Sequence record: DRR723986_1318
Reading direction: 5' to 3' (one strand)
Length of the DNA stretch: 64,000 nucleotides
A model generated the notes under the pieces. The model did no database searches, had not been told where the DNA came from, and worked only from the letters and a program-made list of their open reading frames with translations. Below, in pieces: positions 1-64,000 of this stretch. Made by a program: the position numbers and the translations under genes. Position 1 is the first letter of the stretch. Each line of letters opens with the position of its first letter.

Positions 1-1
1 C

Positions 2-787
2 TATGACAAGCCGATGATTTATTATCCGCTATCGGTGTTAATGCTGGCGGGAATTCGTGACATCTTGATCATCACCACCCCTGAGGATCAATCATCATTT
101 CAGCGCTTGTTAGGCGATGGCAGTGATTTTGGCATTCACCTGAGCTATGCAGTACAGGCGAAACCGGAGGGCTTGGCGCAGGCGTTTATTATTGGCGAGC
201 AATTTATCGGCAATGACAGCGTATGCTTAGTGCTCGGGGATAATATTTTCTATGGCCAAGGGTTTCGGCCAATGCTTGAGTCCGCGGCTGCGCGAGGCAA
301 AGGCGCAACCGTATTTGGCTATCAAGTTAAAGACCCTCAGCGTTTTGGTGTTGTCGAGTTTGATGAGCAGCGACGGGCGTTGTCGATAGAAGAAAAGCCG
401 CAAAAGCCGAAGAGTCACTTTGCGGTTACCGGCTTGTATTTTTACGACAATGATGTGGTGGATATTGCCAAGCAGATAGAACCTTCCGAGCGCGGTGAAC
501 TGGAAATTACCTGCATCAACAATGCTTACCTTGAGCGTGGGGATCTTCAAGTCGAGTTATTGGGGCGGGGTTTTGCCTGGCTAGACACCGGCACCCATGA
601 CAGTCTGTTAGCGGCGGCGCACTTCGTTGAAACCATTGAGTCGCGGCAGGGCTACAAGATCGCCTGCTTGGAAGAAATTGCGTATTTCCGCGGCTGGCTG
701 AGCAATGCGGATATTGAACGCTTGGGGCAGTCTCTGGGTAAAAGTGGATATGGTGATTACCTTCTATCGCTGCTGGAGCATGAATGA
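2..787 (+). CDS. rfbA: Glucose-1-phosphate thymidylyltransferase (RmlA/RfbA), 5' end outside window
   Basis: Frame open from base 2 ([10 protein letters not shown]); motifs [38 protein letters not shown]. Confidence 0.96.
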
Positions 788-1848
788 ACACGGCTAGCGG
801 CGCAGCGCGCATTGTTCACTGCATGAATGCTCAGAAGTTTACCGAGCCTTTCATCGATTTCGTTGAGCAGCATTTCGATAGCAGTGAGCACCGATTTATA
901 ATTCGGGAGGACGATAAGTTTGTCGTCAATGCGCGTGAAAATGTTGTCCTGGTGCCTAAGTCGATAGGCCGCATTGCTTTGCTTAAACTCTATTACACCG
1001 AGTTCAAGTCTGCCGAGAAGATATTTCTACACGGCTTGTTTGCCAAAGACCTCGTTAAAATACTGGCGCTGCAATACTGGGTGCTCAAGAAGTGCTATTG
1101 GATTATGTGGGGGGCTGACCTCTATCATTTTATCTTCCGCAAACGCAGCTTACGTGCAAATATTTTTGAGCGCGTGCGGGCATTTGTTATTCGGCGCATC
1201 GGCCACCTTGTTAGCTATATTGATGGCGATATTGCGTTGGCCAGGCAGTGGTATGGCGCTTCGGGACAGGCGCATCGTTGCTTCATGTACTCAAGTAATT
1301 TGTATAAGCCCCTACCTGAAGTCAGCGCTGGAGAAAGCTCCACAGAGACGGTGATCTTGGTGGGTAATTCCGCTGACCCGCGCAATGAGCACTTGGAGAT
1401 TCTCGAGCGCATAGCGCCTTTTGCTGGGGAAAATATTCGTGTCGTTGCGCCGCTGTCCTATGGTCGGAAGCGCTATGCTGATGCGGTTATTGCTGAAGGG
1501 CAGAGGATATTTGGCGATAAATTCGAGGCCCTCACGGGCTTCATGCCCCTCAATGACTATGTTCGTTTGCTGAGTGAGGTGGATATCGCCGTGTTTAACC
1601 ACCGCCGTCAACAGGCTATGGGTAATAAAATCAGTTTGTTGGGCTTGGGTAAAAAAGTGTACATGCGCAGCGACATTACACCTTGGGCATTGTTCGCAGA
1701 AGAGGGCATCAAAGTCTTTGATATAGAAGATTTCGACCTCAACCACATTGCGCCCGAAGTGGCGCAGCGCAATAAGCAGCGGGTTGCGAGCGTTTTCTCC
1801 GAGGATAACTTGGTCTCGCAATACCGGGAGATGTTTGAGCCGTCATGA
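784..1848 (+). CDS. wecF: WecF/RffT-like TDP-Fuc4N(acyl) glycosyltransferase (GT56 family)
   Basis: [30 protein letters not shown] motifs typical of GT56; ATGA overlap with rfbA. Confidence 0.75.
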
Positions 1849-2738
1849 AAGTAGGGTTTCACATTATTGGTGCTAAGGGGCTGCAGTCTCTGAAAGCATT
1901 TTTCGAGACCTTTGGTAGCGAAGCGGTCGGCTATGTTATGGCGGCTCGTGATGCCGCGATTGAGTACGATGCCTTTGATGATATCGAAGATTATTGCAAA
2001 GCCTCGTCGCTGACGTTTTGTGCGCGCGGAGATGCCTTGCATGGTGTTGACGAGCAGTGTGACGCAATTTTTGCTATTGGCTGGCGCTGGCTGATCGATG
2101 AAACCGATAAGCTAATTGTTTTTCACGACTCACCGCTGCCGCGATATCGCGGCTTTGCGCCCCTGGTCAATATGCTTATTGATGGCTGTGATGAAATTGC
2201 CGTTACGGCGTTATTGGCGGCTGATCAGTATGATCGCGGCGATATCGTTGCCCAAGCGGCTACGCCGATTACTTATCCACTTAAAATTGCCGACGCCATT
2301 GATCAGGCGGCTTCGCTGTACGCCAAACTGGTGGTCGAGGTGGGCGGCGCCATTCTTGCGTCAGGCAGCCTGCAAGGAGAGGCGCAGGATGAGGCCAATG
2401 CCAGCTATAGCTTATGGCGTGATGATGCAGACTACCGGGTAGATTTTTCCCGTTCTGCTGTTGAGCTGCGGCGGTTTATCGATGCGGTAGGCTACCCCTA
2501 TAAAGGGGCCTCGGCATTGGTGGGAGGGCTTCCTGTACGACTGCTGGACGCTGTCGCCTTGGCTGATGTCAACGTTGAAAACCGCCAGGCTCACTTGGGG
2601 AAGGTCATTTTTATGGAAGGGAATTACCCGGTGGTGGTGTGTGGCAGCGGCTTGCTAAAAATTACCGAGTTGCGCGATGAACAGGGGGCGTCCTTGCTGG
2701 GCAAATTAAAATTTCGTACGCGCTTTGAGGGCTGTTGA
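1845..2738 (+). CDS. Formyltransferase (Fmt fold), probable NDP-amino-sugar N-formyltransferase
   Basis: FHDSPLPRYRGFAP and YDRGDI formyltransferase motifs, C-terminal Fmt_C-like region; lies between wecF-like gene and wecE with overlapping stop/start. Confidence 0.8.
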   Translation: MKVGFHIIGAKGLQSLKAFFETFGSEAVGYVMAARDAAIEYDAFDDIEDYCKASSLTFCARGDALHGVDEQCDAIFAIGWRWLIDETDKLIVFHDSPLPRYRGFAPLVNMLIDGCDEIAVTALLAADQYDRGDIVAQAATPITYPLKIADAIDQAASLYAKLVVEVGGAILASGSLQGEAQDEANASYSLWRDDADYRVDFSRSAVELRRFIDAVGYPYKGASALVGGLPVRLLDAVALADVNVENRQAHLGKVIFMEGNYPVVVCGSGLLKITELRDEQGASLLGKLKFRTRFEGC

Positions 2739-3877
2739 TGAAAGATTTTCTTAGCTTTAACCGCCCGCCGCTCACCGGCAACGAGCAGCAGTATGTGATG
2801 CAGGCAATGGCCAGCGACAAAATATCCGGCGATGGCCAGTTTGGTAAGCGGTGCCAGCAATGGTTTGAAGAGCGCTTAGCAGTGCCAAAGACGCTGCTTA
2901 CGCCGTCTTGCACGCATGCTTTGGAAATGGCGGCGTTGCTAATCGATATTCAGCCAGGCGATGAAGTTATTATGCCTAGCTACACGTTTGTTAGCACCGC
3001 GAATGCTTTTGCCCTGCGCGGGGCTAGAATCGTCTTCGTCGATGTGCGCCCGGATACCATGAATATTGATGAGACGTTGATCGAAGCCGCGATTACGGAA
3101 AAAACGCGGGCGATTGTCCCCGTTCACTATGCCGGTGTTGCCTGTGAGATGGATGCCATTATGGATCTGGCGGCGCGCTATCAATTGTATGTGGTTGAGG
3201 ACGCGGCTCAAGCCGTACAGTCGCGCTTCTGCGGTCAAGCTGTCGGCACCCACGGGCATCTATCTGCTTTCAGTTTCCATGAAACCAAGAATGTGACGAG
3301 CGGCGGCGAAGGCGGCCTGCTTATCATTAACGACGAGAAATTTGCGCAACGCGCGGAGATTATTCGAGAAAAGGGGACTAACCGCAGTCAATTTTTTCGC
3401 GGCGAGGTCGACAAGTATTCCTGGGTGGATGTCGGCAGCAGTTATTTGCCCAGTGAGCTGCAGGCTGCCTACCTGTGGGGGCAATTAGAGCGCGTTGAGC
3501 AAATCACCGAACATCGCTTGCAAAGTTGGCAGCGATATTACGAATTGCTAGCGCCGCTGGCTCAGAAGGGGGTGGTCAGTTTGGCGACGATTCCTTCTCA
3601 TTGTGATCACAACGCCCATATGTTTTATCTGAAGGTGGCTGACCTGGCACAGCGCGGGCAACTGCTGTCACATTTAAAGGCTCAAGGCATCCTCGCTGTT
3701 TTCCACTATGTGCCGCTGCACTCTGCCGATGCCGCCAGTCAATACAGCCGTTTTCATGGCGCCGATCGCTATACTACCAGCGAGAGTGAGCGCCTATTGC
3801 GCCTGCCGCTGTACTACGGAATGTCGGTAGCGGATATCGACCGGGTCTGCCGGGCGGTGAATGACTTCTTCGCATAG
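2738..3877 (+). CDS. wecE: dTDP-4-amino-4,6-dideoxygalactose transaminase (WecE/RffA)
   Basis: [40 protein letters not shown] (PLP lysine), [12 protein letters not shown] overlaps upstream TGA. Confidence 0.93.
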
Positions 3878-3948
3878 CTGCGCCCGCTGCCGCCGCTGGC
3901 TGCGACATTTCCCCACAATGACCGGAGGAAGCCCCCGGTCAATCTCTG

Positions 3949-3954
3949 TATAAT
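3949..3954 (+). promoter_or_regulatory. Candidate sigma70 -10 box (TATAAT) for sulP-usp
   Basis: Perfect TATAAT ~100 nt upstream of the SulP start; no clear -35. Confidence 0.4.
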
Positions 3955-4055
3955 CGCCGAAAATTCCTCGCCGGAGCTGGCTTGATGCCTCTTCGGCTCG
4001 CTGCGGCCATTGTGTTGACAGCTCTGAAATTACCCCCAAAGAAATCGAGTTTTTC

Positions 4056-5549
4056 ATGTTACTACTGTCTAAAAAAGAAGACTGGCTCGGCAATATCCGC
4101 GCCGATATCCTCGCTGGTTTAGTGGTTGCGCTGGCGCTGATTCCCGAAGCGATCGCTTTTTCCATCATCGCGGGTGTAGACCCCAAAATCGGCCTGTATG
4201 CGTCGTTTTGTATCGCGGTGGTCATTGCCATCGTCGGTGGCCGCCCGGGGATGATCTCGGCGGCCACGGGGGCGATGGCGCTGCTGATGGTTACCCTCGT
4301 TAAGGAGCACGGCTTGCAGTATTTGCTAGCCGCGACCTTGCTTTGCGGGGTATTGCAGATCATTGCAGGCTACCTAAAGCTGGGGCAGCTGATGAGCTTC
4401 GTGTCGCGCTCGGTGGTCACCGGCTTTGTGAATGCCCTGGCCATTTTGATCTTTATGGCGCAGTTGCCCGAACTCACTAACGTAACGTGGCATGTCTACG
4501 CTATGACGGCGGCGGGTCTGGGGATAATTTACCTGTTCCCGCTACTGCCTAAAGTGGGCAAGATTATTCCGTCGCCGTTGGTATGTATCCTGACGCTCAC
4601 TGCATTTAGCCTCATTGTCGGTTTGGACATTCGCACAGTAGGCGACATGGGTGAGCTGCCCGACACGCTGCCTATGTTCCTGTGGCCAGACGTGCCGCTG
4701 AACTGGGAAACACTGCAGATCATCTTTCCTTACTCGGCCGCGTTGGCGGTGGTGGGTTTGCTGGAGTCGCTGATGACGGCAACGATCGTCGACGATCTCA
4801 CGGATACGGGCAGCGATAAGAACCGCGAGTGTAAAGGCCAGGGTATTGCCAATATTTTCTCGGGCTTGCTCGGTGGTATGGCGGGCTGTGCCATGATCGG
4901 TCAGTCGGTTATCAATGTTAAGTCGGGTGGCCGAGGCCGTTTGTCGACCTTCTTTGCCGGGGCGATGTTGCTGACAATGGTGGTTTTCCTCAGCGATTGG
5001 GTGTCGCGTATTCCGATGGCAGCGCTGGTGGCGGTAATGATTATGGTGTCGATCGGTACCTTTAACTGGTCTTCCATCAAGGGCCTGAAGACGAACCCGC
5101 TGTCGGCCAACATCATTATGCTAGCCACCGTGGCGGTGGTGGTATGGACCCATAATCTGGCCTTCGGGGTACTGACGGGCGTGCTGCTGGCGGCGCTGTT
5201 CTTTGCCAATAAGGTTAGCCACTTCATGTATGTGGACAGCGTGCTCAAAGAGGGCGGCGGCCAGCGTAACTACCGCGTCGTCGGTCAGGTGTTCTTTAAT
5301 TCAGCGGATCGCTTCGCGGCAAACTTTGACTTTAAGGAAGCCCTTGATAAGGTGGTCATAGACCTGAGCCGCGCCCATTTTTGGGATATTTCTGCCGTTG
5401 CCGCCTTGGACAAGGTGGTCATCAAATTTCGCCGAGAAGGTGCAGAGGTCGAGTTGATTGGCTTAAACGATGCCACGGCAACCATTGTCGATCGCTTTGG
5501 TATTCACGATAAACCCGAAGAAATTGAAAAAGTGCTGGGAGCCCACTGA
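4056..5549 (+). CDS. SulP family inorganic anion transporter with C-terminal STAS domain
   Basis: [40 protein letters not shown]; hydrophobic core plus STAS-like tail (FWDISAV). Confidence 0.93.
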
Positions 5550-6397
5550 TGACGGATAATTATGTCTTGGCCTGCATTGATGGCGCCGCACTTAGCACCG
5601 CCGTGTGCGACTACGCGGCGTGGATCGCCAGCCGCGTTCAGGCGCCGGTTAAGCTGCTGCACAATCTTGAACATCGCCCGCAGGCGGCGGTGGCCGATTT
5701 AAGCGGCAGTATCGGCCTTGGCAGTCAGGAAGAGCTGCTGGAAGAGCTCACACGGGTCGAGCAGGAGCGCAGCCGTCTGTTGATGCAGAAGGGCAAGTTG
5801 ATGCTCAAGGCAGCCGAAGAACGGGTGCATGCAGATGGCGTGGAACAGGTTGAGTGCTGGCAGCGCCACGGCAGTCTGCAGGAATCGCTGATTGAGAACG
5901 AGCAGAATATCCGCGTGCTGGTGATGGGCGTGCGCGGTGAGGAGCATCACGCGGGGCAGTTAGGCGCGCATTTGGAAAGTGTTATTCGCGGCTTGCACCG
6001 GCCGGTACTGGTGGTGAACAGTGCGTTTAGTGCACCGAAGAACGTCATGCTTGCCTACAACGGCACCGAGGCGTCTCAGAAGGCCCTGGACATGGTGGCC
6101 GCCAGCCCGCTCTTCAAAGACATTCCCTGCAAGCTGGTTTACGTTGGCGACGACAAACGGGCGGCGGAGATTTTAGCTGATGGCAGTCGCCGGCTTACGG
6201 CGGCGGGCATAGCGCACGAGAGTGTGCAGCTGCAGGGAAAGATCGACGAGGCACTCATCAGCTACCAGTCGAAAGAAGGGATCGATCTCACCGTAATGGG
6301 GGCGTACAGCCACCACCGCATTCGCGATGTGCTGTTGGGTAGCTTTACGGCAAAAATGCTCAGCAAGACCCAAAAGCCGCTGCTGCTATTGCGCTAG
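5549..6397 (+). CDS. Universal stress protein (tandem USP domains)
   Basis: VLACIDG, LVMGVRG, VMGAYSHHRIRDVLLGS; TGATG coupling to SulP. Confidence 0.92.
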   Translation: MTDNYVLACIDGAALSTAVCDYAAWIASRVQAPVKLLHNLEHRPQAAVADLSGSIGLGSQEELLEELTRVEQERSRLLMQKGKLMLKAAEERVHADGVEQVECWQRHGSLQESLIENEQNIRVLVMGVRGEEHHAGQLGAHLESVIRGLHRPVLVVNSAFSAPKNVMLAYNGTEASQKALDMVAASPLFKDIPCKLVYVGDDKRAAEILADGSRRLTAAGIAHESVQLQGKIDEALISYQSKEGIDLTVMGAYSHHRIRDVLLGSFTAKMLSKTQKPLLLLR

Positions 6398-6555
6398 GCG
6401 GGTTGAATCTGTCCGCTCTTCACATCGCCTAGCGGTGTGTTCGGCGGTAACATCGCCCTCAAGTGATGATTTCGGTCGCACTTGGAGGGTGAAGACTCGC
6501 CGCCAAGCGTTGTGCGATCGCCAAACCTGATAAAACGATAAACAAGGGGAAGGCT

Positions 6556-7992
6556 ATGAACGCAATACAACCCGCCGTCAGTGAGATTGCTGCACCACTT
6601 CACCAGGCATTCGACCTACAGCGCCAGGCCTATTTGGCTGCGCCAGTGCCCAACTACAGTGAGCGCAAACAAGACCTTCAGCGCTTGAAGAGCATGCTTA
6701 GCGACAACCGCGAAGCGATTATTGATGCGATCTGTCAGGATTATGGCAATCGCTCGCGTCACGAGAGTTTGTTTGCGGAAATCATCGCAGTAACCGATGC
6801 CATCAACGATGTGATCAAGCATCTAAAAAAATGGATGCGCGTACAAAAACGCCACGTTGATCACACCATGTTTCCCGGCGGCCGCAACCGTGTCATTCCC
6901 CAGCCCTTGGGCGTGGTGGGAATCATCGTACCGTGGAATTTTCCGGTAAATCTCAGCTTTGTACCCATTGCCCAAGCCTTTGCCGCGGGCAACCGCGCCA
7001 TGGTGAAAATGTCCGAGAACTCGCGCGCACTGAGCGCCTTGCTTCGCGAGTTGACCGCCAAGTACTTCGCTGAAGACAAGCTGCAATTTTTTGATGAAAC
7101 TGGCGGTGTCGGCATCGAATTTTCGAAGATCCCCTTCGACCTGCTCGTGTTTACCGGCTCAGGCCAGACCGGCAAGTCGGTGATGGCTGCTGCGGCGCAA
7201 AACCTGACACCGGTGGTGTTAGAGCTAGGCGGAAAGGCCCCTGCGGTGATTGATCCGGACTACCCGATTGAAAAAGCCGTTGGACGAATCATGTTCATCA
7301 AGCAATTCAATGCCGGGCAAATTTGCACCAACGTCGACTATGTATTCGTGCACAGCAGCCAACGAGAAGCCTTTGTGAACGAGGCAAAACGCTACGTTGC
7401 CAAGCACTGCCCTGATATTAATCATCAAGACTACACCTCAATTATCGACGACCGCTCAATGCAGCGTTTACAGGCTACCCTTGAGGATGCGCGTTCGAAA
7501 GGTGCAACGGTCATCAACCTGAACGACCAAGACGCGAATATCGAGGCGCGAAAACTGCCGCTGCACCTGGTGTTGGACACCACGCCCGAAATGACCATTC
7601 GCCAGCGCGAAACTTTCGGCCCGCTGTTAATGGTGTTGGAGTACGACAGCCCGTCCGAAGTGGTCGACTACGTGAATGCCCATGACCGCCCGCTAGCGTT
7701 TTACCCTTTCACCAAGAAGCGCGAGTTGGCCGACATGTATATTGAACGGGTCATGTCGGGTGGCGTAACGGTTAACGATGCGCTGTTCCACCTTGCTCAG
7801 CACGATCTGCCCTTTGGTGGTGTGGGCGGCAGTGGCATGGGTCACTATCACGGCTATGAAGGGTTTATCACCTTCAGTAAGCTGCGTCCGATCTACTATC
7901 AGCCCGGTTTCTCACCGATGGAGTGGCTGCGCCCACCCTATGGCAATTTCGCCACGCGCTTCTACAACCTGCTGCTAAAACTCAAGGGCTGA
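6556..7992 (+). CDS. calB: Coniferyl-aldehyde dehydrogenase-like NAD(P)+ aldehyde dehydrogenase
   Basis: PWNFP, FTGS, LELGGKAP, NAGQIC, ETFGP, LPFGGVG; CalB/ALDH3-like N-terminus. Confidence 0.8.
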   Translation: MNAIQPAVSEIAAPLHQAFDLQRQAYLAAPVPNYSERKQDLQRLKSMLSDNREAIIDAICQDYGNRSRHESLFAEIIAVTDAINDVIKHLKKWMRVQKRHVDHTMFPGGRNRVIPQPLGVVGIIVPWNFPVNLSFVPIAQAFAAGNRAMVKMSENSRALSALLRELTAKYFAEDKLQFFDETGGVGIEFSKIPFDLLVFTGSGQTGKSVMAAAAQNLTPVVLELGGKAPAVIDPDYPIEKAVGRIMFIKQFNAGQICTNVDYVFVHSSQREAFVNEAKRYVAKHCPDINHQDYTSIIDDRSMQRLQATLEDARSKGATVINLNDQDANIEARKLPLHLVLDTTPEMTIRQRETFGPLLMVLEYDSPSEVVDYVNAHDRPLAFYPFTKKRELADMYIERVMSGGVTVNDALFHLAQHDLPFGGVGGSGMGHYHGYEGFITFSKLRPIYYQPGFSPMEWLRPPYGNFATRFYNLLLKLKG

Positions 7993-8075
7993 TCGCTCGT
8001 CATTTAGCCAGTGTCTCAATAGGGGAGCGTAGCTGCTCCCCGTGCTTCCCAGAAAACCAATAAATAGGAATTGCT

Positions 8076-10226
8076 ATGAAGACTGCAATGCGCCTGTTGA
8101 GCAGTACTGTGCTGCTCGCGATGACCCTAAGCGGCTGTAGCCGCGATGTTGACACGAAGGCCAACGCTGGTAGCCAGCCTGTTAATGCTGAACGAATCAT
8201 TGCTGCCGCGCCCGGTGAGTGGGTGAGCCACGGACGTGATTATGCCGAGCAGCGTTTTAGTCCGCTCAAGCAGATCAACGATGAAACGGTAAGTGAGCTG
8301 GGCTTGGCGTGGTATGCCGACTTGCCCACGCGTCGCGGCATTGAGAGCACGCCGCTAATGGCAGACGGCGTGCTATATGTAACGGCGTCGTGGGGCCACG
8401 TGCTCGCCTTTGATGCGCGTAACGGCGCATTGCTTTGGCACTTCGACCCCAGGGTTCCCAAGGACTACGGCGTCAATGGCTGCTGCGACGGGGTTAACCG
8501 CGGGGTGGCGCTTTGGGGCAACGCTGTTTACGTCGCCAGTTATGATGGCCGCTTGAGTGCCCTCGACAGGCACACCGGCGAGCTGCAATGGCAGGTGGAT
8601 ACCCGAATAAACCAGCAAGACCCCTACACCGTTACCGGTGCGCCGCGTATTGTCGACGGCCGCGTCATTATTGGTAACGGCGGTGCCGAACTCGGCGTTC
8701 GCGGCTATGTGAGTGCCTTTGACGCAAAGACCGGTGAGCTGGACTGGCGTTTTTATACGGTGCCCGGCAATCCGGCTAAGGGTTTTGAAGACGACATCCA
8801 GAAAATGATCGCCAAAACCTGGCACGGTAAGTGGTGGGAAAATGGCAAGGGCGGCGGTACCGCTTGGGACTCTTTCGCCTACGACCCCGAGCTGAACCTG
8901 CTTTACATCGGGGTGGGTAATGGCTCGAGCTGGAACCGCAAAGCGCGCAGTGATGGCAAAGGCGATAATTTATTCCTGTCGTCAATTGTGGCCGTGAAAG
9001 CCGACACAGGAGAGTATGTCTGGCACTACCAAACGACCCCTGGCGACAGTTGGGACTACACGGCGACACAGCACATGATTCTCGCCGAGTTAGAAATTGA
9101 TGGCGTCGAGCGTAAGGTCATTATGCAAGCGCCGAAAAACGGCTTCTTTTATGTGCTCGATCGCCGCAGCGGCGAATTATTGTCAGCTGAGAAATACATG
9201 CCCGTAAACTGGGCAAGCCATGTGGATATGGAAACGGGGCGGCCGGTGGAAGCCGCGGGCCTGCGCGATGGTACTTTCCCGGGCATGGTGCGACCCGCGC
9301 CCAGTGGCGCCCACAATTGGCAGCCCATGTCATTCAGCCCGCAAACCGGCTTGGTGTACATTCCGGCGATGAGTTCGGGGGCAATCTATTCAGACGACTT
9401 TTCCGCGAAGGACCGCAAGGGCACCTGGAATACCAACTACGCTGTTGAAGCAATGCTCGAGGTGCCCGACCAGGTGACAGTAGAGCAACGCAAGGCAATG
9501 GGTGAAATGCTGCTGCAGTCGGTGCTGATCGCGAGGGACCCTGTTAGCAATACCGATGCCTGGCGAATTGAGGGCGGCTACTTCTCGGCCAGCGGCTTGC
9601 TGTCCACGGCGGGGAACTTGCTATTTCAAGGAGACTTGGACGGGCAGTTTCGCGCCCGCGCGGCCGATACCGGGAAGTTGCTTTGGCAAAAAGATGTACA
9701 GGGAGGTTTGATGGCTGCACCGATGAGCTATGAGCTTGATGGTGAGCAGTACATTGCCATTGCCCAGGGCTGGGGAGGTATCAGTGGCCTGCCCTACGGA
9801 GCGGTATCTGGCCCGAGGAATATGATCAATATTAGCCGCGTGCTGGTCTTTAAGCTCGGTGCCAATACCGAACTGCCGCGCATCCCTGTTGTTGAGCAAG
9901 CCCTGCCAAAGCCCGCATTGGCGGCGGCAAGCGATGAAGACATTGCGAAAGGGCGTGAGCTGTTCAACCTCTACTGCGCGGTCTGTCACGGCGGCAATGC
10001 CATTAGTGCGGGGCTGATTTCCGATTTGCGTTACCGCATTAATGATCTCGACGACGCGTGGCTTGCCATTGTGCGCGACGGTGCGTTGGCTTCCATGGGC
10101 ATGCCCGCGAGAGGTGAGTTCATTGATAACGATGAAGCCATCGCGATCAAGCACTATGTTGTCGAGCAGGCGCGCTTAGGACACGAGCGTGGCGAGAAGC
10201 GCTTGATAAGGGGCGCTGCGCAATAG
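8076..10226 (+). CDS. PQQ-dependent quinohaemoprotein alcohol dehydrogenase (type II), probable lipoprotein
   Basis: Trp-docking repeats, vicinal CC (GCCDGVNRG), WDYTAT, C-terminal CAVCH haem motif, lipobox-like LSGC. Confidence 0.92.
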   Translation: MKTAMRLLSSTVLLAMTLSGCSRDVDTKANAGSQPVNAERIIAAAPGEWVSHGRDYAEQRFSPLKQINDETVSELGLAWYADLPTRRGIESTPLMADGVLYVTASWGHVLAFDARNGALLWHFDPRVPKDYGVNGCCDGVNRGVALWGNAVYVASYDGRLSALDRHTGELQWQVDTRINQQDPYTVTGAPRIVDGRVIIGNGGAELGVRGYVSAFDAKTGELDWRFYTVPGNPAKGFEDDIQKMIAKTWHGKWWENGKGGGTAWDSFAYDPELNLLYIGVGNGSSWNRKARSDGKGDNLFLSSIVAVKADTGEYVWHYQTTPGDSWDYTATQHMILAELEIDGVERKVIMQAPKNGFFYVLDRRSGELLSAEKYMPVNWASHVDMETGRPVEAAGLRDGTFPGMVRPAPSGAHNWQPMSFSPQTGLVYIPAMSSGAIYSDDFSAKDRKGTWNTNYAVEAMLEVPDQVTVEQRKAMGEMLLQSVLIARDPVSNTDAWRIEGGYFSASGLLSTAGNLLFQGDLDGQFRARAADTGKLLWQKDVQGGLMAAPMSYELDGEQYIAIAQGWGGISGLPYGAVSGPRNMINISRVLVFKLGANTELPRIPVVEQALPKPALAAASDEDIAKGRELFNLYCAVCHGGNAISAGLISDLRYRINDLDDAWLAIVRDGALASMGMPARGEFIDNDEAIAIKHYVVEQARLGHERGEKRLIRGAAQ

Positions 10227-10240
10227 CCATCGGCAGAGGG

Positions 10241-10270
10241 AAAAACAGCGGCTCTTGCCGCTGTTTTTTT
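10241..10270. terminator. Bidirectional intrinsic terminator
   Basis: aaaaacagcggc-tctt-gccgctgttttttt between convergent ADH and peroxidase genes. Confidence 0.9.
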
Positions 10271-10290
10271 GCGCGCTTATTTCGCTGAAC

Positions 10291-11298
10291 TTATTTAACT
10301 GAACTTAAGGTCACTGGCCGGGTATTTTCCAATGCGTTCAGGAAGGTGACAATGCTCGCCGTGTCAGCGTCGCTGAGTGAGCGGCCAAGTTGTAACCACG
10401 CCATCTGTTTTACCGCTTCGTCCAACGTTTTGGCCGCGCCATCGTGGAAGTAGGGCGCGGTGCGTGAAATATCGCGCAGCGCTGGCACCTTAAACACAAA
10501 GCGGTCGCTCGCCTTGCCGGTTACCTCCTGACGGCCAATGTCGCTGGTATTGGCATAGGCATTCACCACGCCCATTTTTTGGTACATGGTGCCGCCCAAT
10601 GTCGCGCCGCTGTGGCAGGCGATGCAGCCCGTGCTAATGAAGGTTTTCAAGCCCTGCTTTTCCGCTGCGCTCAGTGCTTGGTCGTCGCCCGCCAAGAACT
10701 CGTCAAAACGGTCGCGGGTAATCAACGTGCGCTCGAAGGCGGCAATCGCTTCGGCCATATTGTCGTAGCTCAGCGCGGGCTCAGCATTGGGAAAGGCCTT
10801 GGCGAAGGCTGTTGCGTAACCCGCGTCACGCAGCCGCTGTTCAGCGGTTGCTTCATCGGGCATGGCCATTTCTACCGGGTTGAGAATGGGGCCCTTTGCC
10901 TGGGCTTTCAGGTCGGCGGCGCGGCCGTCCCAGAACTGTGCAATGTGAAAGCCGGCGTTAAACGAGGTGGGTGAGTTGCGACCGCCGCGTTCGCCGAGCG
11001 CGCCTGGCGAGGTGGGCTCGTTGTCGACACCGGCACCGTTGTTGTCCACTTGGTGGCAGCTGTTGCAAGACTGACTACCATTGGTCGATAGCGCTGTTTC
11101 AAAATAGAGCTGTTCACCTAGGGCAATGCGCTCGGGCGTGTCATTTTCGCTGCCAGGCATTGCCGCGGGCAGTGGTTTGAAAAAGGCTTGAGCCTGGGCG
11201 CGAAGCGCGGCATCGGCGTTGGCTGTTGCGCTGGTAGCAAGGCCGCCAAGGCACAGGCCGACGACCGCGAGGGTATTTTTAACGCTGTTGTTAAGCAC
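10291..11298 (-). CDS. Di-haem cytochrome c peroxidase (CcpA/MauG family)
   Basis: Signal peptide; CNSCH and CIACH haem motifs; RNSPT, QFWDGRA, NPVEM, FKVPALR, APYFHDG. Confidence 0.93.
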   Translation of the reverse strand: MLNNSVKNTLAVVGLCLGGLATSATANADAALRAQAQAFFKPLPAAMPGSENDTPERIALGEQLYFETALSTNGSQSCNSCHQVDNNGAGVDNEPTSPGALGERGGRNSPTSFNAGFHIAQFWDGRAADLKAQAKGPILNPVEMAMPDEATAEQRLRDAGYATAFAKAFPNAEPALSYDNMAEAIAAFERTLITRDRFDEFLAGDDQALSAAEKQGLKTFISTGCIACHSGATLGGTMYQKMGVVNAYANTSDIGRQEVTGKASDRFVFKVPALRDISRTAPYFHDGAAKTLDEAVKQMAWLQLGRSLSDADTASIVTFLNALENTRPVTLSSVK

Positions 11299-11359
11299 GG
11301 GTATTACTTCCTTGGGTAAATTAAGGAGTCATCATACGTGCTCGAATCGCTAAGATTAA

Positions 11360-11396
11360 ATCTTAAAAATCTATCGTTCTCATAGGATTTGGCAAT
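11360..11396 (-). promoter_or_regulatory. OxyR-like binding site upstream of cytochrome c peroxidase
   Basis: Minus strand ATTG-N7-CTAT-N7-ATAG-N7-AGAT, 13/16 match to ATAG-N7-CTAT-N7-ATAG-N7-CTAT. Confidence 0.6.
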
Positions 11397-11414
11397 AGCG
11401 GTTAGTGTCGCTGC

Positions 11415-13778
11415 CTACCACTGGTAGCTCATGCTGGCGAATACGCTCCGGCCGGGGTTTTGGCTTGGGTTATAGGTGCCCGGGAACATCGCGGTATCAA
11501 TCACTTGGTTGAGGCTGCGCTCGTCACTTAAATTTTTGCCGCCAACCGTCAGCGCCCAGCCTTGTTCGTCACTGCGCAGTGTCAGGTTTGCGGCGACGGT
11601 TGTGGTGTCGGGAATGCGCGTATTGTCGTCCAGGTCGGTGTCCGTGTAGTGCTCACCCTGATGCTGAATATTCATGCTGGCACGCAGCAGAAGGTTGCCC
11701 AGCTGATACTCCAGCGTTGGGCTTATTGTGGCCGTTAACTCCGGCGCGAAAGCCAGGCGTTTCCCGCTGAGGTCTTGTTTGGCGCCGATGCCATCGCTAA
11801 TGGGTGCCGGGCCGTTTTCATATTCTTTGTAACGGGCGCGCAGGTAGCCCAGTGAGGCGTTGATGCTGAGCGGGGTATAGGGTGTGAGCCACTGAATCTC
11901 GCTCTCGATACCTTCGGAAAATGCAGCCGCGGCATTGGTAACGTCGAACAGTAGACCGTTAAATGCAAGAACCTGAAGGTCATCAAAGTCCATGCGGTAG
12001 GCAGTCATATTGAGCTGTAGGCTGTTATCGAGCCAGCGGCTACGCAGGCCCAGTTCGAAAGATTGCGCCTCTTCCGGCTCGAACTCCAGCTGCTCGCCAG
12101 TGAAGGAAATGGCATTAACGCCACCACTTTTGAAGCCGCGGGAGAGGCTGGTGAAAAAGGAAATGTCGTCGTTCAAAAAGTAGCTGAGTGTGAGCTTGGG
12201 GGATAACTGGGTTTCAGTGCGTTCAATCTCGCCGGGGGCGTAGTCCTGGCCGCCAGTGAGGGTTGCGGTAATACAGGGCAGCAATGGGTTGCTGCACACG
12301 CCTTGGCCAGTGGGAGTGGACTTCTTCGTTTCCCGGTTCAGGCGCAGTCCCGGTGTAAGTACCCACTTTTCGCTAATATCCCAGCTCACCTGGCCAAACA
12401 ATGCGGTGGCGGCGGTGTCCTGGCGATAGTCAAAACGGTAGTAATCGGTTTCCTGAAGTAGGTTGGTCAATTGCGGCAGGATGGCGGCCAAGGTGCCGGC
12501 CAAAGGGTTGCCGGGCACATTACTACTGCCACTTAGTAGCTGTTGGGCATCTTTGGTTAGCACGTAGGAGGCAATATCCTGGCCAGCAATAATGTCGGCA
12601 ATGATGCGAAAGTCACTCTGGAAATAATACAGGCCGCCGATAAATTCAACATTTCCACCCAGCCCAAATAAGCTGTCTGCCGCGCCGCTAAAGCGCCACT
12701 CGAAAGTTTGTTGGCGATAATCGTCGACCTCGTCCAAGGTCAATAAATCGGCGGGGGAGACATCCAGGTCCTGTCGTTGTTCGACATCCAACCAGGACAG
12801 GCCGATGACAGCGGTGGTGTCCAGTCGCGATAAGCCAGCCACTTCACCAAAGTCATAGCTACCGCGCAGGGCCAGGCTATCTGAGCGCTGGTAGAGCTTG
12901 CCGTCTTCATTAAAGCTGGTTTGGAAGTTGAAAGGGTCATCTTCGATTTCGGGATCGAAGTTTTGCAAATAGTCTCGGGTATCGTCGTCGAGCTTCATTA
13001 ACTGCCGTGGCCAGAAGTTAACGCGGGTGACGGATTGCTGCGCAATAAACTCCAGTTCACTGCGGTCACTCGGTTGCCAATTGAGCTTTGCTCGCAGCGC
13101 GTCTTGGTCGCGGTCGTCCTCTTTTCGCTCGAGTTTGGTATTTTCCAGGCGGCCGTCGCGCTGCCACTTCATGGCGGACAAGCGCAGTCCGAGACTGGGG
13201 CTAAAGCGATACCCGACGCCCGCCTCAAGACGTTGTTCACCGTATTCTTCGTCGCGGTAGCTCAGCTTCCCTTCACTGCCCTCCTCGGCGGGGACAGTTT
13301 GGCTGCTGACATTGAACACACCGGCGATCGTATTTTTACCGAACAGCGTGCCCTGTGGGCCGCGCAGCACTTCCACCCGTGCAAGGTCATACATCGATTC
13401 GCTGAAGTAGCTGGGGCGACCGTAGAACACCTCATCCTGAACCAGCCCTACCGCAGGCTCGAAGCTGGGGTTAAAACTGTTGGTGCCAAAGCCGCGAATG
13501 AATACCTGAGGTGAGGACGGGCTGGTGAACTCGACTCTGACATTGGGTACGTAGGCAGACACGGCGACCAAATCGCCGATGGCGTTGTCCTGCATAAAGT
13601 CGCCAGACAGGGCGCTGATTGAAATTGGAACGTCCTGCAGGCTTTGTTGGCTCTTCTGCGCGGTGACGACCACCTCCTCTAAAACGCGGGGGCGGTTTTC
13701 GGCTTCGGCGTTGGGGCTGAGCAGCGCTAAGGCAAGGATGCCTAGGGCGGTCGTTCTACTGTTGCTGTGCGTTGTCAT
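11415..13778 (-). CDS. TonB-dependent receptor
   Basis: Signal peptide, TonB box LEEVVVTAQK, plug motif VEVLRGPQGTLFGKN, GFKSGG, terminal aromatic residue (YQW). Confidence 0.95.
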   Translation of the reverse strand: MTTHSNSRTTALGILALALLSPNAEAENRPRVLEEVVVTAQKSQQSLQDVPISISALSGDFMQDNAIGDLVAVSAYVPNVRVEFTSPSSPQVFIRGFGTNSFNPSFEPAVGLVQDEVFYGRPSYFSESMYDLARVEVLRGPQGTLFGKNTIAGVFNVSSQTVPAEEGSEGKLSYRDEEYGEQRLEAGVGYRFSPSLGLRLSAMKWQRDGRLENTKLERKEDDRDQDALRAKLNWQPSDRSELEFIAQQSVTRVNFWPRQLMKLDDDTRDYLQNFDPEIEDDPFNFQTSFNEDGKLYQRSDSLALRGSYDFGEVAGLSRLDTTAVIGLSWLDVEQRQDLDVSPADLLTLDEVDDYRQQTFEWRFSGAADSLFGLGGNVEFIGGLYYFQSDFRIIADIIAGQDIASYVLTKDAQQLLSGSSNVPGNPLAGTLAAILPQLTNLLQETDYYRFDYRQDTAATALFGQVSWDISEKWVLTPGLRLNRETKKSTPTGQGVCSNPLLPCITATLTGGQDYAPGEIERTETQLSPKLTLSYFLNDDISFFTSLSRGFKSGGVNAISFTGEQLEFEPEEAQSFELGLRSRWLDNSLQLNMTAYRMDFDDLQVLAFNGLLFDVTNAAAAFSEGIESEIQWLTPYTPLSINASLGYLRARYKEYENGPAPISDGIGAKQDLSGKRLAFAPELTATISPTLEYQLGNLLLRASMNIQHQGEHYTDTDLDDNTRIPDTTTVAANLTLRSDEQGWALTVGGKNLSDERSLNQVIDTAMFPGTYNPSQNPGRSVFASMSYQW

Positions 13779-13826
13779 GGCGTTTTCTCGTTTTTATTAT
13801 GTATCGTTTTTTGTGTTCTGGTGTGC

Positions 13827-14558
13827 TTAAAAGCCGGTAATGATCAGCAAACTACCGGTAAAAAGCAGCAGGGCGTAAACCACATTGCGAAAACGTTGCT
13901 CGTCTACTCGGTGGTGGAGATATTCACCTACGACGACGCCGGCGACTAACACCGGGGCAATTGCGGCGACCTTGGGTAGCGCGGGGTAGAGGCTTCCATC
14001 AATGGCGAAGACGACGGTGAGTAAGCTGTTTAAGCTGAACCACACGGTGATTAGTGTGGCGCGAAAAGCCGCTTTATCAAGTTGGGTGCCCGTCAACGCA
14101 TAGACCAGTAACGGGCCGCCAGAGGCGTAGAGGCCGTGGGTAATCCCGGCGCCCAGCATCCAGCCCTGTGTCCAAAGCGCGCCGTGACGGCGGCTGCTCA
14201 AACCGCGATAGGCGCGCAGCAGCTCGCGCCCCGCAAACCAGACGACCAGGGCGCCAAATAATAATTGCAAAAGCTGATCGCCGAGCCAGGGCCTCAACAG
14301 ATAGCCCGCCAAGGTGCCACTAACCATTAACGGCAGAATCAGCTTAAGTAAGGTGGGCCAATGAATGTGCTGGTGGTGGCGGGCCAGTAGGTAGCCTGTC
14401 ATACAGATATTCAGCGGTACCAGCACGGGTAGCATGGCCTCAATGGGTAGCAACAAGGCGCCGAGTGATAGGGCGATAACAATGCTGCCAAAGCCGGTGA
14501 TCGCTTCAATGCTGTAGGCAACAAAAACGAAAATCGCCAGAAGAATCCAAGGGTCCAT
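13827..14558 (-). CDS. Sulfite exporter TauE/SafE family membrane protein
   Basis: Start reassigned to MDPW (TAATG coupling); ITGFGS and GLYASGGP motifs in two hydrophobic halves. Confidence 0.8.
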   Translation of the reverse strand: MDPWILLAIFVFVAYSIEAITGFGSIVIALSLGALLLPIEAMLPVLVPLNICMTGYLLARHHQHIHWPTLLKLILPLMVSGTLAGYLLRPWLGDQLLQLLFGALVVWFAGRELLRAYRGLSSRRHGALWTQGWMLGAGITHGLYASGGPLLVYALTGTQLDKAAFRATLITVWFSLNSLLTVVFAIDGSLYPALPKVAAIAPVLVAGVVVGEYLHHRVDEQRFRNVVYALLLFTGSLLIITGF

Positions 14559-15343
14559 TAATGCTGCTCCAGTTCCACGGCAAATTTGCGCCGCATTAGG
14601 CGGTGGAAGGTTGTTGGCGCAACGCGCCACAGCAAGCTTGCCAACCAAATGCCGCGGTGGGGAAACAAGTGTGGTTTGCGCCGTTCGGCGGCCTGTAAAA
14701 TTGCTGCGGCCAGCGGTTCGGGCTCGCCAATGCCGCCGAGGGTGGAGCGTGCGTGCCGCGCAGCGTTGCCATCGGCACCGAGGGCATTTTGTTCGATATT
14801 GGTGTTCACGAAGGCGGGGTAGACCATCAGTACGTGCACACCATTGTCCTGTTCTTCGCCGCGTAGTACTTCAAAGAACTGACTCAGTGCAGATTTAGCG
14901 CTGCAATACGCGGCTCGGCCGAGCACCGGCATCCAGCCCGCCATTGAGCCAATGTTGATGATACTGCCGCGGCTGCGTCGCAGCAGCGGGAGTAAGGCCA
15001 TGCTAAGGGATACAGGGGCTTGCCAGTCGATAGCCATTACCTTTCTAAACACCGCCGGATCAGTGTGGCCGGCGAGAGAGCGGTGGGTAATACCGGCGTT
15101 ATTCACCAGGATATCCAGGCGTCCACTTGCGGTGATGGCCTGAGCGACAGCGTCGATAGCGGCTGCATCGGCAAGGTCGGCAACAACGGTGTGCACACGC
15201 TCGTTGCCGAGTGCTGCGCTGCGTTGCTGCAGTCCCTCGGCGTCGCGGTCGACGAGCCACACGCAGTCACCGCGTTGATAAAACTGTTGCGCCATCGCCC
15301 AGCCGAGCCCGCTGGCGGCACCGGTAATGAGTACTGTCTTCAT
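14558..15343 (-). CDS. Short-chain dehydrogenase/reductase
   Basis: TGAASGLG, NNAG, S...YCSAK catalytic motif. Confidence 0.92.
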   Translation of the reverse strand: MKTVLITGAASGLGWAMAQQFYQRGDCVWLVDRDAEGLQQRSAALGNERVHTVVADLADAAAIDAVAQAITASGRLDILVNNAGITHRSLAGHTDPAVFRKVMAIDWQAPVSLSMALLPLLRRSRGSIINIGSMAGWMPVLGRAAYCSAKSALSQFFEVLRGEEQDNGVHVLMVYPAFVNTNIEQNALGADGNAARHARSTLGGIGEPEPLAAAILQAAERRKPHLFPHRGIWLASLLWRVAPTTFHRLMRRKFAVELEQH

Positions 15344-16272
15344 AGCTGCCCCCGGGCGCGGGCGTGGTCGATAAACAGCTCCAATACTTGCGCTGAACTC
15401 AACTGCGGTTGATAGCCAAACTCTTCTTTCAAACGGCGATTACTCAGTACCGGGCGATAGCGCAAGAAGTTAATCTGCTCGGGCCGGTAGCGGCTTAGGC
15501 CGAGTCGATGGCCCACTGCGAGGGCGGTTTTAAGCAGCGCCGCAGGTAAGCGCAACAGGGGTTTGTTTAAACGCTTTGCCACTTCATCAATGCGCAGGGC
15601 GCCGTCACCGGCGAGATTAAACATGCCCACCTGGGATTCAATAATGCCTTTCTCCACAATCCGGAGCAGGTCTTCGTCCCAAATAAAGACAAAGGGCGAG
15701 TCAGAGCCACGAATAGCCAACAGGCGCTTCTTTTCAAACAGCTGGGTAATTTGGTTGCGGGTTTGGCGCCCCAGTACGGTGCCAGGGCGCAAAATGAGCT
15801 GCTTGAGCTCCGGGTGCGCGCGGCGCTGCTCGGCTAAATACTCTTCAACCAAACGCTTGTGGCGGGCATAGGCAAATTCGTCATTGCCGCGCAGCGGGTC
15901 GCTTTCATCAATCCAGCTGGGGTTGTCGGGATGGTAGCCATAGGCCGCGCCGGAGCTGGTGACGGTGAGGTGTTGTACACCTGCCTTCAAGCAACATTGC
16001 ACAACATTGCGCGTGCCGTTTACGTCGATATCGTAGTCGCGCTGCTCGTCGCCGCTGGCTTCGAGTACTGAGGCGAGGTGCACAACGTGGCTGACCTGGT
16101 GCTCGCTCAGAATGTCTGCCAGCTTCGGGTCGCGAATATCGCACTGGATGTGATTCGCGTCGTCAGTAGGGCGAATATCAACGCCAATCACGGTGTAATC
16201 TTCACTGAGTCGCTCGCTGAGTTGGCGACCGATATAGCCGCCGGCGCCGGTAATGAGAATACGTTTAGGCAT
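15340..16272 (-). CDS. Extended SDR / NAD-dependent epimerase-dehydratase
   Basis: TGAGGYIG, HLAS, TSSGAAYG, YARHK. Confidence 0.88.
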   Translation of the reverse strand: MPKRILITGAGGYIGRQLSERLSEDYTVIGVDIRPTDDANHIQCDIRDPKLADILSEHQVSHVVHLASVLEASGDEQRDYDIDVNGTRNVVQCCLKAGVQHLTVTSSGAAYGYHPDNPSWIDESDPLRGNDEFAYARHKRLVEEYLAEQRRAHPELKQLILRPGTVLGRQTRNQITQLFEKKRLLAIRGSDSPFVFIWDEDLLRIVEKGIIESQVGMFNLAGDGALRIDEVAKRLNKPLLRLPAALLKTALAVGHRLGLSRYRPEQINFLRYRPVLSNRRLKEEFGYQPQLSSAQVLELFIDHARARGQL

Positions 16273-17167
16273 GGACAGTCTCCGCGCTGCGCGACCAGTA
16301 AAAAGCCAAACAAAGGCCGGCAGCCAAATGCCAGAAGCTCCAGAAGCCTGCGATAAGCATCATGCCGCCCGCCTGGGGGAAAAATGTGAAAATGATCGAC
16401 AGGCCGAGTGCTGAATTTTGTATGCCGACCTCCATGGTGACGGCGCGGCGCTCGGCCTGGGGAAGTTTGATAACGCGCCCTGCCAAGTCGCCAAGTAGCA
16501 GTGCGCCAGCGTTTTGCAGGGCAACAAGCAGCAAGATGCGGTCGGCGTACTCCATAAATAGCTGCTGGTTGCGGGAGAAGGCGATCACGACGAAGCACAG
16601 AAACACCAGCAGGGTGACCGCGCGCATGGGTTTTTCGGCGCGGGTGGCCCATTCAGGGTGGCGTTTGCCAACGGCCATGCCCAGCAGCATGGGCAGCACT
16701 AGTACCAATGCGACCAGCAGCAAGATACTCATTGGCTCCAGAGAAATGCCGCGTAGCAACTCTCGGGTGGCGGGGTTGAGCTGCGCGTAAAGGCCAAAAT
16801 TAAGGGGGGTCATCACGATGGCCGCCAAGCTCGAAACGGCGGTCATGCTGACGGAAACGGGCACACTGGCGCGGCCCAGCCAGGTCATAATATTGGAGAA
16901 TGTCCCGCCGGGGCAGGAGGCGATGAGTATCATGCCCAGTGCTAATTCTGCCGGCACAGCGAAGGCGATTGTCGCCAGGCAGGTCGCTGCTGGCAGCAGA
17001 AGAAACTGCGCCACCAAGCCGGCAGCGGGCGCGTGGGGTTGCCGCAATACGCGAACGAAGTCGTCACGGCGCAGGCCCATGGACACACCAAAGATCATGC
17101 CCGCGAGAATCCCGTTAAGCAGGATCAGGCTCTGGGGGCTAAACGCGACTTGAATATCAGCGTACAT
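16265..17167 (-). CDS. Bile acid:sodium symporter (BASS) family transporter
   Basis: AQFLLLPA, CPGGTFSN, EVGIQNSALG. Confidence 0.92.
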   Translation of the reverse strand: MYADIQVAFSPQSLILLNGILAGMIFGVSMGLRRDDFVRVLRQPHAPAAGLVAQFLLLPAATCLATIAFAVPAELALGMILIASCPGGTFSNIMTWLGRASVPVSVSMTAVSSLAAIVMTPLNFGLYAQLNPATRELLRGISLEPMSILLLVALVLVLPMLLGMAVGKRHPEWATRAEKPMRAVTLLVFLCFVVIAFSRNQQLFMEYADRILLLVALQNAGALLLGDLAGRVIKLPQAERRAVTMEVGIQNSALGLSIIFTFFPQAGGMMLIAGFWSFWHLAAGLCLAFYWSRSAETVHA

Positions 17168-18479
17168 ACGCGGCGTCGCTCTGTGGCAGGTCTCGTTGCA
17201 GTTGTTGAATATGCCTATTCACGCTGCGCCGATAGCTGTCTTTGTGTACGTAGTAGGCCATGCGCTCTAGTTGCAAATAGTGATAGCCGCCATCGAGGCG
17301 CTGGCCACATTGGCGTTTGATGTCGCGCTCCAATTGCTGGGCGGCTTTGCCGCCGGCTAATTGCTGACGAATATACAAAGCGACCATCTCGGCCTGCTCG
17401 CTACGACCCTCCCAGCCAAGCCCCGTTGCTTCAATCATGCCCATCACAAACAAATTGCGGTGCTCGGGATGGAACACATTTAAATACAGTGAGGGCGCAC
17501 CGCCGTCTTGCCAGTTGAGGTGCTTGCGGTCGATAAATGGGTAGTGGAGCTGATAACCGGTCGCCTGCAAAATCAGGTCGTAGTCGGCGCATTCGCCATT
17601 GCTGAACTCGACGCTGAGGCCGTTGGTGTTGGCAATGTCGCCACGGGCGGTGATGTCGCCATGACCAAGGTGATGCAGCATCTGTGAGTTGATCACCGGG
17701 TGTGATTCATACATTTTGTAGTCGGGATCGGGCAGGCCGTAGTCCGAGGGTTTGCCCACCGCAAGGCGAATCATCAACGCGTCAAGGCGCTGTTTTATTG
17801 GCCGCGGTAGCGGGATCAGACCGCCCAGCGTATCGGTGGGGCGGCCAGCGATAAACTTGGGAAGAAAGTAGTAGCCGCGGCGCACCGATACGTCCACAGA
17901 TTTGGCGCGGTGCACGGCATCCACGGCAATGTCGCAGGCGGAGTTGCCGCAACCGACAATTAATACCCGCTTGCCGGCAAAGACCTCGGCATTGCGGTAG
18001 TCTGCGGAGTGCATTAGCTCACCGGTATATTCACCGGGCAGTGCTGGCGCGTTGGGGTGATGCAGGGTGCCATTGGCGATTAGCAGGCCGTCGAAGTCTT
18101 CGATATGGCGCTTGCCATGCTGCTCGCTAACGATCCGCCAGCCGCCATTGTCGAGCGGGCTGGCGTCAATCACTTTGGTGTTAAATCGGTAGTGAGGGTA
18201 GAGGCGGAAGTGCTGGGCGAAGTCTCGGAAATACTGGCGCAGTTCGCTGTGATGCGGATAGGGTGCACCGCTTTTTGCCATGGGGAACTCTTTGAACTCG
18301 GTCATGTGGCGCGACGAGATCAAGTGGGCCGAGTCGTACATAGTGCTGTGCGGATTGTCGATGTCCCACAGGCCGCCGACATCGCTGTGCAGCTCAAATC
18401 CGGTAAAGGGGATGTCGTACTTTTGTAAATTCCGGGCAGCCGCCAAGCCCATCGGGCCAGCGCCAATTAATGCGTACAT
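17157..18479 (-). CDS. Flavin-containing monooxygenase (class B FMO)
   Basis: Start reassigned to MYALIGAGPMG; GGLW, YTGELMHSADY (FxGxxxHxxxY variant), VGCGNSACD, ATGY. Confidence 0.9.
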   Translation of the reverse strand: MYALIGAGPMGLAAARNLQKYDIPFTGFELHSDVGGLWDIDNPHSTMYDSAHLISSRHMTEFKEFPMAKSGAPYPHHSELRQYFRDFAQHFRLYPHYRFNTKVIDASPLDNGGWRIVSEQHGKRHIEDFDGLLIANGTLHHPNAPALPGEYTGELMHSADYRNAEVFAGKRVLIVGCGNSACDIAVDAVHRAKSVDVSVRRGYYFLPKFIAGRPTDTLGGLIPLPRPIKQRLDALMIRLAVGKPSDYGLPDPDYKMYESHPVINSQMLHHLGHGDITARGDIANTNGLSVEFSNGECADYDLILQATGYQLHYPFIDRKHLNWQDGGAPSLYLNVFHPEHRNLFVMGMIEATGLGWEGRSEQAEMVALYIRQQLAGGKAAQQLERDIKRQCGQRLDGGYHYLQLERMAYYVHKDSYRRSVNRHIQQLQRDLPQSDAAYVR

Positions 18480-18576
18480 AGCACATACTCTTGTTATCAT
18501 TATTGCAATACAGCTTAATTGAACAGCTATTGCGCGTAACGGCTTTTTCAGGACGGCAATCTGCCAATTCAGGACT

Positions 18577-19536
18577 ATGACCGAACCCACCGTCACATTG
18601 CGGTTTACCCAAGGCTTGTTGCAGGCCGCCGAGCGCCGGGGTATTGAGCTTCCCCCCGCGTTGAGTCGCCGTGTGCCGGAAACCGGGCGCACGCCTTTGG
18701 CGGTGCAAGATCAGTTGTGGCAGGCCTACTGCGATGCCGTTGATGACCCCTTAGTCGGTTTACAGCTTGGCCTGGGATTACAGGTCGGCCACCTGGACCT
18801 TGTCGGCATGCTTCTGATGAGCTGCGAAACCCTCGGCGAGGCACTCGACCTGCTACTGGAATATCACCCCATTGTGGGCGAAGGGGGCGACTTTGCTCTG
18901 CGTCACGCTGGTGGCAACTGCCTGTTAATCTATCAGCCCCACTATCAAACTTGCCGCCGCCAGCGCGTGGAAGCGGTGCTGGCCTGCGTACTGAATTTAG
19001 CGCGCTGGGTCAGTGGTGGGGAGTTTGCGGTGCGATGTCTACAATTTACCTCGGCCGCTGCCGCGCCTATGGCCGACTATCAGCGCATGCTGGGTGCATC
19101 GCTGCAGTTTGACGCCCCCGAGGATGCGCTGGTTTTCGACCCCGCCTTAGTTGCCACACCGCTCATCCAGGCAAATACTGAGATTCGAGACCAGCTGAAA
19201 AAGCTGGCCGATAAACTGTTGCAGGACATGGAGCGGGGCGAATACAGCATGGCTGTGCAGCGCATGCTTCGCCAGCAGCCTCAGTGGGGTAAGGAGCGAG
19301 TGGCCGAAGCACTGGGTATGAGCGGTCGCCACCTGGTACGTAAGCTCCAGCATGAGGGCGTCACTTTCAAGCTGTTGCGCAGCAGCTTGTTACAAAAAAT
19401 GGCGGAAGAGCGCTTGCAACGTGGCGAGCCGGTGTCGGGCATCGCCGAGGAGTTAGGTTTCTCTGATGAGAGCGCCTTTGCAAAGGCCTTTAAGCGCTGG
19501 TCGGGGCAAACCCCTTCGCAGTATCGCGAGCAGTGA
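18577..19536 (+). CDS. AraC family transcriptional regulator (OruR-type ligand-binding domain)
   Basis: C-terminal IAEELGFSDESAFAKAFKRWSGQTPSQYR; divergent from the FMO operon. Confidence 0.93.
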   Translation: MTEPTVTLRFTQGLLQAAERRGIELPPALSRRVPETGRTPLAVQDQLWQAYCDAVDDPLVGLQLGLGLQVGHLDLVGMLLMSCETLGEALDLLLEYHPIVGEGGDFALRHAGGNCLLIYQPHYQTCRRQRVEAVLACVLNLARWVSGGEFAVRCLQFTSAAAAPMADYQRMLGASLQFDAPEDALVFDPALVATPLIQANTEIRDQLKKLADKLLQDMERGEYSMAVQRMLRQQPQWGKERVAEALGMSGRHLVRKLQHEGVTFKLLRSSLLQKMAEERLQRGEPVSGIAEELGFSDESAFAKAFKRWSGQTPSQYREQ

Positions 19537-19605
19537 CGGTAACTACGTATCAACCTGCATCACCGCTTGTGTCTTCATAAGAGGCTCTGACTGCGGAGCG
19601 CTATT

Positions 19606-20025
19606 ATGTTTTTAGCCCGTTTGATTTATACCAGTGAGGTTGTTGAAGGCTTCGACCAACTCGATATTGAAAGTATCTTGAGTGTGGCCCGCGAGCGCAA
19701 TGCCGCACTGAATGTGACGGGGGTGTTGTTTTTTAACAGCCGTTATTTCCTCCAGTGCCTGGAAGGCTCCCGCAGTAATATCAACGCAATCTACCACCGT
19801 ATTCTCAACGACTCGCGCCACACAAACCCGGTTTTGCTCGATTATCGTGAAATTGCCGAGCGGGATTTTAGCGCCTGGCAAATGGGCTACATCGCAGAGA
19901 CGCAGAAAACACGCGACCTTTATCGGCAGTTCTCGCCGGTGAGCGACTTCAATGCTTATCGAATGTCTGGTGAAAGCTGCTATCGCCTGCTTAAACACAT
20001 GGCGACATCCGCACCGATGCTGTGA
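19606..20025 (+). CDS. Stand-alone BLUF blue-light sensor protein
   Basis: LIYTS, NVTGVL, FLQCLEG, DSRH, FSAWQM: conserved Tyr, Gln, Trp and Met all present. Confidence 0.93.
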   Translation: MFLARLIYTSEVVEGFDQLDIESILSVARERNAALNVTGVLFFNSRYFLQCLEGSRSNINAIYHRILNDSRHTNPVLLDYREIAERDFSAWQMGYIAETQKTRDLYRQFSPVSDFNAYRMSGESCYRLLKHMATSAPML

Positions 20026-20049
20026 GGCCTGCTCACTGATGGGGGCGGA

Positions 20050-21174
20050 CTAAAATTGATCGACCTGACAGCTGTCTTCAGGGGCGCGATGGTCGACGAT
20101 ACACTCGAAATAGGGCACTTCAGTGTTGTACTGTCCGTCCAGCATTTTGCGCAACTGCTCAAAGGCGGTGCGCATCACGGGATGGGTGGCATCGGCCTCA
20201 CTGCCGTGGCCGGCTAAATTGAGCGTACCATCTGCCTCCCCCGCGCCGAGAGTGCCTGTGCCGGTTGTGCCGGGGTCTTGGCCCTCGGGAATGCCCACCA
20301 CCGTGAAAAACTGTGTAGCGATGCCCGCCGTCGTCAAAGCACCTGCCATCTCGCGGCCCTGGTTGTGGGGCACTAAGCCATCGTTGACCGGGTGAATAAC
20401 CGTAGCGGCCTGTACGCCACCCAGTTGCATTTGCGCCGCGTGCAGGGCGGGGGAGCGACGTTGATAGGCCAGTGGGCACTCTGCCGGTGTGCCGCCGGTG
20501 TCGCGTTCTATGCCCGCTGCTGCCGCCATGGCGGTGGCATTGCCGGTTGCCTCTGCGGCGGCTTTTGCCTCGCCGTAGGTTTCGACGAGTTGGCTGACGC
20601 CCTCTGCGGTAATCCAATAGTCATACAGCGCCTTGCCGTCGTCACTGATGGCGGCTGATTCGACGATGGCGGTGCCCGAAACTGCGCCGCCCATCGACAC
20701 GCCAAACAGGTATACCGTGTCGATGGAGGGAAATTTTTCCAGTGCATACTCTGTGGCGGCAATGGTGTCGTAGGCTCCGCGTAGCGTGGGAAAGCCCAGG
20801 TTGTCGCGGTAGTCGGTGGCCACAAAAGCAACGCCGCCAGGGCTATTTTCATAGTGCTGGGCCAGGCGCAATTCGCGCCGCATGTGGGGCAGCCAGCTAG
20901 CCTGGACGGTGTGGCCGATGCCATGGCTAAACACCACGAGCCGGGTAGGCTGTTCGCCGCGCTTAAATACCAGCAGCCCCTCAGGCAGTGGCGAGTTCGA
21001 CGCGCTGTCGGGGACGCACGAGGGGTTGATATCCAGGGGACTTATTGTGTGCTGAGACGCTGTGACAAAGGTTTCGACAATGGCATTGTCACTTTGGGTT
21101 TGGCTATTGCTGCTGTTATTGCAAGCGGCGACAAGGAGCGCAGCAATCGCTGCGCTACATCGAAGAAACGTCAT
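20050..21174 (-). CDS. Alpha/beta-hydrolase lipoprotein (esterase/peptidase-like)
   Basis: Lipobox LVAAC plus Ser/Asn linker; GVSMGG nucleophile elbow; candidate Asp (NDGLVP) and His (AGHG). Confidence 0.75.
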   Translation of the reverse strand: MTFLRCSAAIAALLVAACNNSSNSQTQSDNAIVETFVTASQHTISPLDINPSCVPDSASNSPLPEGLLVFKRGEQPTRLVVFSHGIGHTVQASWLPHMRRELRLAQHYENSPGGVAFVATDYRDNLGFPTLRGAYDTIAATEYALEKFPSIDTVYLFGVSMGGAVSGTAIVESAAISDDGKALYDYWITAEGVSQLVETYGEAKAAAEATGNATAMAAAAGIERDTGGTPAECPLAYQRRSPALHAAQMQLGGVQAATVIHPVNDGLVPHNQGREMAGALTTAGIATQFFTVVGIPEGQDPGTTGTGTLGAGEADGTLNLAGHGSEADATHPVMRTAFEQLRKMLDGQYNTEVPYFECIVDHRAPEDSCQVDQF

Positions 21175-21290
21175 AGGCGGCCACCATTGTTTGCCGGGCG
21201 TGTTGGCGCCCTGCTTATTATTAAAATGACTGGCCGATGATTATTGCACAGTATTTGTAATTTGTGTCAATGGCTGCCGCCTAAAGGTCG

Positions 21291-22559
21291 CTACGCGTGC
21301 TCTAGTGCCTGGCTTAAGTCGGCCTTCAGGTCGTCGATGTGTTCGATGCCAATCGACAGGCGCACCATGTCGGCACTAACACCGGCTTTTAGTAACTCTT
21401 CGTCGCTGAGCTGACGGTGAGTTGTAGAGGCGGGAATAGCCGCACAGCTCTTGGCGTCGCCGATATTTACCAGCCGGATAATCAGTTGCAAGGCGTCGTA
21501 AAAACGCGCGCCGGCTTCGCGGCCACCGTCAATGCCGAAGCTGAGAATGCCCGACGCCTGACCCTTCATATACTGCTTGGCCAGCGCATGATCGCGGTGG
21601 TTGGGTAGGCCCGCGTAGCTAACCCAGTTGACCTTGGGGTGGTCCTGCAGGAATTGGGCAATGGCCAGCGTGTTGTCATTAATGCGTTCCATGCGCAGCG
21701 CCAGCGTCTCCAGCCCCTGTAAAAACAGAAAGGCATTGAAGGCGCTCATCGCGGCGCCCATATTGCGCAGCGGCACTACGCGGGCACGGGTGATGAATGC
21801 CGCTTCGCCAACATCCTTGGCGTAATTTACGCCGTGGTACGACACATCAGGTGTCGTCAGCAGTGAGAAGCGCTCGGCGTGTTCAGCCCAGGGGAATTTG
21901 CCTGAGTCGACAATCAGGCCGCCAATACTGGTGCCATGACCGCCAATGTATTTGGTAGCGGCGTGGATAACGATGTCGGCACCATGCTCAATGGGCTTCA
22001 ACACAAAGGGTGACGGCACTGTGTTGTCGACAATTAAGGGAAGGCCGTGGGCGTGAGCTAAATCAGCCAGGCGGCGAATATCAACGATATTGCCAGAGGG
22101 GTTGCCGATGGACTCACAGTAAATGGCCTTGGTGCGCGCATCGATTTGCGCCGCCATGCCATCGAAGTCGTCCTTGTCGACAAAGCGCGCTTCAATGCCC
22201 TGGCGAGGCAGGGTGTGGGCAAATAAGTTGTAGGTGCCGCCGTACAGTTCGCTAATGGTAATAAAGTTATCACCAGCTTCAGCGATGGTTTGGATGGCGG
22301 CGGTAATCGCTGCCATGCCTGAGGCCATTGCCAGGGCGCCGACACCGCCTTCGAGGGCGGCAATACGCTGCTCAAGCACACTGCATGTCGGGTTCATAAT
22401 ACGGCTGTAGATATTGCCAGCCACTTTGAGGTCGAACAGGTCGGCCGCGTGCTGGGCGCTGTCAAACGAGTAAGACGAGGTTTGGTGGATCGGCACGGCA
22501 ACGGCATTTTGATTATCTGGCTCGTAGGCGTGATGCAGTGCAATGGTTTCGTCGCGCAT
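21291..22559 (-). CDS. metY: O-acetylhomoserine aminocarboxypropyltransferase / sulfhydrylase
   Basis: Start reassigned to MRDETIALH; YSRIMNPT, ASGMAA, VDNT, HAATKYIGGHG, VRLSIGIEH. Confidence 0.92.
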   Translation of the reverse strand: MRDETIALHHAYEPDNQNAVAVPIHQTSSYSFDSAQHAADLFDLKVAGNIYSRIMNPTCSVLEQRIAALEGGVGALAMASGMAAITAAIQTIAEAGDNFITISELYGGTYNLFAHTLPRQGIEARFVDKDDFDGMAAQIDARTKAIYCESIGNPSGNIVDIRRLADLAHAHGLPLIVDNTVPSPFVLKPIEHGADIVIHAATKYIGGHGTSIGGLIVDSGKFPWAEHAERFSLLTTPDVSYHGVNYAKDVGEAAFITRARVVPLRNMGAAMSAFNAFLFLQGLETLALRMERINDNTLAIAQFLQDHPKVNWVSYAGLPNHRDHALAKQYMKGQASGILSFGIDGGREAGARFYDALQLIIRLVNIGDAKSCAAIPASTTHRQLSDEELLKAGVSADMVRLSIGIEHIDDLKADLSQALEHA

Positions 22560-22770
22560 AAATATCCCTCTGGTAAAACGTCCCTGCCGGGGCAAAGCCT
22601 GTGAATATACCGCACCTATCTGTGGATGCCACCTTTTGGTGCGTCGGCTCGATGTGAACTGGGTGACATGTCGCAGTTGTTCAAACGCATTTCCGCTAGG
22701 CTTAAGCACAATAAAATAAATTTAGCATTGCGGCCCTTGTGCAGTGCTGCGTGTTTGGAGACGTTTCGCC

Positions 22771-25700
22771 GTGAAGTTCAATCCACAGATTTTTCTGATG
22801 CTACTAACACTCGCTTCGTGTGGCGGAGGTGGTTCCAGTGGAAGTGACGGCGGCCAGCCTGCACCGGCAGCCGGTAATCAGCCCCCACAGATTCAGGGGC
22901 AGCCAGGCATCGCTCAAGAGGGGCAGGCTTTTTCCTTCTCGCCCACGGTGATCGACCCCGATGGTGATGCGGTGACGGTAAGGGCTGAGGGACTGCCCGG
23001 GTGGTTGAACTTTGACGAATCCACGCATGTCTTGAGCGGTGTGCCGACCGCAAGCGATGTGGGGCGCGGTGAATTGATCACAGTGACCGCGAGCGATGGC
23101 CGCGCGACCGCGGCAGTAGAGTTTGTGATTGATGTTGCCTTTGAGCCATTGGAACAGGCACTGCGTACCGGTGATGCGCGCTATGTTGACCGGCCACAGC
23201 GTTTTATTGACAGCATGCAGGCGGCATCCAATGACGCTGTGTCGCAAGGCGCGATACTGCGTCAACAGTTGTTTAACTTAGACATTCACGGGCAGGCGCG
23301 CAGCGATGGCAGTAGCTTGACGGATGTGTCTTGGAACCCGACTCACGATGCAGGGCTGCTGACCGCCACGTTTGGTGAGAATACGACGCTCCTGTTTAGC
23401 AATTCGGTAACGCACTCAGATTACGCGGTGCAATCGCAGGGCTTGGCTGTCGCAGGTGAGCAGGCGGGGAAGAACCGCAATGCCGCTTTCGTCGCGCTGG
23501 CGAGTAATCCAATGCGCAATGTCTATCGCGATAGCGCAGCGGTAAATAGCCAGATGCAGCAATGGCTGCGCAACAGCGTGGACTGGTTGCGGGGCGGCGA
23601 CACGCGGGCGACATTTAACGTAGTGATTGCCCAGATGAGTCAAAGCTACTATTTCCCGGACCGCGTTGCTACCCGGCAGTGGCTGGAGGAAAACTACCCC
23701 GAGCAAGTGGCCTACAATGAGCCCCAAAGCTGCGATGGTTCGGCACTGGCAGGCTGTTTGGCAGCGCAGCCCGACCTACTGATTGTCTCGCAAGTATCTG
23801 CTGAAGGAGCGGCGGGCGACGACGCTCGCAGAGCGATTGAACAGTGGTTGGCGGAAGGTAAACCACTTTTATATCTGCATCACGATGGCGACCTTAAGCC
23901 ACTGGGAGAGGCGATCTTCGAGCAGCTTGGTGTGACCTATGCGGGCGATAATTACTGGCGGCGGCTCAGTGTTGAGGGCTATGACGTGAGGGGGCAACTA
24001 GATCGTGTTCCAGTAGAAGTGGAGGCGATTAATGGCCTCATTGCCCGGTTTGAATCCGGTGATTTCAGCGTGGATTTGGGCCTCTGTGCAGATAAAAACT
24101 GCCCTGCCGAGAGTGGGTATGCTCAGGAGTTCGGTGAGGCGGCGGAGTATGCGCAGCAGTTTTTCCGGCAACTGGATAGCCAGTCTCAGCCACTCTTTGA
24201 TCGCGGTGGAATGCGTTATTACAAGTCGCTGTTGTTATTGGCTGATAGCTATCGGCAGACAGTGCGCTTTCCCATGGATAAACTGACCACCCCGACACCG
24301 GTGTTTTTGCAGGCGTATTTTGCCGACCATGTTCAGTATCAGCGCCGGGATATTAATCCAGTACCCGCTGATATGGGGAACTTTAGCCGCAGTGACTTCA
24401 GCCACATTCGGCCAGTTAACCGCAGGGTGAAGCTAACTAGTCGGCGGCACTTTCGTGCGGCGGGTGTCTACGCGTTGCCCGGCAGAACGGTGACAGTTAG
24501 GCGAATTGACAGCGCTGCGGTGGCCACCACCATTTTTGTGAATACCCTGCGCAGTGGCGCGACCCACCCCTTCAATGAGAATGCTTATTCGCGTCCGAAA
24601 TTTTTGCGGGGCCAGGCTTTGGCGCTGGCGCCCGGTCAGATCTTGCGATTTACCTCTGCCTACGGCGGCCCTATCCAGATTGGCTTTGACCGCAATGACG
24701 AGCAGGTAGAGTTTGAATTCAGCGAGGTGGGAGAGCACCCTTACTGGGCGGGAGAGGGTGACAATGCCGATTTTGCCGCCGCGATGGCACGTGGCGACTA
24801 TGACTGGGCAGAACTCTCCACACCGGGCTTTGAAGTTCACTCCAAGCTGGAAAAAATGCGCAGCTCTATCGCCGAGTGGCGCAGCGCCGCCGAGCTGGCC
24901 CAAGCGACGGAGCGCTATATGTATAACTTTGCTCATGTACTGGCGGGCTTTCAAGGAGAGGGAATAGATCGTGTCAGCGAGATTCACCAATTCGCTGAGC
25001 AACGGGGTTGGCAGCTAGACACCATCGATGTGGTGAAGCATATGAACGCTGACCAAGCGACGTGCGGCTACGGTTGTTCCGGAAATCCCTACGATGCGTA
25101 CTGGTCTTTCAATCCAATAGGGCATGGTGACCTACACGAATTGGGTCATGGACTAGAGCGTGGGCGCTTTAGATTCGCGGGTTGGGACGGCCATGCCAGC
25201 ACTAATCCCTACTCCTACTATGCTAAATCTCAGTATTTTCTCGATACCGGTGAGGACCCCGGGTGTCAGGCATTGCCGTTTGATTCGTTAAAGCAAGCCT
25301 TGCTTGAAAGTCGCGCCAGCGCGGACCCCTTCGCAGATATGCAGCGTCGACAATTGAACGGCTGGTCTGAGGGCGTGGCGATAACAATACAAATGATGAT
25401 GTCGGCTCAGGCAGAAGGTGTGCTCAGTGATGGCTGGCACTTGCTGGCTCGCCTACACATTATGGATCGCATTTTTAATCGTGCTGACAACAGTGACGAA
25501 AGCTGGCTGGCAGAGCGTGAGGCCTTGGGCTTTTCTTCCTACTCCCGCGCTGAGGCGCGCGCACTTTCAAATAATGATTGGTTGGCCATTGCGCTGTCAC
25601 AGAGTACCTCGCGAGATATGCGTGAATACCTGGCAATGTGGGGCTTAGCCATCAGTGATAAGGCTGCTGCGCAGGTGGCCAGTTTTGCCTACCCAAGCAT

Positions 25701-25776
25701 GCCGCTGCGCTACTTCGATAGCGGGGCCCGCGACTACTGTAGTAATTTTCAGCCAGCGTCGATGGCAATGGATTAG
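22771..25776 (+). CDS. impA: ImpA-like (M60-like) zinc metalloprotease lipoprotein with N-terminal Ig-like domain
   Basis: GTG start gives lipobox LASC-GGGG; putative Ig domain (GLPGWLNFD); AAGVYALPG, HMNADQATCGYGCSGNPYD, HELGH zinc motif. Confidence 0.8.
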   Translation: MKFNPQIFLMLLTLASCGGGGSSGSDGGQPAPAAGNQPPQIQGQPGIAQEGQAFSFSPTVIDPDGDAVTVRAEGLPGWLNFDESTHVLSGVPTASDVGRGELITVTASDGRATAAVEFVIDVAFEPLEQALRTGDARYVDRPQRFIDSMQAASNDAVSQGAILRQQLFNLDIHGQARSDGSSLTDVSWNPTHDAGLLTATFGENTTLLFSNSVTHSDYAVQSQGLAVAGEQAGKNRNAAFVALASNPMRNVYRDSAAVNSQMQQWLRNSVDWLRGGDTRATFNVVIAQMSQSYYFPDRVATRQWLEENYPEQVAYNEPQSCDGSALAGCLAAQPDLLIVSQVSAEGAAGDDARRAIEQWLAEGKPLLYLHHDGDLKPLGEAIFEQLGVTYAGDNYWRRLSVEGYDVRGQLDRVPVEVEAINGLIARFESGDFSVDLGLCADKNCPAESGYAQEFGEAAEYAQQFFRQLDSQSQPLFDRGGMRYYKSLLLLADSYRQTVRFPMDKLTTPTPVFLQAYFADHVQYQRRDINPVPADMGNFSRSDFSHIRPVNRRVKLTSRRHFRAAGVYALPGRTVTVRRIDSAAVATTIFVNTLRSGATHPFNENAYSRPKFLRGQALALAPGQILRFTSAYGGPIQIGFDRNDEQVEFEFSEVGEHPYWAGEGDNADFAAAMARGDYDWAELSTPGFEVHSKLEKMRSSIAEWRSAAELAQATERYMYNFAHVLAGFQGEGIDRVSEIHQFAEQRGWQLDTIDVVKHMNADQATCGYGCSGNPYDAYWSFNPIGHGDLHELGHGLERGRFRFAGWDGHASTNPYSYYAKSQYFLDTGEDPGCQALPFDSLKQALLESRASADPFADMQRRQLNGWSEGVAITIQMMMSAQAEGVLSDGWHLLARLHIMDRIFNRADNSDESWLAEREALGFSSYSRAEARALSNNDWLAIALSQSTSRDMREYLAMWGLAISDKAAAQVASFAYPSMPLRYFDSGARDYCSNFQPASMAMD

Positions 25777-25854
25777 ACCTTGGTCTAATCCAGCTGAACT
25801 GGGCGTTGAAAACCCTTACCCTGTGGTATTCACATGCCAGAGGAGAGGGCGCCC

Positions 25855-26394
25855 ATGTTGGATGAGCACGACGCCGGTTTATTGATTATTGATGTGCAGG
25901 GCAAGCTTGCACGTATGATGCACGACAGCGAAGCGATGATCGCCAATATAAGGCGGATGATTCGCGCCTGCCAAATACTGTCAGTGCCTATTGTTTGGAT
26001 AGAGCAGTACCCACAAGGGCTTGGTGAAACCGTCGAGGAATTATCGGAATTACTCGTAGACTTAAGGCCGCACATTAAGTCGACGTTTAGTGTCTGCGAT
26101 TGTGAATCAACACTTCAGCCCCTTGAAGCCTCCGGTCGCAAGCAGTGGATGGTGTGTGGCATTGAGGCACACATCTGTGTGTATCAAACCGTGGTGGGTA
26201 TGTTGCAGCGGGGTTATCAGGTAGAGGTTATTAGTGATGCAGTGTCCTCTCGAGCCGCTAGTAATCACCAGCTCGCTTTGCAAAAAATGCATGAGCATGG
26301 TGCGGGGCTAAGTAGCGTTGAGATGGCGGTTTACGAGCTGTTGAAGGATTCGGCGCGGCCAGAGTTCAAAGCCATGTTGCCACTGATGAAATAG
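25855..26394 (+). CDS. Isochorismatase family cysteine hydrolase
   Basis: LLIIDVQ, EQYPQGLG, GIEAHICVYQT; RBS ggagaggg before ATG 25855. Confidence 0.9.
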   Translation: MLDEHDAGLLIIDVQGKLARMMHDSEAMIANIRRMIRACQILSVPIVWIEQYPQGLGETVEELSELLVDLRPHIKSTFSVCDCESTLQPLEASGRKQWMVCGIEAHICVYQTVVGMLQRGYQVEVISDAVSSRAASNHQLALQKMHEHGAGLSSVEMAVYELLKDSARPEFKAMLPLMK

Positions 26395-26430
26395 CGCGCC
26401 AACGTACCTTTCGGATCAATATCACGGCGA

Positions 26431-26462
26431 TGCCCGGCCTCTTTGGAAATAGAGACCGGGCA
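26431..26462. terminator. Hairpin between convergent genes (probable terminator)
   Basis: tgcccggcctct...agagaccgggca near-perfect stem; weak U-tract. Confidence 0.5.
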
Positions 26463-26467
26463 AGTGC

Positions 26468-28870
26468 TTAGGGGCAGTTTGAGATAGGTTCGGAGATGGT
26501 GAAACTGCTCGACACCCCTGAGTAGGCTTGTTTTGGTAGTACTAGGGTTTGTGCCGCACCTTCATGACGCAGGCGGTACGTACCCGCGGGCGTGTTGCGG
26601 GGAATATGCCAAGTGACCTCAGCCGTAGAGGGCCCGACTTCCGGTAACTCTATGGGTAGCGGCGAGGGCAATAGAGGCTGCCACGAGAACAGCAGCTCGG
26701 GGTCTTTGTCGGTAGCAACGACCTGCCATTGTTGGTCTTCTCCCAGGCGTTCGGCATACACGTAGCTGGATTGTATTTTCAGATCATTGCGTGGGTGGCC
26801 GGCCTGGAAACTGGCGGTAACGGTGTCGCCGGGCGCCGCACTGCTGGGCGTGTCGGTAACAACATCGCCATAGCTTTTGCCCAGGCCCGGTAAGTCACTG
26901 GGAATATAGGGCAGGCGAATCAAAATTGGCGAGCCATCAACGTAGCTTGGCCCCTCGGGCGAGGCCTGGCCCTCGGCAAGTGAGCGCGCCAGACGCCGGC
27001 TTTCTTGTTCCACCGCAGCCAAAGACCACGGGCCAAAGATGGTGGACCCACCTTCATACTGTTGAACTGAGTATTCCTCGCGGGTTGTCAGGTAGTGGGA
27101 GTACTCGTTGACCAAACCGGCGACGACAATGGTGTCGATGCCCACTGGCGCCAACAGCGGGAATAGTTGTTTTTGAATGCGTCGCGCCGACATCGTGGTC
27201 ACTTCCCAGGGAATACCGAGAATCGCTAGATTCCCCATGCGGAAGAGCTGGAAAGGAACGATGCTGGGCTCAGCGGAAAGTGGTGGGCCAAGTGGAATGA
27301 GGATGGGCTTCTCGGCGTGGCAGGAGAGGTCGAGAAGGGGCAGTTGGTCAAGGTTGCACAGCACTGCATTGGATAGCAGTGTTGGCGGTATCAAACCCTG
27401 TGTTGCCGTTGCGATATCGCTAAGTGCTGCCGCGATGAGGTCGGGGTCGCCGTCGCAGCTAATTCCTTCGCGAGTGAAGCCGGGGCCGTCTTCGGCACCC
27501 GCACCAAAGGCAGGGCCAACTGCCGCCAAGCACGTGCGAATTTCTTCGGCATCCAGCTCCGCTGGGTGGTTAAGCGCATTGAGAACGGCTGGGTCAGTAA
27601 CGCTGACCTCGTCCATTTTTACGTGGAAAAAGCGGTAGTCGATAGGGCCGTTCAGCGCCTTGCCTGTTTGGAAAAGGTCCAGCGCTTTGGCGAGCTGTTT
27701 TGTCCCCGAGATGGCGTTGGACTCGTAGGGGTCGGCGCCGCCGCCACGCGTTGGGTCGGGGTGGGGACGTTCAACAATAAAGATATTCGGCGAGGCATCG
27801 CCCTCATCCTTTTGAGCGAATGCCGCGACAAAGTTGTCTTCGCCGTTGCCGGTGTCGCCGTAGCGAGTATTCATAATGCGTTCGAAGCCGAGCGATGCAT
27901 AGCCCTTGATATCTGAACTGACTAAGTCCAGTTCCGAGCCGAGCACGGTTGGGTGGACGCCAAACCAGTTGATAACACCGACAGCTGAGCCGCTTTTGCG
28001 CACCATATTCAGCTGCACGACGCGCTTGTCGACAGTGATCTCTTCACCGCGGGTGTTGATAAATTCCTCACGCTCTTGCTGGCTGTTTTGCTCAAAGGCA
28101 ATCAAAGAGCGGTTGATATTGGTATTTAAGAGCTCGTCTACCGCTAACTGAATAGGGGCGGTCTCTGGGTGCGCCTGGATATTCTGGTGGGCCATTCTCA
28201 GTGCGGCCATCATGCCGTCGACGATCGTGTCGAGCACCAGCTTGTCAAAGCCAAAGTGGAAGGTATTAAAGCCCTCGTAGTGGGAGTACCCCGCCGGCCC
28301 TTGGTGGGTGTGAGTCGCTGACAGCATGATATTGTCGGGCCCATAGTGTTGAGACAGCTCAGTGTCTTGGGCAACTTCACGCAACACAGCCTGACGCATG
28401 GAGCCGAACACCATGCCGGTGTCGGTGGACATGAATAATACGCGTTTGCCGTTGCAGGGGGACTCGATGGCGAAGGCGCGAGCGTACTGGCGCTGATGCA
28501 GACCGCTAAGAACCTGGGTAGGGCTCTCCCAGCCCATGCCGCTGGTATTGGCAACGGGCCCGGTGATGTCGTGAATGCCCGAACCGAAACGGTACTCGTT
28601 ATTGTCAGCGCAACTCCCGGTGGGTTTGCCGGTAGTGGTGCCTGCGGCCGCTGGGGTAATCGCGAGCGTCCTGCTGGGGGCGTCGATGCCTTCCCCAACT
28701 TTTAAGTACTCACTATCGCGCATACATTGCGCTCGTTCTGCGTCGACAAAACGGTTCACCTGCTCGCTTGCCGGTGAATTTTTGCTGCTGGAACTGCTTC
28801 CCCCGCAGGCGACAAGCAATAGGCTAAAAGCGTAGATTAGTGGTTTGGCCAGTGATGAATTGGCAGGCAT
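26468..28870 (-). CDS. Neutral/alkaline ceramidase, lipoprotein
   Basis: Lipobox LVAC-GGSSS; DITGP, SATHTHQGP, WFGVHPT, GDASPN, YEGGSTIFGP, C-terminal GTYRLRH Ig-like domain. Confidence 0.92.
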   Translation of the reverse strand: MPANSSLAKPLIYAFSLLLVACGGSSSSSKNSPASEQVNRFVDAERAQCMRDSEYLKVGEGIDAPSRTLAITPAAAGTTTGKPTGSCADNNEYRFGSGIHDITGPVANTSGMGWESPTQVLSGLHQRQYARAFAIESPCNGKRVLFMSTDTGMVFGSMRQAVLREVAQDTELSQHYGPDNIMLSATHTHQGPAGYSHYEGFNTFHFGFDKLVLDTIVDGMMAALRMAHQNIQAHPETAPIQLAVDELLNTNINRSLIAFEQNSQQEREEFINTRGEEITVDKRVVQLNMVRKSGSAVGVINWFGVHPTVLGSELDLVSSDIKGYASLGFERIMNTRYGDTGNGEDNFVAAFAQKDEGDASPNIFIVERPHPDPTRGGGADPYESNAISGTKQLAKALDLFQTGKALNGPIDYRFFHVKMDEVSVTDPAVLNALNHPAELDAEEIRTCLAAVGPAFGAGAEDGPGFTREGISCDGDPDLIAAALSDIATATQGLIPPTLLSNAVLCNLDQLPLLDLSCHAEKPILIPLGPPLSAEPSIVPFQLFRMGNLAILGIPWEVTTMSARRIQKQLFPLLAPVGIDTIVVAGLVNEYSHYLTTREEYSVQQYEGGSTIFGPWSLAAVEQESRRLARSLAEGQASPEGPSYVDGSPILIRLPYIPSDLPGLGKSYGDVVTDTPSSAAPGDTVTASFQAGHPRNDLKIQSSYVYAERLGEDQQWQVVATDKDPELLFSWQPLLPSPLPIELPEVGPSTAEVTWHIPRNTPAGTYRLRHEGAAQTLVLPKQAYSGVSSSFTISEPISNCP

Positions 28871-28996
28871 GGTAAATCCTTTTTTGGGGGCGAGAGCGGA
28901 TTTCTGCGTCGAGTGTTTCGCAATTCGCGGGTAGTGAGCTATAGCGCCTAAGTTCTTAGGTTACTTTTATGTGACGACTGTGTCGATAGGCAGAAT

Positions 28997-29027
28997 GTCG
29001 AGCGAACTGATGGTCAGTTCGCCCGAC
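28997..29027 (-). terminator. Stem-loop downstream of P450
   Basis: 14-bp stem gtcgggcgaactga-cca-tcagttcgctcgac on the minus strand (one G-U pair) just after the stop. Confidence 0.55.
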
Positions 29028-29038
29028 GGCTGGGCTTT

Positions 29039-30238
29039 TTAGCGTACTGACAGTTTTACCGGCATCGACTTAAACGCGTGGATGGAGTTGGAGCGGATGT
29101 AACGCGGAGGAGCCGTTTCCTCAATTGCTGAGAAGTTCTTGAAGAATTCCTCAAAGAATATCCGCGCTTCCATACGCGCTAAATTCGCACCGAGGCATAA
29201 ATGTATGCCGTGACCAAAGGCCATGTGGGGATTATTTTGGCGGTGTATGTCGAAGGTCATTGCTTGTTCGAATACCGACTCGTCAAAGTTGGCTGAGCTG
29301 TACAGCATAACCACTTTGTCACCGGCCTTGATCGCGGTACCCGCAATTTCTGTGTCGCAGGTGGCGGTGCGCCGGAAGTAATGCAACGGGCATGTCCAGC
29401 GCAGCATTTCCTCGACCGCGCTGCCGAGTTTGTCGGGGTTTGCCTCCAGTTCGCGGTACAGGGCCGGGCGCTGCAACAGCTCATGCATTCCGGAGCTGAT
29501 AAGGCCGCGTGTTGTCTCGTTACCGGCAACAGCAATTTGCACGAACAGGCTGGCAAACTCTGCTTCACTGACAAGCTCACCGTCTATTTCCTGGTTGATG
29601 AGCAGTGATATTAAGTCGTCGCCATTTTTATCTTTGCGCTCACAGGCAAGCTCAAAGCCGTAGGTGCCCATTTCAATGCTTGCTTGCAAAACCTCCTCCT
29701 CAGTGCCGCCGAGGTCGGGGTCTGAGGACGAGGTTTGCATGTCCGACCACTGGCGAATTTGCGTCCACATGTCTCGCGGAATATCCATCAGCTGGCAGAT
29801 AACCGCGGTGGGCAAGTCGCCGGCCAGGTCTTCAACGAAGTCGACCTCTTCACGCTTGCGCGCGGAGCGCATAATGTCTTGGGCAATCTCGCGAATTTGT
29901 GGCTCCAGCGCTTTGAGGCGGCTTGACGTAAAACGGCTAATCACCGCACGGCGGGGTTTGGCGTGGCGCGGCGGGTCCATGCCGAGTAGCTGGTTGCGGG
30001 TCATTTCCAGGGTGCTTTCAGGGAGGTCGTCAACCAGCACAAAGCCCTGTTCTGCCGAAAATGTTTTAAAGTCCCGCGATACAGCCATTACGTCAGCATG
30101 GCGGCTAACGACCCAGTAGCCGCTGCCATCGGGATGAGGGTGCCAATAAACCGGGGCATGCTCGCGCAGCCACCGGAACTGGTCGTGGGGAATACCCTGT
30201 AGATAGTTGTCAGGGTTGTATACATCTATGTTCATCAT
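29039..30238 (-). CDS. Cytochrome P450 (CYP125/CYP124/CYP142-like)
   Basis: MDPPRH, AGNETT, EEMLR, FGHGIHLCLG. Confidence 0.95.
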   Translation of the reverse strand: MMNIDVYNPDNYLQGIPHDQFRWLREHAPVYWHPHPDGSGYWVVSRHADVMAVSRDFKTFSAEQGFVLVDDLPESTLEMTRNQLLGMDPPRHAKPRRAVISRFTSSRLKALEPQIREIAQDIMRSARKREEVDFVEDLAGDLPTAVICQLMDIPRDMWTQIRQWSDMQTSSSDPDLGGTEEEVLQASIEMGTYGFELACERKDKNGDDLISLLINQEIDGELVSEAEFASLFVQIAVAGNETTRGLISSGMHELLQRPALYRELEANPDKLGSAVEEMLRWTCPLHYFRRTATCDTEIAGTAIKAGDKVVMLYSSANFDESVFEQAMTFDIHRQNNPHMAFGHGIHLCLGANLARMEARIFFEEFFKNFSAIEETAPPRYIRSNSIHAFKSMPVKLSVR

Positions 30239-30249
30239 TGGCTCCTGAG

Positions 30250-30711
30250 CTATTCCACCAGCACCTTGGGGGTGGGTAAGCCCTCCGCCTCACACATGGC
30301 CAGGTAAAAATCGAGGGTCATTTGCCCGTCGACCACCGAGGTAATATTGCCCTCGGCATCCAGATTGATATTGGAGCCATACATCTGGAACCAAACCCGG
30401 GTGTTGTCCTCGATGCACTGCAGGGTGTGTACAGAACCTGAGGGCTCATAAAGAAACGACCCGGCCCGGTTTACGTAGTCGTACTCTTTATACTTCCACG
30501 CGCCTGAGGTGGTATAGCCCCAGACTGGCCCGGTGTGCTTATGGGTTTCTACTTCGTAGCCTGCCTTGAAGACATTCTCGATAATCCATAATCCTTCGCC
30601 GCGTTTAACCTGCAATACACGCAACAAACTGCCGTCGCCGATGTCGATAAAAGGCAGTTCGTCGGCGCCGATGTGGATGGCCTCAGGGTGGATGGCCTCG
30701 GGGATAGACAT
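30250..30711 (-). CDS. Cupin, 2,4'-dihydroxyacetophenone dioxygenase-like
   Basis: THKHTGPVWGYTTSGAWKYKEY and AGSFLYEPSGSVHTL cupin motifs. Confidence 0.8.
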   Translation of the reverse strand: MSIPEAIHPEAIHIGADELPFIDIGDGSLLRVLQVKRGEGLWIIENVFKAGYEVETHKHTGPVWGYTTSGAWKYKEYDYVNRAGSFLYEPSGSVHTLQCIEDNTRVWFQMYGSNINLDAEGNITSVVDGQMTLDFYLAMCEAEGLPTPKVLVE

Positions 30712-30870
30712 ATTCTCTCCTGATGTTGGGTTGCTTTTGAATTGTTATCAGTGGTGCACACTTCCATCAGCCTCTACTATGAACAGGCTGTGGCGACTTG
30801 AACACCTCCATCTGGAGGAGGCCGCGGGGAGAAGTGCGCCCAGTAAATGAACGATCGATAAGGAGATATT

Positions 30871-31188
30871 GTGGCTTGGGTTTATCTGGTGTTAGCGGGT
30901 TTATTTGAGATTGGTTGGCCGGTCGGCCTAAAACTTGCCCAGGAGGAAAAAACGCGACTCCTGGGGGTGGCTGTTGCCGTCGTATTTATGGGCGTTAGCG
31001 GTATGTTGCTGTGGTTGGCGCAGAAGCAGATACCCATTGGCACCTCCTATGCCGTGTGGACCGGGATAGGCGCGGCGGGAACCTTTCTGGTGGGTGTTGT
31101 TTTTTTCGGTGACGCTAGCAGCCTGTTGCGCTATGTGGGAATCGCGTTGATTGTGGCTGGGGTGGCAACGCTAAAGCTAGCGCACTAA
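30871..31188 (+). CDS. SMR/DMT small multidrug efflux transporter (SugE/Gdx-like)
   Basis: Four TM helices, conserved Glu in AGLFEIGW, IGTSYAVWTGIG; GTG start with aggag RBS. Confidence 0.92.
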   Translation: MAWVYLVLAGLFEIGWPVGLKLAQEEKTRLLGVAVAVVFMGVSGMLLWLAQKQIPIGTSYAVWTGIGAAGTFLVGVVFFGDASSLLRYVGIALIVAGVATLKLAH

Positions 31189-31267
31189 GCTGAGGTATAG
31201 GGTTGTCATGCTGGTGCTTCTCGGAGGTTACGGGAGGGGTGCCAGCGATTAAACGGAGCCTTCATCG

Positions 31268-31717
31268 ATGACTGAGAACGCTAGTCTGGCCCATTGCATT
31301 TACGCAAGCACCGCCGAGACGCCTTTGTCGGGCGAGGCGCTGAATTCTCTGCTCAAAACAGCGCGCGAGAAGAATGCGGCGCAAGACATCACAGGCATCT
31401 TGCTATATGACGAAGGGGCCTTTTTTCAGGTGCTGGAGGGGCCTGCTGATGGCGTTGCAGCCTTGTTCAGGAAAATAACCCTGGATAGGCGGCACCATAA
31501 AATTGTAAAGCTGATATCAGAGCCTATTGAGTATCGAAGCTTTGAAGGTTGGAGCATGGGGCATGCTGAGCTTCGGGCCAGCGAGCTTTGCGAGATTGAA
31601 GGAATGAATGATTTCTTTCAATCGGGAAAATGTTTCATTGATTTGGACGAGGGCAGAGCTAAACAACTTTTGAGAGCGTTTGCTGATGGCAAGTGGCGCT
31701 CAAGTATCCACGAGTAG
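31268..31717 (+). CDS. Stand-alone BLUF blue-light sensor protein
   Basis: CIYAS, DITGILL, FFQVLEG, DRRH, FEGWSM. Confidence 0.92.
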   Translation: MTENASLAHCIYASTAETPLSGEALNSLLKTAREKNAAQDITGILLYDEGAFFQVLEGPADGVAALFRKITLDRRHHKIVKLISEPIEYRSFEGWSMGHAELRASELCEIEGMNDFFQSGKCFIDLDEGRAKQLLRAFADGKWRSSIHE

Positions 31718-31884
31718 TGTGGTTGTCCTCTAATTTTTATCCCTTTTCTTCGCGTTTGTTTTATTTCTCTTGTGTGGTAGCGGTAACAGCTTATACCATG
31801 CGTTTTGCCTAACGAATATGCTATGGCATGCGGTTGATTGCAGGGTGCATCGCCTTGATGGCGTTTAAAAGGATTTTAGTCTCA

Positions 31885-34800
31885 ATGGCGTGGCTTAAGT
31901 TTCTATCTCTATTCTTTGTGTTGTTGGTTGCTGCTTGTGGCGGCGGCTCGGGTGGCGGCGGTTCTAAACCATCCCCCGATGCCCGTACACAGTTTCCGGA
32001 GGGCTACACGCTTTCCGAGGCAGCGATTAGTCGCGACAATGCCCACGACTTCTTGTTTGCCCATCAACAATTCTTTGACCTTATCAGGGGGATGGGCAGT
32101 GACTTTCCGGGTTTTGTCTCCCCCAATCTTGGCGACCCTACATCGTTATTTGCTGAAGAGTTGGCGTGCCTTGAAAGCCAGTTTGAGGTTGAGCAAGGAG
32201 ACCGGTTCTTCTATTTGCGCTTAAAAGGCTGTGAGTTCATGGGCTATATCTTAAGCGGCGAAGTGGATTACTCAAGATACAGTAATCAAGAGATTAGTCG
32301 CTTAGAGAATAAACTGGCGTTTTCTAACTTCCGTGTTACTGGCCAAGGCCAGGATATTGTTTTTAATGGTGAGCTGTTTTCCTCGAATCTTTACGGTGAG
32401 TCTACGACCACCGAAAAGAGCACGCTCGAACTGACGGATAACAAAACAGGAAAGGTGTTTGCGTGGACGAATCTGCATATTGATAGGAGTAGCTTTCGGG
32501 GGGATGTGTACGCCCGGGAAGATGGCTTCGTGCGGGTGAACTTTGACCGGCAATCACAATCGCTGCGCTTTACAGGCGCTAAGAACTCCGAATTGAATGC
32601 GGCGTTACATTATGATGAGTCGGGCCCTGTACGAGCGCTGCAATCGTTCACCTTGTCTCTAACTGCTGACGAGCAAAGCAATGTCCTGATGCCCAGTCAT
32701 CCGGTGCCAGCATCGCTGCTGTTGGCATTGCAGCAGAGGCCTGCCGAGCCGCCGGAGCTAGAGGTGTCAGGTGAGGTGTCTCCGCTTCGGCTTGACGAGT
32801 CAGAGTATCGCATTACCGCACTATTTGACGAAAATTATGACTTTCTCGACTACCGCTGGGAGCTGGTCAGTACGCCTGATTCGTGTGGCGCAAGTTTGAG
32901 TGCTACGTCTGAAATGGACGTGGCTATAGCGTTCGAATGTCAGGGAGCGTACAGAATTCGCGTGACCGTTTCTGACGGGCACTTGGCGTCGACCAATGAT
33001 ATTGACGTTAATGTTGTGCCATTGCTCGCTGAAATAGTCGATCCGGGACGTATCACCGTAAGCCCTGGCCAGGTGTTGGATGTTCAACTAAACGCGGCTA
33101 ATACTGACCAGGATGGTCCGTTTGTCTATTCCCTCCTGGCTGCTCCCAATGGTGTTTCTGTAGACGAGAATGGCAGGATTTACGGCGTGCCAGAAATTTT
33201 CCTGTCTCAAGGGAATACGTCGTTTTCCGTTGTAGTGAAGGCCGACAATGGGCGTTCTTCTGAGTACAGCCTTTTGGTCGAGTACCAAGACACTGAGGAG
33301 CGTGATGTACTGGTTACTGGCGCTGGCTTGTGTGGCGGTATCGATACCAAGCATTGGGGAGATATCAATGGAGATGGCCGGCCGAACCTTGCCTGTGCGA
33401 ACGACGAGTCTTTTCGTGTGTTGGAACTGGCCGACGGAAACGTTCGCCCACTTTACGCGTCGCCCCGTTCACTGAATCCGGCCGCGAAACTCATAGCCGT
33501 CGCTCAGCAGGATATCGATGCAGATGGCCAAGAAGAGATTCTTGTGGGCTATAGCGACCAGATAGTTGTGGTTTCCGGGTCGGATTTTAGAGTTGTTGCC
33601 AGCATTCCCTTGCCCTGGGTCGGCGAACCGTTACCCGTTTGGCCAAGGTATCAGTTTATTGATCAGCCCAATGGTGGCGCTGATATCGTAGTCGTTGGCC
33701 CAAAGATCGGCAGCGGAAGCAAGGTGCCGTATTTGTTTCGTAGTGATGGTAGTTACCGGACCTTTGGCGGGGTAGTCACCGGTGGCATATTTGCTGCCAA
33801 TATTGATGAGGATTCGGCCCCAGAGCTGTGGGAGACAAGGGCTGCCGCGACGTTATTATACGATCTCGGCCAGCCGGCTGTAGAGCTGGCTGCTCCAGCT
33901 GAATTTCTCGCTGATATCGATGGCGATGGTGCCCCTGAGCTGATCGACTTTACAGCTGAAAGTGTGGCGGTAGAGGCTGATACGGTATCGATATACCACG
34001 CGACTACTGGCGCGTTGATGCATTCCCAGGCGTTCGCTGTTGGTAGCTCGGGCACCGGTTTCATCGCTCATGTGATTGATGTTGATAGTGATAATGTCGC
34101 GGAGATTGTCCTATTTAACCGGGTCGATGGTGCCGTGGATATTTACGAGTGGGCGGGAACGGAGCTATCTCTGGTAAGAACATATCAGATACCAGAAGAA
34201 GGGGTGTACGTGGCCACCTTTACCCCGTATCAGGCTGGCGCAATTGTAGAAACTAATGACTCAGGTTTGCCTTACACGTTTGACCTCAATGGCGGTTTTA
34301 AACCACTGCTAAGAGCCGCGCCTCCTTCCACCTATGCTCAGCAAAGTTTAGGGCTGTTTCCCCGGAGTGACGGTGAGTTTGCTCTGTATACCGGCAAACT
34401 GTTCGGTGGCGCCTACCGCTCAGTGTTGTCTGCTGCGGGTGTTTTTCTGTCCCATGAATCACTGCAAGAGCCTGAGACAAGCGCAGTGCATGAGGTGGCT
34501 GATGGCAGCGAGCTACTTCTGGATCGCTATGAAGACTACGCGCTAGTGGACGGTCACACCCAGGCGACTATCGCTCGAACGAGTATTCAAAAGATCGGTG
34601 TTCAGCGTCGTCTGTATAGCGGAGACGTTAATGGGGATGGCCAGGTCGACTTTTTCTCAGGCGGGGACTCCCGTGGGGCAGTGCAATGGTTTTCGGTCTC
34701 CGAGGATTTGGAATACTGGCGCGATGAAGACGAAAAGTACCGTGATGGCACATTTCCTGTACTCATCGAGGACCTCAATAATAACGGCCGCGACGAAGTC

Positions 34801-35355
34801 TATGTTCTGAGGTCGCAACGTAAGTCGTTTGAACTTGATACTGCTGAGCTGCAGGTTTTCGAGTATCAGGATGGGGTTCTTGAGCTGAGTGCTGCTGTGC
34901 CCTTGGAACCGCATAAAGGCGAAATTATCGCCGGCGTTCAGGATGTCGATGGTGACGGGCAGCGCGAGCTGGTGGTCTCTCAGCAGCTGTTTTCAGGGGC
35001 GTGCACGCCTTCTGAAGAGAATGGGGCGCTGATCTCCGTCTACAGTAGCGACTTGTCACTAAAGGGAAGGCGGCATATTGGCGCTTGCGTGACAAGCATC
35101 GCGTCCTTCCCCGAAGGGCCTGCCAAGCACAATATATTAGCTGGCATTCGCTGGTCGCGAGAGCTTATAAAAGCGGCTGGCTACGCTGAATCCTCTCATC
35201 TGGTTGAGCTCAGCACCAATACTGAACAGATCATCTGGGAGTCCGCTCCTTTTTTGGGGAGGACCCAAGCAGATGGTGTTCGTGTTGAGGTCCCTTCTGG
35301 GTCGGGCTTAAAAGCGACGCTGAACACCGCCGCTGGCTTGTATTTATTGCGGTGA
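31885..35355 (+). CDS. Large lipoprotein with PKD/Ig-like domains and FG-GAP/VCBS-type Ca-binding repeats
   Basis: Start reassigned to MAWLKF, giving lipobox VAAC-GGGSGGGG; VTVSDG and APNGVSVD Ig-like segments; about eight DxD/NxDG repeats. Confidence 0.7.
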   Translation: MAWLKFLSLFFVLLVAACGGGSGGGGSKPSPDARTQFPEGYTLSEAAISRDNAHDFLFAHQQFFDLIRGMGSDFPGFVSPNLGDPTSLFAEELACLESQFEVEQGDRFFYLRLKGCEFMGYILSGEVDYSRYSNQEISRLENKLAFSNFRVTGQGQDIVFNGELFSSNLYGESTTTEKSTLELTDNKTGKVFAWTNLHIDRSSFRGDVYAREDGFVRVNFDRQSQSLRFTGAKNSELNAALHYDESGPVRALQSFTLSLTADEQSNVLMPSHPVPASLLLALQQRPAEPPELEVSGEVSPLRLDESEYRITALFDENYDFLDYRWELVSTPDSCGASLSATSEMDVAIAFECQGAYRIRVTVSDGHLASTNDIDVNVVPLLAEIVDPGRITVSPGQVLDVQLNAANTDQDGPFVYSLLAAPNGVSVDENGRIYGVPEIFLSQGNTSFSVVVKADNGRSSEYSLLVEYQDTEERDVLVTGAGLCGGIDTKHWGDINGDGRPNLACANDESFRVLELADGNVRPLYASPRSLNPAAKLIAVAQQDIDADGQEEILVGYSDQIVVVSGSDFRVVASIPLPWVGEPLPVWPRYQFIDQPNGGADIVVVGPKIGSGSKVPYLFRSDGSYRTFGGVVTGGIFAANIDEDSAPELWETRAAATLLYDLGQPAVELAAPAEFLADIDGDGAPELIDFTAESVAVEADTVSIYHATTGALMHSQAFAVGSSGTGFIAHVIDVDSDNVAEIVLFNRVDGAVDIYEWAGTELSLVRTYQIPEEGVYVATFTPYQAGAIVETNDSGLPYTFDLNGGFKPLLRAAPPSTYAQQSLGLFPRSDGEFALYTGKLFGGAYRSVLSAAGVFLSHESLQEPETSAVHEVADGSELLLDRYEDYALVDGHTQATIARTSIQKIGVQRRLYSGDVNGDGQVDFFSGGDSRGAVQWFSVSEDLEYWRDEDEKYRDGTFPVLIEDLNNNGRDEVYVLRSQRKSFELDTAELQVFEYQDGVLELSAAVPLEPHKGEIIAGVQDVDGDGQRELVVSQQLFSGACTPSEENGALISVYSSDLSLKGRRHIGACVTSIASFPEGPAKHNILAGIRWSRELIKAAGYAESSHLVELSTNTEQIIWESAPFLGRTQADGVRVEVPSGSGLKATLNTAAGLYLLR

Positions 35356-35678
35356 ATCCCCGGGGCGCGGTGCGATAACCGTATGGCGGGATGTAGCTTG
35401 CCAGAGCCGTTAATATGGCGAAAGCACTCAGGCTGGATCGCCCGTAGTGGCTGGGGTAGCGGCCTTACCGGTGTCGCGCCCCTCTCCTGGGTACGCCACG
35501 GTATATGGGAAATACGGCCGGGAATGGCCGAGGTTTGGCCCTCGCGCAGGCGTTTATTCGCCAATTTTGGAAAAATTCCACCAGATTTAGCATAATTCCG
35601 CAAAATAAGAGAGAAATTTTTTCTCACTTCCAGTATCGTAGCCAACCATTTTCAACCACAGCTTATTCAGAGACTGCC

Positions 35679-37763
35679 GTGACTGACTTATCCTTGTACC
35701 GCAACATCGGTATTTTCGCCCACGTTGATGCCGGAAAAACCACCACCACTGAGCGTATCCTCAAGCTCACGGGTAAAATTCACAAGCTTGGTGAGGTTCA
35801 CGAGGGTGAATCGACGACCGACTTCATGGAGCAGGAAGCTGAGCGTGGTATTACCATTCAGTCAGCGGCTGTTACCTGTGAGTGGAATGGCCACCGACTG
35901 AACGTTATTGACACCCCGGGACACGTTGACTTCACCGTAGAAGTTTACCGCTCATTGAAAGTTCTCGACGGCGGTATCGGCGTATTCTGTGGTTCTGGCG
36001 GTGTTGAGCCCCAGTCTGAAACCAACTGGCGCTATGCCAACGAATCAAAAGTATCTCGCCTGATCTTCGTTAACAAGCTGGACCGCGTTGGTGCGGATTT
36101 CCTGCGTGTGACCGATCAAGTGAAAAACGTTCTCGGCGCCAACCCGCTGATCATGACGCTGCCTATTGGCCGTGAAGATGAGTTTACCGGCGTTGTCGAC
36201 CTGCTGAGCAACAAAGCCTACGTTTGGGATGACTCTGGCCAGCCAGAGAACTACGAAGTGACCGACGTTCCTGCGGACATGGAAGAAGACGTTGCCATGT
36301 ATCGCGAGCAGCTGATCGAAACAGCTGTGGAAATGGACGACGACTTGATGATGGCCTACATGGAAGGCGAAGAGCCCTCTATCGATGACATCAAACGCTG
36401 TATCCGTAAAGGTACACTGGAACTGGCTTTCTTCCCCACCTACTGTGGTTCGGCCTTCAAGAACAAAGGTATGCAGCTGCTGCTGGACGCCGTTGTTGAC
36501 TACCTGCCAAGCCCCACCGAGGTTAACCCGCAGCCGTTGACTGATGAAGAAGGTGAGCCTACTGGTGAGTACGCCATTGTTTCTGCCGATGAGCCACTGC
36601 GCGCGCTGGCATTTAAAATCATGGACGACCGTTTTGGCGCCCTGACCTTCGTGCGTATCTACTCCGGTAAGCTAAACAAAGGCGACACCATTCTTAACTC
36701 ATTCACCGGTAAGACTGAGCGTATCGGTCGTATGTGTGAAATGCAGGCCGACGAGCGCAACGAGCTGAGCAGCGCTCAAGCGGGTGACATTATCGCTATC
36801 GTGGGTATGAAGAACGTACAGACTGGTCACACACTGTGTGATGTTGACCATCCATGTACACTGGAAGCGATGGTATTCCCAGAGCCTGTTATCTCCATCT
36901 CGGTAACCCCGAAAGATAAGGGTTCAACTGAGAAAATGGGTATTGCTATCGGCAAGATGGTTGCAGAAGACCCCTCATTCCGCGTTGAGACAGACGAAGA
37001 TTCTGGTGAGACCATCCTTAAAGGTATGGGTGAGCTGCACCTCGACATCAAAGTTGACATCCTCAAGCGTACTTACGGTGTTGAACTGGAAGTGGGGCAG
37101 CCTCAGGTAGCCTACCGCGAGACCATCACTCAGAAGATCGAAGACAGCTACACTCACAAGAAGCAGTCTGGTGGTTCTGGTCAGTTTGGTAAGATCGACT
37201 ACACCATGGAGCCTGGCGAGCCTAACTCTGGCTTCACCTTCAGCACCTCGGTTGTGGGCGGTAACGTACCTAAGGAATTCTTCCCAGCAATTGAGAAGGG
37301 CTTCAAGTCGATGATGGAAAACGGCCCACTGGCTGGCTTCCCCGTGCTGGACGTTGCTATTAACGTTCACGACGGTGCCTACCACGCGGTTGACTCCTCG
37401 GCAGTGGCCTTCGAAATCGCGGCGAAAGGCGCTTTCCGTCAGTCTATGCCAAAAGCAGGCGCACAGTTGCTTGAGCCGGTAATGAAAGTTGACGTGTTCA
37501 GCCCTGAAGACAATGTCGGTGACGTAATCGGTGACCTTAACCGTCGTCGCGGCATGATCTCTGGTCAAGAGCCGGGTACAACCGGTGTTCGCGTTAAAGC
37601 CGATGTGCCTCTGTCTGAAATGTTTGGCTACATCAGCACGCTGCGTACAATGACCTCAGGTCGTGGCCAGTTCTCTATGGAGTTCTCGCATTACTCGGCT
37701 TGCCCAGCTAACGTAGCTGAAGAAGTTATTGCCAAAGAGAAAGAGAAAAAAGCAGCGAAATAA
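35679..37763 (+). CDS. fusA: Elongation factor G (copy outside the str operon)
   Basis: GTG start; [52 protein letters not shown]. Confidence 0.97.
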
Positions 37764-37785
37764 CACTGCTGGCTAGCTCTTTTCG

Positions 37786-37822
37786 AAAGCCCCTGCGGGA
37801 ATCCGCCGGGGCTTTTTTTTTT
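37786..37822 (+). terminator. Intrinsic terminator of fusA
   Basis: aaagcccc...ggggc stem followed by a run of 10 T. Confidence 0.9.
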
Positions 37823-38003
37823 GCCTTCTGAAATAGTGTTGGGTCTTGACGCTGTTGTCTGGCGTGCCTGCGCGGGTAAAGGGCCCCAGCCCTATTAAAC
37901 ACGCAGCACAGGGTGCGTAAAACGTGTTAAATACTCACGAGCTTTGTGCACTACCGCGTTATCCTCGCTGGTAAAATTCCTCTTCCCTCAGGAGAGAGTG
38001 TTC

Positions 38004-39215
38004 ATGTCTAAGCCCAAAACGTCGAAAAACAAACGGCCACTATTAGCGGAACTGCGTAGCCAGGCGTTGCTGATGAATCAGCGGGCGGTGCAGGCTGCCG
38101 TGAATACTTATGACTGGGTATTGCGCCCCAAGCAATTGGTGAAGTCCGGGTTGACCGAGTATGAAACGGTTTACGCGGGGGATCTAATGAAGGTGCGTTA
38201 CTATTCCCTCGTCGATGAAGACGAGATCGAGTTGGAAGATGGCAGCCGGATGCCGGTGCGTCGCCGTCAGCACAGTGTTCCCCTGGTGTTGGTGCCGCCT
38301 TTGGGCGTCACCGTAGAGACATTTGACCTGCTGCCGCAGCGCTCGTTAGTGAGATATCTGGCGGCGCGCGGTTTTAAAACCTACCTGATTGATTGGGGGG
38401 AACCTCAGCGTCGCCATGCCCACCTGGGCTTGTTTGACTACGCGGACGAGATGTTTACTACCGCACTGGACGAGGTTCGAAAACACTCGGGTAAAACGGA
38501 TTTGTCGTTAATGGGTTGGTGCATGGGTGGGTTGTTGTCATTGATCCACCTTGGATTGCAGCAAGACCCCAGAATTCGAAACTTAATTACCGTTGCCAGT
38601 CCAATAAATTTGCGCGGTGGCGGAATCGTGGCGGGGGCCGCACAGGCCATCAATGCGCCGGCGCAAATCGTTCGGCGCTACTCTGATTTTCGCCTCGAAA
38701 ACCTCGACCCCAGCAAGCTTCAATTGCCCGCCTGGGCGACGACAGTCATCTTTAAGCTCACCGACCCGATTGGAAGCGTCACAACCTATTGGGATTTGTT
38801 GATGCGCTCGTGGGACCGCGAGTTTGTGGTTGCGCACTCGACCACCGCAAATTATCTGAACAATATGCTTATGTATCCAGCAGGCATGCTGAGAGACTTT
38901 GCAATCAAGGTTGCTGTGGACAACGACCTGGCAAGTGGCCGCATTGTTGTTGGTGAGCGGGTGGCTGAACTGGGGAATATTCAAAGTTCGCTGCTCGCCT
39001 TCGCCGGTGCGGGAGATGTGTTAGTGAAGCCGCCCATCGCCGAAAAAATCATGGACGTAGTCGGTGTGGATGTGGGGAATCATGACAAAGCATTCCACAT
39101 CGCCCCCGGAGGACACATGGGGGTAATCCTTGGAAAAAGTGCACTGGAAAGCGTATGGGCGCCTGCGGCTGACTGGCTGGTGTCGCGCTCCAAGCAGCGC
39201 CCTTATAAAGCTTGA
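38004..39215 (+). CDS. PhaC-like (class III PHA synthase-related) alpha/beta-fold protein
   Basis: PLVLVPPL, RSLVRYL, YLIDWG, lipase box GWCMGG, Asp (GDVLV) and His (GGHMG). Confidence 0.7.
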   Translation: MSKPKTSKNKRPLLAELRSQALLMNQRAVQAAVNTYDWVLRPKQLVKSGLTEYETVYAGDLMKVRYYSLVDEDEIELEDGSRMPVRRRQHSVPLVLVPPLGVTVETFDLLPQRSLVRYLAARGFKTYLIDWGEPQRRHAHLGLFDYADEMFTTALDEVRKHSGKTDLSLMGWCMGGLLSLIHLGLQQDPRIRNLITVASPINLRGGGIVAGAAQAINAPAQIVRRYSDFRLENLDPSKLQLPAWATTVIFKLTDPIGSVTTYWDLLMRSWDREFVVAHSTTANYLNNMLMYPAGMLRDFAIKVAVDNDLASGRIVVGERVAELGNIQSSLLAFAGAGDVLVKPPIAEKIMDVVGVDVGNHDKAFHIAPGGHMGVILGKSALESVWAPAADWLVSRSKQRPYKA

Positions 39216-39386
39216 AACCTCGTAGTTTTAGCGAGTGAAATGATTGGCGTTCTGCAAACGAGTGGAAGGCCAATTAAATTTGGTTTGCCCTTTCTCCCCT
39301 CTTTATACTTTTGCTGTTCGGTCTTCGTCGGTGTGTTTGTGCTAATAAAGACGGAATGCGCACCGGCCTGATTCCACTGCTATTTT

Positions 39387-39405
39387 ACGTTGTGCAATAC
39401 AACGT
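39387..39405. promoter_or_regulatory. Palindromic candidate operator upstream of the sterol-type cluster
   Basis: ACGTTGT-N5-ACAACGT perfect inverted repeat in an AT-rich intergenic region. Confidence 0.35.
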
Positions 39406-39593
39406 TACTCAATTTCCTACGCCGATACAGTAGCGGCCTCAACTCGTAGATATAAAGCACTGCTATTCAGTGCGTCGACGTATTCTTGCCAGCTTTGGTC
39501 AAGATTAAACGGCGCCATATGCCATTTATCTGTTTTTACCCCCCAATCACAATAGATTTTCCGTAAGCGCTGATTTCCAAAAAGGGGGAGGCT

Positions 39594-40037
39594 ATGGCGT
39601 CGGAGCCGGACATCTTAAGTCAAGCGTTTACGCTGGGCTATACCTATACCCGCTCAACAGGGCCCGTGGTGGGGCATTTCCTTAGCGCTTTGCGCGGTAA
39701 AAAAATCGTGGGCATTAAGGGGAGCGATGGTCGGGTCATTGTACCGCCTATGGAGTATGACCCTATCACTGCTGAAGCGTTGAATGAGTTTGTCGAGGTG
39801 GCGGAAACCGGCGTTGTCAAAAGTTGGTGCTGGGTAAGCGAGCCGCGTAAGAAGCACCTTCTGCAAAGGCCTTTTGCATGGATTCAAGTCCAGTTAGATG
39901 GAGCGGATGTTCCCATGTTGCATATGCTCTCAGCGCTTGATGCGTCGGCAGTAAGAACTGGAATGCGGGTAAAAGCGCGCTGGGCGGTAGAGCCGCGCGG
40001 ACATATTTCCGATATAGCTTTTTTCGAACCGGCGTGA
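39594..40037 (+). CDS. DUF35 OB-fold protein (resembles N-half of Rv3521)
   Basis: YTRSTGP, GSDGRVIVPPMEYDP, PFAWIQVQLDGAD, GMRVKARW; lacks zinc-ribbon cysteines. Confidence 0.85.
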   Translation: MASEPDILSQAFTLGYTYTRSTGPVVGHFLSALRGKKIVGIKGSDGRVIVPPMEYDPITAEALNEFVEVAETGVVKSWCWVSEPRKKHLLQRPFAWIQVQLDGADVPMLHMLSALDASAVRTGMRVKARWAVEPRGHISDIAFFEPA

Positions 40038-40047
40038 GGCTTGCCCA

Positions 40048-40563
40048 ATGACTACCAAGCTAGACGATACTGCCACACTGCCTCCTGTTACCTGCGTTGA
40101 AGAGCCGATTTACCTCGATTACAACTTCACAGCGGGGCATGCGGCCAGCCGTTTTCTGAAAGAAATTAAAAAAGGTCGGTTGGTGGGGCAGCGTTGCCCG
40201 TCGTGCCGCAATGTCTACGTTCCTCCTCGAGGCCTGTGCGCGGCATGTGGTGTGCCAATGGCGGAAGACGTCGAGTTATCTAATAAGGCGACAATTGAGT
40301 CGTTCACCGTGGTGCATATTCCACTACCGGGAAACCCGATCAAACCTCCCTTTGTTGTCGCAAACATCGTGCCTGATGGTGCGAACGTTTCCTTTATTCA
40401 CCTTGTCAGCGACTGCGATATCAATGATGTACGCATTGGTATGCGCATCGAGGCGCGGTGGCGTGATCGCTCGCAATGGAGTTACTCCATGGAAAATATT
40501 CAGTATTACGCGCCCATTGACGAGCCCGATATTCCGCGGGATTCGATAGGAAGACTGGACTGA
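40048..40563 (+). CDS. Zn-ribbon/OB-fold DUF35 protein (resembles C-half of Rv3521)
   Basis: CPSC...CAAC zinc ribbon, IKPPFVVA, VRIGMRIEARW, ENIQYYAP. Confidence 0.88.
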   Translation: MTTKLDDTATLPPVTCVEEPIYLDYNFTAGHAASRFLKEIKKGRLVGQRCPSCRNVYVPPRGLCAACGVPMAEDVELSNKATIESFTVVHIPLPGNPIKPPFVVANIVPDGANVSFIHLVSDCDINDVRIGMRIEARWRDRSQWSYSMENIQYYAPIDEPDIPRDSIGRLD

Positions 40564-41636
40564 TGGTAGCCAATAGTAAGCGCGAGGTCGCCGTCGTTGC
40601 CTTCGCCCAAAGTGCCATTCGCCGGGATGCTGGCAGCTGCAATGAAGTGGAGTTGATCGCTCCTGTTATTCGAGAGGCGCTCGATCAAGCCGGGTTAGAC
40701 AGTGTCCAGGATGTGGGTTTTACCTGCTCGGGGAGCTGTGATTATTTGCAGGGCGCCGCCTTTGCTTTTGTCTCGGGGCTCGATGCATTGGGCGCGGTGC
40801 CGCCGATAAAAGAATCGCACGTTGAAATGGACGGTGCCTGGGCACTCTATGAAGCCTGGCTGAAAATTCAGACTGGTGAAGTATCGTCGGCGCTGCTCTA
40901 CGGTTTTAGCAAATCGTCCCAGGGTGACTTGCCCTCAGTCCTGAGCCTTCAGCTCGACCCCTATTACCTCCAGCCACTTTGGCCGGACTCAGTAAGCCTG
41001 GCCGCATTGCAGGCGCGGGCCATGTTGGATAAGGGCGATGTGACCGAAGCGGATATGGCGCGCGTGGTCGCCGATTCTCGTCAGCGAGCCAAAACTAATG
41101 CGTATGCACAGTTGGCGGGTGATGTGGCAGTAGAAACATTGCTTGATGAGCCCGAGTTTGTTGCGCCCCTGCGTCGGCACGACTGCTGCCCGGTATCGGA
41201 CGGTGCTTCCGCGGTGATCATTTGTACCGTTGAAAAGGCAAAAGAATGGGGCAGGCCCTATGCGCTTATTCGTGGCATCGATCATCGAATTGAGACCCAC
41301 AATATCGGTGCCCGCGATCTGACCCGTTCGGTATCAACAGAAATCGCCGCCAAGAAGGCCGGGGCCTGCGAGGGGCCGATTGATATCGCGGAAATTTGTG
41401 CGCCTTTTAGTCATCAGCATATTTTATTGCAGCGCGCTTTGGGTCTCGATTCAAACACCACTGTGAACCCCTCGGGCGGCGTGTTAGCCGGTAACCCAAT
41501 GATGGCCGCAGGCCTAAGCCGCATTGGTGAAGTTGCCATGCGCATCATTCGTGGTGAGGCCCGACGAGGGCTCGCGCATGCCACCTCTGGGCCGTGCTTA
41601 CAACAAAACATGGTTGTCGTGTTGGAGGGGGCGTAA
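40563..41636 (+). CDS. ltp4: Thiolase-fold protein, Ltp4-like aldolase subunit
   Basis: CSGSCDYLQG, GAVPPIKESHVEMDGAWALYEAW, HATSGPCLQQN closely recall mycobacterial Ltp4. Confidence 0.8.
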   Translation: MVANSKREVAVVAFAQSAIRRDAGSCNEVELIAPVIREALDQAGLDSVQDVGFTCSGSCDYLQGAAFAFVSGLDALGAVPPIKESHVEMDGAWALYEAWLKIQTGEVSSALLYGFSKSSQGDLPSVLSLQLDPYYLQPLWPDSVSLAALQARAMLDKGDVTEADMARVVADSRQRAKTNAYAQLAGDVAVETLLDEPEFVAPLRRHDCCPVSDGASAVIICTVEKAKEWGRPYALIRGIDHRIETHNIGARDLTRSVSTEIAAKKAGACEGPIDIAEICAPFSHQHILLQRALGLDSNTTVNPSGGVLAGNPMMAAGLSRIGEVAMRIIRGEARRGLAHATSGPCLQQNMVVVLEGA

Positions 41637-42799
41637 TGGCGAATTGGGCGGCTGTGGTGGGCGTAGGGCAAACCAAATATCAGGCGACGCGTGGCGATGT
41701 ATCCATTGCCGGCTTGGTAAGAGAGGCTGCGCGGCGAGCCCTTGACGATGCAGGCTTAGAGTGGGGCGACATTGATGCCGTAATTATTGGCAAAGCCCCT
41801 GATATGTTCGAAGGCATGACCATGCCGGAGCTGTATCTGACTGATGCGCTGGGTTGCAATGGCAAGCCGATGTTGCGGGTACATACCGCCGGCTCTGTTG
41901 GCGGATCAACGGCCATTGTCGCGGCGTCTTATGTGCAAAGTGGTGTCTTTGATCGGGTATTGACGGTTGCCTACGAAAAGCAGTCGGAGTCGAATGCGAT
42001 GTGGGCGCTGTCAAACCCTCAGCCGTTTTCTCTGCACCTAAATGCCGGTGCTGGCGGTTATTTCGCGCCGATCATGCGCGAGTATATTCGCCGTTCAGGT
42101 GCACCTGACGACGTAGGTGTCCACGTTGCCGTGAAAGACCGCCTGAATGGCGCGCGCAATCCGCTGGCACACTTGCAATTACCCAACATCACAACAGAAG
42201 AAGTGAAAGCGAGCCCGTTGCTGTGGGAGCCGCTGCGCTTTCTGGAGAGCTGCCCATCTTCAGACGGTGCCTGCGCGATGGTGATATCTAGCGAGGCCTT
42301 GGTTGACGAGTCGCCCGGAAAGCCGGCGTGGATTCGCGGCACCGGCATGCGCAGCGAGCCGGCAATTTTTGCGGGCCGCGAAAACGTGGATACCCAGTCA
42401 GGGCGTGATTGCGCCAAAGATGTGTATGCACAGGCAGGCATCAGTAACCCACGCCGAGAGCTGGATTGCGCCGAAGTGTATGTTCCCTTCTCGTGGTACG
42501 AGCCCATGTGGCTTGAAAACCTCGGCTTCGCAGACCAGAACAAAGGCTGGGAGTTGACCATGAGTGGCGCGACATCGGCCATCGAAAACGGCGACATTCC
42601 GTGGAATCCCTCAGGGGGAGTGCTGTCGTCGAACCCCATCGGTGCGTCGGGAATGATTCGGTTTGCAGAGGCAGCCCAGCAGGTGCGCGGAACGGCAGGC
42701 GCCTATCAGGTCGATGGCGCAAAAACCGCATTGGGTCACGCCTACGGTGGCGGCGCTCAGTTTTATTCCATGTGGATTGTTGGCTCGGAAAGAGCCTGA
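41636..42799 (+). CDS. ltp3: Thiolase-fold protein, Ltp3-like aldolase subunit
   Basis: TAATG-coupled start MANWAA; GKAPDMFEG, RVHTAGSVGGST, EVYVPFSWYEP, LSSNPIGASG, GHAYGG. Confidence 0.82.
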   Translation: MANWAAVVGVGQTKYQATRGDVSIAGLVREAARRALDDAGLEWGDIDAVIIGKAPDMFEGMTMPELYLTDALGCNGKPMLRVHTAGSVGGSTAIVAASYVQSGVFDRVLTVAYEKQSESNAMWALSNPQPFSLHLNAGAGGYFAPIMREYIRRSGAPDDVGVHVAVKDRLNGARNPLAHLQLPNITTEEVKASPLLWEPLRFLESCPSSDGACAMVISSEALVDESPGKPAWIRGTGMRSEPAIFAGRENVDTQSGRDCAKDVYAQAGISNPRRELDCAEVYVPFSWYEPMWLENLGFADQNKGWELTMSGATSAIENGDIPWNPSGGVLSSNPIGASGMIRFAEAAQQVRGTAGAYQVDGAKTALGHAYGGGAQFYSMWIVGSERA

Positions 42800-42822
42800 G
42801 TACAGAGAGTTCGGAGAGTACT

Positions 42823-43644
42823 GTGGTAGAAGAATTGGATATCAGCACCGATAACTGCGTTATCGAAAAAGAGGGTAGCACATTGATTGTTACCCTTAAC
42901 CGGCCGGAAGCGAAGAACGCATTTAGTTTGGGAATGCTTCATGGCTTGTATCGCGCCTGGCGTCGCCTCGACGAGGATGGCCAGCTAATGTGCGCGATTC
43001 TCACGGCAAACGGAAACACCTTTTGCGCGGGTATGGATCTAAAGGCCGGCCCCGATGATACGCCGGGTCGCACAGCGGAAATAGAGGAAACCCAGCGCCT
43101 TGTGCCCAACATGCATTGGCAAGCTCTGCTCCGTGACAACCGGCCGAATAAGCCCATTATTTTAGCGGTTGAAGGTTATGCATTGGCGGGTGGGACCGAA
43201 ATTTTGGCGGGTACCGACATTCGTTTTGGTGCTGAAGGCTCGACCTATGGTGTTACCGAAGTCGCCCGAGGGTTGTATCCAATGGCCGGTGCAAGCATCC
43301 GCTTGCCACGACAAATACCGTATTGCCTGGCCGCTGAAATACTGATTACCGGGCGCCACGTAACCGCCACTGAGGCCCTTGAGTGGGGGCTGATCAACCG
43401 AGTGGTGCCTAACGGCCAGGCGCTTGCAGAAGCGAAGAAGTTGGCGGAGGAGATCGGTAAGACGGGGCCGATCGCGTTGAAAGCGATTATGAAATCGCTG
43501 CGCCAACTGCAGGCCGATGTTTCCGAAGAAGAGGCAATGCTGTCGTCCGATAAGCTGGCGGGGCCAGTGTTTGCGTCAGAGGACGCAAAGGAAGGCATGC
43601 GCGCATTCAAGGAAAAGCGCGCCGCCAAGTTTATGGGGCGATAG
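42823..43644 (+). CDS. echA19: Enoyl-CoA hydratase/isomerase, EchA19-like
   Basis: GTG start with ggagag RBS; FCAGMDLKA, AGGTEILAGTDIR, LPRQIPY, SEDAKEG. Confidence 0.8.
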   Translation: MVEELDISTDNCVIEKEGSTLIVTLNRPEAKNAFSLGMLHGLYRAWRRLDEDGQLMCAILTANGNTFCAGMDLKAGPDDTPGRTAEIEETQRLVPNMHWQALLRDNRPNKPIILAVEGYALAGGTEILAGTDIRFGAEGSTYGVTEVARGLYPMAGASIRLPRQIPYCLAAEILITGRHVTATEALEWGLINRVVPNGQALAEAKKLAEEIGKTGPIALKAIMKSLRQLQADVSEEEAMLSSDKLAGPVFASEDAKEGMRAFKEKRAAKFMGR

Positions 43645-43646
43645 AC

Positions 43647-44792
43647 ATGACTTGCGGGCCGCTGGTGGGGTTCAATGTTCTCGAGATGGCGGGTATTGGT
43701 CCCGCCCCCTTCGCTTGTATGTTGTTGTCGGACCTCGGTGCCGATGTCATCCGCATCGATAGGGTCGGCGCTGAAGCGCCGGCAAACAGTGGAGACTTCG
43801 TCGCGCGAGGACGCCGTTCCATCGCCGTTAATCTAAAAGACACCAAAGGTATTGAAGTCGTATTAAAGCTGGTGGAGAGCGCCGATGTCATCATCGAGGG
43901 GTTTCGCCCCGGTGTCATGGAAAAACTGGGTTTGGGCCCTGATGCCTGTGCTGCTCGAAACCCCGGCATCGTTTATGGGCGAATGACCGGATGGGGGCAG
44001 AGTGGCCCTCTGTCTTCGGCTGCCGGTCACGACATCAATTACATCGCGATTACCGGTGCGCTGGATGCAATAGGCAGCGAGCAATCCGGCCCAGTGCCAC
44101 CGCTAAACCTATTGGGCGATTACGCTGGTGGGGCGATGTATCTGGTCGTTGGCATATTGTCGGCATTGTTGGAGCGGGGCCACTCGGAAAAGGGGCAGGT
44201 GGTCGATGCGGCGATATGCGATGGCACAATTTCATTGACCACCGCGATCCATGCCTTTAAAGCGATGGCTATGTGGCAGGATGGGCGGTGCGACAACTTA
44301 CTCGACGGCGGCGCTCACTTTTATGCCAACTATCTCTGCGCCGATGGCAAGTACATTAGCCTGGGCGCAATAGAGCCAAAGTTTTACAGCCTGCTTGCTG
44401 AAAAACTTGAGATTGACCTTGGTGAACCGGGTGCTCATTTCGACCGGTCGCAATGGCCAAAGTACAAAGCAAAGATCGCTCAGCGCATTGCAATGAAATC
44501 CCGAGACGAGTGGTGCGCCTTATTAGAGGGAAGCGATGTCTGTTTCGCCCCTGTTTTGGATTGGAGCGAAGCGCCTGATCATCCGCACAATCAAGCGCGG
44601 GGTAATTTCATAGAGCTTGATGGCCACTTACAGCCCGCACCTGCCCCCAAGTTGTCGCGCACGCCTGGCAGGGTTCAGTCTTCGCCGACAGGTGTTGCAC
44701 GTGACACCAGAGATATCTTGTTGTCGTTGGGTTACGGCGATGGGGACATCGACGAACTACTAACCAGCAATACCGTCTCTTCAATACCGTAA
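43647..44792 (+). CDS. mcr: CaiB/BaiF family protein, alpha-methylacyl-CoA racemase-like
   Basis: GIGPAPF, EGFRPGVMEKLG, AGHDINY, PPLNLLGDYAGG, NLLDGGA. Confidence 0.85.
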   Translation: MTCGPLVGFNVLEMAGIGPAPFACMLLSDLGADVIRIDRVGAEAPANSGDFVARGRRSIAVNLKDTKGIEVVLKLVESADVIIEGFRPGVMEKLGLGPDACAARNPGIVYGRMTGWGQSGPLSSAAGHDINYIAITGALDAIGSEQSGPVPPLNLLGDYAGGAMYLVVGILSALLERGHSEKGQVVDAAICDGTISLTTAIHAFKAMAMWQDGRCDNLLDGGAHFYANYLCADGKYISLGAIEPKFYSLLAEKLEIDLGEPGAHFDRSQWPKYKAKIAQRIAMKSRDEWCALLEGSDVCFAPVLDWSEAPDHPHNQARGNFIELDGHLQPAPAPKLSRTPGRVQSSPTGVARDTRDILLSLGYGDGDIDELLTSNTVSSIP

Positions 44793-45005
44793 TTCGCCTA
44801 CGCAAGCGCAATCTCCGCCTTAGCGCAATGTCGCCTGCGAGCCCCCGGCGGCAGCGAAAAATTCTGGCTGTATATGCAAATTAACTCTGGAGGCTTTTGG
44901 CATTGGTTGCTCGCGTGGGGGCTGATAAAACTACAGCTTAAGTGATCTGCGCCGCGGGAATGGCTCGGCGGTGGGTTTTCTGTTGGGAACTGCGAGGGAA
45001 ATAAC

Positions 45006-45785
45006 GTGATTGATATGGATGGCAAAGTTGCGCTGATTAGCGGCGGTGCCCGGGGGCAAGGGGCAGCGGAGGCGCGTCTATTTGCCAGTCTCGGCGCAAA
45101 GGTGGTGATCGGTGATCTGCTGTGTGAAGAGGGTGAAGAAGTCGCCCGTTCAATCGGCCCCCAGGCGGCCTTTTGCCGACTAGATGTTACGTCTGAGCAG
45201 GATTGGCAGGCTGCTGTGGCGCTGACTCTGGAGAAGTTCGGCAAGCTGAATGTGCTGGTTAATAACGCGGGGATCTCGGGCGGAAAATTCCTTGAAGATG
45301 AAACCGAAGAAGGCTTCATGAAAATGATCCAGATTAATCAGCTGGGCGTTTTTCTTGGAATGAAATCGGTTGTCGCGGCAATGCGAGCGGCCGGTGGAGG
45401 CTCCATTGTGAATATCTCGTCGACGGCGGGCTTTCGCGGGGTGACTAAATGTATTGCTTATTCAGCGTCTAAGTGGGCCGTTCGAGGCATGACAAAAACG
45501 GCGGCTATAGAACTGGGTCGCGATGGCATTCGGGTCAACTCGGTGCACCCCGGTGTGATCAACACCGCGATGGTGAAGTGGGACGAAATACCCGATAAGC
45601 AGCGCGATATGGTGGCGGGTATGTTGCCGCTTGCTCGCATCGGCGAGGTGTCTGAAGTTGCCCAGATGGTGACGTTTCTCGCTTCGGATGCCAGTTCATA
45701 TAGTACTGGTGGTGAATTCATTATCGATGGTGGCTCCACAGCGGGCACGCCTTTTTTCCAACCTAAGCGAAAAGCCAAGGCGTAA
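45006..45785 (+). CDS. SDR, 3-alpha(20-beta)-hydroxysteroid dehydrogenase-like
   Basis: SGGARGQG, NNAG, YSASKWAVRGMTK, NSVHPG. Confidence 0.85.
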   Translation: MIDMDGKVALISGGARGQGAAEARLFASLGAKVVIGDLLCEEGEEVARSIGPQAAFCRLDVTSEQDWQAAVALTLEKFGKLNVLVNNAGISGGKFLEDETEEGFMKMIQINQLGVFLGMKSVVAAMRAAGGGSIVNISSTAGFRGVTKCIAYSASKWAVRGMTKTAAIELGRDGIRVNSVHPGVINTAMVKWDEIPDKQRDMVAGMLPLARIGEVSEVAQMVTFLASDASSYSTGGEFIIDGGSTAGTPFFQPKRKAKA

Positions 45786-45835
45786 CGCGCCGACGGGCGT
45801 GACTTGCCCCATCACCAAACCGAATAAGGCAGGCT

Positions 45836-47026
45836 ATGGAAAATCAGGAAACATTTAGGCGCGAAGTTGCCAACTGGCTAGAGGAAAATTGCCCACCGGC
45901 GATGCGAGAGCCCGCCCGACCGGAAGACCTCTACAACGGTGGCAGTAAAGGGGAGTTCCCCTGTGAGGACGCGCGTCTTTGGTTTGAGCGTATGTTGGCC
46001 AGGGGCTGGACCGCGCCGGATTGGCCCGAGGAATACGGTGGTGCGGGTCTCAATAAAGACGAGAGCAAAATTCTCAAGCAGGAGATGAAGCGCCTCGGCT
46101 GCCGCCCGGCGCTGGCGGCCGGTCAGGGGCTTGCCATGCTGGGCCCGGCATTGCTCGAGTATGGTACTGAGCAACAAAAACGCGAACACCTACCGAAAAT
46201 AGCCCGTGGTGAAGTGCGTTGGTGTCAGGGCTACAGCGAGCCTGGGGCAGGTTCTGATCTTGCAAATATTCAATGCAAGGCCGAGGACAAGGGTGACCAC
46301 TTTCTCGTAAATGGCACTAAAATTTGGACGTCAAACGCCGATGCCGCTGATTGGATATTTTGTCTTGTACGAACTGACTCAGAAGCCCCAAAGCATGAGG
46401 GAATCAGCTTTGTACTGATGGATATGGCGCAGCAGGGAGTGAGCGTTAGTCCGATCGAGCTAATATCGGGTGACTCCGATTTTTGTCAAACCTTTTTCGA
46501 TAACGCGCGAGTTGAAAAGCGCAATATGTTGGGTGAGCAGAATAAGGGCTGGGGTGTTGCCAAGCGATTGTTGCAGCACGAGCGGACGCTGATGTCCGAG
46601 CTGTCAGAATTGGCCGTTGGCCCCAGGTATTCGCCCTCTGAAGTTGCTCGCCGGTATTTGCCCATGGCCGACGGTAAATTGCTAGACGGTAACTTACGTC
46701 AGCAACTCACGCAGTACGATATGGATGCCATGGTTATGGGCCTGGCTAAGCAAAAGGCGTTTGAGGAAGGTCGGCAGGGTACGCTTGATCCCAATACCAC
46801 TTCTTTCTTTAAGTACTACGCAACGGAATTAGACCAGAGGTGTAGTGAGTTAAAACTGGCCTTGATGGGCACCCAGGGGTTGGGTTGGGAAGGCGAAGGC
46901 TTCGATAGCGATGAACTTATGGAAGCGAGGCATTGGGCGCATTCGAAAATTTTGACGATCGCCGGTGGCAGTTCCGAAATTCAATTGAACGTGGTCGCGA
47001 AGCGCGTATTACAGCTGCCGGACTGA
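45836..47026 (+). CDS. Acyl-CoA dehydrogenase (catalytic subunit of a probable alpha2beta2 pair)
   Basis: WCQGYSEPGAGSDLA, NGTKIWTS, LQHER, TIAGGSSEIQ. Confidence 0.93.
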   Translation: MENQETFRREVANWLEENCPPAMREPARPEDLYNGGSKGEFPCEDARLWFERMLARGWTAPDWPEEYGGAGLNKDESKILKQEMKRLGCRPALAAGQGLAMLGPALLEYGTEQQKREHLPKIARGEVRWCQGYSEPGAGSDLANIQCKAEDKGDHFLVNGTKIWTSNADAADWIFCLVRTDSEAPKHEGISFVLMDMAQQGVSVSPIELISGDSDFCQTFFDNARVEKRNMLGEQNKGWGVAKRLLQHERTLMSELSELAVGPRYSPSEVARRYLPMADGKLLDGNLRQQLTQYDMDAMVMGLAKQKAFEEGRQGTLDPNTTSFFKYYATELDQRCSELKLALMGTQGLGWEGEGFDSDELMEARHWAHSKILTIAGGSSEIQLNVVAKRVLQLPD

Positions 47027-47099
47027 TAATTGTTGATTACTTGCTCTCGAAACAAACTCCTTACACAAGCAGGTCCTGGATGCAAAGGCGGTCGAAACA

Positions 47100-48239
47100 A
47101 TGACGATGGTATTAAGTGAAGAGCAGATATTACTGAAAGACACCGCACGCGAATTTATCCAGTCGCAATGTCCGGTTGGAGAATTTCGCAAGCTCCGTGA
47201 TGCTCCATCAGGGACGGGGTATTCAGCAGCCCATTGGCGGACAATGGTCGAGCTGGGTTGGCCAGGTATTTTACTGCCCGAAGACTGTGGTGGTATGGAT
47301 TTCGGCTATGTCGGCTTAGGTGGAATTATGGAGGAGGCCGGTCGAACCCTGTTGGCCTCGCCGCTTTTTGCCACAGTGATTCTGGGTGCGCAGTGCGTGC
47401 AAATCGGTGGCAGCAGTCTTCAGCGTGAATCTGTGTTGCCTAAGGTGGTGGAGGGGCAGTGCACACTGGCCCTTGCCCTCGATGAGGGGAGTCGCCATGC
47501 CCCCCTGGAAACTGCCATGTCGGCGCGCACTGACGGTGACGGATTCGTGCTGAACGGAAGAAAGGCGTTTGTTCTGGATGGCGGTAGCGCAGATCAGTTA
47601 ATCGTTGTGGCGCGCAGTGCCGGCAGCCCGGGTGAGGAGTACGGCCTGACGCTCTTTCTCGTTGACGCTAACTCAGCCGGTATGTCACGCCGCGAGCTGA
47701 CCCTGATGGACGAACGCGGCGCGGCGCAGATCGACTTTAGTAATGTACGTGTTGAGCGGAGTGCTGTCCTCGGCGAGGTTGATCAGGGCTGGAAGGTGTT
47801 GTCACCGGTGCTGGACGCCGCTTGCATACTCCTGGCCGCTGAAATGCTCGGTGGCATTTCGGAATGCTTTGATCGCACTGTGGCCTACCTGAAAGATCGC
47901 GAGCAGTTCGGTGTGAAAATAGGTAGCTTTCAAGCGCTAAAACACCGTGCTGCCAAGTTGTTCGCCGAGGTCGAGTTATGTCGCGCCGCAGTGCGGGCGG
48001 GGCTCGTCGCCCTAGATCGCGGGTCTGACCAGGTGCCGCTGTTGGCCAGCCTCGCAAAAAGCCGCCTTAATGATATTGCCAAACTGGCGACGAATGAGGC
48101 GGTGCAGATGCACGGCGGCATCGGCGTGACGGATGAACTCGATATCGGCTTGTTCTTAAAACGGGCCCGAGTCACCGCACAGACCCTCGGTGATAGTAGT
48201 TACCACAGTGACCGCTTCGCTCGGTTAAGTGGCTACTAG
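47100..48239 (+). CDS. Acyl-CoA dehydrogenase (partner subunit)
   Basis: ELGWPG, REQFGVKIGSFQALKH, QMHGGIG; lacks the SEPxAGSD and GGxxE motifs. Confidence 0.92.
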   Translation: MTMVLSEEQILLKDTAREFIQSQCPVGEFRKLRDAPSGTGYSAAHWRTMVELGWPGILLPEDCGGMDFGYVGLGGIMEEAGRTLLASPLFATVILGAQCVQIGGSSLQRESVLPKVVEGQCTLALALDEGSRHAPLETAMSARTDGDGFVLNGRKAFVLDGGSADQLIVVARSAGSPGEEYGLTLFLVDANSAGMSRRELTLMDERGAAQIDFSNVRVERSAVLGEVDQGWKVLSPVLDAACILLAAEMLGGISECFDRTVAYLKDREQFGVKIGSFQALKHRAAKLFAEVELCRAAVRAGLVALDRGSDQVPLLASLAKSRLNDIAKLATNEAVQMHGGIGVTDELDIGLFLKRARVTAQTLGDSSYHSDRFARLSGY

Positions 48240-48323
48240 CGTTCTAAAATTTCGCCCTCGCCCGCCGCCTGGCTGTGTAGGCCTGCGGCACTTGCCCACC
48301 ATCACGCACAGCGGAGAAAAGCA

Positions 48324-49340
48324 ATGAAACTGGGACTTACCTTCGGCTACTGGCAACAAGACCCTACTCCCAATATGGTCGAGCTCGCTCAGGAGGCGGA
48401 GCGGCTTGGCTTTGACTCCGTCTGGACGGCCGAGGCCTACGGATCGGACTGTTTTTCCCCCCTGACTTGGCTGGGCGCCCATACCAAAACCATTAAGCTG
48501 GGCACGGGAATCATGCAGTTATCGGCGCGCACGCCGGTCTGCGCTGCCATGACGGCGCTCACCATTGACCACCTCACTAATGGTCGACTCATTCTCGGGG
48601 TCGGGGTGTCCGGGCCGCAGGTGGTTGAGGGATGGTATGGCCAGGATTTTCGCAAACCGCTAACCCGCACGCGTGAATGGCTGGACATCTTTCGCCAGGT
48701 GATCGCCCGCGAGCAGCCTGTCAGCCTTGATGGCAAGGTGTATCAGCTGCCACTACAAGGCGGAATGGGGCTGGGCAAGCCGCTGAAAAGCATCACGCAC
48801 CCGCTGCGCAGCCATATCCCCGTGTACCTGGGCGCCGAAGGGCCAAAAAACGTACAGCTGGCGGCTGAAGCGTTCGATGGCTGGATGCCCGTATTCGTCT
48901 CGCCCTACCGCATGGATATCTTCGCTGACTCCCTGCAACACCGCCGCGAAGGCCACGAGATCGCCGCTTACTGTTCGGTGAACGTTAACGATGACCTGGC
49001 CGCCGCACTGCTGCCGGTGAAATACACCCTGGCCTTATATCTTGGTGGTATGGGGGCGAAGGATATGAACTTCCATATGAATTTGATGGGGCGGATGGGG
49101 TTCGGCGATGCCGCCGAAAAAGTGCAGGAGTTGTTCTATGCCGGCAAACGCGAGGAAGCCGTGATGGCTGTGCCCGATGCGTTGGCTGATGAAATATCCC
49201 TGAGCGGCCCGAAAGACCGGATTCGAGAACGCCTGCAGGATTGGCAGAAATCTGATGTCACGTCTTTACTCATAGGGTGTTACGGGAGCCTGACGGATAA
49301 ATACGAGACCATGCGCTTTCTTGCAGAAGAGACTCTCTAA
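48324..49340 (+). CDS. LLM-class oxidoreductase, Rv3520c-like (predicted F420-dependent)
   Basis: AEAYGSD, QLSARTP, LGVGVSGPQVVEGWYG, GLGKPLKSITHPLR, GAEGPKN. Confidence 0.88.
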   Translation: MKLGLTFGYWQQDPTPNMVELAQEAERLGFDSVWTAEAYGSDCFSPLTWLGAHTKTIKLGTGIMQLSARTPVCAAMTALTIDHLTNGRLILGVGVSGPQVVEGWYGQDFRKPLTRTREWLDIFRQVIAREQPVSLDGKVYQLPLQGGMGLGKPLKSITHPLRSHIPVYLGAEGPKNVQLAAEAFDGWMPVFVSPYRMDIFADSLQHRREGHEIAAYCSVNVNDDLAAALLPVKYTLALYLGGMGAKDMNFHMNLMGRMGFGDAAEKVQELFYAGKREEAVMAVPDALADEISLSGPKDRIRERLQDWQKSDVTSLLIGCYGSLTDKYETMRFLAEETL

Positions 49341-49463
49341 GAGCGGGCGGTTTTGTAAAGTGAACTCGGTGGGCTTTGTTATGGTCGGCGCGGGGTGACG
49401 AATCTACCATCTCTTTAGCATCTCAAAAAACTCTAATCGCTTGCTGAAGAAAAGGTATCTGTC

Positions 49464-50714
49464 ATGTCTGCTTGCCCCTATGCTAATTTGCTCGATCCCG
49501 ACCTGTATGTCGACGGGAATCACCACGAGGTTATGCGCGATGTTCGCACCAAGGGTGGCGTGGTCGTCAAGGTAGATGACCCCATCACGGGTATTCCCTA
49601 TTGGGCGGTACAGGGCCGAGAAGAAGTAGACTTTGTATGTAAAAATCCGAAGCTATTCTCCAGCGCTGAACGCGGCGCAATGTCCATGGAGCTGGATGAC
49701 GAGGCATTGGCGAGAAACCGCCTTATGATCGTCAACATGGATCCGCCCAGTCACAACAAGTATCGCCGCATCGCTCGCAACGCTTTTACCCCCTCTGCCG
49801 TGGATAGTTACACAGAACGGTTCCGCACCTATGCCAAGCAAATTGTCGATACGGTGGCTGCGCGCGGCGAATGTGAATTTGTTCAAGAAGTGGCAGCAGA
49901 ACTCCCACTGATCGCCATTCTGGAGTTATGCGGTGTGCCGATTGAAGATCGCCAGAAGTTCTTTAAATGGACCAACGCGATGTTCTTCCCAGAAGACGAC
50001 AACATGAGCGACGGTGAGGATAACCTCGCGGCAGCGCGTGACGCTGGAATGAACATGTATCTGTATGCCGCTGACCTGGCTCGAAAACATGCTGAAACGC
50101 CTCTGAATAATATTGTAGGCGCCCTACTTGATGGTGAGGTAAACGACGAAAAGCTCACGCCGGATGAATTCTCTGCTTTCTTCCTGATGTTGGTGGCAGC
50201 CGGCAACGAGAGTACCCGTACGGTGACAAGCCACGGCATGCGATTGTTGATGGAAAACCCAGATCAGCTGCAGTGGTTGGTCGAAAATCCGGATGCCATT
50301 CCCGAAGCGTGCGAAGAAATGCTCCGTTACAATGCGGCATTTATGTCAATGCGGAGAACAGCGACGGAAGATGTAGAGCTGGGCGGCCAAAAAATTAAGA
50401 AGGGCGATAAAGTGGTACTGTTTTGGCACGGTATCAATCGCGACGAGCGAATTTTTGACGACCCGATGACCTTCGATATCACCCGCTTTAAGCGCATGCC
50501 CGATCTATATAAAGAGCATCGCGCGTTTGGTATCGGTCAGCACTTTTGTTTGGGTTCGCATTTGGCGCGGCTGGAAATGCGAGTTATGTTCGAAGAAATT
50601 CTACCCCGCCTTCGCAACCCAAAATTTGCAGAGCCAGTGCAATATGTGCGCGACTATTTTATTAACGGTATCCGCTCTATGAAAATTACGTTTGATCCGG
50701 AAGTGGCCTCCTAG
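49464..50714 (+). CDS. Cytochrome P450, CYP125-like (candidate sterol C26 oxidase)
   Basis: NMDPPSH, VAAELPL, AAGNEST, EEMLR, FGIGQHFCLG. Confidence 0.93.
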   Translation: MSACPYANLLDPDLYVDGNHHEVMRDVRTKGGVVVKVDDPITGIPYWAVQGREEVDFVCKNPKLFSSAERGAMSMELDDEALARNRLMIVNMDPPSHNKYRRIARNAFTPSAVDSYTERFRTYAKQIVDTVAARGECEFVQEVAAELPLIAILELCGVPIEDRQKFFKWTNAMFFPEDDNMSDGEDNLAAARDAGMNMYLYAADLARKHAETPLNNIVGALLDGEVNDEKLTPDEFSAFFLMLVAAGNESTRTVTSHGMRLLMENPDQLQWLVENPDAIPEACEEMLRYNAAFMSMRRTATEDVELGGQKIKKGDKVVLFWHGINRDERIFDDPMTFDITRFKRMPDLYKEHRAFGIGQHFCLGSHLARLEMRVMFEEILPRLRNPKFAEPVQYVRDYFINGIRSMKITFDPEVAS

Positions 50715-50732
50715 AACGGGGCGCTGATCTTT

Positions 50733-50760
50733 AGGCCGCTATATGCGGCCTTATTTTTTT
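50733..50760 (+). terminator. Intrinsic terminator between convergent operons
   Basis: aggccgc-tatat-gcggcct followed by tattttttt. Confidence 0.8.
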
Positions 50761-51889
50761 AGCCTTTGTAACCATCAAAATACCCGGTAAAGCCATAGGG
50801 TTCATAGGGCCCCATATGGAACTGTTCTAATACACCGTAGCCGATATCGTTACCACAGCGCGCTTTTACTACCTGTTGCACGTGTAAGTTTTCAAAGGCC
50901 AGTGGGTCAAGTTCATCGAGTTTCCAAAATTCTGCACCGACTTTGAGCTCTCCCTGCCAACGGCCGTGCCCCCACTCTGGGTTTTGATATCCCAATCCCT
51001 TCATGTGGTGTCGCAACAGCGGTTCTACGCTGATTTCCATGCTTTCTCCGTGACGATTGTTCATTGTCAGGGAGCCTGATTTGGCAAAGCGGGTGCCGGG
51101 CTCAAATTGTAAGCGATGATTGACGATCCCCTGCCAGTGTTGGCTGCCCGAGTCCGTCATTCCGGGAATGAGGTCTGGCTTGTTATAGGCGGGTAGAATG
51201 ACTTGATCGCTGTGCCACTGGTAGCCGTCCTCGTACTCGAACATTCCGGCCAGGGTGCATTGATTGCTCCAATGCAGTGGCAGCCACATGAAGTGCATGA
51301 CGCGGCGGGGATCCAGCGGGGCGCCCCCGGTATAGGGCTCGCCGACGGGGCGAATACCCCAGGAGCGATCTTTCAGACCGCAGCTATTGCGTGCGTCGAT
51401 GTCCAGGCGCTTACCGTCAAAATGAATGGCGCCTTCCCATTGACCAAACTGATCCAGCCGGGTGGCATCCATCACAATATGGCGGGCGTTGCGAGTCGTT
51501 TGCCGCTGTTCCTGGAAGGGGATGGTGGTGGGGGTGAATAGCAGGTCGCAACGGATGCCGGTGTCGTTGTCATCAATCACCAGCCGGTGTTTTCCCATCG
51601 GTTCAAGAATTTGTAATTGGAATGGGCCAACGGTGAGGTCGGAGGGTTCGTTTGACGATCGACGTGAAGCATGAAAAGCGTACTGCTTACCTTCGGTGAC
51701 CAGGCTCAATGAGCAATCGGTGATACCTAAATTCGGATATCGGCATAGGGCAATGCCGAAGTAATATTGGCCCTCTTTGTCGTGACCGTTATACCAAAAG
51801 CGATCGTAGGTGTTTCGGTCACTGCTGGCCGTATGGATTAGCGGTTCCGGAGTCTGGTGGACGGGGTAGTCATCGAGCTTGGATAGCAT
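50759..51889 (-). CDS. Conserved uncharacterised protein, Rv3169-like
   Basis: LDDYPVHQ, SDRNTYDR, YPNLG, KDRSWGIRPVGEP, EWGHG recall Rv3169-type proteins. Confidence 0.8.
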   Translation of the reverse strand: MLSKLDDYPVHQTPEPLIHTASSDRNTYDRFWYNGHDKEGQYYFGIALCRYPNLGITDCSLSLVTEGKQYAFHASRRSSNEPSDLTVGPFQLQILEPMGKHRLVIDDNDTGIRCDLLFTPTTIPFQEQRQTTRNARHIVMDATRLDQFGQWEGAIHFDGKRLDIDARNSCGLKDRSWGIRPVGEPYTGGAPLDPRRVMHFMWLPLHWSNQCTLAGMFEYEDGYQWHSDQVILPAYNKPDLIPGMTDSGSQHWQGIVNHRLQFEPGTRFAKSGSLTMNNRHGESMEISVEPLLRHHMKGLGYQNPEWGHGRWQGELKVGAEFWKLDELDPLAFENLHVQQVVKARCGNDIGYGVLEQFHMGPYEPYGFTGYFDGYKG

Positions 51890-51914
51890 ACTGGGTGGCT
51901 CCTTGCGTTGGCGG

Positions 51915-53000
51915 TCAGGGTAAATGTTGTTCCAGGTATTGATTGACGAAGTTATCTAACGCCACATCATCGGCGCCCATATTGCGCATGATTCGTGCGA
52001 AGATTAGGCCAAAGCGCAGGCCGGCGAAGACCAGGTAGTAGTCCAAATTTTCAAGGTTCAACCCGGTAGCTGCCGCCCAGTGTTCACACGATGTTTCGCG
52101 ATCTGGCAGGCCTGGCAGCCTCGCACTGCCAAGGCCATGACTAAAGAGCTCATCGAGATAGATCCACCAGGCAAGGTCTTGCAGGGGGTCACCCAAAGCC
52201 AGCATTTCCCAGTCGAGCAAGGCCGCGACGTCAGAGTTGTCAGTGTCGAATATGACGTTGGGCATGCGTGAGTCACCCCAGCAGAAGGCGAGCTTTTGCT
52301 CAGGTGGCTGATGTGCTCTCAGCCAGGCAGAGGCTCGCTCTATTACTGACGGGGTGGGTTTGTCGTCGAAAGCCCAGCGGCAGTAGTGTTCCCAGTAATC
52401 CAGCTGCTCGCTGAGTGACTTGGGGAACGCATACGAGGCAATGAGCGCCTGGGCATCGGGGGTGGTTGTGTCCAGATTATGGAGCGATGCCATAGCATCA
52501 ATGCCGTTTAGCCACATCTCGCGCTGTTGCTCGGCGCTCAGTGACACCATCCAGCCGTCGCGATGATAGGACGGCGTATCCGTGGGAACGCGGCCTTCGG
52601 TGCGCAACATAAGGTAAAACGGCGTGCCCAGTACCTGGCCACTGGTTTCCTCGGCCAGCAACGCCGGACCAGGGCACTGGGGCTGCTTTTCCAACCAGGC
52701 CATAAAGGCGTATTGCAGTGCCAGGTTGTAGTCGGGAAAGGTGAGCTTGTCGCCGTTTGCCTGCAATCGGCCAACGACGTTGTGGCGCTCTGTTCTGCCG
52801 TCTTTGTGGCAGTCGACGGAGAACAGGGCGGTGATGTTGGACATCCCATTGCCTTCCGGAATGTCGATGGCAGAAACATCAACGCGGTCTACAGCCAGTG
52901 CACCGGGCAGCCATTCCTGCAGGGCCAGCCGGACTTCTTCGGGATTGTTCAGCGAGGGTGTGGGGCGTTCGCTGCTGGGAGGGTAGTTATTATTTTGCAT
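51915..53000 (-). CDS. APH/ACAD10-type phosphotransferase, Rv3168-like
   Basis: LGTPFYLM, WGDSRMPN (HGD variant), LLDWEM, GDPLQDLAWW. Confidence 0.88.
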   Translation of the reverse strand: MQNNNYPPSSERPTPSLNNPEEVRLALQEWLPGALAVDRVDVSAIDIPEGNGMSNITALFSVDCHKDGRTERHNVVGRLQANGDKLTFPDYNLALQYAFMAWLEKQPQCPGPALLAEETSGQVLGTPFYLMLRTEGRVPTDTPSYHRDGWMVSLSAEQQREMWLNGIDAMASLHNLDTTTPDAQALIASYAFPKSLSEQLDYWEHYCRWAFDDKPTPSVIERASAWLRAHQPPEQKLAFCWGDSRMPNVIFDTDNSDVAALLDWEMLALGDPLQDLAWWIYLDELFSHGLGSARLPGLPDRETSCEHWAAATGLNLENLDYYLVFAGLRFGLIFARIMRNMGADDVALDNFVNQYLEQHLP

Positions 53001-53059
53001 GGGCGATTCCTCGTCGGCGGGCGGTGCGAAACGCCGAACCGCCCGTGCAATGGGGGCGG

Positions 53060-53833
53060 TTAGCGCGGTGGCATGCGCATTGCCGCGTCTAGTCGGATGG
53101 TTTCGGCATTGATGTACTCGTTTTCACACAGGTGCTTCACCAGTTTGGCGAACTCCTGCGGCTTGCCAAGACGGGGAGGGAACTGCGCATTTGCGGCTAG
53201 GTTGTCCTGCATTTCCTGCGGGGCCATCGCCATCAGTTCCGTTTTGAAAACGCCGGGGCAAATGGTGTTTATGCGAATACCCAGTTTCCCGAGATCGCGC
53301 GCAATTGGCAGCGTCATACCGATTACGCCCGCCTTGCTGGCGGCGTAGGCTGCCTGGCCGATTTGTCCGTCGATACCCGCTACCGACCCCGTGTTGATGA
53401 TGACGCCGCGCTCGCCATCCTCGGTCAACGCCTCGTTGTGCTGCATTTCCGCCGCGCAAAGGCGTAACACGTTGAATGTGCCGATAAGGTTAAGCTTCAC
53501 TACCCATTCAAAACGGTCTAACGGGAAGGGGCCTTTTTTGCCTACTGTGCGAATGGCATCGCCGCTGCCGGCGCAGTTCACACAGATGTGGATATTTCCA
53601 AAGGCTGCCTTCGTGGCCTCAATCCCTGCGGCAACAGACTCTTCATTGGTGACATCGACGGTGAAGGCCAGGCAGTGCTCAGCGCCCAGCTCTTCGACAA
53701 GGCGTTGGGCGTTTTCGGCTTGAATATCAAAGAGTGCGACTTTGGCGCCAGCGGCGACGAGTTGTTGTGCTGTTGCTTTCCCGAGTCCGGAGGCGCCGCC
53801 GGTAATTATTGCGACGCGGTTGTGTAGTTGCAT
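53060..53833 (-). CDS. 3-hydroxyacyl-CoA dehydrogenase type 2 (HSD17B10-like SDR)
   Basis: TGGASGLG, NCAG, ERGVIINT, GQIGQAAYAASK, MTLPIARDL. Confidence 0.92.
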   Translation of the reverse strand: MQLHNRVAIITGGASGLGKATAQQLVAAGAKVALFDIQAENAQRLVEELGAEHCLAFTVDVTNEESVAAGIEATKAAFGNIHICVNCAGSGDAIRTVGKKGPFPLDRFEWVVKLNLIGTFNVLRLCAAEMQHNEALTEDGERGVIINTGSVAGIDGQIGQAAYAASKAGVIGMTLPIARDLGKLGIRINTICPGVFKTELMAMAPQEMQDNLAANAQFPPRLGKPQEFAKLVKHLCENEYINAETIRLDAAMRMPPR

Positions 53834-53872
53834 TGGTGTGACTCCTGATTAAGTGGAGGCAGGGCTGTGATA

Positions 53873-55060
53873 TCAGTCCCGGCCATAGAGCGTGACGACA
53901 CAGGCACCACCTATGCCGAGGTTGTGCTGAAGTGCATGGCGCGCATTGCTAACTTGCCGGCCCTGCGCGGTTCCGCGCAGCTGCCATACCAATTCTGTGC
54001 ACTGCGCGAGTCCCGTGGCACCCAATGGATGGCCCTTGGACAGCAGGCCCCCGGATGGATTGACCACGACCTTGCCGCCGTAGGTATTGTCTTCATCCCA
54101 GACAAACTGTTCTGCGCTGCCCTCAGGGGTCAGGCCGAGAGACTCATAGCTGATAAGCTCATTCGCGGTGAAACAATCATGCAGCTCGACAACGTCAATA
54201 TCGCTTGGGTCGACCCCGGCCTGGTTATAGACCTTGTCGGCGGCCTCCTTCGCCATGCCATACCCAACGATCTGCAGCATATCGGGTGAATCAAACAGGC
54301 CTGGAAGGTCCGTTGTCATGGCCTGTCCTTTAATGCTGACAGCCTGATTAAGTAAGCCGTGCTTCTTGGCAAATGCTTCGCTGCAAACCACGGCGGCTGC
54401 GGCTCCGCAGGTGGGTGGGCAACTCTGATATCGCGTGATCACGCCGTAGAGTTCCGGCGATTGCATAATCTCGTCCAGGCTAAGCGGATCGCGAAACACC
54501 GCGTAGGGATTGTTTGCCGCGTGCCGTCGCGCCTTCTCTGAAATTTTGCCAAAGGTTTCTGGCTTGGTGCCGTACTTATCGCTGTATTCCCGCGCTGCGC
54601 CACCAAACAGCTGAGCAGTGGGCGGCGCTTTCGGTTCGTAGCCCTGAATCTTTACCATCTCGGCGAAGATCTTGTTTCCCGGGCCTGGGCGGTCGTCAAA
54701 TAAGGTGCCGAGCATGCCTGGCATCATTTGTTCAAAGCCTACCGCCAGAGCACAATCCACAGCGCCGGTTTCGACGGCTTGCCGTGCTAAAAACAACGCC
54801 GAGGAGCCGGTGGCACAATTATTGTTTACATTGAAAACCGGCACGCCACTGAGCCCAAGTGGATACACCGCCGCCTGTCCGGCGCAAGAGTCGGCATAGA
54901 TATAGCCGGCATATACTTGGCCAATATCCTTGTATTCAATACCGGCGTCCGCCAGCGCTAGGCGGGCGGCTTTCTCGCCCATTATGTCGTAGGTGTCGCT
55001 TTGGCCGGGCTTGGTGAAGGGGATCATTCCCACCCCGATGACTTTTACACTGTGTGTCAT
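53873..55060 (-). CDS. SCP-x-type thiolase (lipid-transfer protein, Ltp1-like)
   Basis: NVNNNCATGS (catalytic Cys), ELHDCF, SKGHPLGATG, QHNLG. Confidence 0.9.
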   Translation of the reverse strand: MTHSVKVIGVGMIPFTKPGQSDTYDIMGEKAARLALADAGIEYKDIGQVYAGYIYADSCAGQAAVYPLGLSGVPVFNVNNNCATGSSALFLARQAVETGAVDCALAVGFEQMMPGMLGTLFDDRPGPGNKIFAEMVKIQGYEPKAPPTAQLFGGAAREYSDKYGTKPETFGKISEKARRHAANNPYAVFRDPLSLDEIMQSPELYGVITRYQSCPPTCGAAAAVVCSEAFAKKHGLLNQAVSIKGQAMTTDLPGLFDSPDMLQIVGYGMAKEAADKVYNQAGVDPSDIDVVELHDCFTANELISYESLGLTPEGSAEQFVWDEDNTYGGKVVVNPSGGLLSKGHPLGATGLAQCTELVWQLRGTAQGRQVSNARHALQHNLGIGGACVVTLYGRD

Positions 55061-55124
55061 CTTTCGTTCTCTTTTAAAAATTTAATGGCGCGGCGCAATG
55101 GCCGCGTGGAAGCTGGGTTGTCGT

Positions 55125-56582
55125 TCAGCCAAGCGGATAATCAGTGGGCATGTTGATGGTCTTGAATTCCAGATAGGCCTCCAGGCCTGGCGTGCCGAGT
55201 TCACGCCCCATTCCGGACTGCTTGAAGCCGCCGAAAGGACTGGTGAAGTCCATACTCATGCCGTTGACGGTATAGGTGCCTGTGCGAACACGGCGCGCGA
55301 TAGCCAGGCCTCGCTCAGCGTCTTCTGTCCATACTGTGCCGCATAGGCCGTAGTTCGAATCATTGGCGATGCGTATGGCATCGGCATCGTCGCCGTAGGG
55401 AATCACAGAGAGTACCGGCCCAAAGATTTCTTCACGGGCGATACGCATATTGTTGTCCACGTCGGAAAACACGGTGGGCTCAACGTACCAGCCTTGCGAC
55501 GCATGCCCTGGTCGGCCGCCACCGGTGACCACGCGCGCGCCTTCCTCGCGACCAATGCTGATATAGCTCTCCACCCGCTCTCGATGCCTGGCGGAAACAA
55601 GCGGGCCGATAACCGTATCTTCCTCTAATGGGTTGCCGATTTTCAGCTTCTCAACGAAGGCGGCAACGGCGTCGACAACCTCTGCGTAGCGCTGCTTCGA
55701 CGCGAGGATTCGTGTCTGTGCTATGCAGGCCTGCCCTGTATTCATCAGGCCTGCCATTACCATCTCCGGGATGGTTTTGTTCAGGTCTGCATCGTCCAGA
55801 ACTATCGCTGCAGATTTGCCGCCAAGCTCGAGTGTTAGGCGCTTGATTTGCTCGCCACAAATGGCGCCAATTTTTCTACCGGCGGCAACACTGCCAGTGA
55901 ACGACACCTTGTCGACACCGGGGTGGGATACCAGATATTCACTCACCTCTCGGTCTGCGGGAACAATGTTGATTACACCAGGCGGGATGCTGGTTTTTGC
56001 TACCGCCTCGGCGAGGGCATTGGCGTCTAATGGTGTTTCTGTGGCGGGCTTAATCACCACGCAGCACCCTGCCGCCAGTGCCGGTGCCAGCTTGAGCATC
56101 AGCGTAAAGAGGGGGGCGTTCCACGGTGTGATTGCGGCGACGACACCCACTGCCTCGCCGCGCACAACGACTGGGCTAACCATCCCTTGGCGCTTTTCTT
56201 CAAAGGCGTATTGGCGCGCCAAGCCGGCGTAGTAGTCGAGTACAATAATCGGGCTGAAAGCCTGAGAGCGGGTGGAGAAGCTCATAGGGCTACCCATTTC
56301 CTGGGTAATTAGGCCGGCTAATCCAGGGATGTCCTCTTGTAAGGCCTGGGAGAGTTCTGTCATGCAATCAGCGCGTTCACTCGCGCTCATTCGTGGCCAC
56401 GGCCCCTGATCAAATGCTTCGCGCGCTGCCGCTACGGCTGCGTCAATGTCGGCTTTTTGACCCTCCGGTGTCGTGGCAATACAGGCCTCGGTAGCGGGGT
56501 TGATCACCGACAGGGTGGCAGACGAAGACGGGCTCACCCACTCATTGTTGATAAACAGTTTATCGTAGCTTTTTATGTCCAT
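55125..56582 (-). CDS. NAD-dependent aldehyde dehydrogenase
   Basis: PWNAP, FTGS, LELGGKSA, GQAC, EEIFGP, PFGGFKQSG. Confidence 0.95.
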   Translation of the reverse strand: MDIKSYDKLFINNEWVSPSSSATLSVINPATEACIATTPEGQKADIDAAVAAAREAFDQGPWPRMSASERADCMTELSQALQEDIPGLAGLITQEMGSPMSFSTRSQAFSPIIVLDYYAGLARQYAFEEKRQGMVSPVVVRGEAVGVVAAITPWNAPLFTLMLKLAPALAAGCCVVIKPATETPLDANALAEAVAKTSIPPGVINIVPADREVSEYLVSHPGVDKVSFTGSVAAGRKIGAICGEQIKRLTLELGGKSAAIVLDDADLNKTIPEMVMAGLMNTGQACIAQTRILASKQRYAEVVDAVAAFVEKLKIGNPLEEDTVIGPLVSARHRERVESYISIGREEGARVVTGGGRPGHASQGWYVEPTVFSDVDNNMRIAREEIFGPVLSVIPYGDDADAIRIANDSNYGLCGTVWTEDAERGLAIARRVRTGTYTVNGMSMDFTSPFGGFKQSGMGRELGTPGLEAYLEFKTINMPTDYPLG

Positions 56583-56624
56583 GATCTTTTCTCTTATCGT
56601 TGTATTCTGCGTTGATTGCTGGCG

Positions 56625-58178
56625 TTACACTTGCCGCTGTCGACCCTCCCAGTAGGGATCTCTCAGGCGGCGTTTAAAGAGCTTTCCATTTGGGTCACGG
56701 GGCAGGGCATCGAGATAGTCAATGCTGCGTGGCAGCTTCATTTTTGCTATCCGTGACGCGAGGAAGTCCATAATTTCCTGGGTGGTGGCGTCATCGCTGC
56801 CGACGCCTTCGGCAGGTTGTACAACCGCTTTAATTTCTTCCCCCCACTCGTCATTCGGCACACCAAAGACGGCGCAGTCGGCTACTTTCTCATGCAGGAT
56901 GAGTACGTTTTCGATCTCTGCTGGATAAATGTTGGCGCCGCCGGAAATGATCATGTCGATCTTGCGGTCGCACAGAAAGAGATAGCCTTCTTCATTGAGA
57001 TAGCCGATGTCACCAACAGTGAAGTAATTGCCAATACGGTTCTCCGCCGTATTTTTTGCATTGCCTTTGTATTCAAAGTTGCCGCGCTCGGTCAGGCGCA
57101 TGTACACCGTGCCTTGTTCACCCACTGGGAGTTCATTGGCATCGTCGTCAAAGATCTTGATATCTGCTTCAGGCCAGGCCTTACCGACGGTGCCGGGATA
57201 CTTCAGCCACTCTTCGGGTGACACGATGGTGCCGCCGCCTTCGGTTGCGGCGTAGTATTCGTAAATGGATAAGCCCCACCACTCGATCATGGCGCGTTTC
57301 ACATCAGGTGGGCAGGGCGCTGCCGCATGCACCATGCGACGGGTACTGGAGCAGTCGTATTTCTCGCGCGTTTGCTCAGGGAGCTTCAACAGCCGGATAA
57401 ATTGTGTTGGCACCATATGTGAGGTGGTGACGCGATACTTCTCGATCAAGCGCAGCATCTCTTCCGGTTCCCACTTGTCCATCAAGACCACGGCGTGGCC
57501 TAAATGCAGAGAGCCGCTGGCCCAGGCCATTACCGCGGTGTGATAAAGCGGCGAGCCAGTGATGTTGACATTATTGTCCTCCGGCAGCGTGCCCAGCATT
57601 AATAGAATTCCTGAGCTCATTTGTGCTCCCACTTCCGGTGACAAGCCGGTGAGTGGTCGTCGCACGCCCTTGGGTTTGCCAGTGGTGCCCGAGGTGTAGT
57701 TCATTACGGCGCCAGCGCTACGGTTGTCTGGCGGCGTATGAGGTTGCTCGGCAATAATGTCGGAATAGGGGCGCCAGCCCGGAATGTCACCAATAGCGAA
57801 AGCGCGCTGGGTATCGAAGTTCGCCTCGGCCACCGCTTGTGTTGCAGCGTCTTTGATGCGCTCGTGGCTGATAAATACCTTCGCGCCGCTATCTTCCAGA
57901 ATGTAGGCAACCTCAGAACCGGCCAGGTGCCAGTTGATGGGCACCATGTAAAAGCCGGCTTGAAGTATCGCCAGGTTGATAGCGATCATTTCTTTGCAGT
58001 TGGGCATGATTACCGCAACAACATCGCCAGGTTCCATACCTAGCTGGCGTAAGCCGTGTACCAGTTGGTTACACTCTTTTAAAAGTGCCCCACGGGTAAT
58101 TTCATCGCCATTTGGTGCGACCAATGCGAGTGGAGCGGGGTCCTTTTCTGCATAGTGCCAAAAGCCGATATTTGTCAT
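56625..58178 (-). CDS. Acyl-CoA synthetase (AMP-forming)
   Basis: YTSGTTGKPKG, PLYHTA, YYAATE, GDIG, DMIISGG, PNGKL. Confidence 0.95.
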   Translation of the reverse strand: MTNIGFWHYAEKDPAPLALVAPNGDEITRGALLKECNQLVHGLRQLGMEPGDVVAVIMPNCKEMIAINLAILQAGFYMVPINWHLAGSEVAYILEDSGAKVFISHERIKDAATQAVAEANFDTQRAFAIGDIPGWRPYSDIIAEQPHTPPDNRSAGAVMNYTSGTTGKPKGVRRPLTGLSPEVGAQMSSGILLMLGTLPEDNNVNITGSPLYHTAVMAWASGSLHLGHAVVLMDKWEPEEMLRLIEKYRVTTSHMVPTQFIRLLKLPEQTREKYDCSSTRRMVHAAAPCPPDVKRAMIEWWGLSIYEYYAATEGGGTIVSPEEWLKYPGTVGKAWPEADIKIFDDDANELPVGEQGTVYMRLTERGNFEYKGNAKNTAENRIGNYFTVGDIGYLNEEGYLFLCDRKIDMIISGGANIYPAEIENVLILHEKVADCAVFGVPNDEWGEEIKAVVQPAEGVGSDDATTQEIMDFLASRIAKMKLPRSIDYLDALPRDPNGKLFKRRLRDPYWEGRQRQV

Positions 58179-58456
58179 TAGATTCTCCCGGGGTCTTTAA
58201 GCGAAGCGAATACGGACAGAGCGATGGCCTCAATGCAACGGCCAAACGTGTGGCTGGCTTCACAGCAAAACCATTGTAGGAGAGACGGATTGACGCAATA
58301 AATGTCATTTCAATCCGTATTCGATTGATTAAACCTGCACCTCTTTGGGTAGGGGTGAGAGGTTTTTACGGCGGTGAGGTCGTTAGAGGAGTGTAACGAC
58401 CAGACGCCAAAGGCGGGTATTGTCGGCGAGAAAAATTCGACGCGTTAGTGAAGGCA

Positions 58457-59095
58457 TTAACGCAATAGGTGCGATTCCATCATGCTCAGATAAATGTCGG
58501 CAGCCTGGCGCAATGAGGTGCCTTCCACGCTTAATTGGTAGTTAGCCATGCCCGACATACTGCCAAAGAACATCATTACCAGGTTGTCGACTTTCCATTC
58601 GGGATTGATCTCGCCATTCTTTATGGCGTCTTCAAATATGCGGGCCTGTAAGGCGCGCATTTCATTTTCCCGGTGGCTGAATATTTCCTTGAGTGTTTCG
58701 TGGCGCTGAGTTTCCAGTGGAATGGATGACAGGAATCCACTTTTTAATGGAGACTGTTCGTGCAGGCTAACCATGGCCTCTACCAGGTTGCGTATGCGTT
58801 CCTTAAGACGGGTCGATGATTCAATTGCCTGTTTAAAGCGCGGGTAGATGTCTTGATAAATATGGTCGACGACGGCGATGTATAGCGCGGGTTTGGAGTC
58901 AAAGTACTGATAGATCGCTGCGCTGGTGATATTTGCCCCAACCGCAATATCCTTGAATTTTGTGCTGGCGTAGCCATGGGATGTGAAACAGGCCAGTGCG
59001 CTGTCGAGAATTCTGGCAATCGTATCTTCGCGCTTGCTACCGACCGGTCGGCCGATAGTTTTATCCGGGGCTGTATGGCTGCTTTTTCTTTTCAC
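58457..59095 (-). CDS. TetR/AcrR family transcriptional regulator
   Basis: N-terminal HTH: GYASTKFKDIA...AAIYQYFDSK. Confidence 0.92.
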   Translation of the reverse strand: MKRKSSHTAPDKTIGRPVGSKREDTIARILDSALACFTSHGYASTKFKDIAVGANITSAAIYQYFDSKPALYIAVVDHIYQDIYPRFKQAIESSTRLKERIRNLVEAMVSLHEQSPLKSGFLSSIPLETQRHETLKEIFSHRENEMRALQARIFEDAIKNGEINPEWKVDNLVMMFFGSMSGMANYQLSVEGTSLRQAADIYLSMMESHLLR

Positions 59096-59162
59096 GGTAG
59101 GCCTCTACGATCCAACCTGTAAAGCTTGACGGTTAAATCGCAGAGGCGCAAGTGGGGTGGGG

Positions 59163-60284
59163 TCAGTCCGCCGTAAGATTGTTGATGTACTCGAGGGCTT
59201 CCACGTATTCATTGAGTAGACGCATAATCAAATTCCGAGACGACTCAACATGGGTGACCTGGCCGATAACCTGTCCCGCCGGATTGAATGCCACCTTCTG
59301 GCAATCGCCTTTGTCGGCATATTGATTTGTACGGATCATGGCGTTGTAAGACACCAGGCCCTGCAGTGGCATAGGCAGTGGGTCCGGCGTATCGGACGAG
59401 CCCCATGCTTCGGTCCAGTCGTTCTTGATCATGCGGCAGGGTTTTCCCGTCCACGATTTAGAGCGCACGGTATCCTCGGAGCTCGCATCAAAATAGGATT
59501 GCTTTTGCGCAGGCTGGGCATGGGCCTCTTCAACGGCCAGCCATAGCGAGCCTGTCCACACGCCCTGAACGCCGGTTGCCATCGCGGAGAGCATTTGTCG
59601 GCCATTGCCGATACCGCCGGCAGCCAGCACTGGAACATCTCCCGCTGCGTCCACGGCCTGTGGCCAAAAGACGATCGAACCGACATCGCCGGTATGTCCA
59701 CCGCCTTCACCGCCCTGTGCAACAATAAAGTCCAGGCCGGCATCGCGATGGGCCTCTACTTGTTTAATGCGGCCGCACAGTGCGCCGACAAGGCGACCGC
59801 TGTCCTGAATGCGTTTAACCAGGTCTGCTGGTGGGGTGCCAAGAGCGTTTGCTACCAGGCGACAGTTTGGGCGATGTAGCGCCTGCTCAACCAACTGTGA
59901 ACCAATGGCCTCATTCCAGCTTAGCAGCCTCGCTTCTTGCTTCTCTGGCAGCTCGGGTACGCCGTGCTCGGCTAGCACCTTGTCGGCAAACTCGTAGTGT
60001 TCCTGGGGCACCATGGCTCGCAGTTGCTGTTCGAGCTTTTCCGGGTCCATTTCGCCTTGGCCTTCATACTTGGCCGGAATAACAATATCGAGACCGTAAG
60101 GTTTGTCGCCGATATGTTCATCAATCCAGTCAAGTTCAATTTTTAACATCTCGGGGGAGAGGCCGACTGCGCCAAATACACCAATGCCGCCAGCTTTGGA
60201 GACTTCTACTACCACATCCCGGCAGTGAGTGAAGGCAAAGATCGGCAGGTCTATCCCCAGCTTTTTACATAGTTCGGTTTGCAC
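59163..60284 (-). CDS. Nitronate monooxygenase/FabK-like FMN enzyme (Rv1894c/Rv1533-like)
   Basis: PIFAFTHCRDVV, AQGGEGGGH, LAAGGIG, GVWTGS. Confidence 0.88.
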   Translation of the reverse strand: MQTELCKKLGIDLPIFAFTHCRDVVVEVSKAGGIGVFGAVGLSPEMLKIELDWIDEHIGDKPYGLDIVIPAKYEGQGEMDPEKLEQQLRAMVPQEHYEFADKVLAEHGVPELPEKQEARLLSWNEAIGSQLVEQALHRPNCRLVANALGTPPADLVKRIQDSGRLVGALCGRIKQVEAHRDAGLDFIVAQGGEGGGHTGDVGSIVFWPQAVDAAGDVPVLAAGGIGNGRQMLSAMATGVQGVWTGSLWLAVEEAHAQPAQKQSYFDASSEDTVRSKSWTGKPCRMIKNDWTEAWGSSDTPDPLPMPLQGLVSYNAMIRTNQYADKGDCQKVAFNPAGQVIGQVTHVESSRNLIMRLLNEYVEALEYINNLTAD

Positions 60285-60482
60285 AATATGGTCCTCTGAA
60301 TCGATTTTCGCAGGCTATGTTAGAGCGCTGTATCTCCCATCCACAGGGCATTTTCCGCCAACTTGGCTAGACGTTTGCGGGTGGAGTGAAATGTTAGGAA
60401 CTATTGAGAGGTTATTACATGTTCAGTGCTGGCACGGTTGACTAAGCTGGAATTCGAACATTTACGAGGTGGGGAGTTGGCA

Positions 60483-61568
60483 ATGCGAGCAGTCGTCTGT
60501 AGAGGAATAGAAGAGATCGCTGTAGAAGAGGTAACCCTGGACCCTCCCAAAGCGGGGGAGGTAAAGGTGCGTATGGTGGCGACGGGCGTGTGTCATTCCG
60601 ATCTCTCGATAATCAATGGCGGATTCCCGGTTGCGATGCCCATTGTCCTCGGTCACGAGGGTGCCGGCGTGGTGGAAGAAGTGGGCGAAGGCGTTACGCA
60701 TCTGCAAGCCGGTGATCACGTTGTCATGTCCTTTGTGCCTGCTTGCGGTGAATGCAGCCATTGCCACAATCATCGACCATCGTTGTGTGACACCGGATTG
60801 CGCATGGGCAAAATGCTCGACGGCACCACCCGCGTGCACGCTGGCGACGAGGATATCGATGTTATGCAGTATCTCGGTTGCATGGCGGAGTATGCCGTTA
60901 TTCCTCAGGCAAGTGCAATTAAGATCGATAAGTCTATCCCGCTGGATAAAGCCGCTTTGGTCGGTTGTGGGGTAATGACCGGTGTTGGCGCCGCGATTAA
61001 TACCGCGAAGATTGTGCCGGGTTCGAGTGTTGCTGTGTTCGGCTGTGGCGGTGTTGGTCTGTCCGTGATTCAGGGAGCACGTCTCGCTGGCGCAGAAAAA
61101 ATCATCGCGGTGGATCTCTCAGAGAGCAAACTCGAAATGGCGAAAAAGTTCGGCGCGACTCACGGTGTCTGCAGTGCCAGCGACGACCCCGTGGCCACCA
61201 TTCAAGCGCTAACAGGCGGTGGTGCCGATTATGCTTTCGAAGCTGTCGGTATCGCCAAATTGATGGAGCAAGCGAATGCCTGTGTAAGACGCGGTGGTAT
61301 GGCCGTTATTGTTGGTGTTGGATCGCTGACTGAGAATGTCTCACTAAATGCACTAATGCTTTCCATGGGCGCAAAAACGCTGAAGGGCTGCTTTTACGGT
61401 GATGCCAACCCTCCTGTCGATTTCCCCCGGCTGATCAATTTATACACCGCTGGCAAGCTGAATCTAGACGACATGGTGACCAAGCGGTACACCATCGATG
61501 AAGCGCCTCAGGCTTTCGAAGATATGAAAAGTGGGGTAAATGCGCGCGGCGTGATTACCTTTCAATAA
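60483..61568 (+). CDS. Zn-dependent alcohol dehydrogenase
   Basis: Start reassigned to MRAVV; GVCHSD, GHEGAG, CGECSHC, GCGGVG. Confidence 0.95.
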   Translation: MRAVVCRGIEEIAVEEVTLDPPKAGEVKVRMVATGVCHSDLSIINGGFPVAMPIVLGHEGAGVVEEVGEGVTHLQAGDHVVMSFVPACGECSHCHNHRPSLCDTGLRMGKMLDGTTRVHAGDEDIDVMQYLGCMAEYAVIPQASAIKIDKSIPLDKAALVGCGVMTGVGAAINTAKIVPGSSVAVFGCGGVGLSVIQGARLAGAEKIIAVDLSESKLEMAKKFGATHGVCSASDDPVATIQALTGGGADYAFEAVGIAKLMEQANACVRRGGMAVIVGVGSLTENVSLNALMLSMGAKTLKGCFYGDANPPVDFPRLINLYTAGKLNLDDMVTKRYTIDEAPQAFEDMKSGVNARGVITFQ

Positions 61569-61611
61569 AAAAAATTAAGAAATATAAAAATACGACAGTG
61601 AGAGAAAGATT

Positions 61612-64000
61612 ATGAACCTTTGCATGCGAATCGGACAGGCTGGCCGCATATTGATGGGAACCGGAATGGCCATGATAGCGGGCGACACTTTGGCGCAGGC
61701 TGGCGCCTTAGAAGAGGTGATAGTGACAGCGCGTCACCGCTCGGAAAATATGCAGGAAACGCCCATTGCAGTGAGTGCAGTAAGCGCCGAAAGCATGCGT
61801 GAGCAGGGCATCAAAAATACCAAAGACCTGACCCGCAGTATTCCTAGCTTGCAAATAGGAAAGGCGGGCTCGGTACAAATATACATTCGCGGTATCGGCG
61901 AGCGAACGGGGTTTTCCCGTGTTGATCCAAGTGTCGGGGTGTATTTGGATGGCGTTTATATCCCACGGGTAGACGGCCAGCTGTTCGATGCCGTCGAGCT
62001 GGGCGGCATTCAGGTATTGCGCGGACCCCAGGGTACGCTATTTGGTAAGAACACCACCGGCGGAGCGATGTTGTTGACGCTCGCCAAGCCCAGTGACGAA
62101 GATGAAACCATTGTTGAACTTGGTGCGGCCTCCCACCGGCGCGTGCAAGGCAAGGTGGTCAATGGCTTTACCTTGTCGGAAAACCTTCACGCCCGCCTAG
62201 CCTTGTCGGCCATTACCGACGATGGCTACCTGAAAGATGTTAACGGCCAGAAGTTTTCCACGAATAATCGTCAGTCGCTTATTGGCCAGCTTCGCTGGAC
62301 ACCGGCTGATAATCTTCTGAACGACACTTTCTTGTACTTCGGCAATATCAATGAAACCCGGCCTGGCCGGCACTGTAATTTGTCTGATGATAACGGCCTC
62401 TTTATTCGCGGCCTGTATGTCATGTTCCCCGGCGACACAGACCCAAGTAACCCCACCGCCTGGAATGAAAATTGTTTGGAAAATTCGATTGACCGTTTGG
62501 GGCGCGACACGGTGTCGCTGGGTGATGCGCCCAATGAATATCGCTTCCGTTCTGTGATGCTCGGGAACACTCTGGAGTTAGAGCTCGACTCTGGAGATGT
62601 GCTCAAGTTTATTCTCGGTAGCCAATACTCGGTAGAGGAGCCTCACCAGGTCAGTGATTCCGACGCGGGGCCAGCGGAGTTCCTTGAAGCATTCACTATT
62701 GATGATAGTGAGCGTTACGTAAACAGCCTCGAGTTACAGCTAACAGGCACCATGTTTGACGAGCGCATGAGTTACTCGACTGGGCTTTACGCGATGGTCG
62801 AGTCTCTCAACGACAGCTTTGTTAATTTCACTAGCCTGGTTGGCCTTGATCTCCAAACACTCGGCGCAATGGGGCTGGGGCAGCGTCCATCACAGCCCAC
62901 GCCTATGGGAACGGTGCCCGTTGTCGGTGTGCTGGCGGGCCCGCTTGCTGAGTCTGTCTTTGAATTAGATAACCAGACCTATGGCGCTTATTTTCAAGGT
63001 GTTTTTGATGTAACAGAGAACATCCAGTGGACATTTGGTGGCCGCTATACCGTTGAAACCCGCTCTACTGACCAGGTATTCACCGGCTCAGACATAGATG
63101 CCATCAGTGCGCGTATTGCGCTTTCACCGCAATTTGGCCCAGCCGTTGCGCCGGGCTTCCATCCGTTTTTGGGGTCGTGGGCGCAAGATCCTGTCAGCAT
63201 CGCCGCGTCATTGTTCACTGATGAGGACGGCGATGGAATCATCGACTTCCCAATGGATCGGGACAATGCCGTAGTGCAAAAAGAGAAAGTCACCTTCCGG
63301 GAGTTCTCGCCGATGACGTCACTGTCCTATGTGTTCGACGGAGAATGGATGGAAGATTCTGTCGTCGACTCTCTGATGGCATACGCGACATGGAGTAACG
63401 GATTTAAGTCGGGCTTCTTCGAGCCTAAAGGCGCCGACGGCTTGAAATTTATCGAGCCAGAGGAAGTGGAGAATATTGAGTTGGGTATTAAGTCTGACTG
63501 GTTTGGTCGCCGCTTGCGCAGCAACTTGTCTATTTACAATATGGATTACAAGCAGATTCAGTTGCTGCAGATTTCCACCGATAGAAATAACAACCTTCAA
63601 GTCACCATGGACAATGCCGGTGCGGCGACGATCAAAGGCGTGGAGCTGGAGATGACCTGGCTGCCGACACCGCGACTGATGATGCAGTTTAGCTACAGTC
63701 GTAATGACTATAGCTACGACGAGTTCACCGACCTTGAATTAATTCCCCTGGCAATTAATGGCACCAGGGTGCCTGTCGACCGCTCCGACGAAAGTTTTGC
63801 AATTGTGCCCGAGCAGACGGCGTACCTCGGTGTTCAGTACGAGTTCAAGACGGACTACGGCCGCATCGTGCCGAGGGTTGATGTTAGCTACAAAGATAAA
63901 ATTTATTACGGCATAGACCGTAAGTCCTGGGAGGCCTACAAGCGTGACGAGAGTCGCGGAGGCGTCCCATCTAGTACCGTAGCCAATGCCATGGTTACTT
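61612..64000 (+). CDS. TonB-dependent receptor, 3' end outside window (absent from the ORF track)
   Basis: Read by hand: MNLCMRIG...LEEVIVTARHRSENMQETPIAVSA; QVLRGPQGTLFGKNTTGG; AYATWSNGFKSG; frame appears open to window end. Confidence 0.93.
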   Translation, partial: MNLCMRIGQAGRILMGTGMAMIAGDTLAQAGALEEVIVTARHRSENMQETPIAVSAVSAESMREQGIKNTKDLTRSIPSLQIGKAGSVQIYIRGIGERTGFSRVDPSVGVYLDGVYIPRVDGQLFDAVELGGIQVLRGPQGTLFGKNTTGGAMLLTLAKPSDEDETIVELGAASHRRVQGKVVNGFTLSENLHARLALSAITDDGYLKDVNGQKFSTNNRQSLIGQLRWTPADNLLNDTFLYFGNINETRPGRHCNLSDDNGLFIRGLYVMFPGDTDPSNPTAWNENCLENSIDRLGRDTVSLGDAPNEYRFRSVMLGNTLELELDSGDVLKFILGSQYSVEEPHQVSDSDAGPAEFLEAFTIDDSERYVNSLELQLTGTMFDERMSYSTGLYAMVESLNDSFVNFTSLVGLDLQTLGAMGLGQRPSQPTPMGTVPVVGVLAGPLAESVFELDNQTYGAYFQGVFDVTENIQWTFGGRYTVETRSTDQVFTGSDIDAISARIALSPQFGPAVAPGFHPFLGSWAQDPVSIAASLFTDEDGDGIIDFPMDRDNAVVQKEKVTFREFSPMTSLSYVFDGEWMEDSVVDSLMAYATWSNGFKSGFFEPKGADGLKFIEPEEVENIELGIKSDWFGRRLRSNLSIYNMDYKQIQLLQISTDRNNNLQVTMDNAGAATIKGVELEMTWLPTPRLMMQFSYSRNDYSYDEFTDLELIPLAINGTRVPVDRSDESFAIVPEQTAYLGVQYEFKTDYGRIVPRVDVSYKDKIYYGIDRKSWEAYKRDESRGGVPSSTVANAMVT

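Follow-up and report, generated by a model that had tools for sequence, protein, structure and literature searches.

A strain-variable island in a probable Spongiibacteraceae bacterium encodes a predicted second module for sterol side-chain breakdown

We find that a 64,000-nt stretch of DNA (DRR723986_1318; hereafter the window) carries, from 39.2 kb to its end at 64 kb and for at least 10 kb beyond, what its sequence marks as a strain-variable genomic island. We estimate at about 60% the probability that this island, in a probable member of the Spongiibacteraceae, encodes self-contained sterol side-chain activation and shortening and is a second version of a cluster native to the lineage. The original prediction of a sterol side-chain route stands in that the genes form a coherent module with steroid-pathway relatives and that the nearest genome, G001, holds genes of the 9,10-seco ring pathway; it missed both the island status and the native paralogue.

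The window is 97-98% identical to G001 at the nucleotide level over 3903-31188 and 35566-39206, which makes the host, as judged from this sequence, a near-conspecific of G001 and probably a marine Spongiibacteraceae gammaproteobacterium. The 97% match to G001 (C2) stops at 39206, and the left junction (39207-39593) is non-coding and follows a conserved alpha/beta-hydrolase gene; within it, 39349-39429 is replaced by 9 nt in all 4 runs compared. Since the corresponding site of G001 lacks the cluster and holds defence-like genes instead (a helicase and a Dcm-methylase), we regard the cluster as a variable island. Locus L129 extends it past the window with sequence that has no match in G001, bringing its size to at least 35 kb. 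The missing contiguous block, both in G001 and in 61 relatives, and the possible origin of the window in a metagenome bin could also point to a non-functional region, either in decay or an assembly chimera. We consider this extremely improbable: none of the 22 ORFs is broken and each matches its family over the full length, contigs from 3 independent runs span the junction from the hydrolase gene into the island, two further metagenome contigs carry copies that are 98.8-98.9% identical over 12.4 kb and also differ from each other, and the island was found in 17 runs from 12 studies of marine metagenomes.

At another site, G001 carries a native DUF35-ltp4-ltp3-fadD19-like-echA19-like-racemase (mcr) cluster, which lies beside a KstD-like flavoprotein gene and on the same contig as HsaA/C/D-like genes. 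With regard to kstD, kshA, hsaC and a carboxylase, the genes that the original prediction proposed to look for, G001 further has 7 KshA_C matches and, elsewhere in the genome, 3 acyl-CoA carboxyltransferases with no pathway assignment. HsaA-like (2 copies), HsaC-like, HsaD-like and HsaF/G-like genes are present as well, with scores below the equivalog cut-offs for HsaA (378 < 450), HsaC (275 < 450) and HsaD (255 < 400), and F420 biosynthesis is represented by cofGH, cofD and cofE. The ring genes, native cluster, F420 synthesis and carboxylase of the window's host are presumed from G001 only.

ORF calling with Pfam and NCBIfam scans placed 22 ORFs in 39594-64000, and every gene that had been listed was recovered intact, in the predicted position, family and order; two had been overlooked (50759-51889 and 51915-53000, see below). 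The plus strand encodes two DUF35 proteins, Ltp4, Ltp3, a crotonase, a racemase, an SDR, two acyl-CoA dehydrogenases, an LLM protein and a P450. These converge on a minus-strand operon for an acyl-CoA synthetase, an aldehyde dehydrogenase, an SCPx-type thiolase and an HSD10-type dehydrogenase, past which lie genes for a TetR regulator, an NMO-family FMN enzyme, a zinc alcohol dehydrogenase and a TonB-dependent receptor. Close gene spacing supports the operon organisation, and between the convergent operons the top-ranked terminator site is a strong hairpin at 50733-50751 (7-bp stem with 6 GC pairs, followed by a T-run). Pfam scans of 49 ORFs from the window revealed no ring-cleavage, carboxylase or mobility genes, as had been anticipated, and the window contains 0 tRNA genes. 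Taken together, the gene families suggest a coherent acyl-CoA side-chain module, probably a self-contained one for sterol side-chain breakdown; the closest of its relatives that have been characterised belong to sterol catabolism (EchA19, alpha-methylacyl-CoA racemase, CYP125, the acyl-CoA dehydrogenase of PDB 4x28, the Rv3520c-family LLM proteins, and Ltp3/Ltp4 with DUF35).

The island opens with DUF35a (39594-40037, plus strand; 147 aa, OB-fold only, PF01796 at 38 bits) and DUF35b (40048-40563, plus; 171 aa, zinc ribbon and OB fold, PF12172 and PF01796), followed by the Ltp4-type (40563-41636, plus; NF005924, 508 > 419) and Ltp3-type (41636-42799, plus; NF006180, 650 > 514) thiolase-like proteins. 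The 1-nt overlaps between DUF35b and Ltp4 (TGATG) and between Ltp4 and Ltp3 (TAATG) indicate that the core genes are translationally coupled. In alignments to thiolases, read within the motif frame of PMC12329534, Ltp4 lacks the nucleophilic Cys and has a Glu at its position; E84, H86, E88 and D90 of its E-S-H-V-E-M-D loop are invariant across 70 sequences. Ltp3 has Gly in place of the nucleophilic Cys and an invariant Tyr282 in a YVPF motif, and is a candidate for the catalytic aldolase subunit. Across Pseudomonadota, Actinomycetota, Myxococcota and Spirochaetota, the 81 loci compared keep the DUF35a-DUF35b-Ltp4-Ltp3 core, and nearly all of them have DUF35a upstream of Ltp4. Mean column identity across phyla reaches 68% and 78% for the two thiolase-like proteins, a strong constraint that argues for a specific catalytic role beside the beta-oxidation enzymes.

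The hydratase (42823-43644, with a presumed GTG start at 42823) had been called EchA19-like, and this description holds for PRK07799 (NF005864, 319 > 316) and for the top PDB matches, 6wyi and 4f47, both EchA19 (254 and 243 bits; next 189), but not for the EchA19 equivalog model of NCBIfam (308 < 400). The CoA_transf_3 protein at 43647-44792 matches alpha-methylacyl-CoA racemases best (PDB 8rmw, 1x74 and 9i2t, 379-380 bits); Far reaches 326 bits, and we rejected a true CoA-transferase, since such matches reach about 122 bits or less. SDR1 (45006-45785), predicted as HSD-type, proved to be a generic SDR by family scans (Pfam adh_short); its homologues, with 51-57% identity, sit directly downstream of Ltp3 in Actinomycetota loci. 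The large-subunit-type acyl-CoA dehydrogenase (45836-47026) is PimC-like (251 bits) and has its best PDB match in 4x28_A (163 bits), an entry that we take to be M. tuberculosis ChsE4-ChsE5, while the small-subunit-type one (47100-48239) is PimD-like (234 bits) with a partial IpdE2 match. Next come an F420-class luciferase-like oxidoreductase of the Rv3520c family (48324-49340; TIGR03559, 420 > 335) and a CYP125-like P450 (49464-50714). For the P450 we discarded the CYP142 type, which the original prediction named for the mycobacterial locus: CYP142 scores 184 bits, compared with 218-240 for natural CYP125 and 354 for 'CYP125MRCA'.

On the minus strand, the HSD10-type (type II) 3-hydroxyacyl-CoA dehydrogenase (53060-53833) matches type II PDB entries at 241-261 bits, the SCPx-type thiolase (53873-55060) exceeds its model's cut-off (NF006102, 653 > 436), and the aldehyde dehydrogenase (55125-56582) matches PF00171 at 535 bits. 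The acyl-CoA synthetase (56625-58178) is PRK12406/FadD4-like rather than FadD19-type (514 bits, cut-off 701; 504, cut-off 850), and in loci of both Actinomycetota and Myxococcota a homologue with 52-63% identity immediately precedes DUF35a. The TetR-family regulator (58457-59095, minus; PF00440) is not KstR, whose model it matches at 30 bits against a cut-off of 280. Beyond it lie an NMO-family FMN oxidoreductase (59163-60284, minus; PF03060, 130 bits), homologues of which (42-47% identity) occur close to Ltp clusters in Actinomycetota, a zinc alcohol dehydrogenase (60426-61568, plus; ADH_N and ADH_zinc_N in Pfam; TIGR03989, 407 < 440), and a TonB-dependent receptor (61612-64000, plus) with plug and barrel domains, cut by the window end and 850 aa at full length in L129.

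The two overlooked genes form a pair, adjacent in the window, in G001 (C9) and in locus L046. The first encodes a 25-phosphosteroid-lyase-like protein of the Rv3169 family (50759-51889, minus; NF053593, 360 > 150), which aligns over its full length (residues 2-355 versus 5-350) with the '25-phosphosteroid lyase' of PDB 9fzn/9g2i/9g4c (E 2.7e-46). Its neighbour (51915-53000, minus; PF01636) is an APH-family protein closest to PDB 9fsg, an 'aminoglycoside phosphotransferase-like protein' (144 bits), and to 3ats/3att (141 bits), and is a candidate side-chain hydroxysteroid kinase. To our knowledge, such a pair has so far been linked only to oxygen-free sterol breakdown, and it is an unexpected part of the cluster.

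Since the solved relative of the lyase acts, by its name, on 25-phospho-steroids, the module could instead serve C27 or oxygenated side chains (cholesterol, 24-/25-hydroxysterols, cholestanoates), with the kinase/lyase pair re-routing tertiary alcohols and Ltp3/Ltp4 serving some purpose other than C24 debranching. The sole genetic evidence tying Ltp3/Ltp4 to C24-branched sterols reportedly comes from Rhodococcus (Wilbrink, 2012); the association is summarised in a review (PMC6678751) and speaks against this alternative, as does the constraint on both proteins. The same review presents C28 carboxylation as required for C24 debranching, while the island, including its L129 continuation, lacks a carboxylase; moreover, the lineage already has a native Ltp3/4 cluster. 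According to two further papers, the substrates of 25-HSK include 25-hydroxy derivatives of sitosterol as well as of cholesterol (PMC8449060), and deleting either ltp3 or ltp4 in M. neoaurum left conversion of phytosterol to 4-HBC running (PMC10398937). Weighing these points, we regard this alternative as quite unlikely.

How widespread is this gene set? Among 201 genomes sampled across the order, with overlaps counted by hand from tables, Ltp4-type genes above the family cut-off occur in 38, PSL-like genes in 37 and both together in 29. Strong KshA_C matches are found in 24 of the 38 Ltp4-positive genomes versus 13 of the 163 Ltp4-negative ones; from the other 14 Ltp4-positive genomes it follows that ring degradation need not accompany the module. 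In published work, cholesterol supports growth of Spongiibacteraceae and Halieaceae isolates (PMC5790920), and cyp125 and fadE26/27 homologues are described in marine Gammaproteobacteria (PMC11582366). This bacterial group was therefore already known to be capable of sterol side-chain removal, and the Gram-negative occurrence of such genes is not the exception it had been thought to be. That the system is characterised only in Actinobacteria remains true for biochemistry and fails for distribution. The label 'actinobacterial-type' is nevertheless fair: CoA ligase, SDR, LLM, NMO and ADH genes adjoin DUF35-Ltp4-Ltp3 in Actinomycetota MAGs.

The racemase, SCPx thiolase and HSD10-type dehydrogenase make up the peroxisomal set for pristanic acid and bile-acid precursors. 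An unlikely alternative is accordingly that the substrates are non-steroid methyl-branched isoprenoids (phytol-derived phytanate/pristanate, isoprenoid alkanes, fragments of squalene or carotenoids). In that case the P450 would be an omega-hydroxylase, the racemase, acyl-CoA dehydrogenase, hydratase, HSD10 enzyme and SCPx thiolase would perform 2-methyl-branched beta-oxidation, and Ltp3/Ltp4 would cut 3-hydroxy-3-methylacyl-CoA at blocking 3-methyl branches, tertiary beta-hydroxyacyl-CoA chemistry identical to that for C24-alkyl sterols. The P450 scores 206-208 bits against CYP124, a 'methyl-branched lipid omega-hydroxylase', nearly the level of natural CYP125, and both the 14 genomes without strong KshA_C and the window's lack of ring-degradation genes fit this picture. 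However, for six genes the closest relative with a solved structure or a curated model belongs to a steroid pathway (EchA19, CYP125, 25-PSL, the Rv3520c family, the Ltp3/4-type models and 4x28), KshA_C is enriched alongside Ltp4, and the native Ltp cluster of G001 keeps company with ring-degradation-like genes.

On the preferred reading, sterol side-chain breakdown, the TonB-dependent receptor would take up the sterol and the P450 would hydroxylate it terminally at C26, with oxidation to the acid by the zinc alcohol and aldehyde dehydrogenases or by the P450 alone. The FadD4-like ligase would form the CoA ester, the racemase invert 25R/25S, the two-subunit acyl-CoA dehydrogenase dehydrogenate and the EchA19-like hydratase hydrate the chain. 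If C24 carries no branch, the HSD10-type enzyme would next oxidise the chain and the SCPx-type thiolase would cleave it by thiolysis. An alkyl branch at C24 makes the beta-hydroxy carbon tertiary and thereby blocks its oxidation, so that a DUF35a/DUF35b-Ltp4-Ltp3 complex would cut the C24-C25 bond by retro-aldol cleavage. The kinase and lyase homologues may carry out an ATP-costing dehydration of a tertiary side-chain alcohol, and the LLM, SDR1 and NMO enzymes may contribute redox tailoring at unspecified steps.

Compared with known systems, the island Ltp3 retains the Tyr that serves as catalytic base in the Ltp2/Sal aldolases, while the SCPx-type thiolase of the same island, unlike Ltp3 and Ltp4, retains its catalytic Cys residues (NNNC, HDCF). 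Compared with the native cluster of G001, the island is a paralogous, divergent second version.

The gene block that runs rightwards from ~39.2 kb (hereafter the island) carries every gene that the original prediction had named at 39594-64000, as judged by the ORF listing and the Pfam and NCBIfam scans. The plus strand opens with two DUF35 ORFs (DUF35a, 39594-40037, and DUF35b, 40048-40563; ORF listing and Pfam), followed by the thiolase-like pair Ltp4 (40563-41636; NF005924, 508 bits > 419) and Ltp3 (41636-42799; NF006180, 650 > 514), with 1-base overlaps at both the DUF35b/Ltp4 and the Ltp4/Ltp3 boundaries. Further along the same strand lie a crotonase (the EchA19-like hydratase; start probably GTG 42823, to 43644), a protein of family-III CoA-transferase fold (43647-44792), an SDR (SDR1, 45006-45785), two acyl-CoA dehydrogenases (ACADs, 45836-47026 and 47100-48239), an Rv3520c-family luciferase-like oxidoreductase (LLM, 48324-49340) and a P450 (49464-50714). 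A strong hairpin with a T-run (50733-50751) separates these genes from a convergent operon on the minus strand that encodes an acyl-CoA synthetase (58178-56625), an ALDH (56582-55125), an SCPx-type thiolase (55060-53873; NF006102, 653 > 436), an HSD10-type SDR (53833-53060) and two genes that had gone unmentioned in the original prediction: an APH-family kinase-like gene (53000-51915) and an Rv3169-family gene (51889-50759). Beyond the synthetase come, in that order, a TetR regulator, an NMO-family enzyme, a Zn-ADH and a TonB-dependent receptor. KstR was ruled out as the identity of the TetR protein, the KstR model scoring 30 bits against a cut-off of 280. The promoter scan gave no signal (9 sites versus 12.4 expected), and among 30 terminator-like sites (22.6 expected) the 50733 hairpin is the only convincing one.

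Ltp3 and Ltp4 are adjacent thiolase-like paralogues and both pass family-specific NCBI models, NF006180 and NF005924, which we take to be built around Rv3523 and Rv3522, respectively. The DUF35 genes stand immediately upstream, and the order DUF35-ltp4-ltp3 recurs in the other loci compared. In alignments to thiolases, the position of the nucleophilic Cys is occupied by Gly in Ltp3 and by Glu in Ltp4 (ESHVEMD loop); the SCPx thiolase of the island keeps its nucleophile (NNNC) along with the HDCF motif. Where Ltp2 has YDHF and Sal has YDCY, Ltp3 reads YVPF and Ltp4 reads CAPF. A comparison of 70 sequences, drawn from four phyla, shows no variation in Y282-V-P-F of Ltp3 or in the loop residues of Ltp4, against mean column identities of 78% for Ltp3 and 68% for Ltp4. 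The Tyr of YDHF/YDCY is described as the catalytic base of characterised steroid aldolases in an excerpt of PMC12329534. We infer that Ltp3/Ltp4 would act as a non-thiolytic retro-aldol enzyme in which Ltp3 is the likely catalytic subunit, and the conserved four-gene synteny, together with the solved DUF35 complexes, suggests a heterotetramer of Ltp3, Ltp4 and the two DUF35 proteins.

The remaining enzymes were identified largely by searching PDB sequences. The CoA_transf_3 protein scores 379-380 bits to MCR entries versus at most 122 bits to real CoA-transferases, which marks it as a predicted alpha-methylacyl-CoA racemase. The best solved matches of the hydratase are two EchA19 entries (254 and 243 bits; next 189), but the NCBI equivalog model NF051848 is missed (308.5 < 400); the protein is best called 'EchA19-like', not established as an equivalog. 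In P450 nomenclature, family membership requires at least 40% identity to a named member. In bits, the island P450 reaches 354 with 'CYP125MRCA' and 218-240 with natural CYP125, compared with 206-208 for CYP124 and 184 for CYP142; it is best described as CYP125-like, with CYP125 the closest among characterised P450s and natural CYP125 ahead of CYP124 by a small margin. Its counterpart is not the CYP142 of the mycobacterial locus. The minus-strand SDR is assigned as a type II/HSD10 3-hydroxyacyl-CoA dehydrogenase, and the first ACAD has as its best PDB match 4x28, presumably Mtb ChsE4-ChsE5. The LLM passes TIGR03559 (420 > 335).

Sterols are a large, poorly degradable marine carbon pool, and C24 alkyl groups are present on the majority of algal and sponge sterols. 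The observed gene content is confirmed, and the original reading of the island as a C24-branched sterol side-chain cluster is supported in part. We judge a sterol side-chain module to be the most likely function, with a probability of roughly 0.6. Its substrates may be sterols, whether C24-alkylated, C27 or hydroxylated, or else methyl-branched isoprenoids. In the accepted scheme for C24-branched side chains, as outlined in part of a review (PMC6678751), Cyp125 and FadD19 are followed by C24-C25 desaturation, C28 carboxylation and hydration, and the last step is cleavage by a heteromeric Ltp3-Ltp4 aldol-lyase (PMC6678751, citing Wilbrink 2012). An excerpt on M. neoaurum reports that conversion of phytosterol to 4-HBC persists in single ltp3 or ltp4 deletions (PMC10398937). 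No carboxylase was found among the island ORFs scanned, and of the three full-length carboxyltransferases of G001, a near-conspecific reference genome of a marine gammaproteobacterium, none is assignable. Retro-aldol cleavage that proceeds without a carboxylase to a 24-ketone, followed by oxidative processing, would be conceivable, if purely speculative.

The two genes added here form a pair of their own. The 376-aa protein (50759-51889) belongs to the NCBI Rv3169 family (NF053593, 360 > 150) and aligns over its full length with PDB entries 9fzn, 9g2i and 9g4c, '25-phosphosteroid lyase (25-PSL)' (residues 2-355 versus 5-350, E 2.7e-46); it is moderately related to the solved 25-PSL (161 bits, with some 350 residues aligned). 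The adjacent kinase-like protein (361 aa, PF01636) has as its best solved matches 9fsg (144 bits), which is named only 'aminoglycoside phosphotransferase-like protein', and 3ats/3att (141 bits). In excerpts of PMC8449060 and PMC11061730, 25-HSK of Sterolibacterium denitrificans, a phosphotransferase of ~40 kDa, is described as phosphorylating the tertiary C25 alcohol of sterol side chains, after which a lyase, then unidentified, removes the phosphate to yield a delta-24 alkene, the net reaction being an ATP-dependent dehydration. The excerpt of PMC8449060 places no lyase gene near the kinase gene in that organism. Our literature search returned no description of a 25-PSL gene or structure, its matches being earlier work, and no title or abstract start among the matches listed links Rv3168/Rv3169 to sterols. 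No molybdenum C25/C26 dehydrogenase was found among the ORFs scanned.

The kinase-lyase adjacency is found again on contig C9 of G001 (46% and 62% identity to the island kinase and lyase, respectively), and an APH and Rv3169 pair lies 8 kb from the Ltp cluster of an Actinomycetota MAG (L046). The lyase family is multi-copy in some gammaproteobacterial genomes, with seven copies in G196 and six each in G060 and G224, which suggests a paralogue family with several substrates. One contig of a further relative (G039 C328), on which an Ltp4 gene and a lyase homologue lie 8 kb apart, was considered as the same island and rejected as a different, more distant cluster (Ltp4 50%, Ltp3 58% and lyase 30% identity). 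To our knowledge, kinase/lyase dehydration of tertiary side-chain alcohols is known only from the anoxic Sterolibacterium pathway. The island offers a lead that this chemistry is possibly not confined to anaerobes; the lyase family is present in 29 of 38 Ltp4-positive genomes. A far-reaching extension of the sterol reading, which we regard as unlikely, is that an aerobic marine gammaproteobacterium would combine CYP125 O2 chemistry, ATP-driven kinase/lyase dehydration, a heteromeric DUF35a/b-Ltp4-Ltp3 aldolase and an F420-class LLM into a carboxylase-independent route for C24-alkylated or 24-/25-hydroxylated algal and sponge sterols; the strain-variable island would then extend the range of sterols that some members of a cosmopolitan population can use, and the widespread, often multi-copy APH-like/Rv3169 pair of aerobic steroid degraders would gain its first function.

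Genome-level statements rest on G001 as a near-conspecific proxy for the host. As originally noted for ring-cleavage genes, no KshA, HsaA, HsaC or HsaD was found in the window by Pfam scans. G001 has seven KshA_C matches, two HsaA-like genes (378 and 369 bits, below the equivalog cut-off of 450), an HsaC-like gene (275 < 450), an HsaD-like gene (255 < 400) and HsaF/G-type aldolase and dehydrogenase genes. G001 also encodes a fused cofGH (1140 > 1018), cofD and cofE for F420 synthesis, which is unusual for a gammaproteobacterium. These genes lie at C4:311902-316804 (L126 11902-16804), flanked by groups of steroid ring-cleavage genes, and are consistent with the F420-class LLMs of these clusters.

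G001 has a native cluster of its own, in which a fused DUF35 is followed by Ltp4, Ltp3, a FadD19-type ligase (PRK07798, 691 > 543), an EchA19-like hydratase and a racemase, and further on by a P450, a TetR and a KstD-like flavoprotein; identities to the island are 72% for Ltp4, 83% for Ltp3, 69% for the hydratase and 54% for the racemase. The other homologues (LLM 69%, P450 53%, kinase 46%, lyase 62%, receptor 43%) lie on other contigs.

We surveyed the distribution of these genes in an even sample of the order, 201 genomes from 58 families. The Ltp4 type passes the family cut-off in 38 genomes, three of them with two copies and four of five same-genus genomes being positive; the lyase family passes in 37 of 201, with up to seven copies per genome, and strong KshA_C (E <= 1e-50) is likewise seen in 37. 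By hand count over the 201, Ltp4 and lyase occur together in 29, Ltp4 alone in nine and lyase alone in eight, and KshA_C is present in 24/38 Ltp4-positive versus 13/163 Ltp4-negative genomes. These co-occurrence figures are descriptive, related genomes not being independent, and in this sample they tie the Ltp4 and lyase families to predicted steroid degraders. Strong KshA is lacking in 14 Ltp4-positive genomes, and there the module may be limited to side chains or act on other lipids.

An Ltp4 scan with one genome per species yielded 592 relatives among 600 candidate stretches, and the best 80 of the 592 were kept. Among these 80, the closest to the island copy (65-73%) come from Spongiibacter and Spongiibacteraceae MAGs, Endozoicomonas numazuensis, Halieaceae and Cellvibrionales, and the next tier (54-63%) from Actinomycetota (mostly Acidimicrobiia, Microthrixaceae), Myxococcota and two Spirochaetota bins. 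The order DUF35a-DUF35b-Ltp4-Ltp3 was found in every locus long enough to show the four genes. Since the DUF35 pair is split in about 64 of 81 loci (fused in 14, uncovered in 3), the split arrangement of the island is normal. Around the core, gammaproteobacterial loci carry the hydratase and racemase only, plus the FadD19-type ligase in G001. In many loci of Actinomycetota and Myxococcota, a FadD4-like ligase (52-63%) stands immediately before DUF35a and SDR1 (51-57%) immediately after Ltp3, with genes for LLM, NMO and ADH close by. Both accessory sets are present in the island.

In a quick ML tree of concatenated Ltp4 and Ltp3 (70 rows, covering the 69 nearest loci; 12 of the 81 loci were dropped with one gene incomplete), the other 12 gammaproteobacterial rows form the sister group of the island copy (SH-aLRT 98 for these 12 and 100 for all 13). 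Next in the tree come four Actinomycetota rows (Frankiales, Blastococcus and two MAGs), with an SH-aLRT of 97 on a very short branch. A Spongiibacteraceae MAG (L033) has a copy that shares 91% identity with the one in G001, and in the AU test a clade of the island copy, the G001 copy and L033 was not rejected (p = 0.158). The island copy may be an old paralogue or may owe its position in this phylogeny to transfer or fast divergence.

The island appears to be variable within the species. G001 (3.6 Mb) matches window positions 3903-31188 at 97-98% and 35566-39206 at 97% nucleotide identity, and the match ends after an alpha/beta-hydrolase gene; against 39.2-64 kb, G001 offers scattered short single-gene pieces, at best 65-83% identical. 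Its own DNA at this site (L111 8849-16854, that is G001:C2:82849-90854) encodes a UvrD-like helicase, a Dcm cytosine methylase and unknowns of 660, 276 and 465 aa. These genes look like a defence island, and the site would be a hotspot for variable DNA. A search of 61 relatives, 28 from the genus, 9 from the family and 24 from the order, revealed no contiguous island copy and gave single-gene matches only (64-81% nucleotide identity, <= about 1.5 kb).

Metagenomes supply what the relatives do not. Two contigs, L128 and L129, carry the distal 12.4 kb of the window at 98.8-98.9% nucleotide identity and run up to 10 kb past its end, where the receptor is complete at 850 aa. To the right of the window, L129 (12624-22386) continues with amidohydrolase_2, TetR, AraC, SnoaL-like, an 855-aa double CoA-transferase-III, MFS, crotonase, MaoC hydratase and CoA ligase genes. 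Since this continuation has no match in G001 (E <= 1e-30), the island measures at least 35 kb, its right border lying further on. The proximal 10 kb are present (0.60-0.70 of sampled words) in 17 marine or estuarine runs from 12 coded studies, one of them maybe the source of the window. Contigs from three runs (X3, X5 and X2) span the hydrolase gene into the island, and the left junction is therefore not an assembly artefact. In contigs of 4/4 metagenome runs, the 81 nt at 39349-39429, intergenic and upstream of DUF35a, are represented by the same 9 nt; by this comparison, the region that putatively holds the promoter of the island operon is polymorphic for an indel. As originally noted, no mobility genes were found in the window; the ORF scans showed no integrase or transposase, and the count of tRNA genes was 0.

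Several features outside the island deserve mention. Positions 11415-18692, 97-98% identical in G001, encode a TonB receptor, TauE, an SDR, a 3-beta-HSD/epimerase-family protein, an SBF (bile acid:Na+ symporter family) transporter and an FMO/Baeyer-Villiger-like monooxygenase, with an AraC gene alongside; this block may represent a further unit related to steroids or lipids. At 29039-30711 lie a second P450 gene (399 aa) and a gene for a ChrR-type cupin protein, both also present in G001 (L111 41-1713). At 22744-28870, upstream of the island, lie an IMPa-like metalloprotease (1010 aa), an isochorismatase-family protein and a neutral/alkaline ceramidase (800 aa), enzymes that are predicted to be lipid- or host-surface-directed. 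Two small BLUF blue-light sensor genes are found at 19606-20025 and 31268-31717. A 1175-aa FG-GAP repeat gene (31189-35565) is unmatched in G001, which has a 2.7-kb segment there instead, and the opening 3.9 kb of the window, where sugar nucleotide and glycosyltransferase genes lie, diverge from G001, with 70% identity or no match.

In excerpts of earlier work, Bergstrand 2016 finds nothing in Proteobacteria that points to cholesterol catabolism or to Cyp125/142 orthologues (PMC4810484), Holert 2018 describes cholesterol-degrading Spongiibacteraceae (BD1-7) and Halieaceae isolated from sponges (PMC5790920), and a 2024 SAR86 paper mentions fadE26/27 and cyp125 homologues (PMC11582366). Among the matches listed for ltp3/ltp4 we saw only actinobacterial work and one review, and no description from Proteobacteria. 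Cellvibrionales-type bacteria are known to grow on cholesterol, but their side-chain genes are not worked out in the literature searched. The island presents a compact, testable gene set for the side-chain step in a Gram-negative, and the polymorphism of island-plus versus island-minus within one species is a natural comparison. If specificity for alkylated sterols were shown, steroid biotechnology would gain access to aldolases and hydroxylases for the side chain that come from hosts other than Actinobacteria. The features worth follow-up are the kinase/lyase pair in its aerobic context and the within-species island polymorphism.

The native gammaproteobacterial clusters (G001 C4; Halieaceae, Endozoicomonas numazuensis and Cellvibrionales MAGs) have DUF35-Ltp4-Ltp3, the EchA19-like hydratase and the racemase in common with the island (Ltp4 66-73%, Ltp3 77-83%, hydratase 62-69%, racemase 54-58%). 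They differ in that they carry a FadD19-type ligase and lack SDR1, the ACAD pair, LLM, CYP125, kinase/lyase, SCPx, HSD10, ALDH, NMO and ADH beside the core; in G001, homologues of the accessory genes are scattered over C1, C3, C5 and C9 at 43-69% amino acid identity. Actinomycetota and Myxococcota MAG clusters (such as L054 Frankiales, L056, L062 Blastococcus, L084, L091 and L097) share the accessory set (LLM 49-58%, NMO 42-47%, ADH 42-50%, SCPx 52-54%), but their gene order is rearranged, their Ltp4 is 54-63% identical and they have no TonB receptor. These MAG loci are known from genes alone and therefore carry no weight as functional evidence.

Similarly to the Mycobacterium and Rhodococcus locus, the island combines the DUF35-ltp4-ltp3 order, an EchA19-like hydratase, an Rv3520c-family LLM and a sterol-type P450 in one cluster; we take the mycobacterial gene order to be fadD19, echA19, cyp142, Rv3520c, Rv3521 (DUF35), ltp4, ltp3. 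In contrast to that locus, the DUF35 partner is split in two ORFs, the P450 is CYP125-like and not CYP142-like, and the CoA ligase is FadD4/PRK12406-like and not of the FadD19 type. The racemase, ACAD pair, SCPx, HSD10, ALDH, kinase/lyase and TonB receptor are additions, and the host is Gram-negative. As in Ltp2-ChsH2(DUF35) and Sal-Shy(DUF35), a thiolase-like fold without the nucleophile Cys is accompanied by a DUF35 partner, and the Tyr at the first position of YDHF/YDCY is kept in Ltp3 (YVPF). However, those complexes are built on a homodimer with one DUF35 type, whereas the island has two thiolase-like and two DUF35 proteins; the third motif position, His or Cys in Ltp2 and Sal, is Pro in Ltp3, and the sequence relation to 6ok1 is weak (Ltp3 72 bits, Ltp4 31 bits). 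Finally, like the system of Sterolibacterium denitrificans, the island has a gene for a predicted phosphotransferase-family kinase of ~40 kDa, here adjoining a full-length 25-PSL homologue; unlike that anoxic system, the island pair is clustered with an O2-dependent P450.
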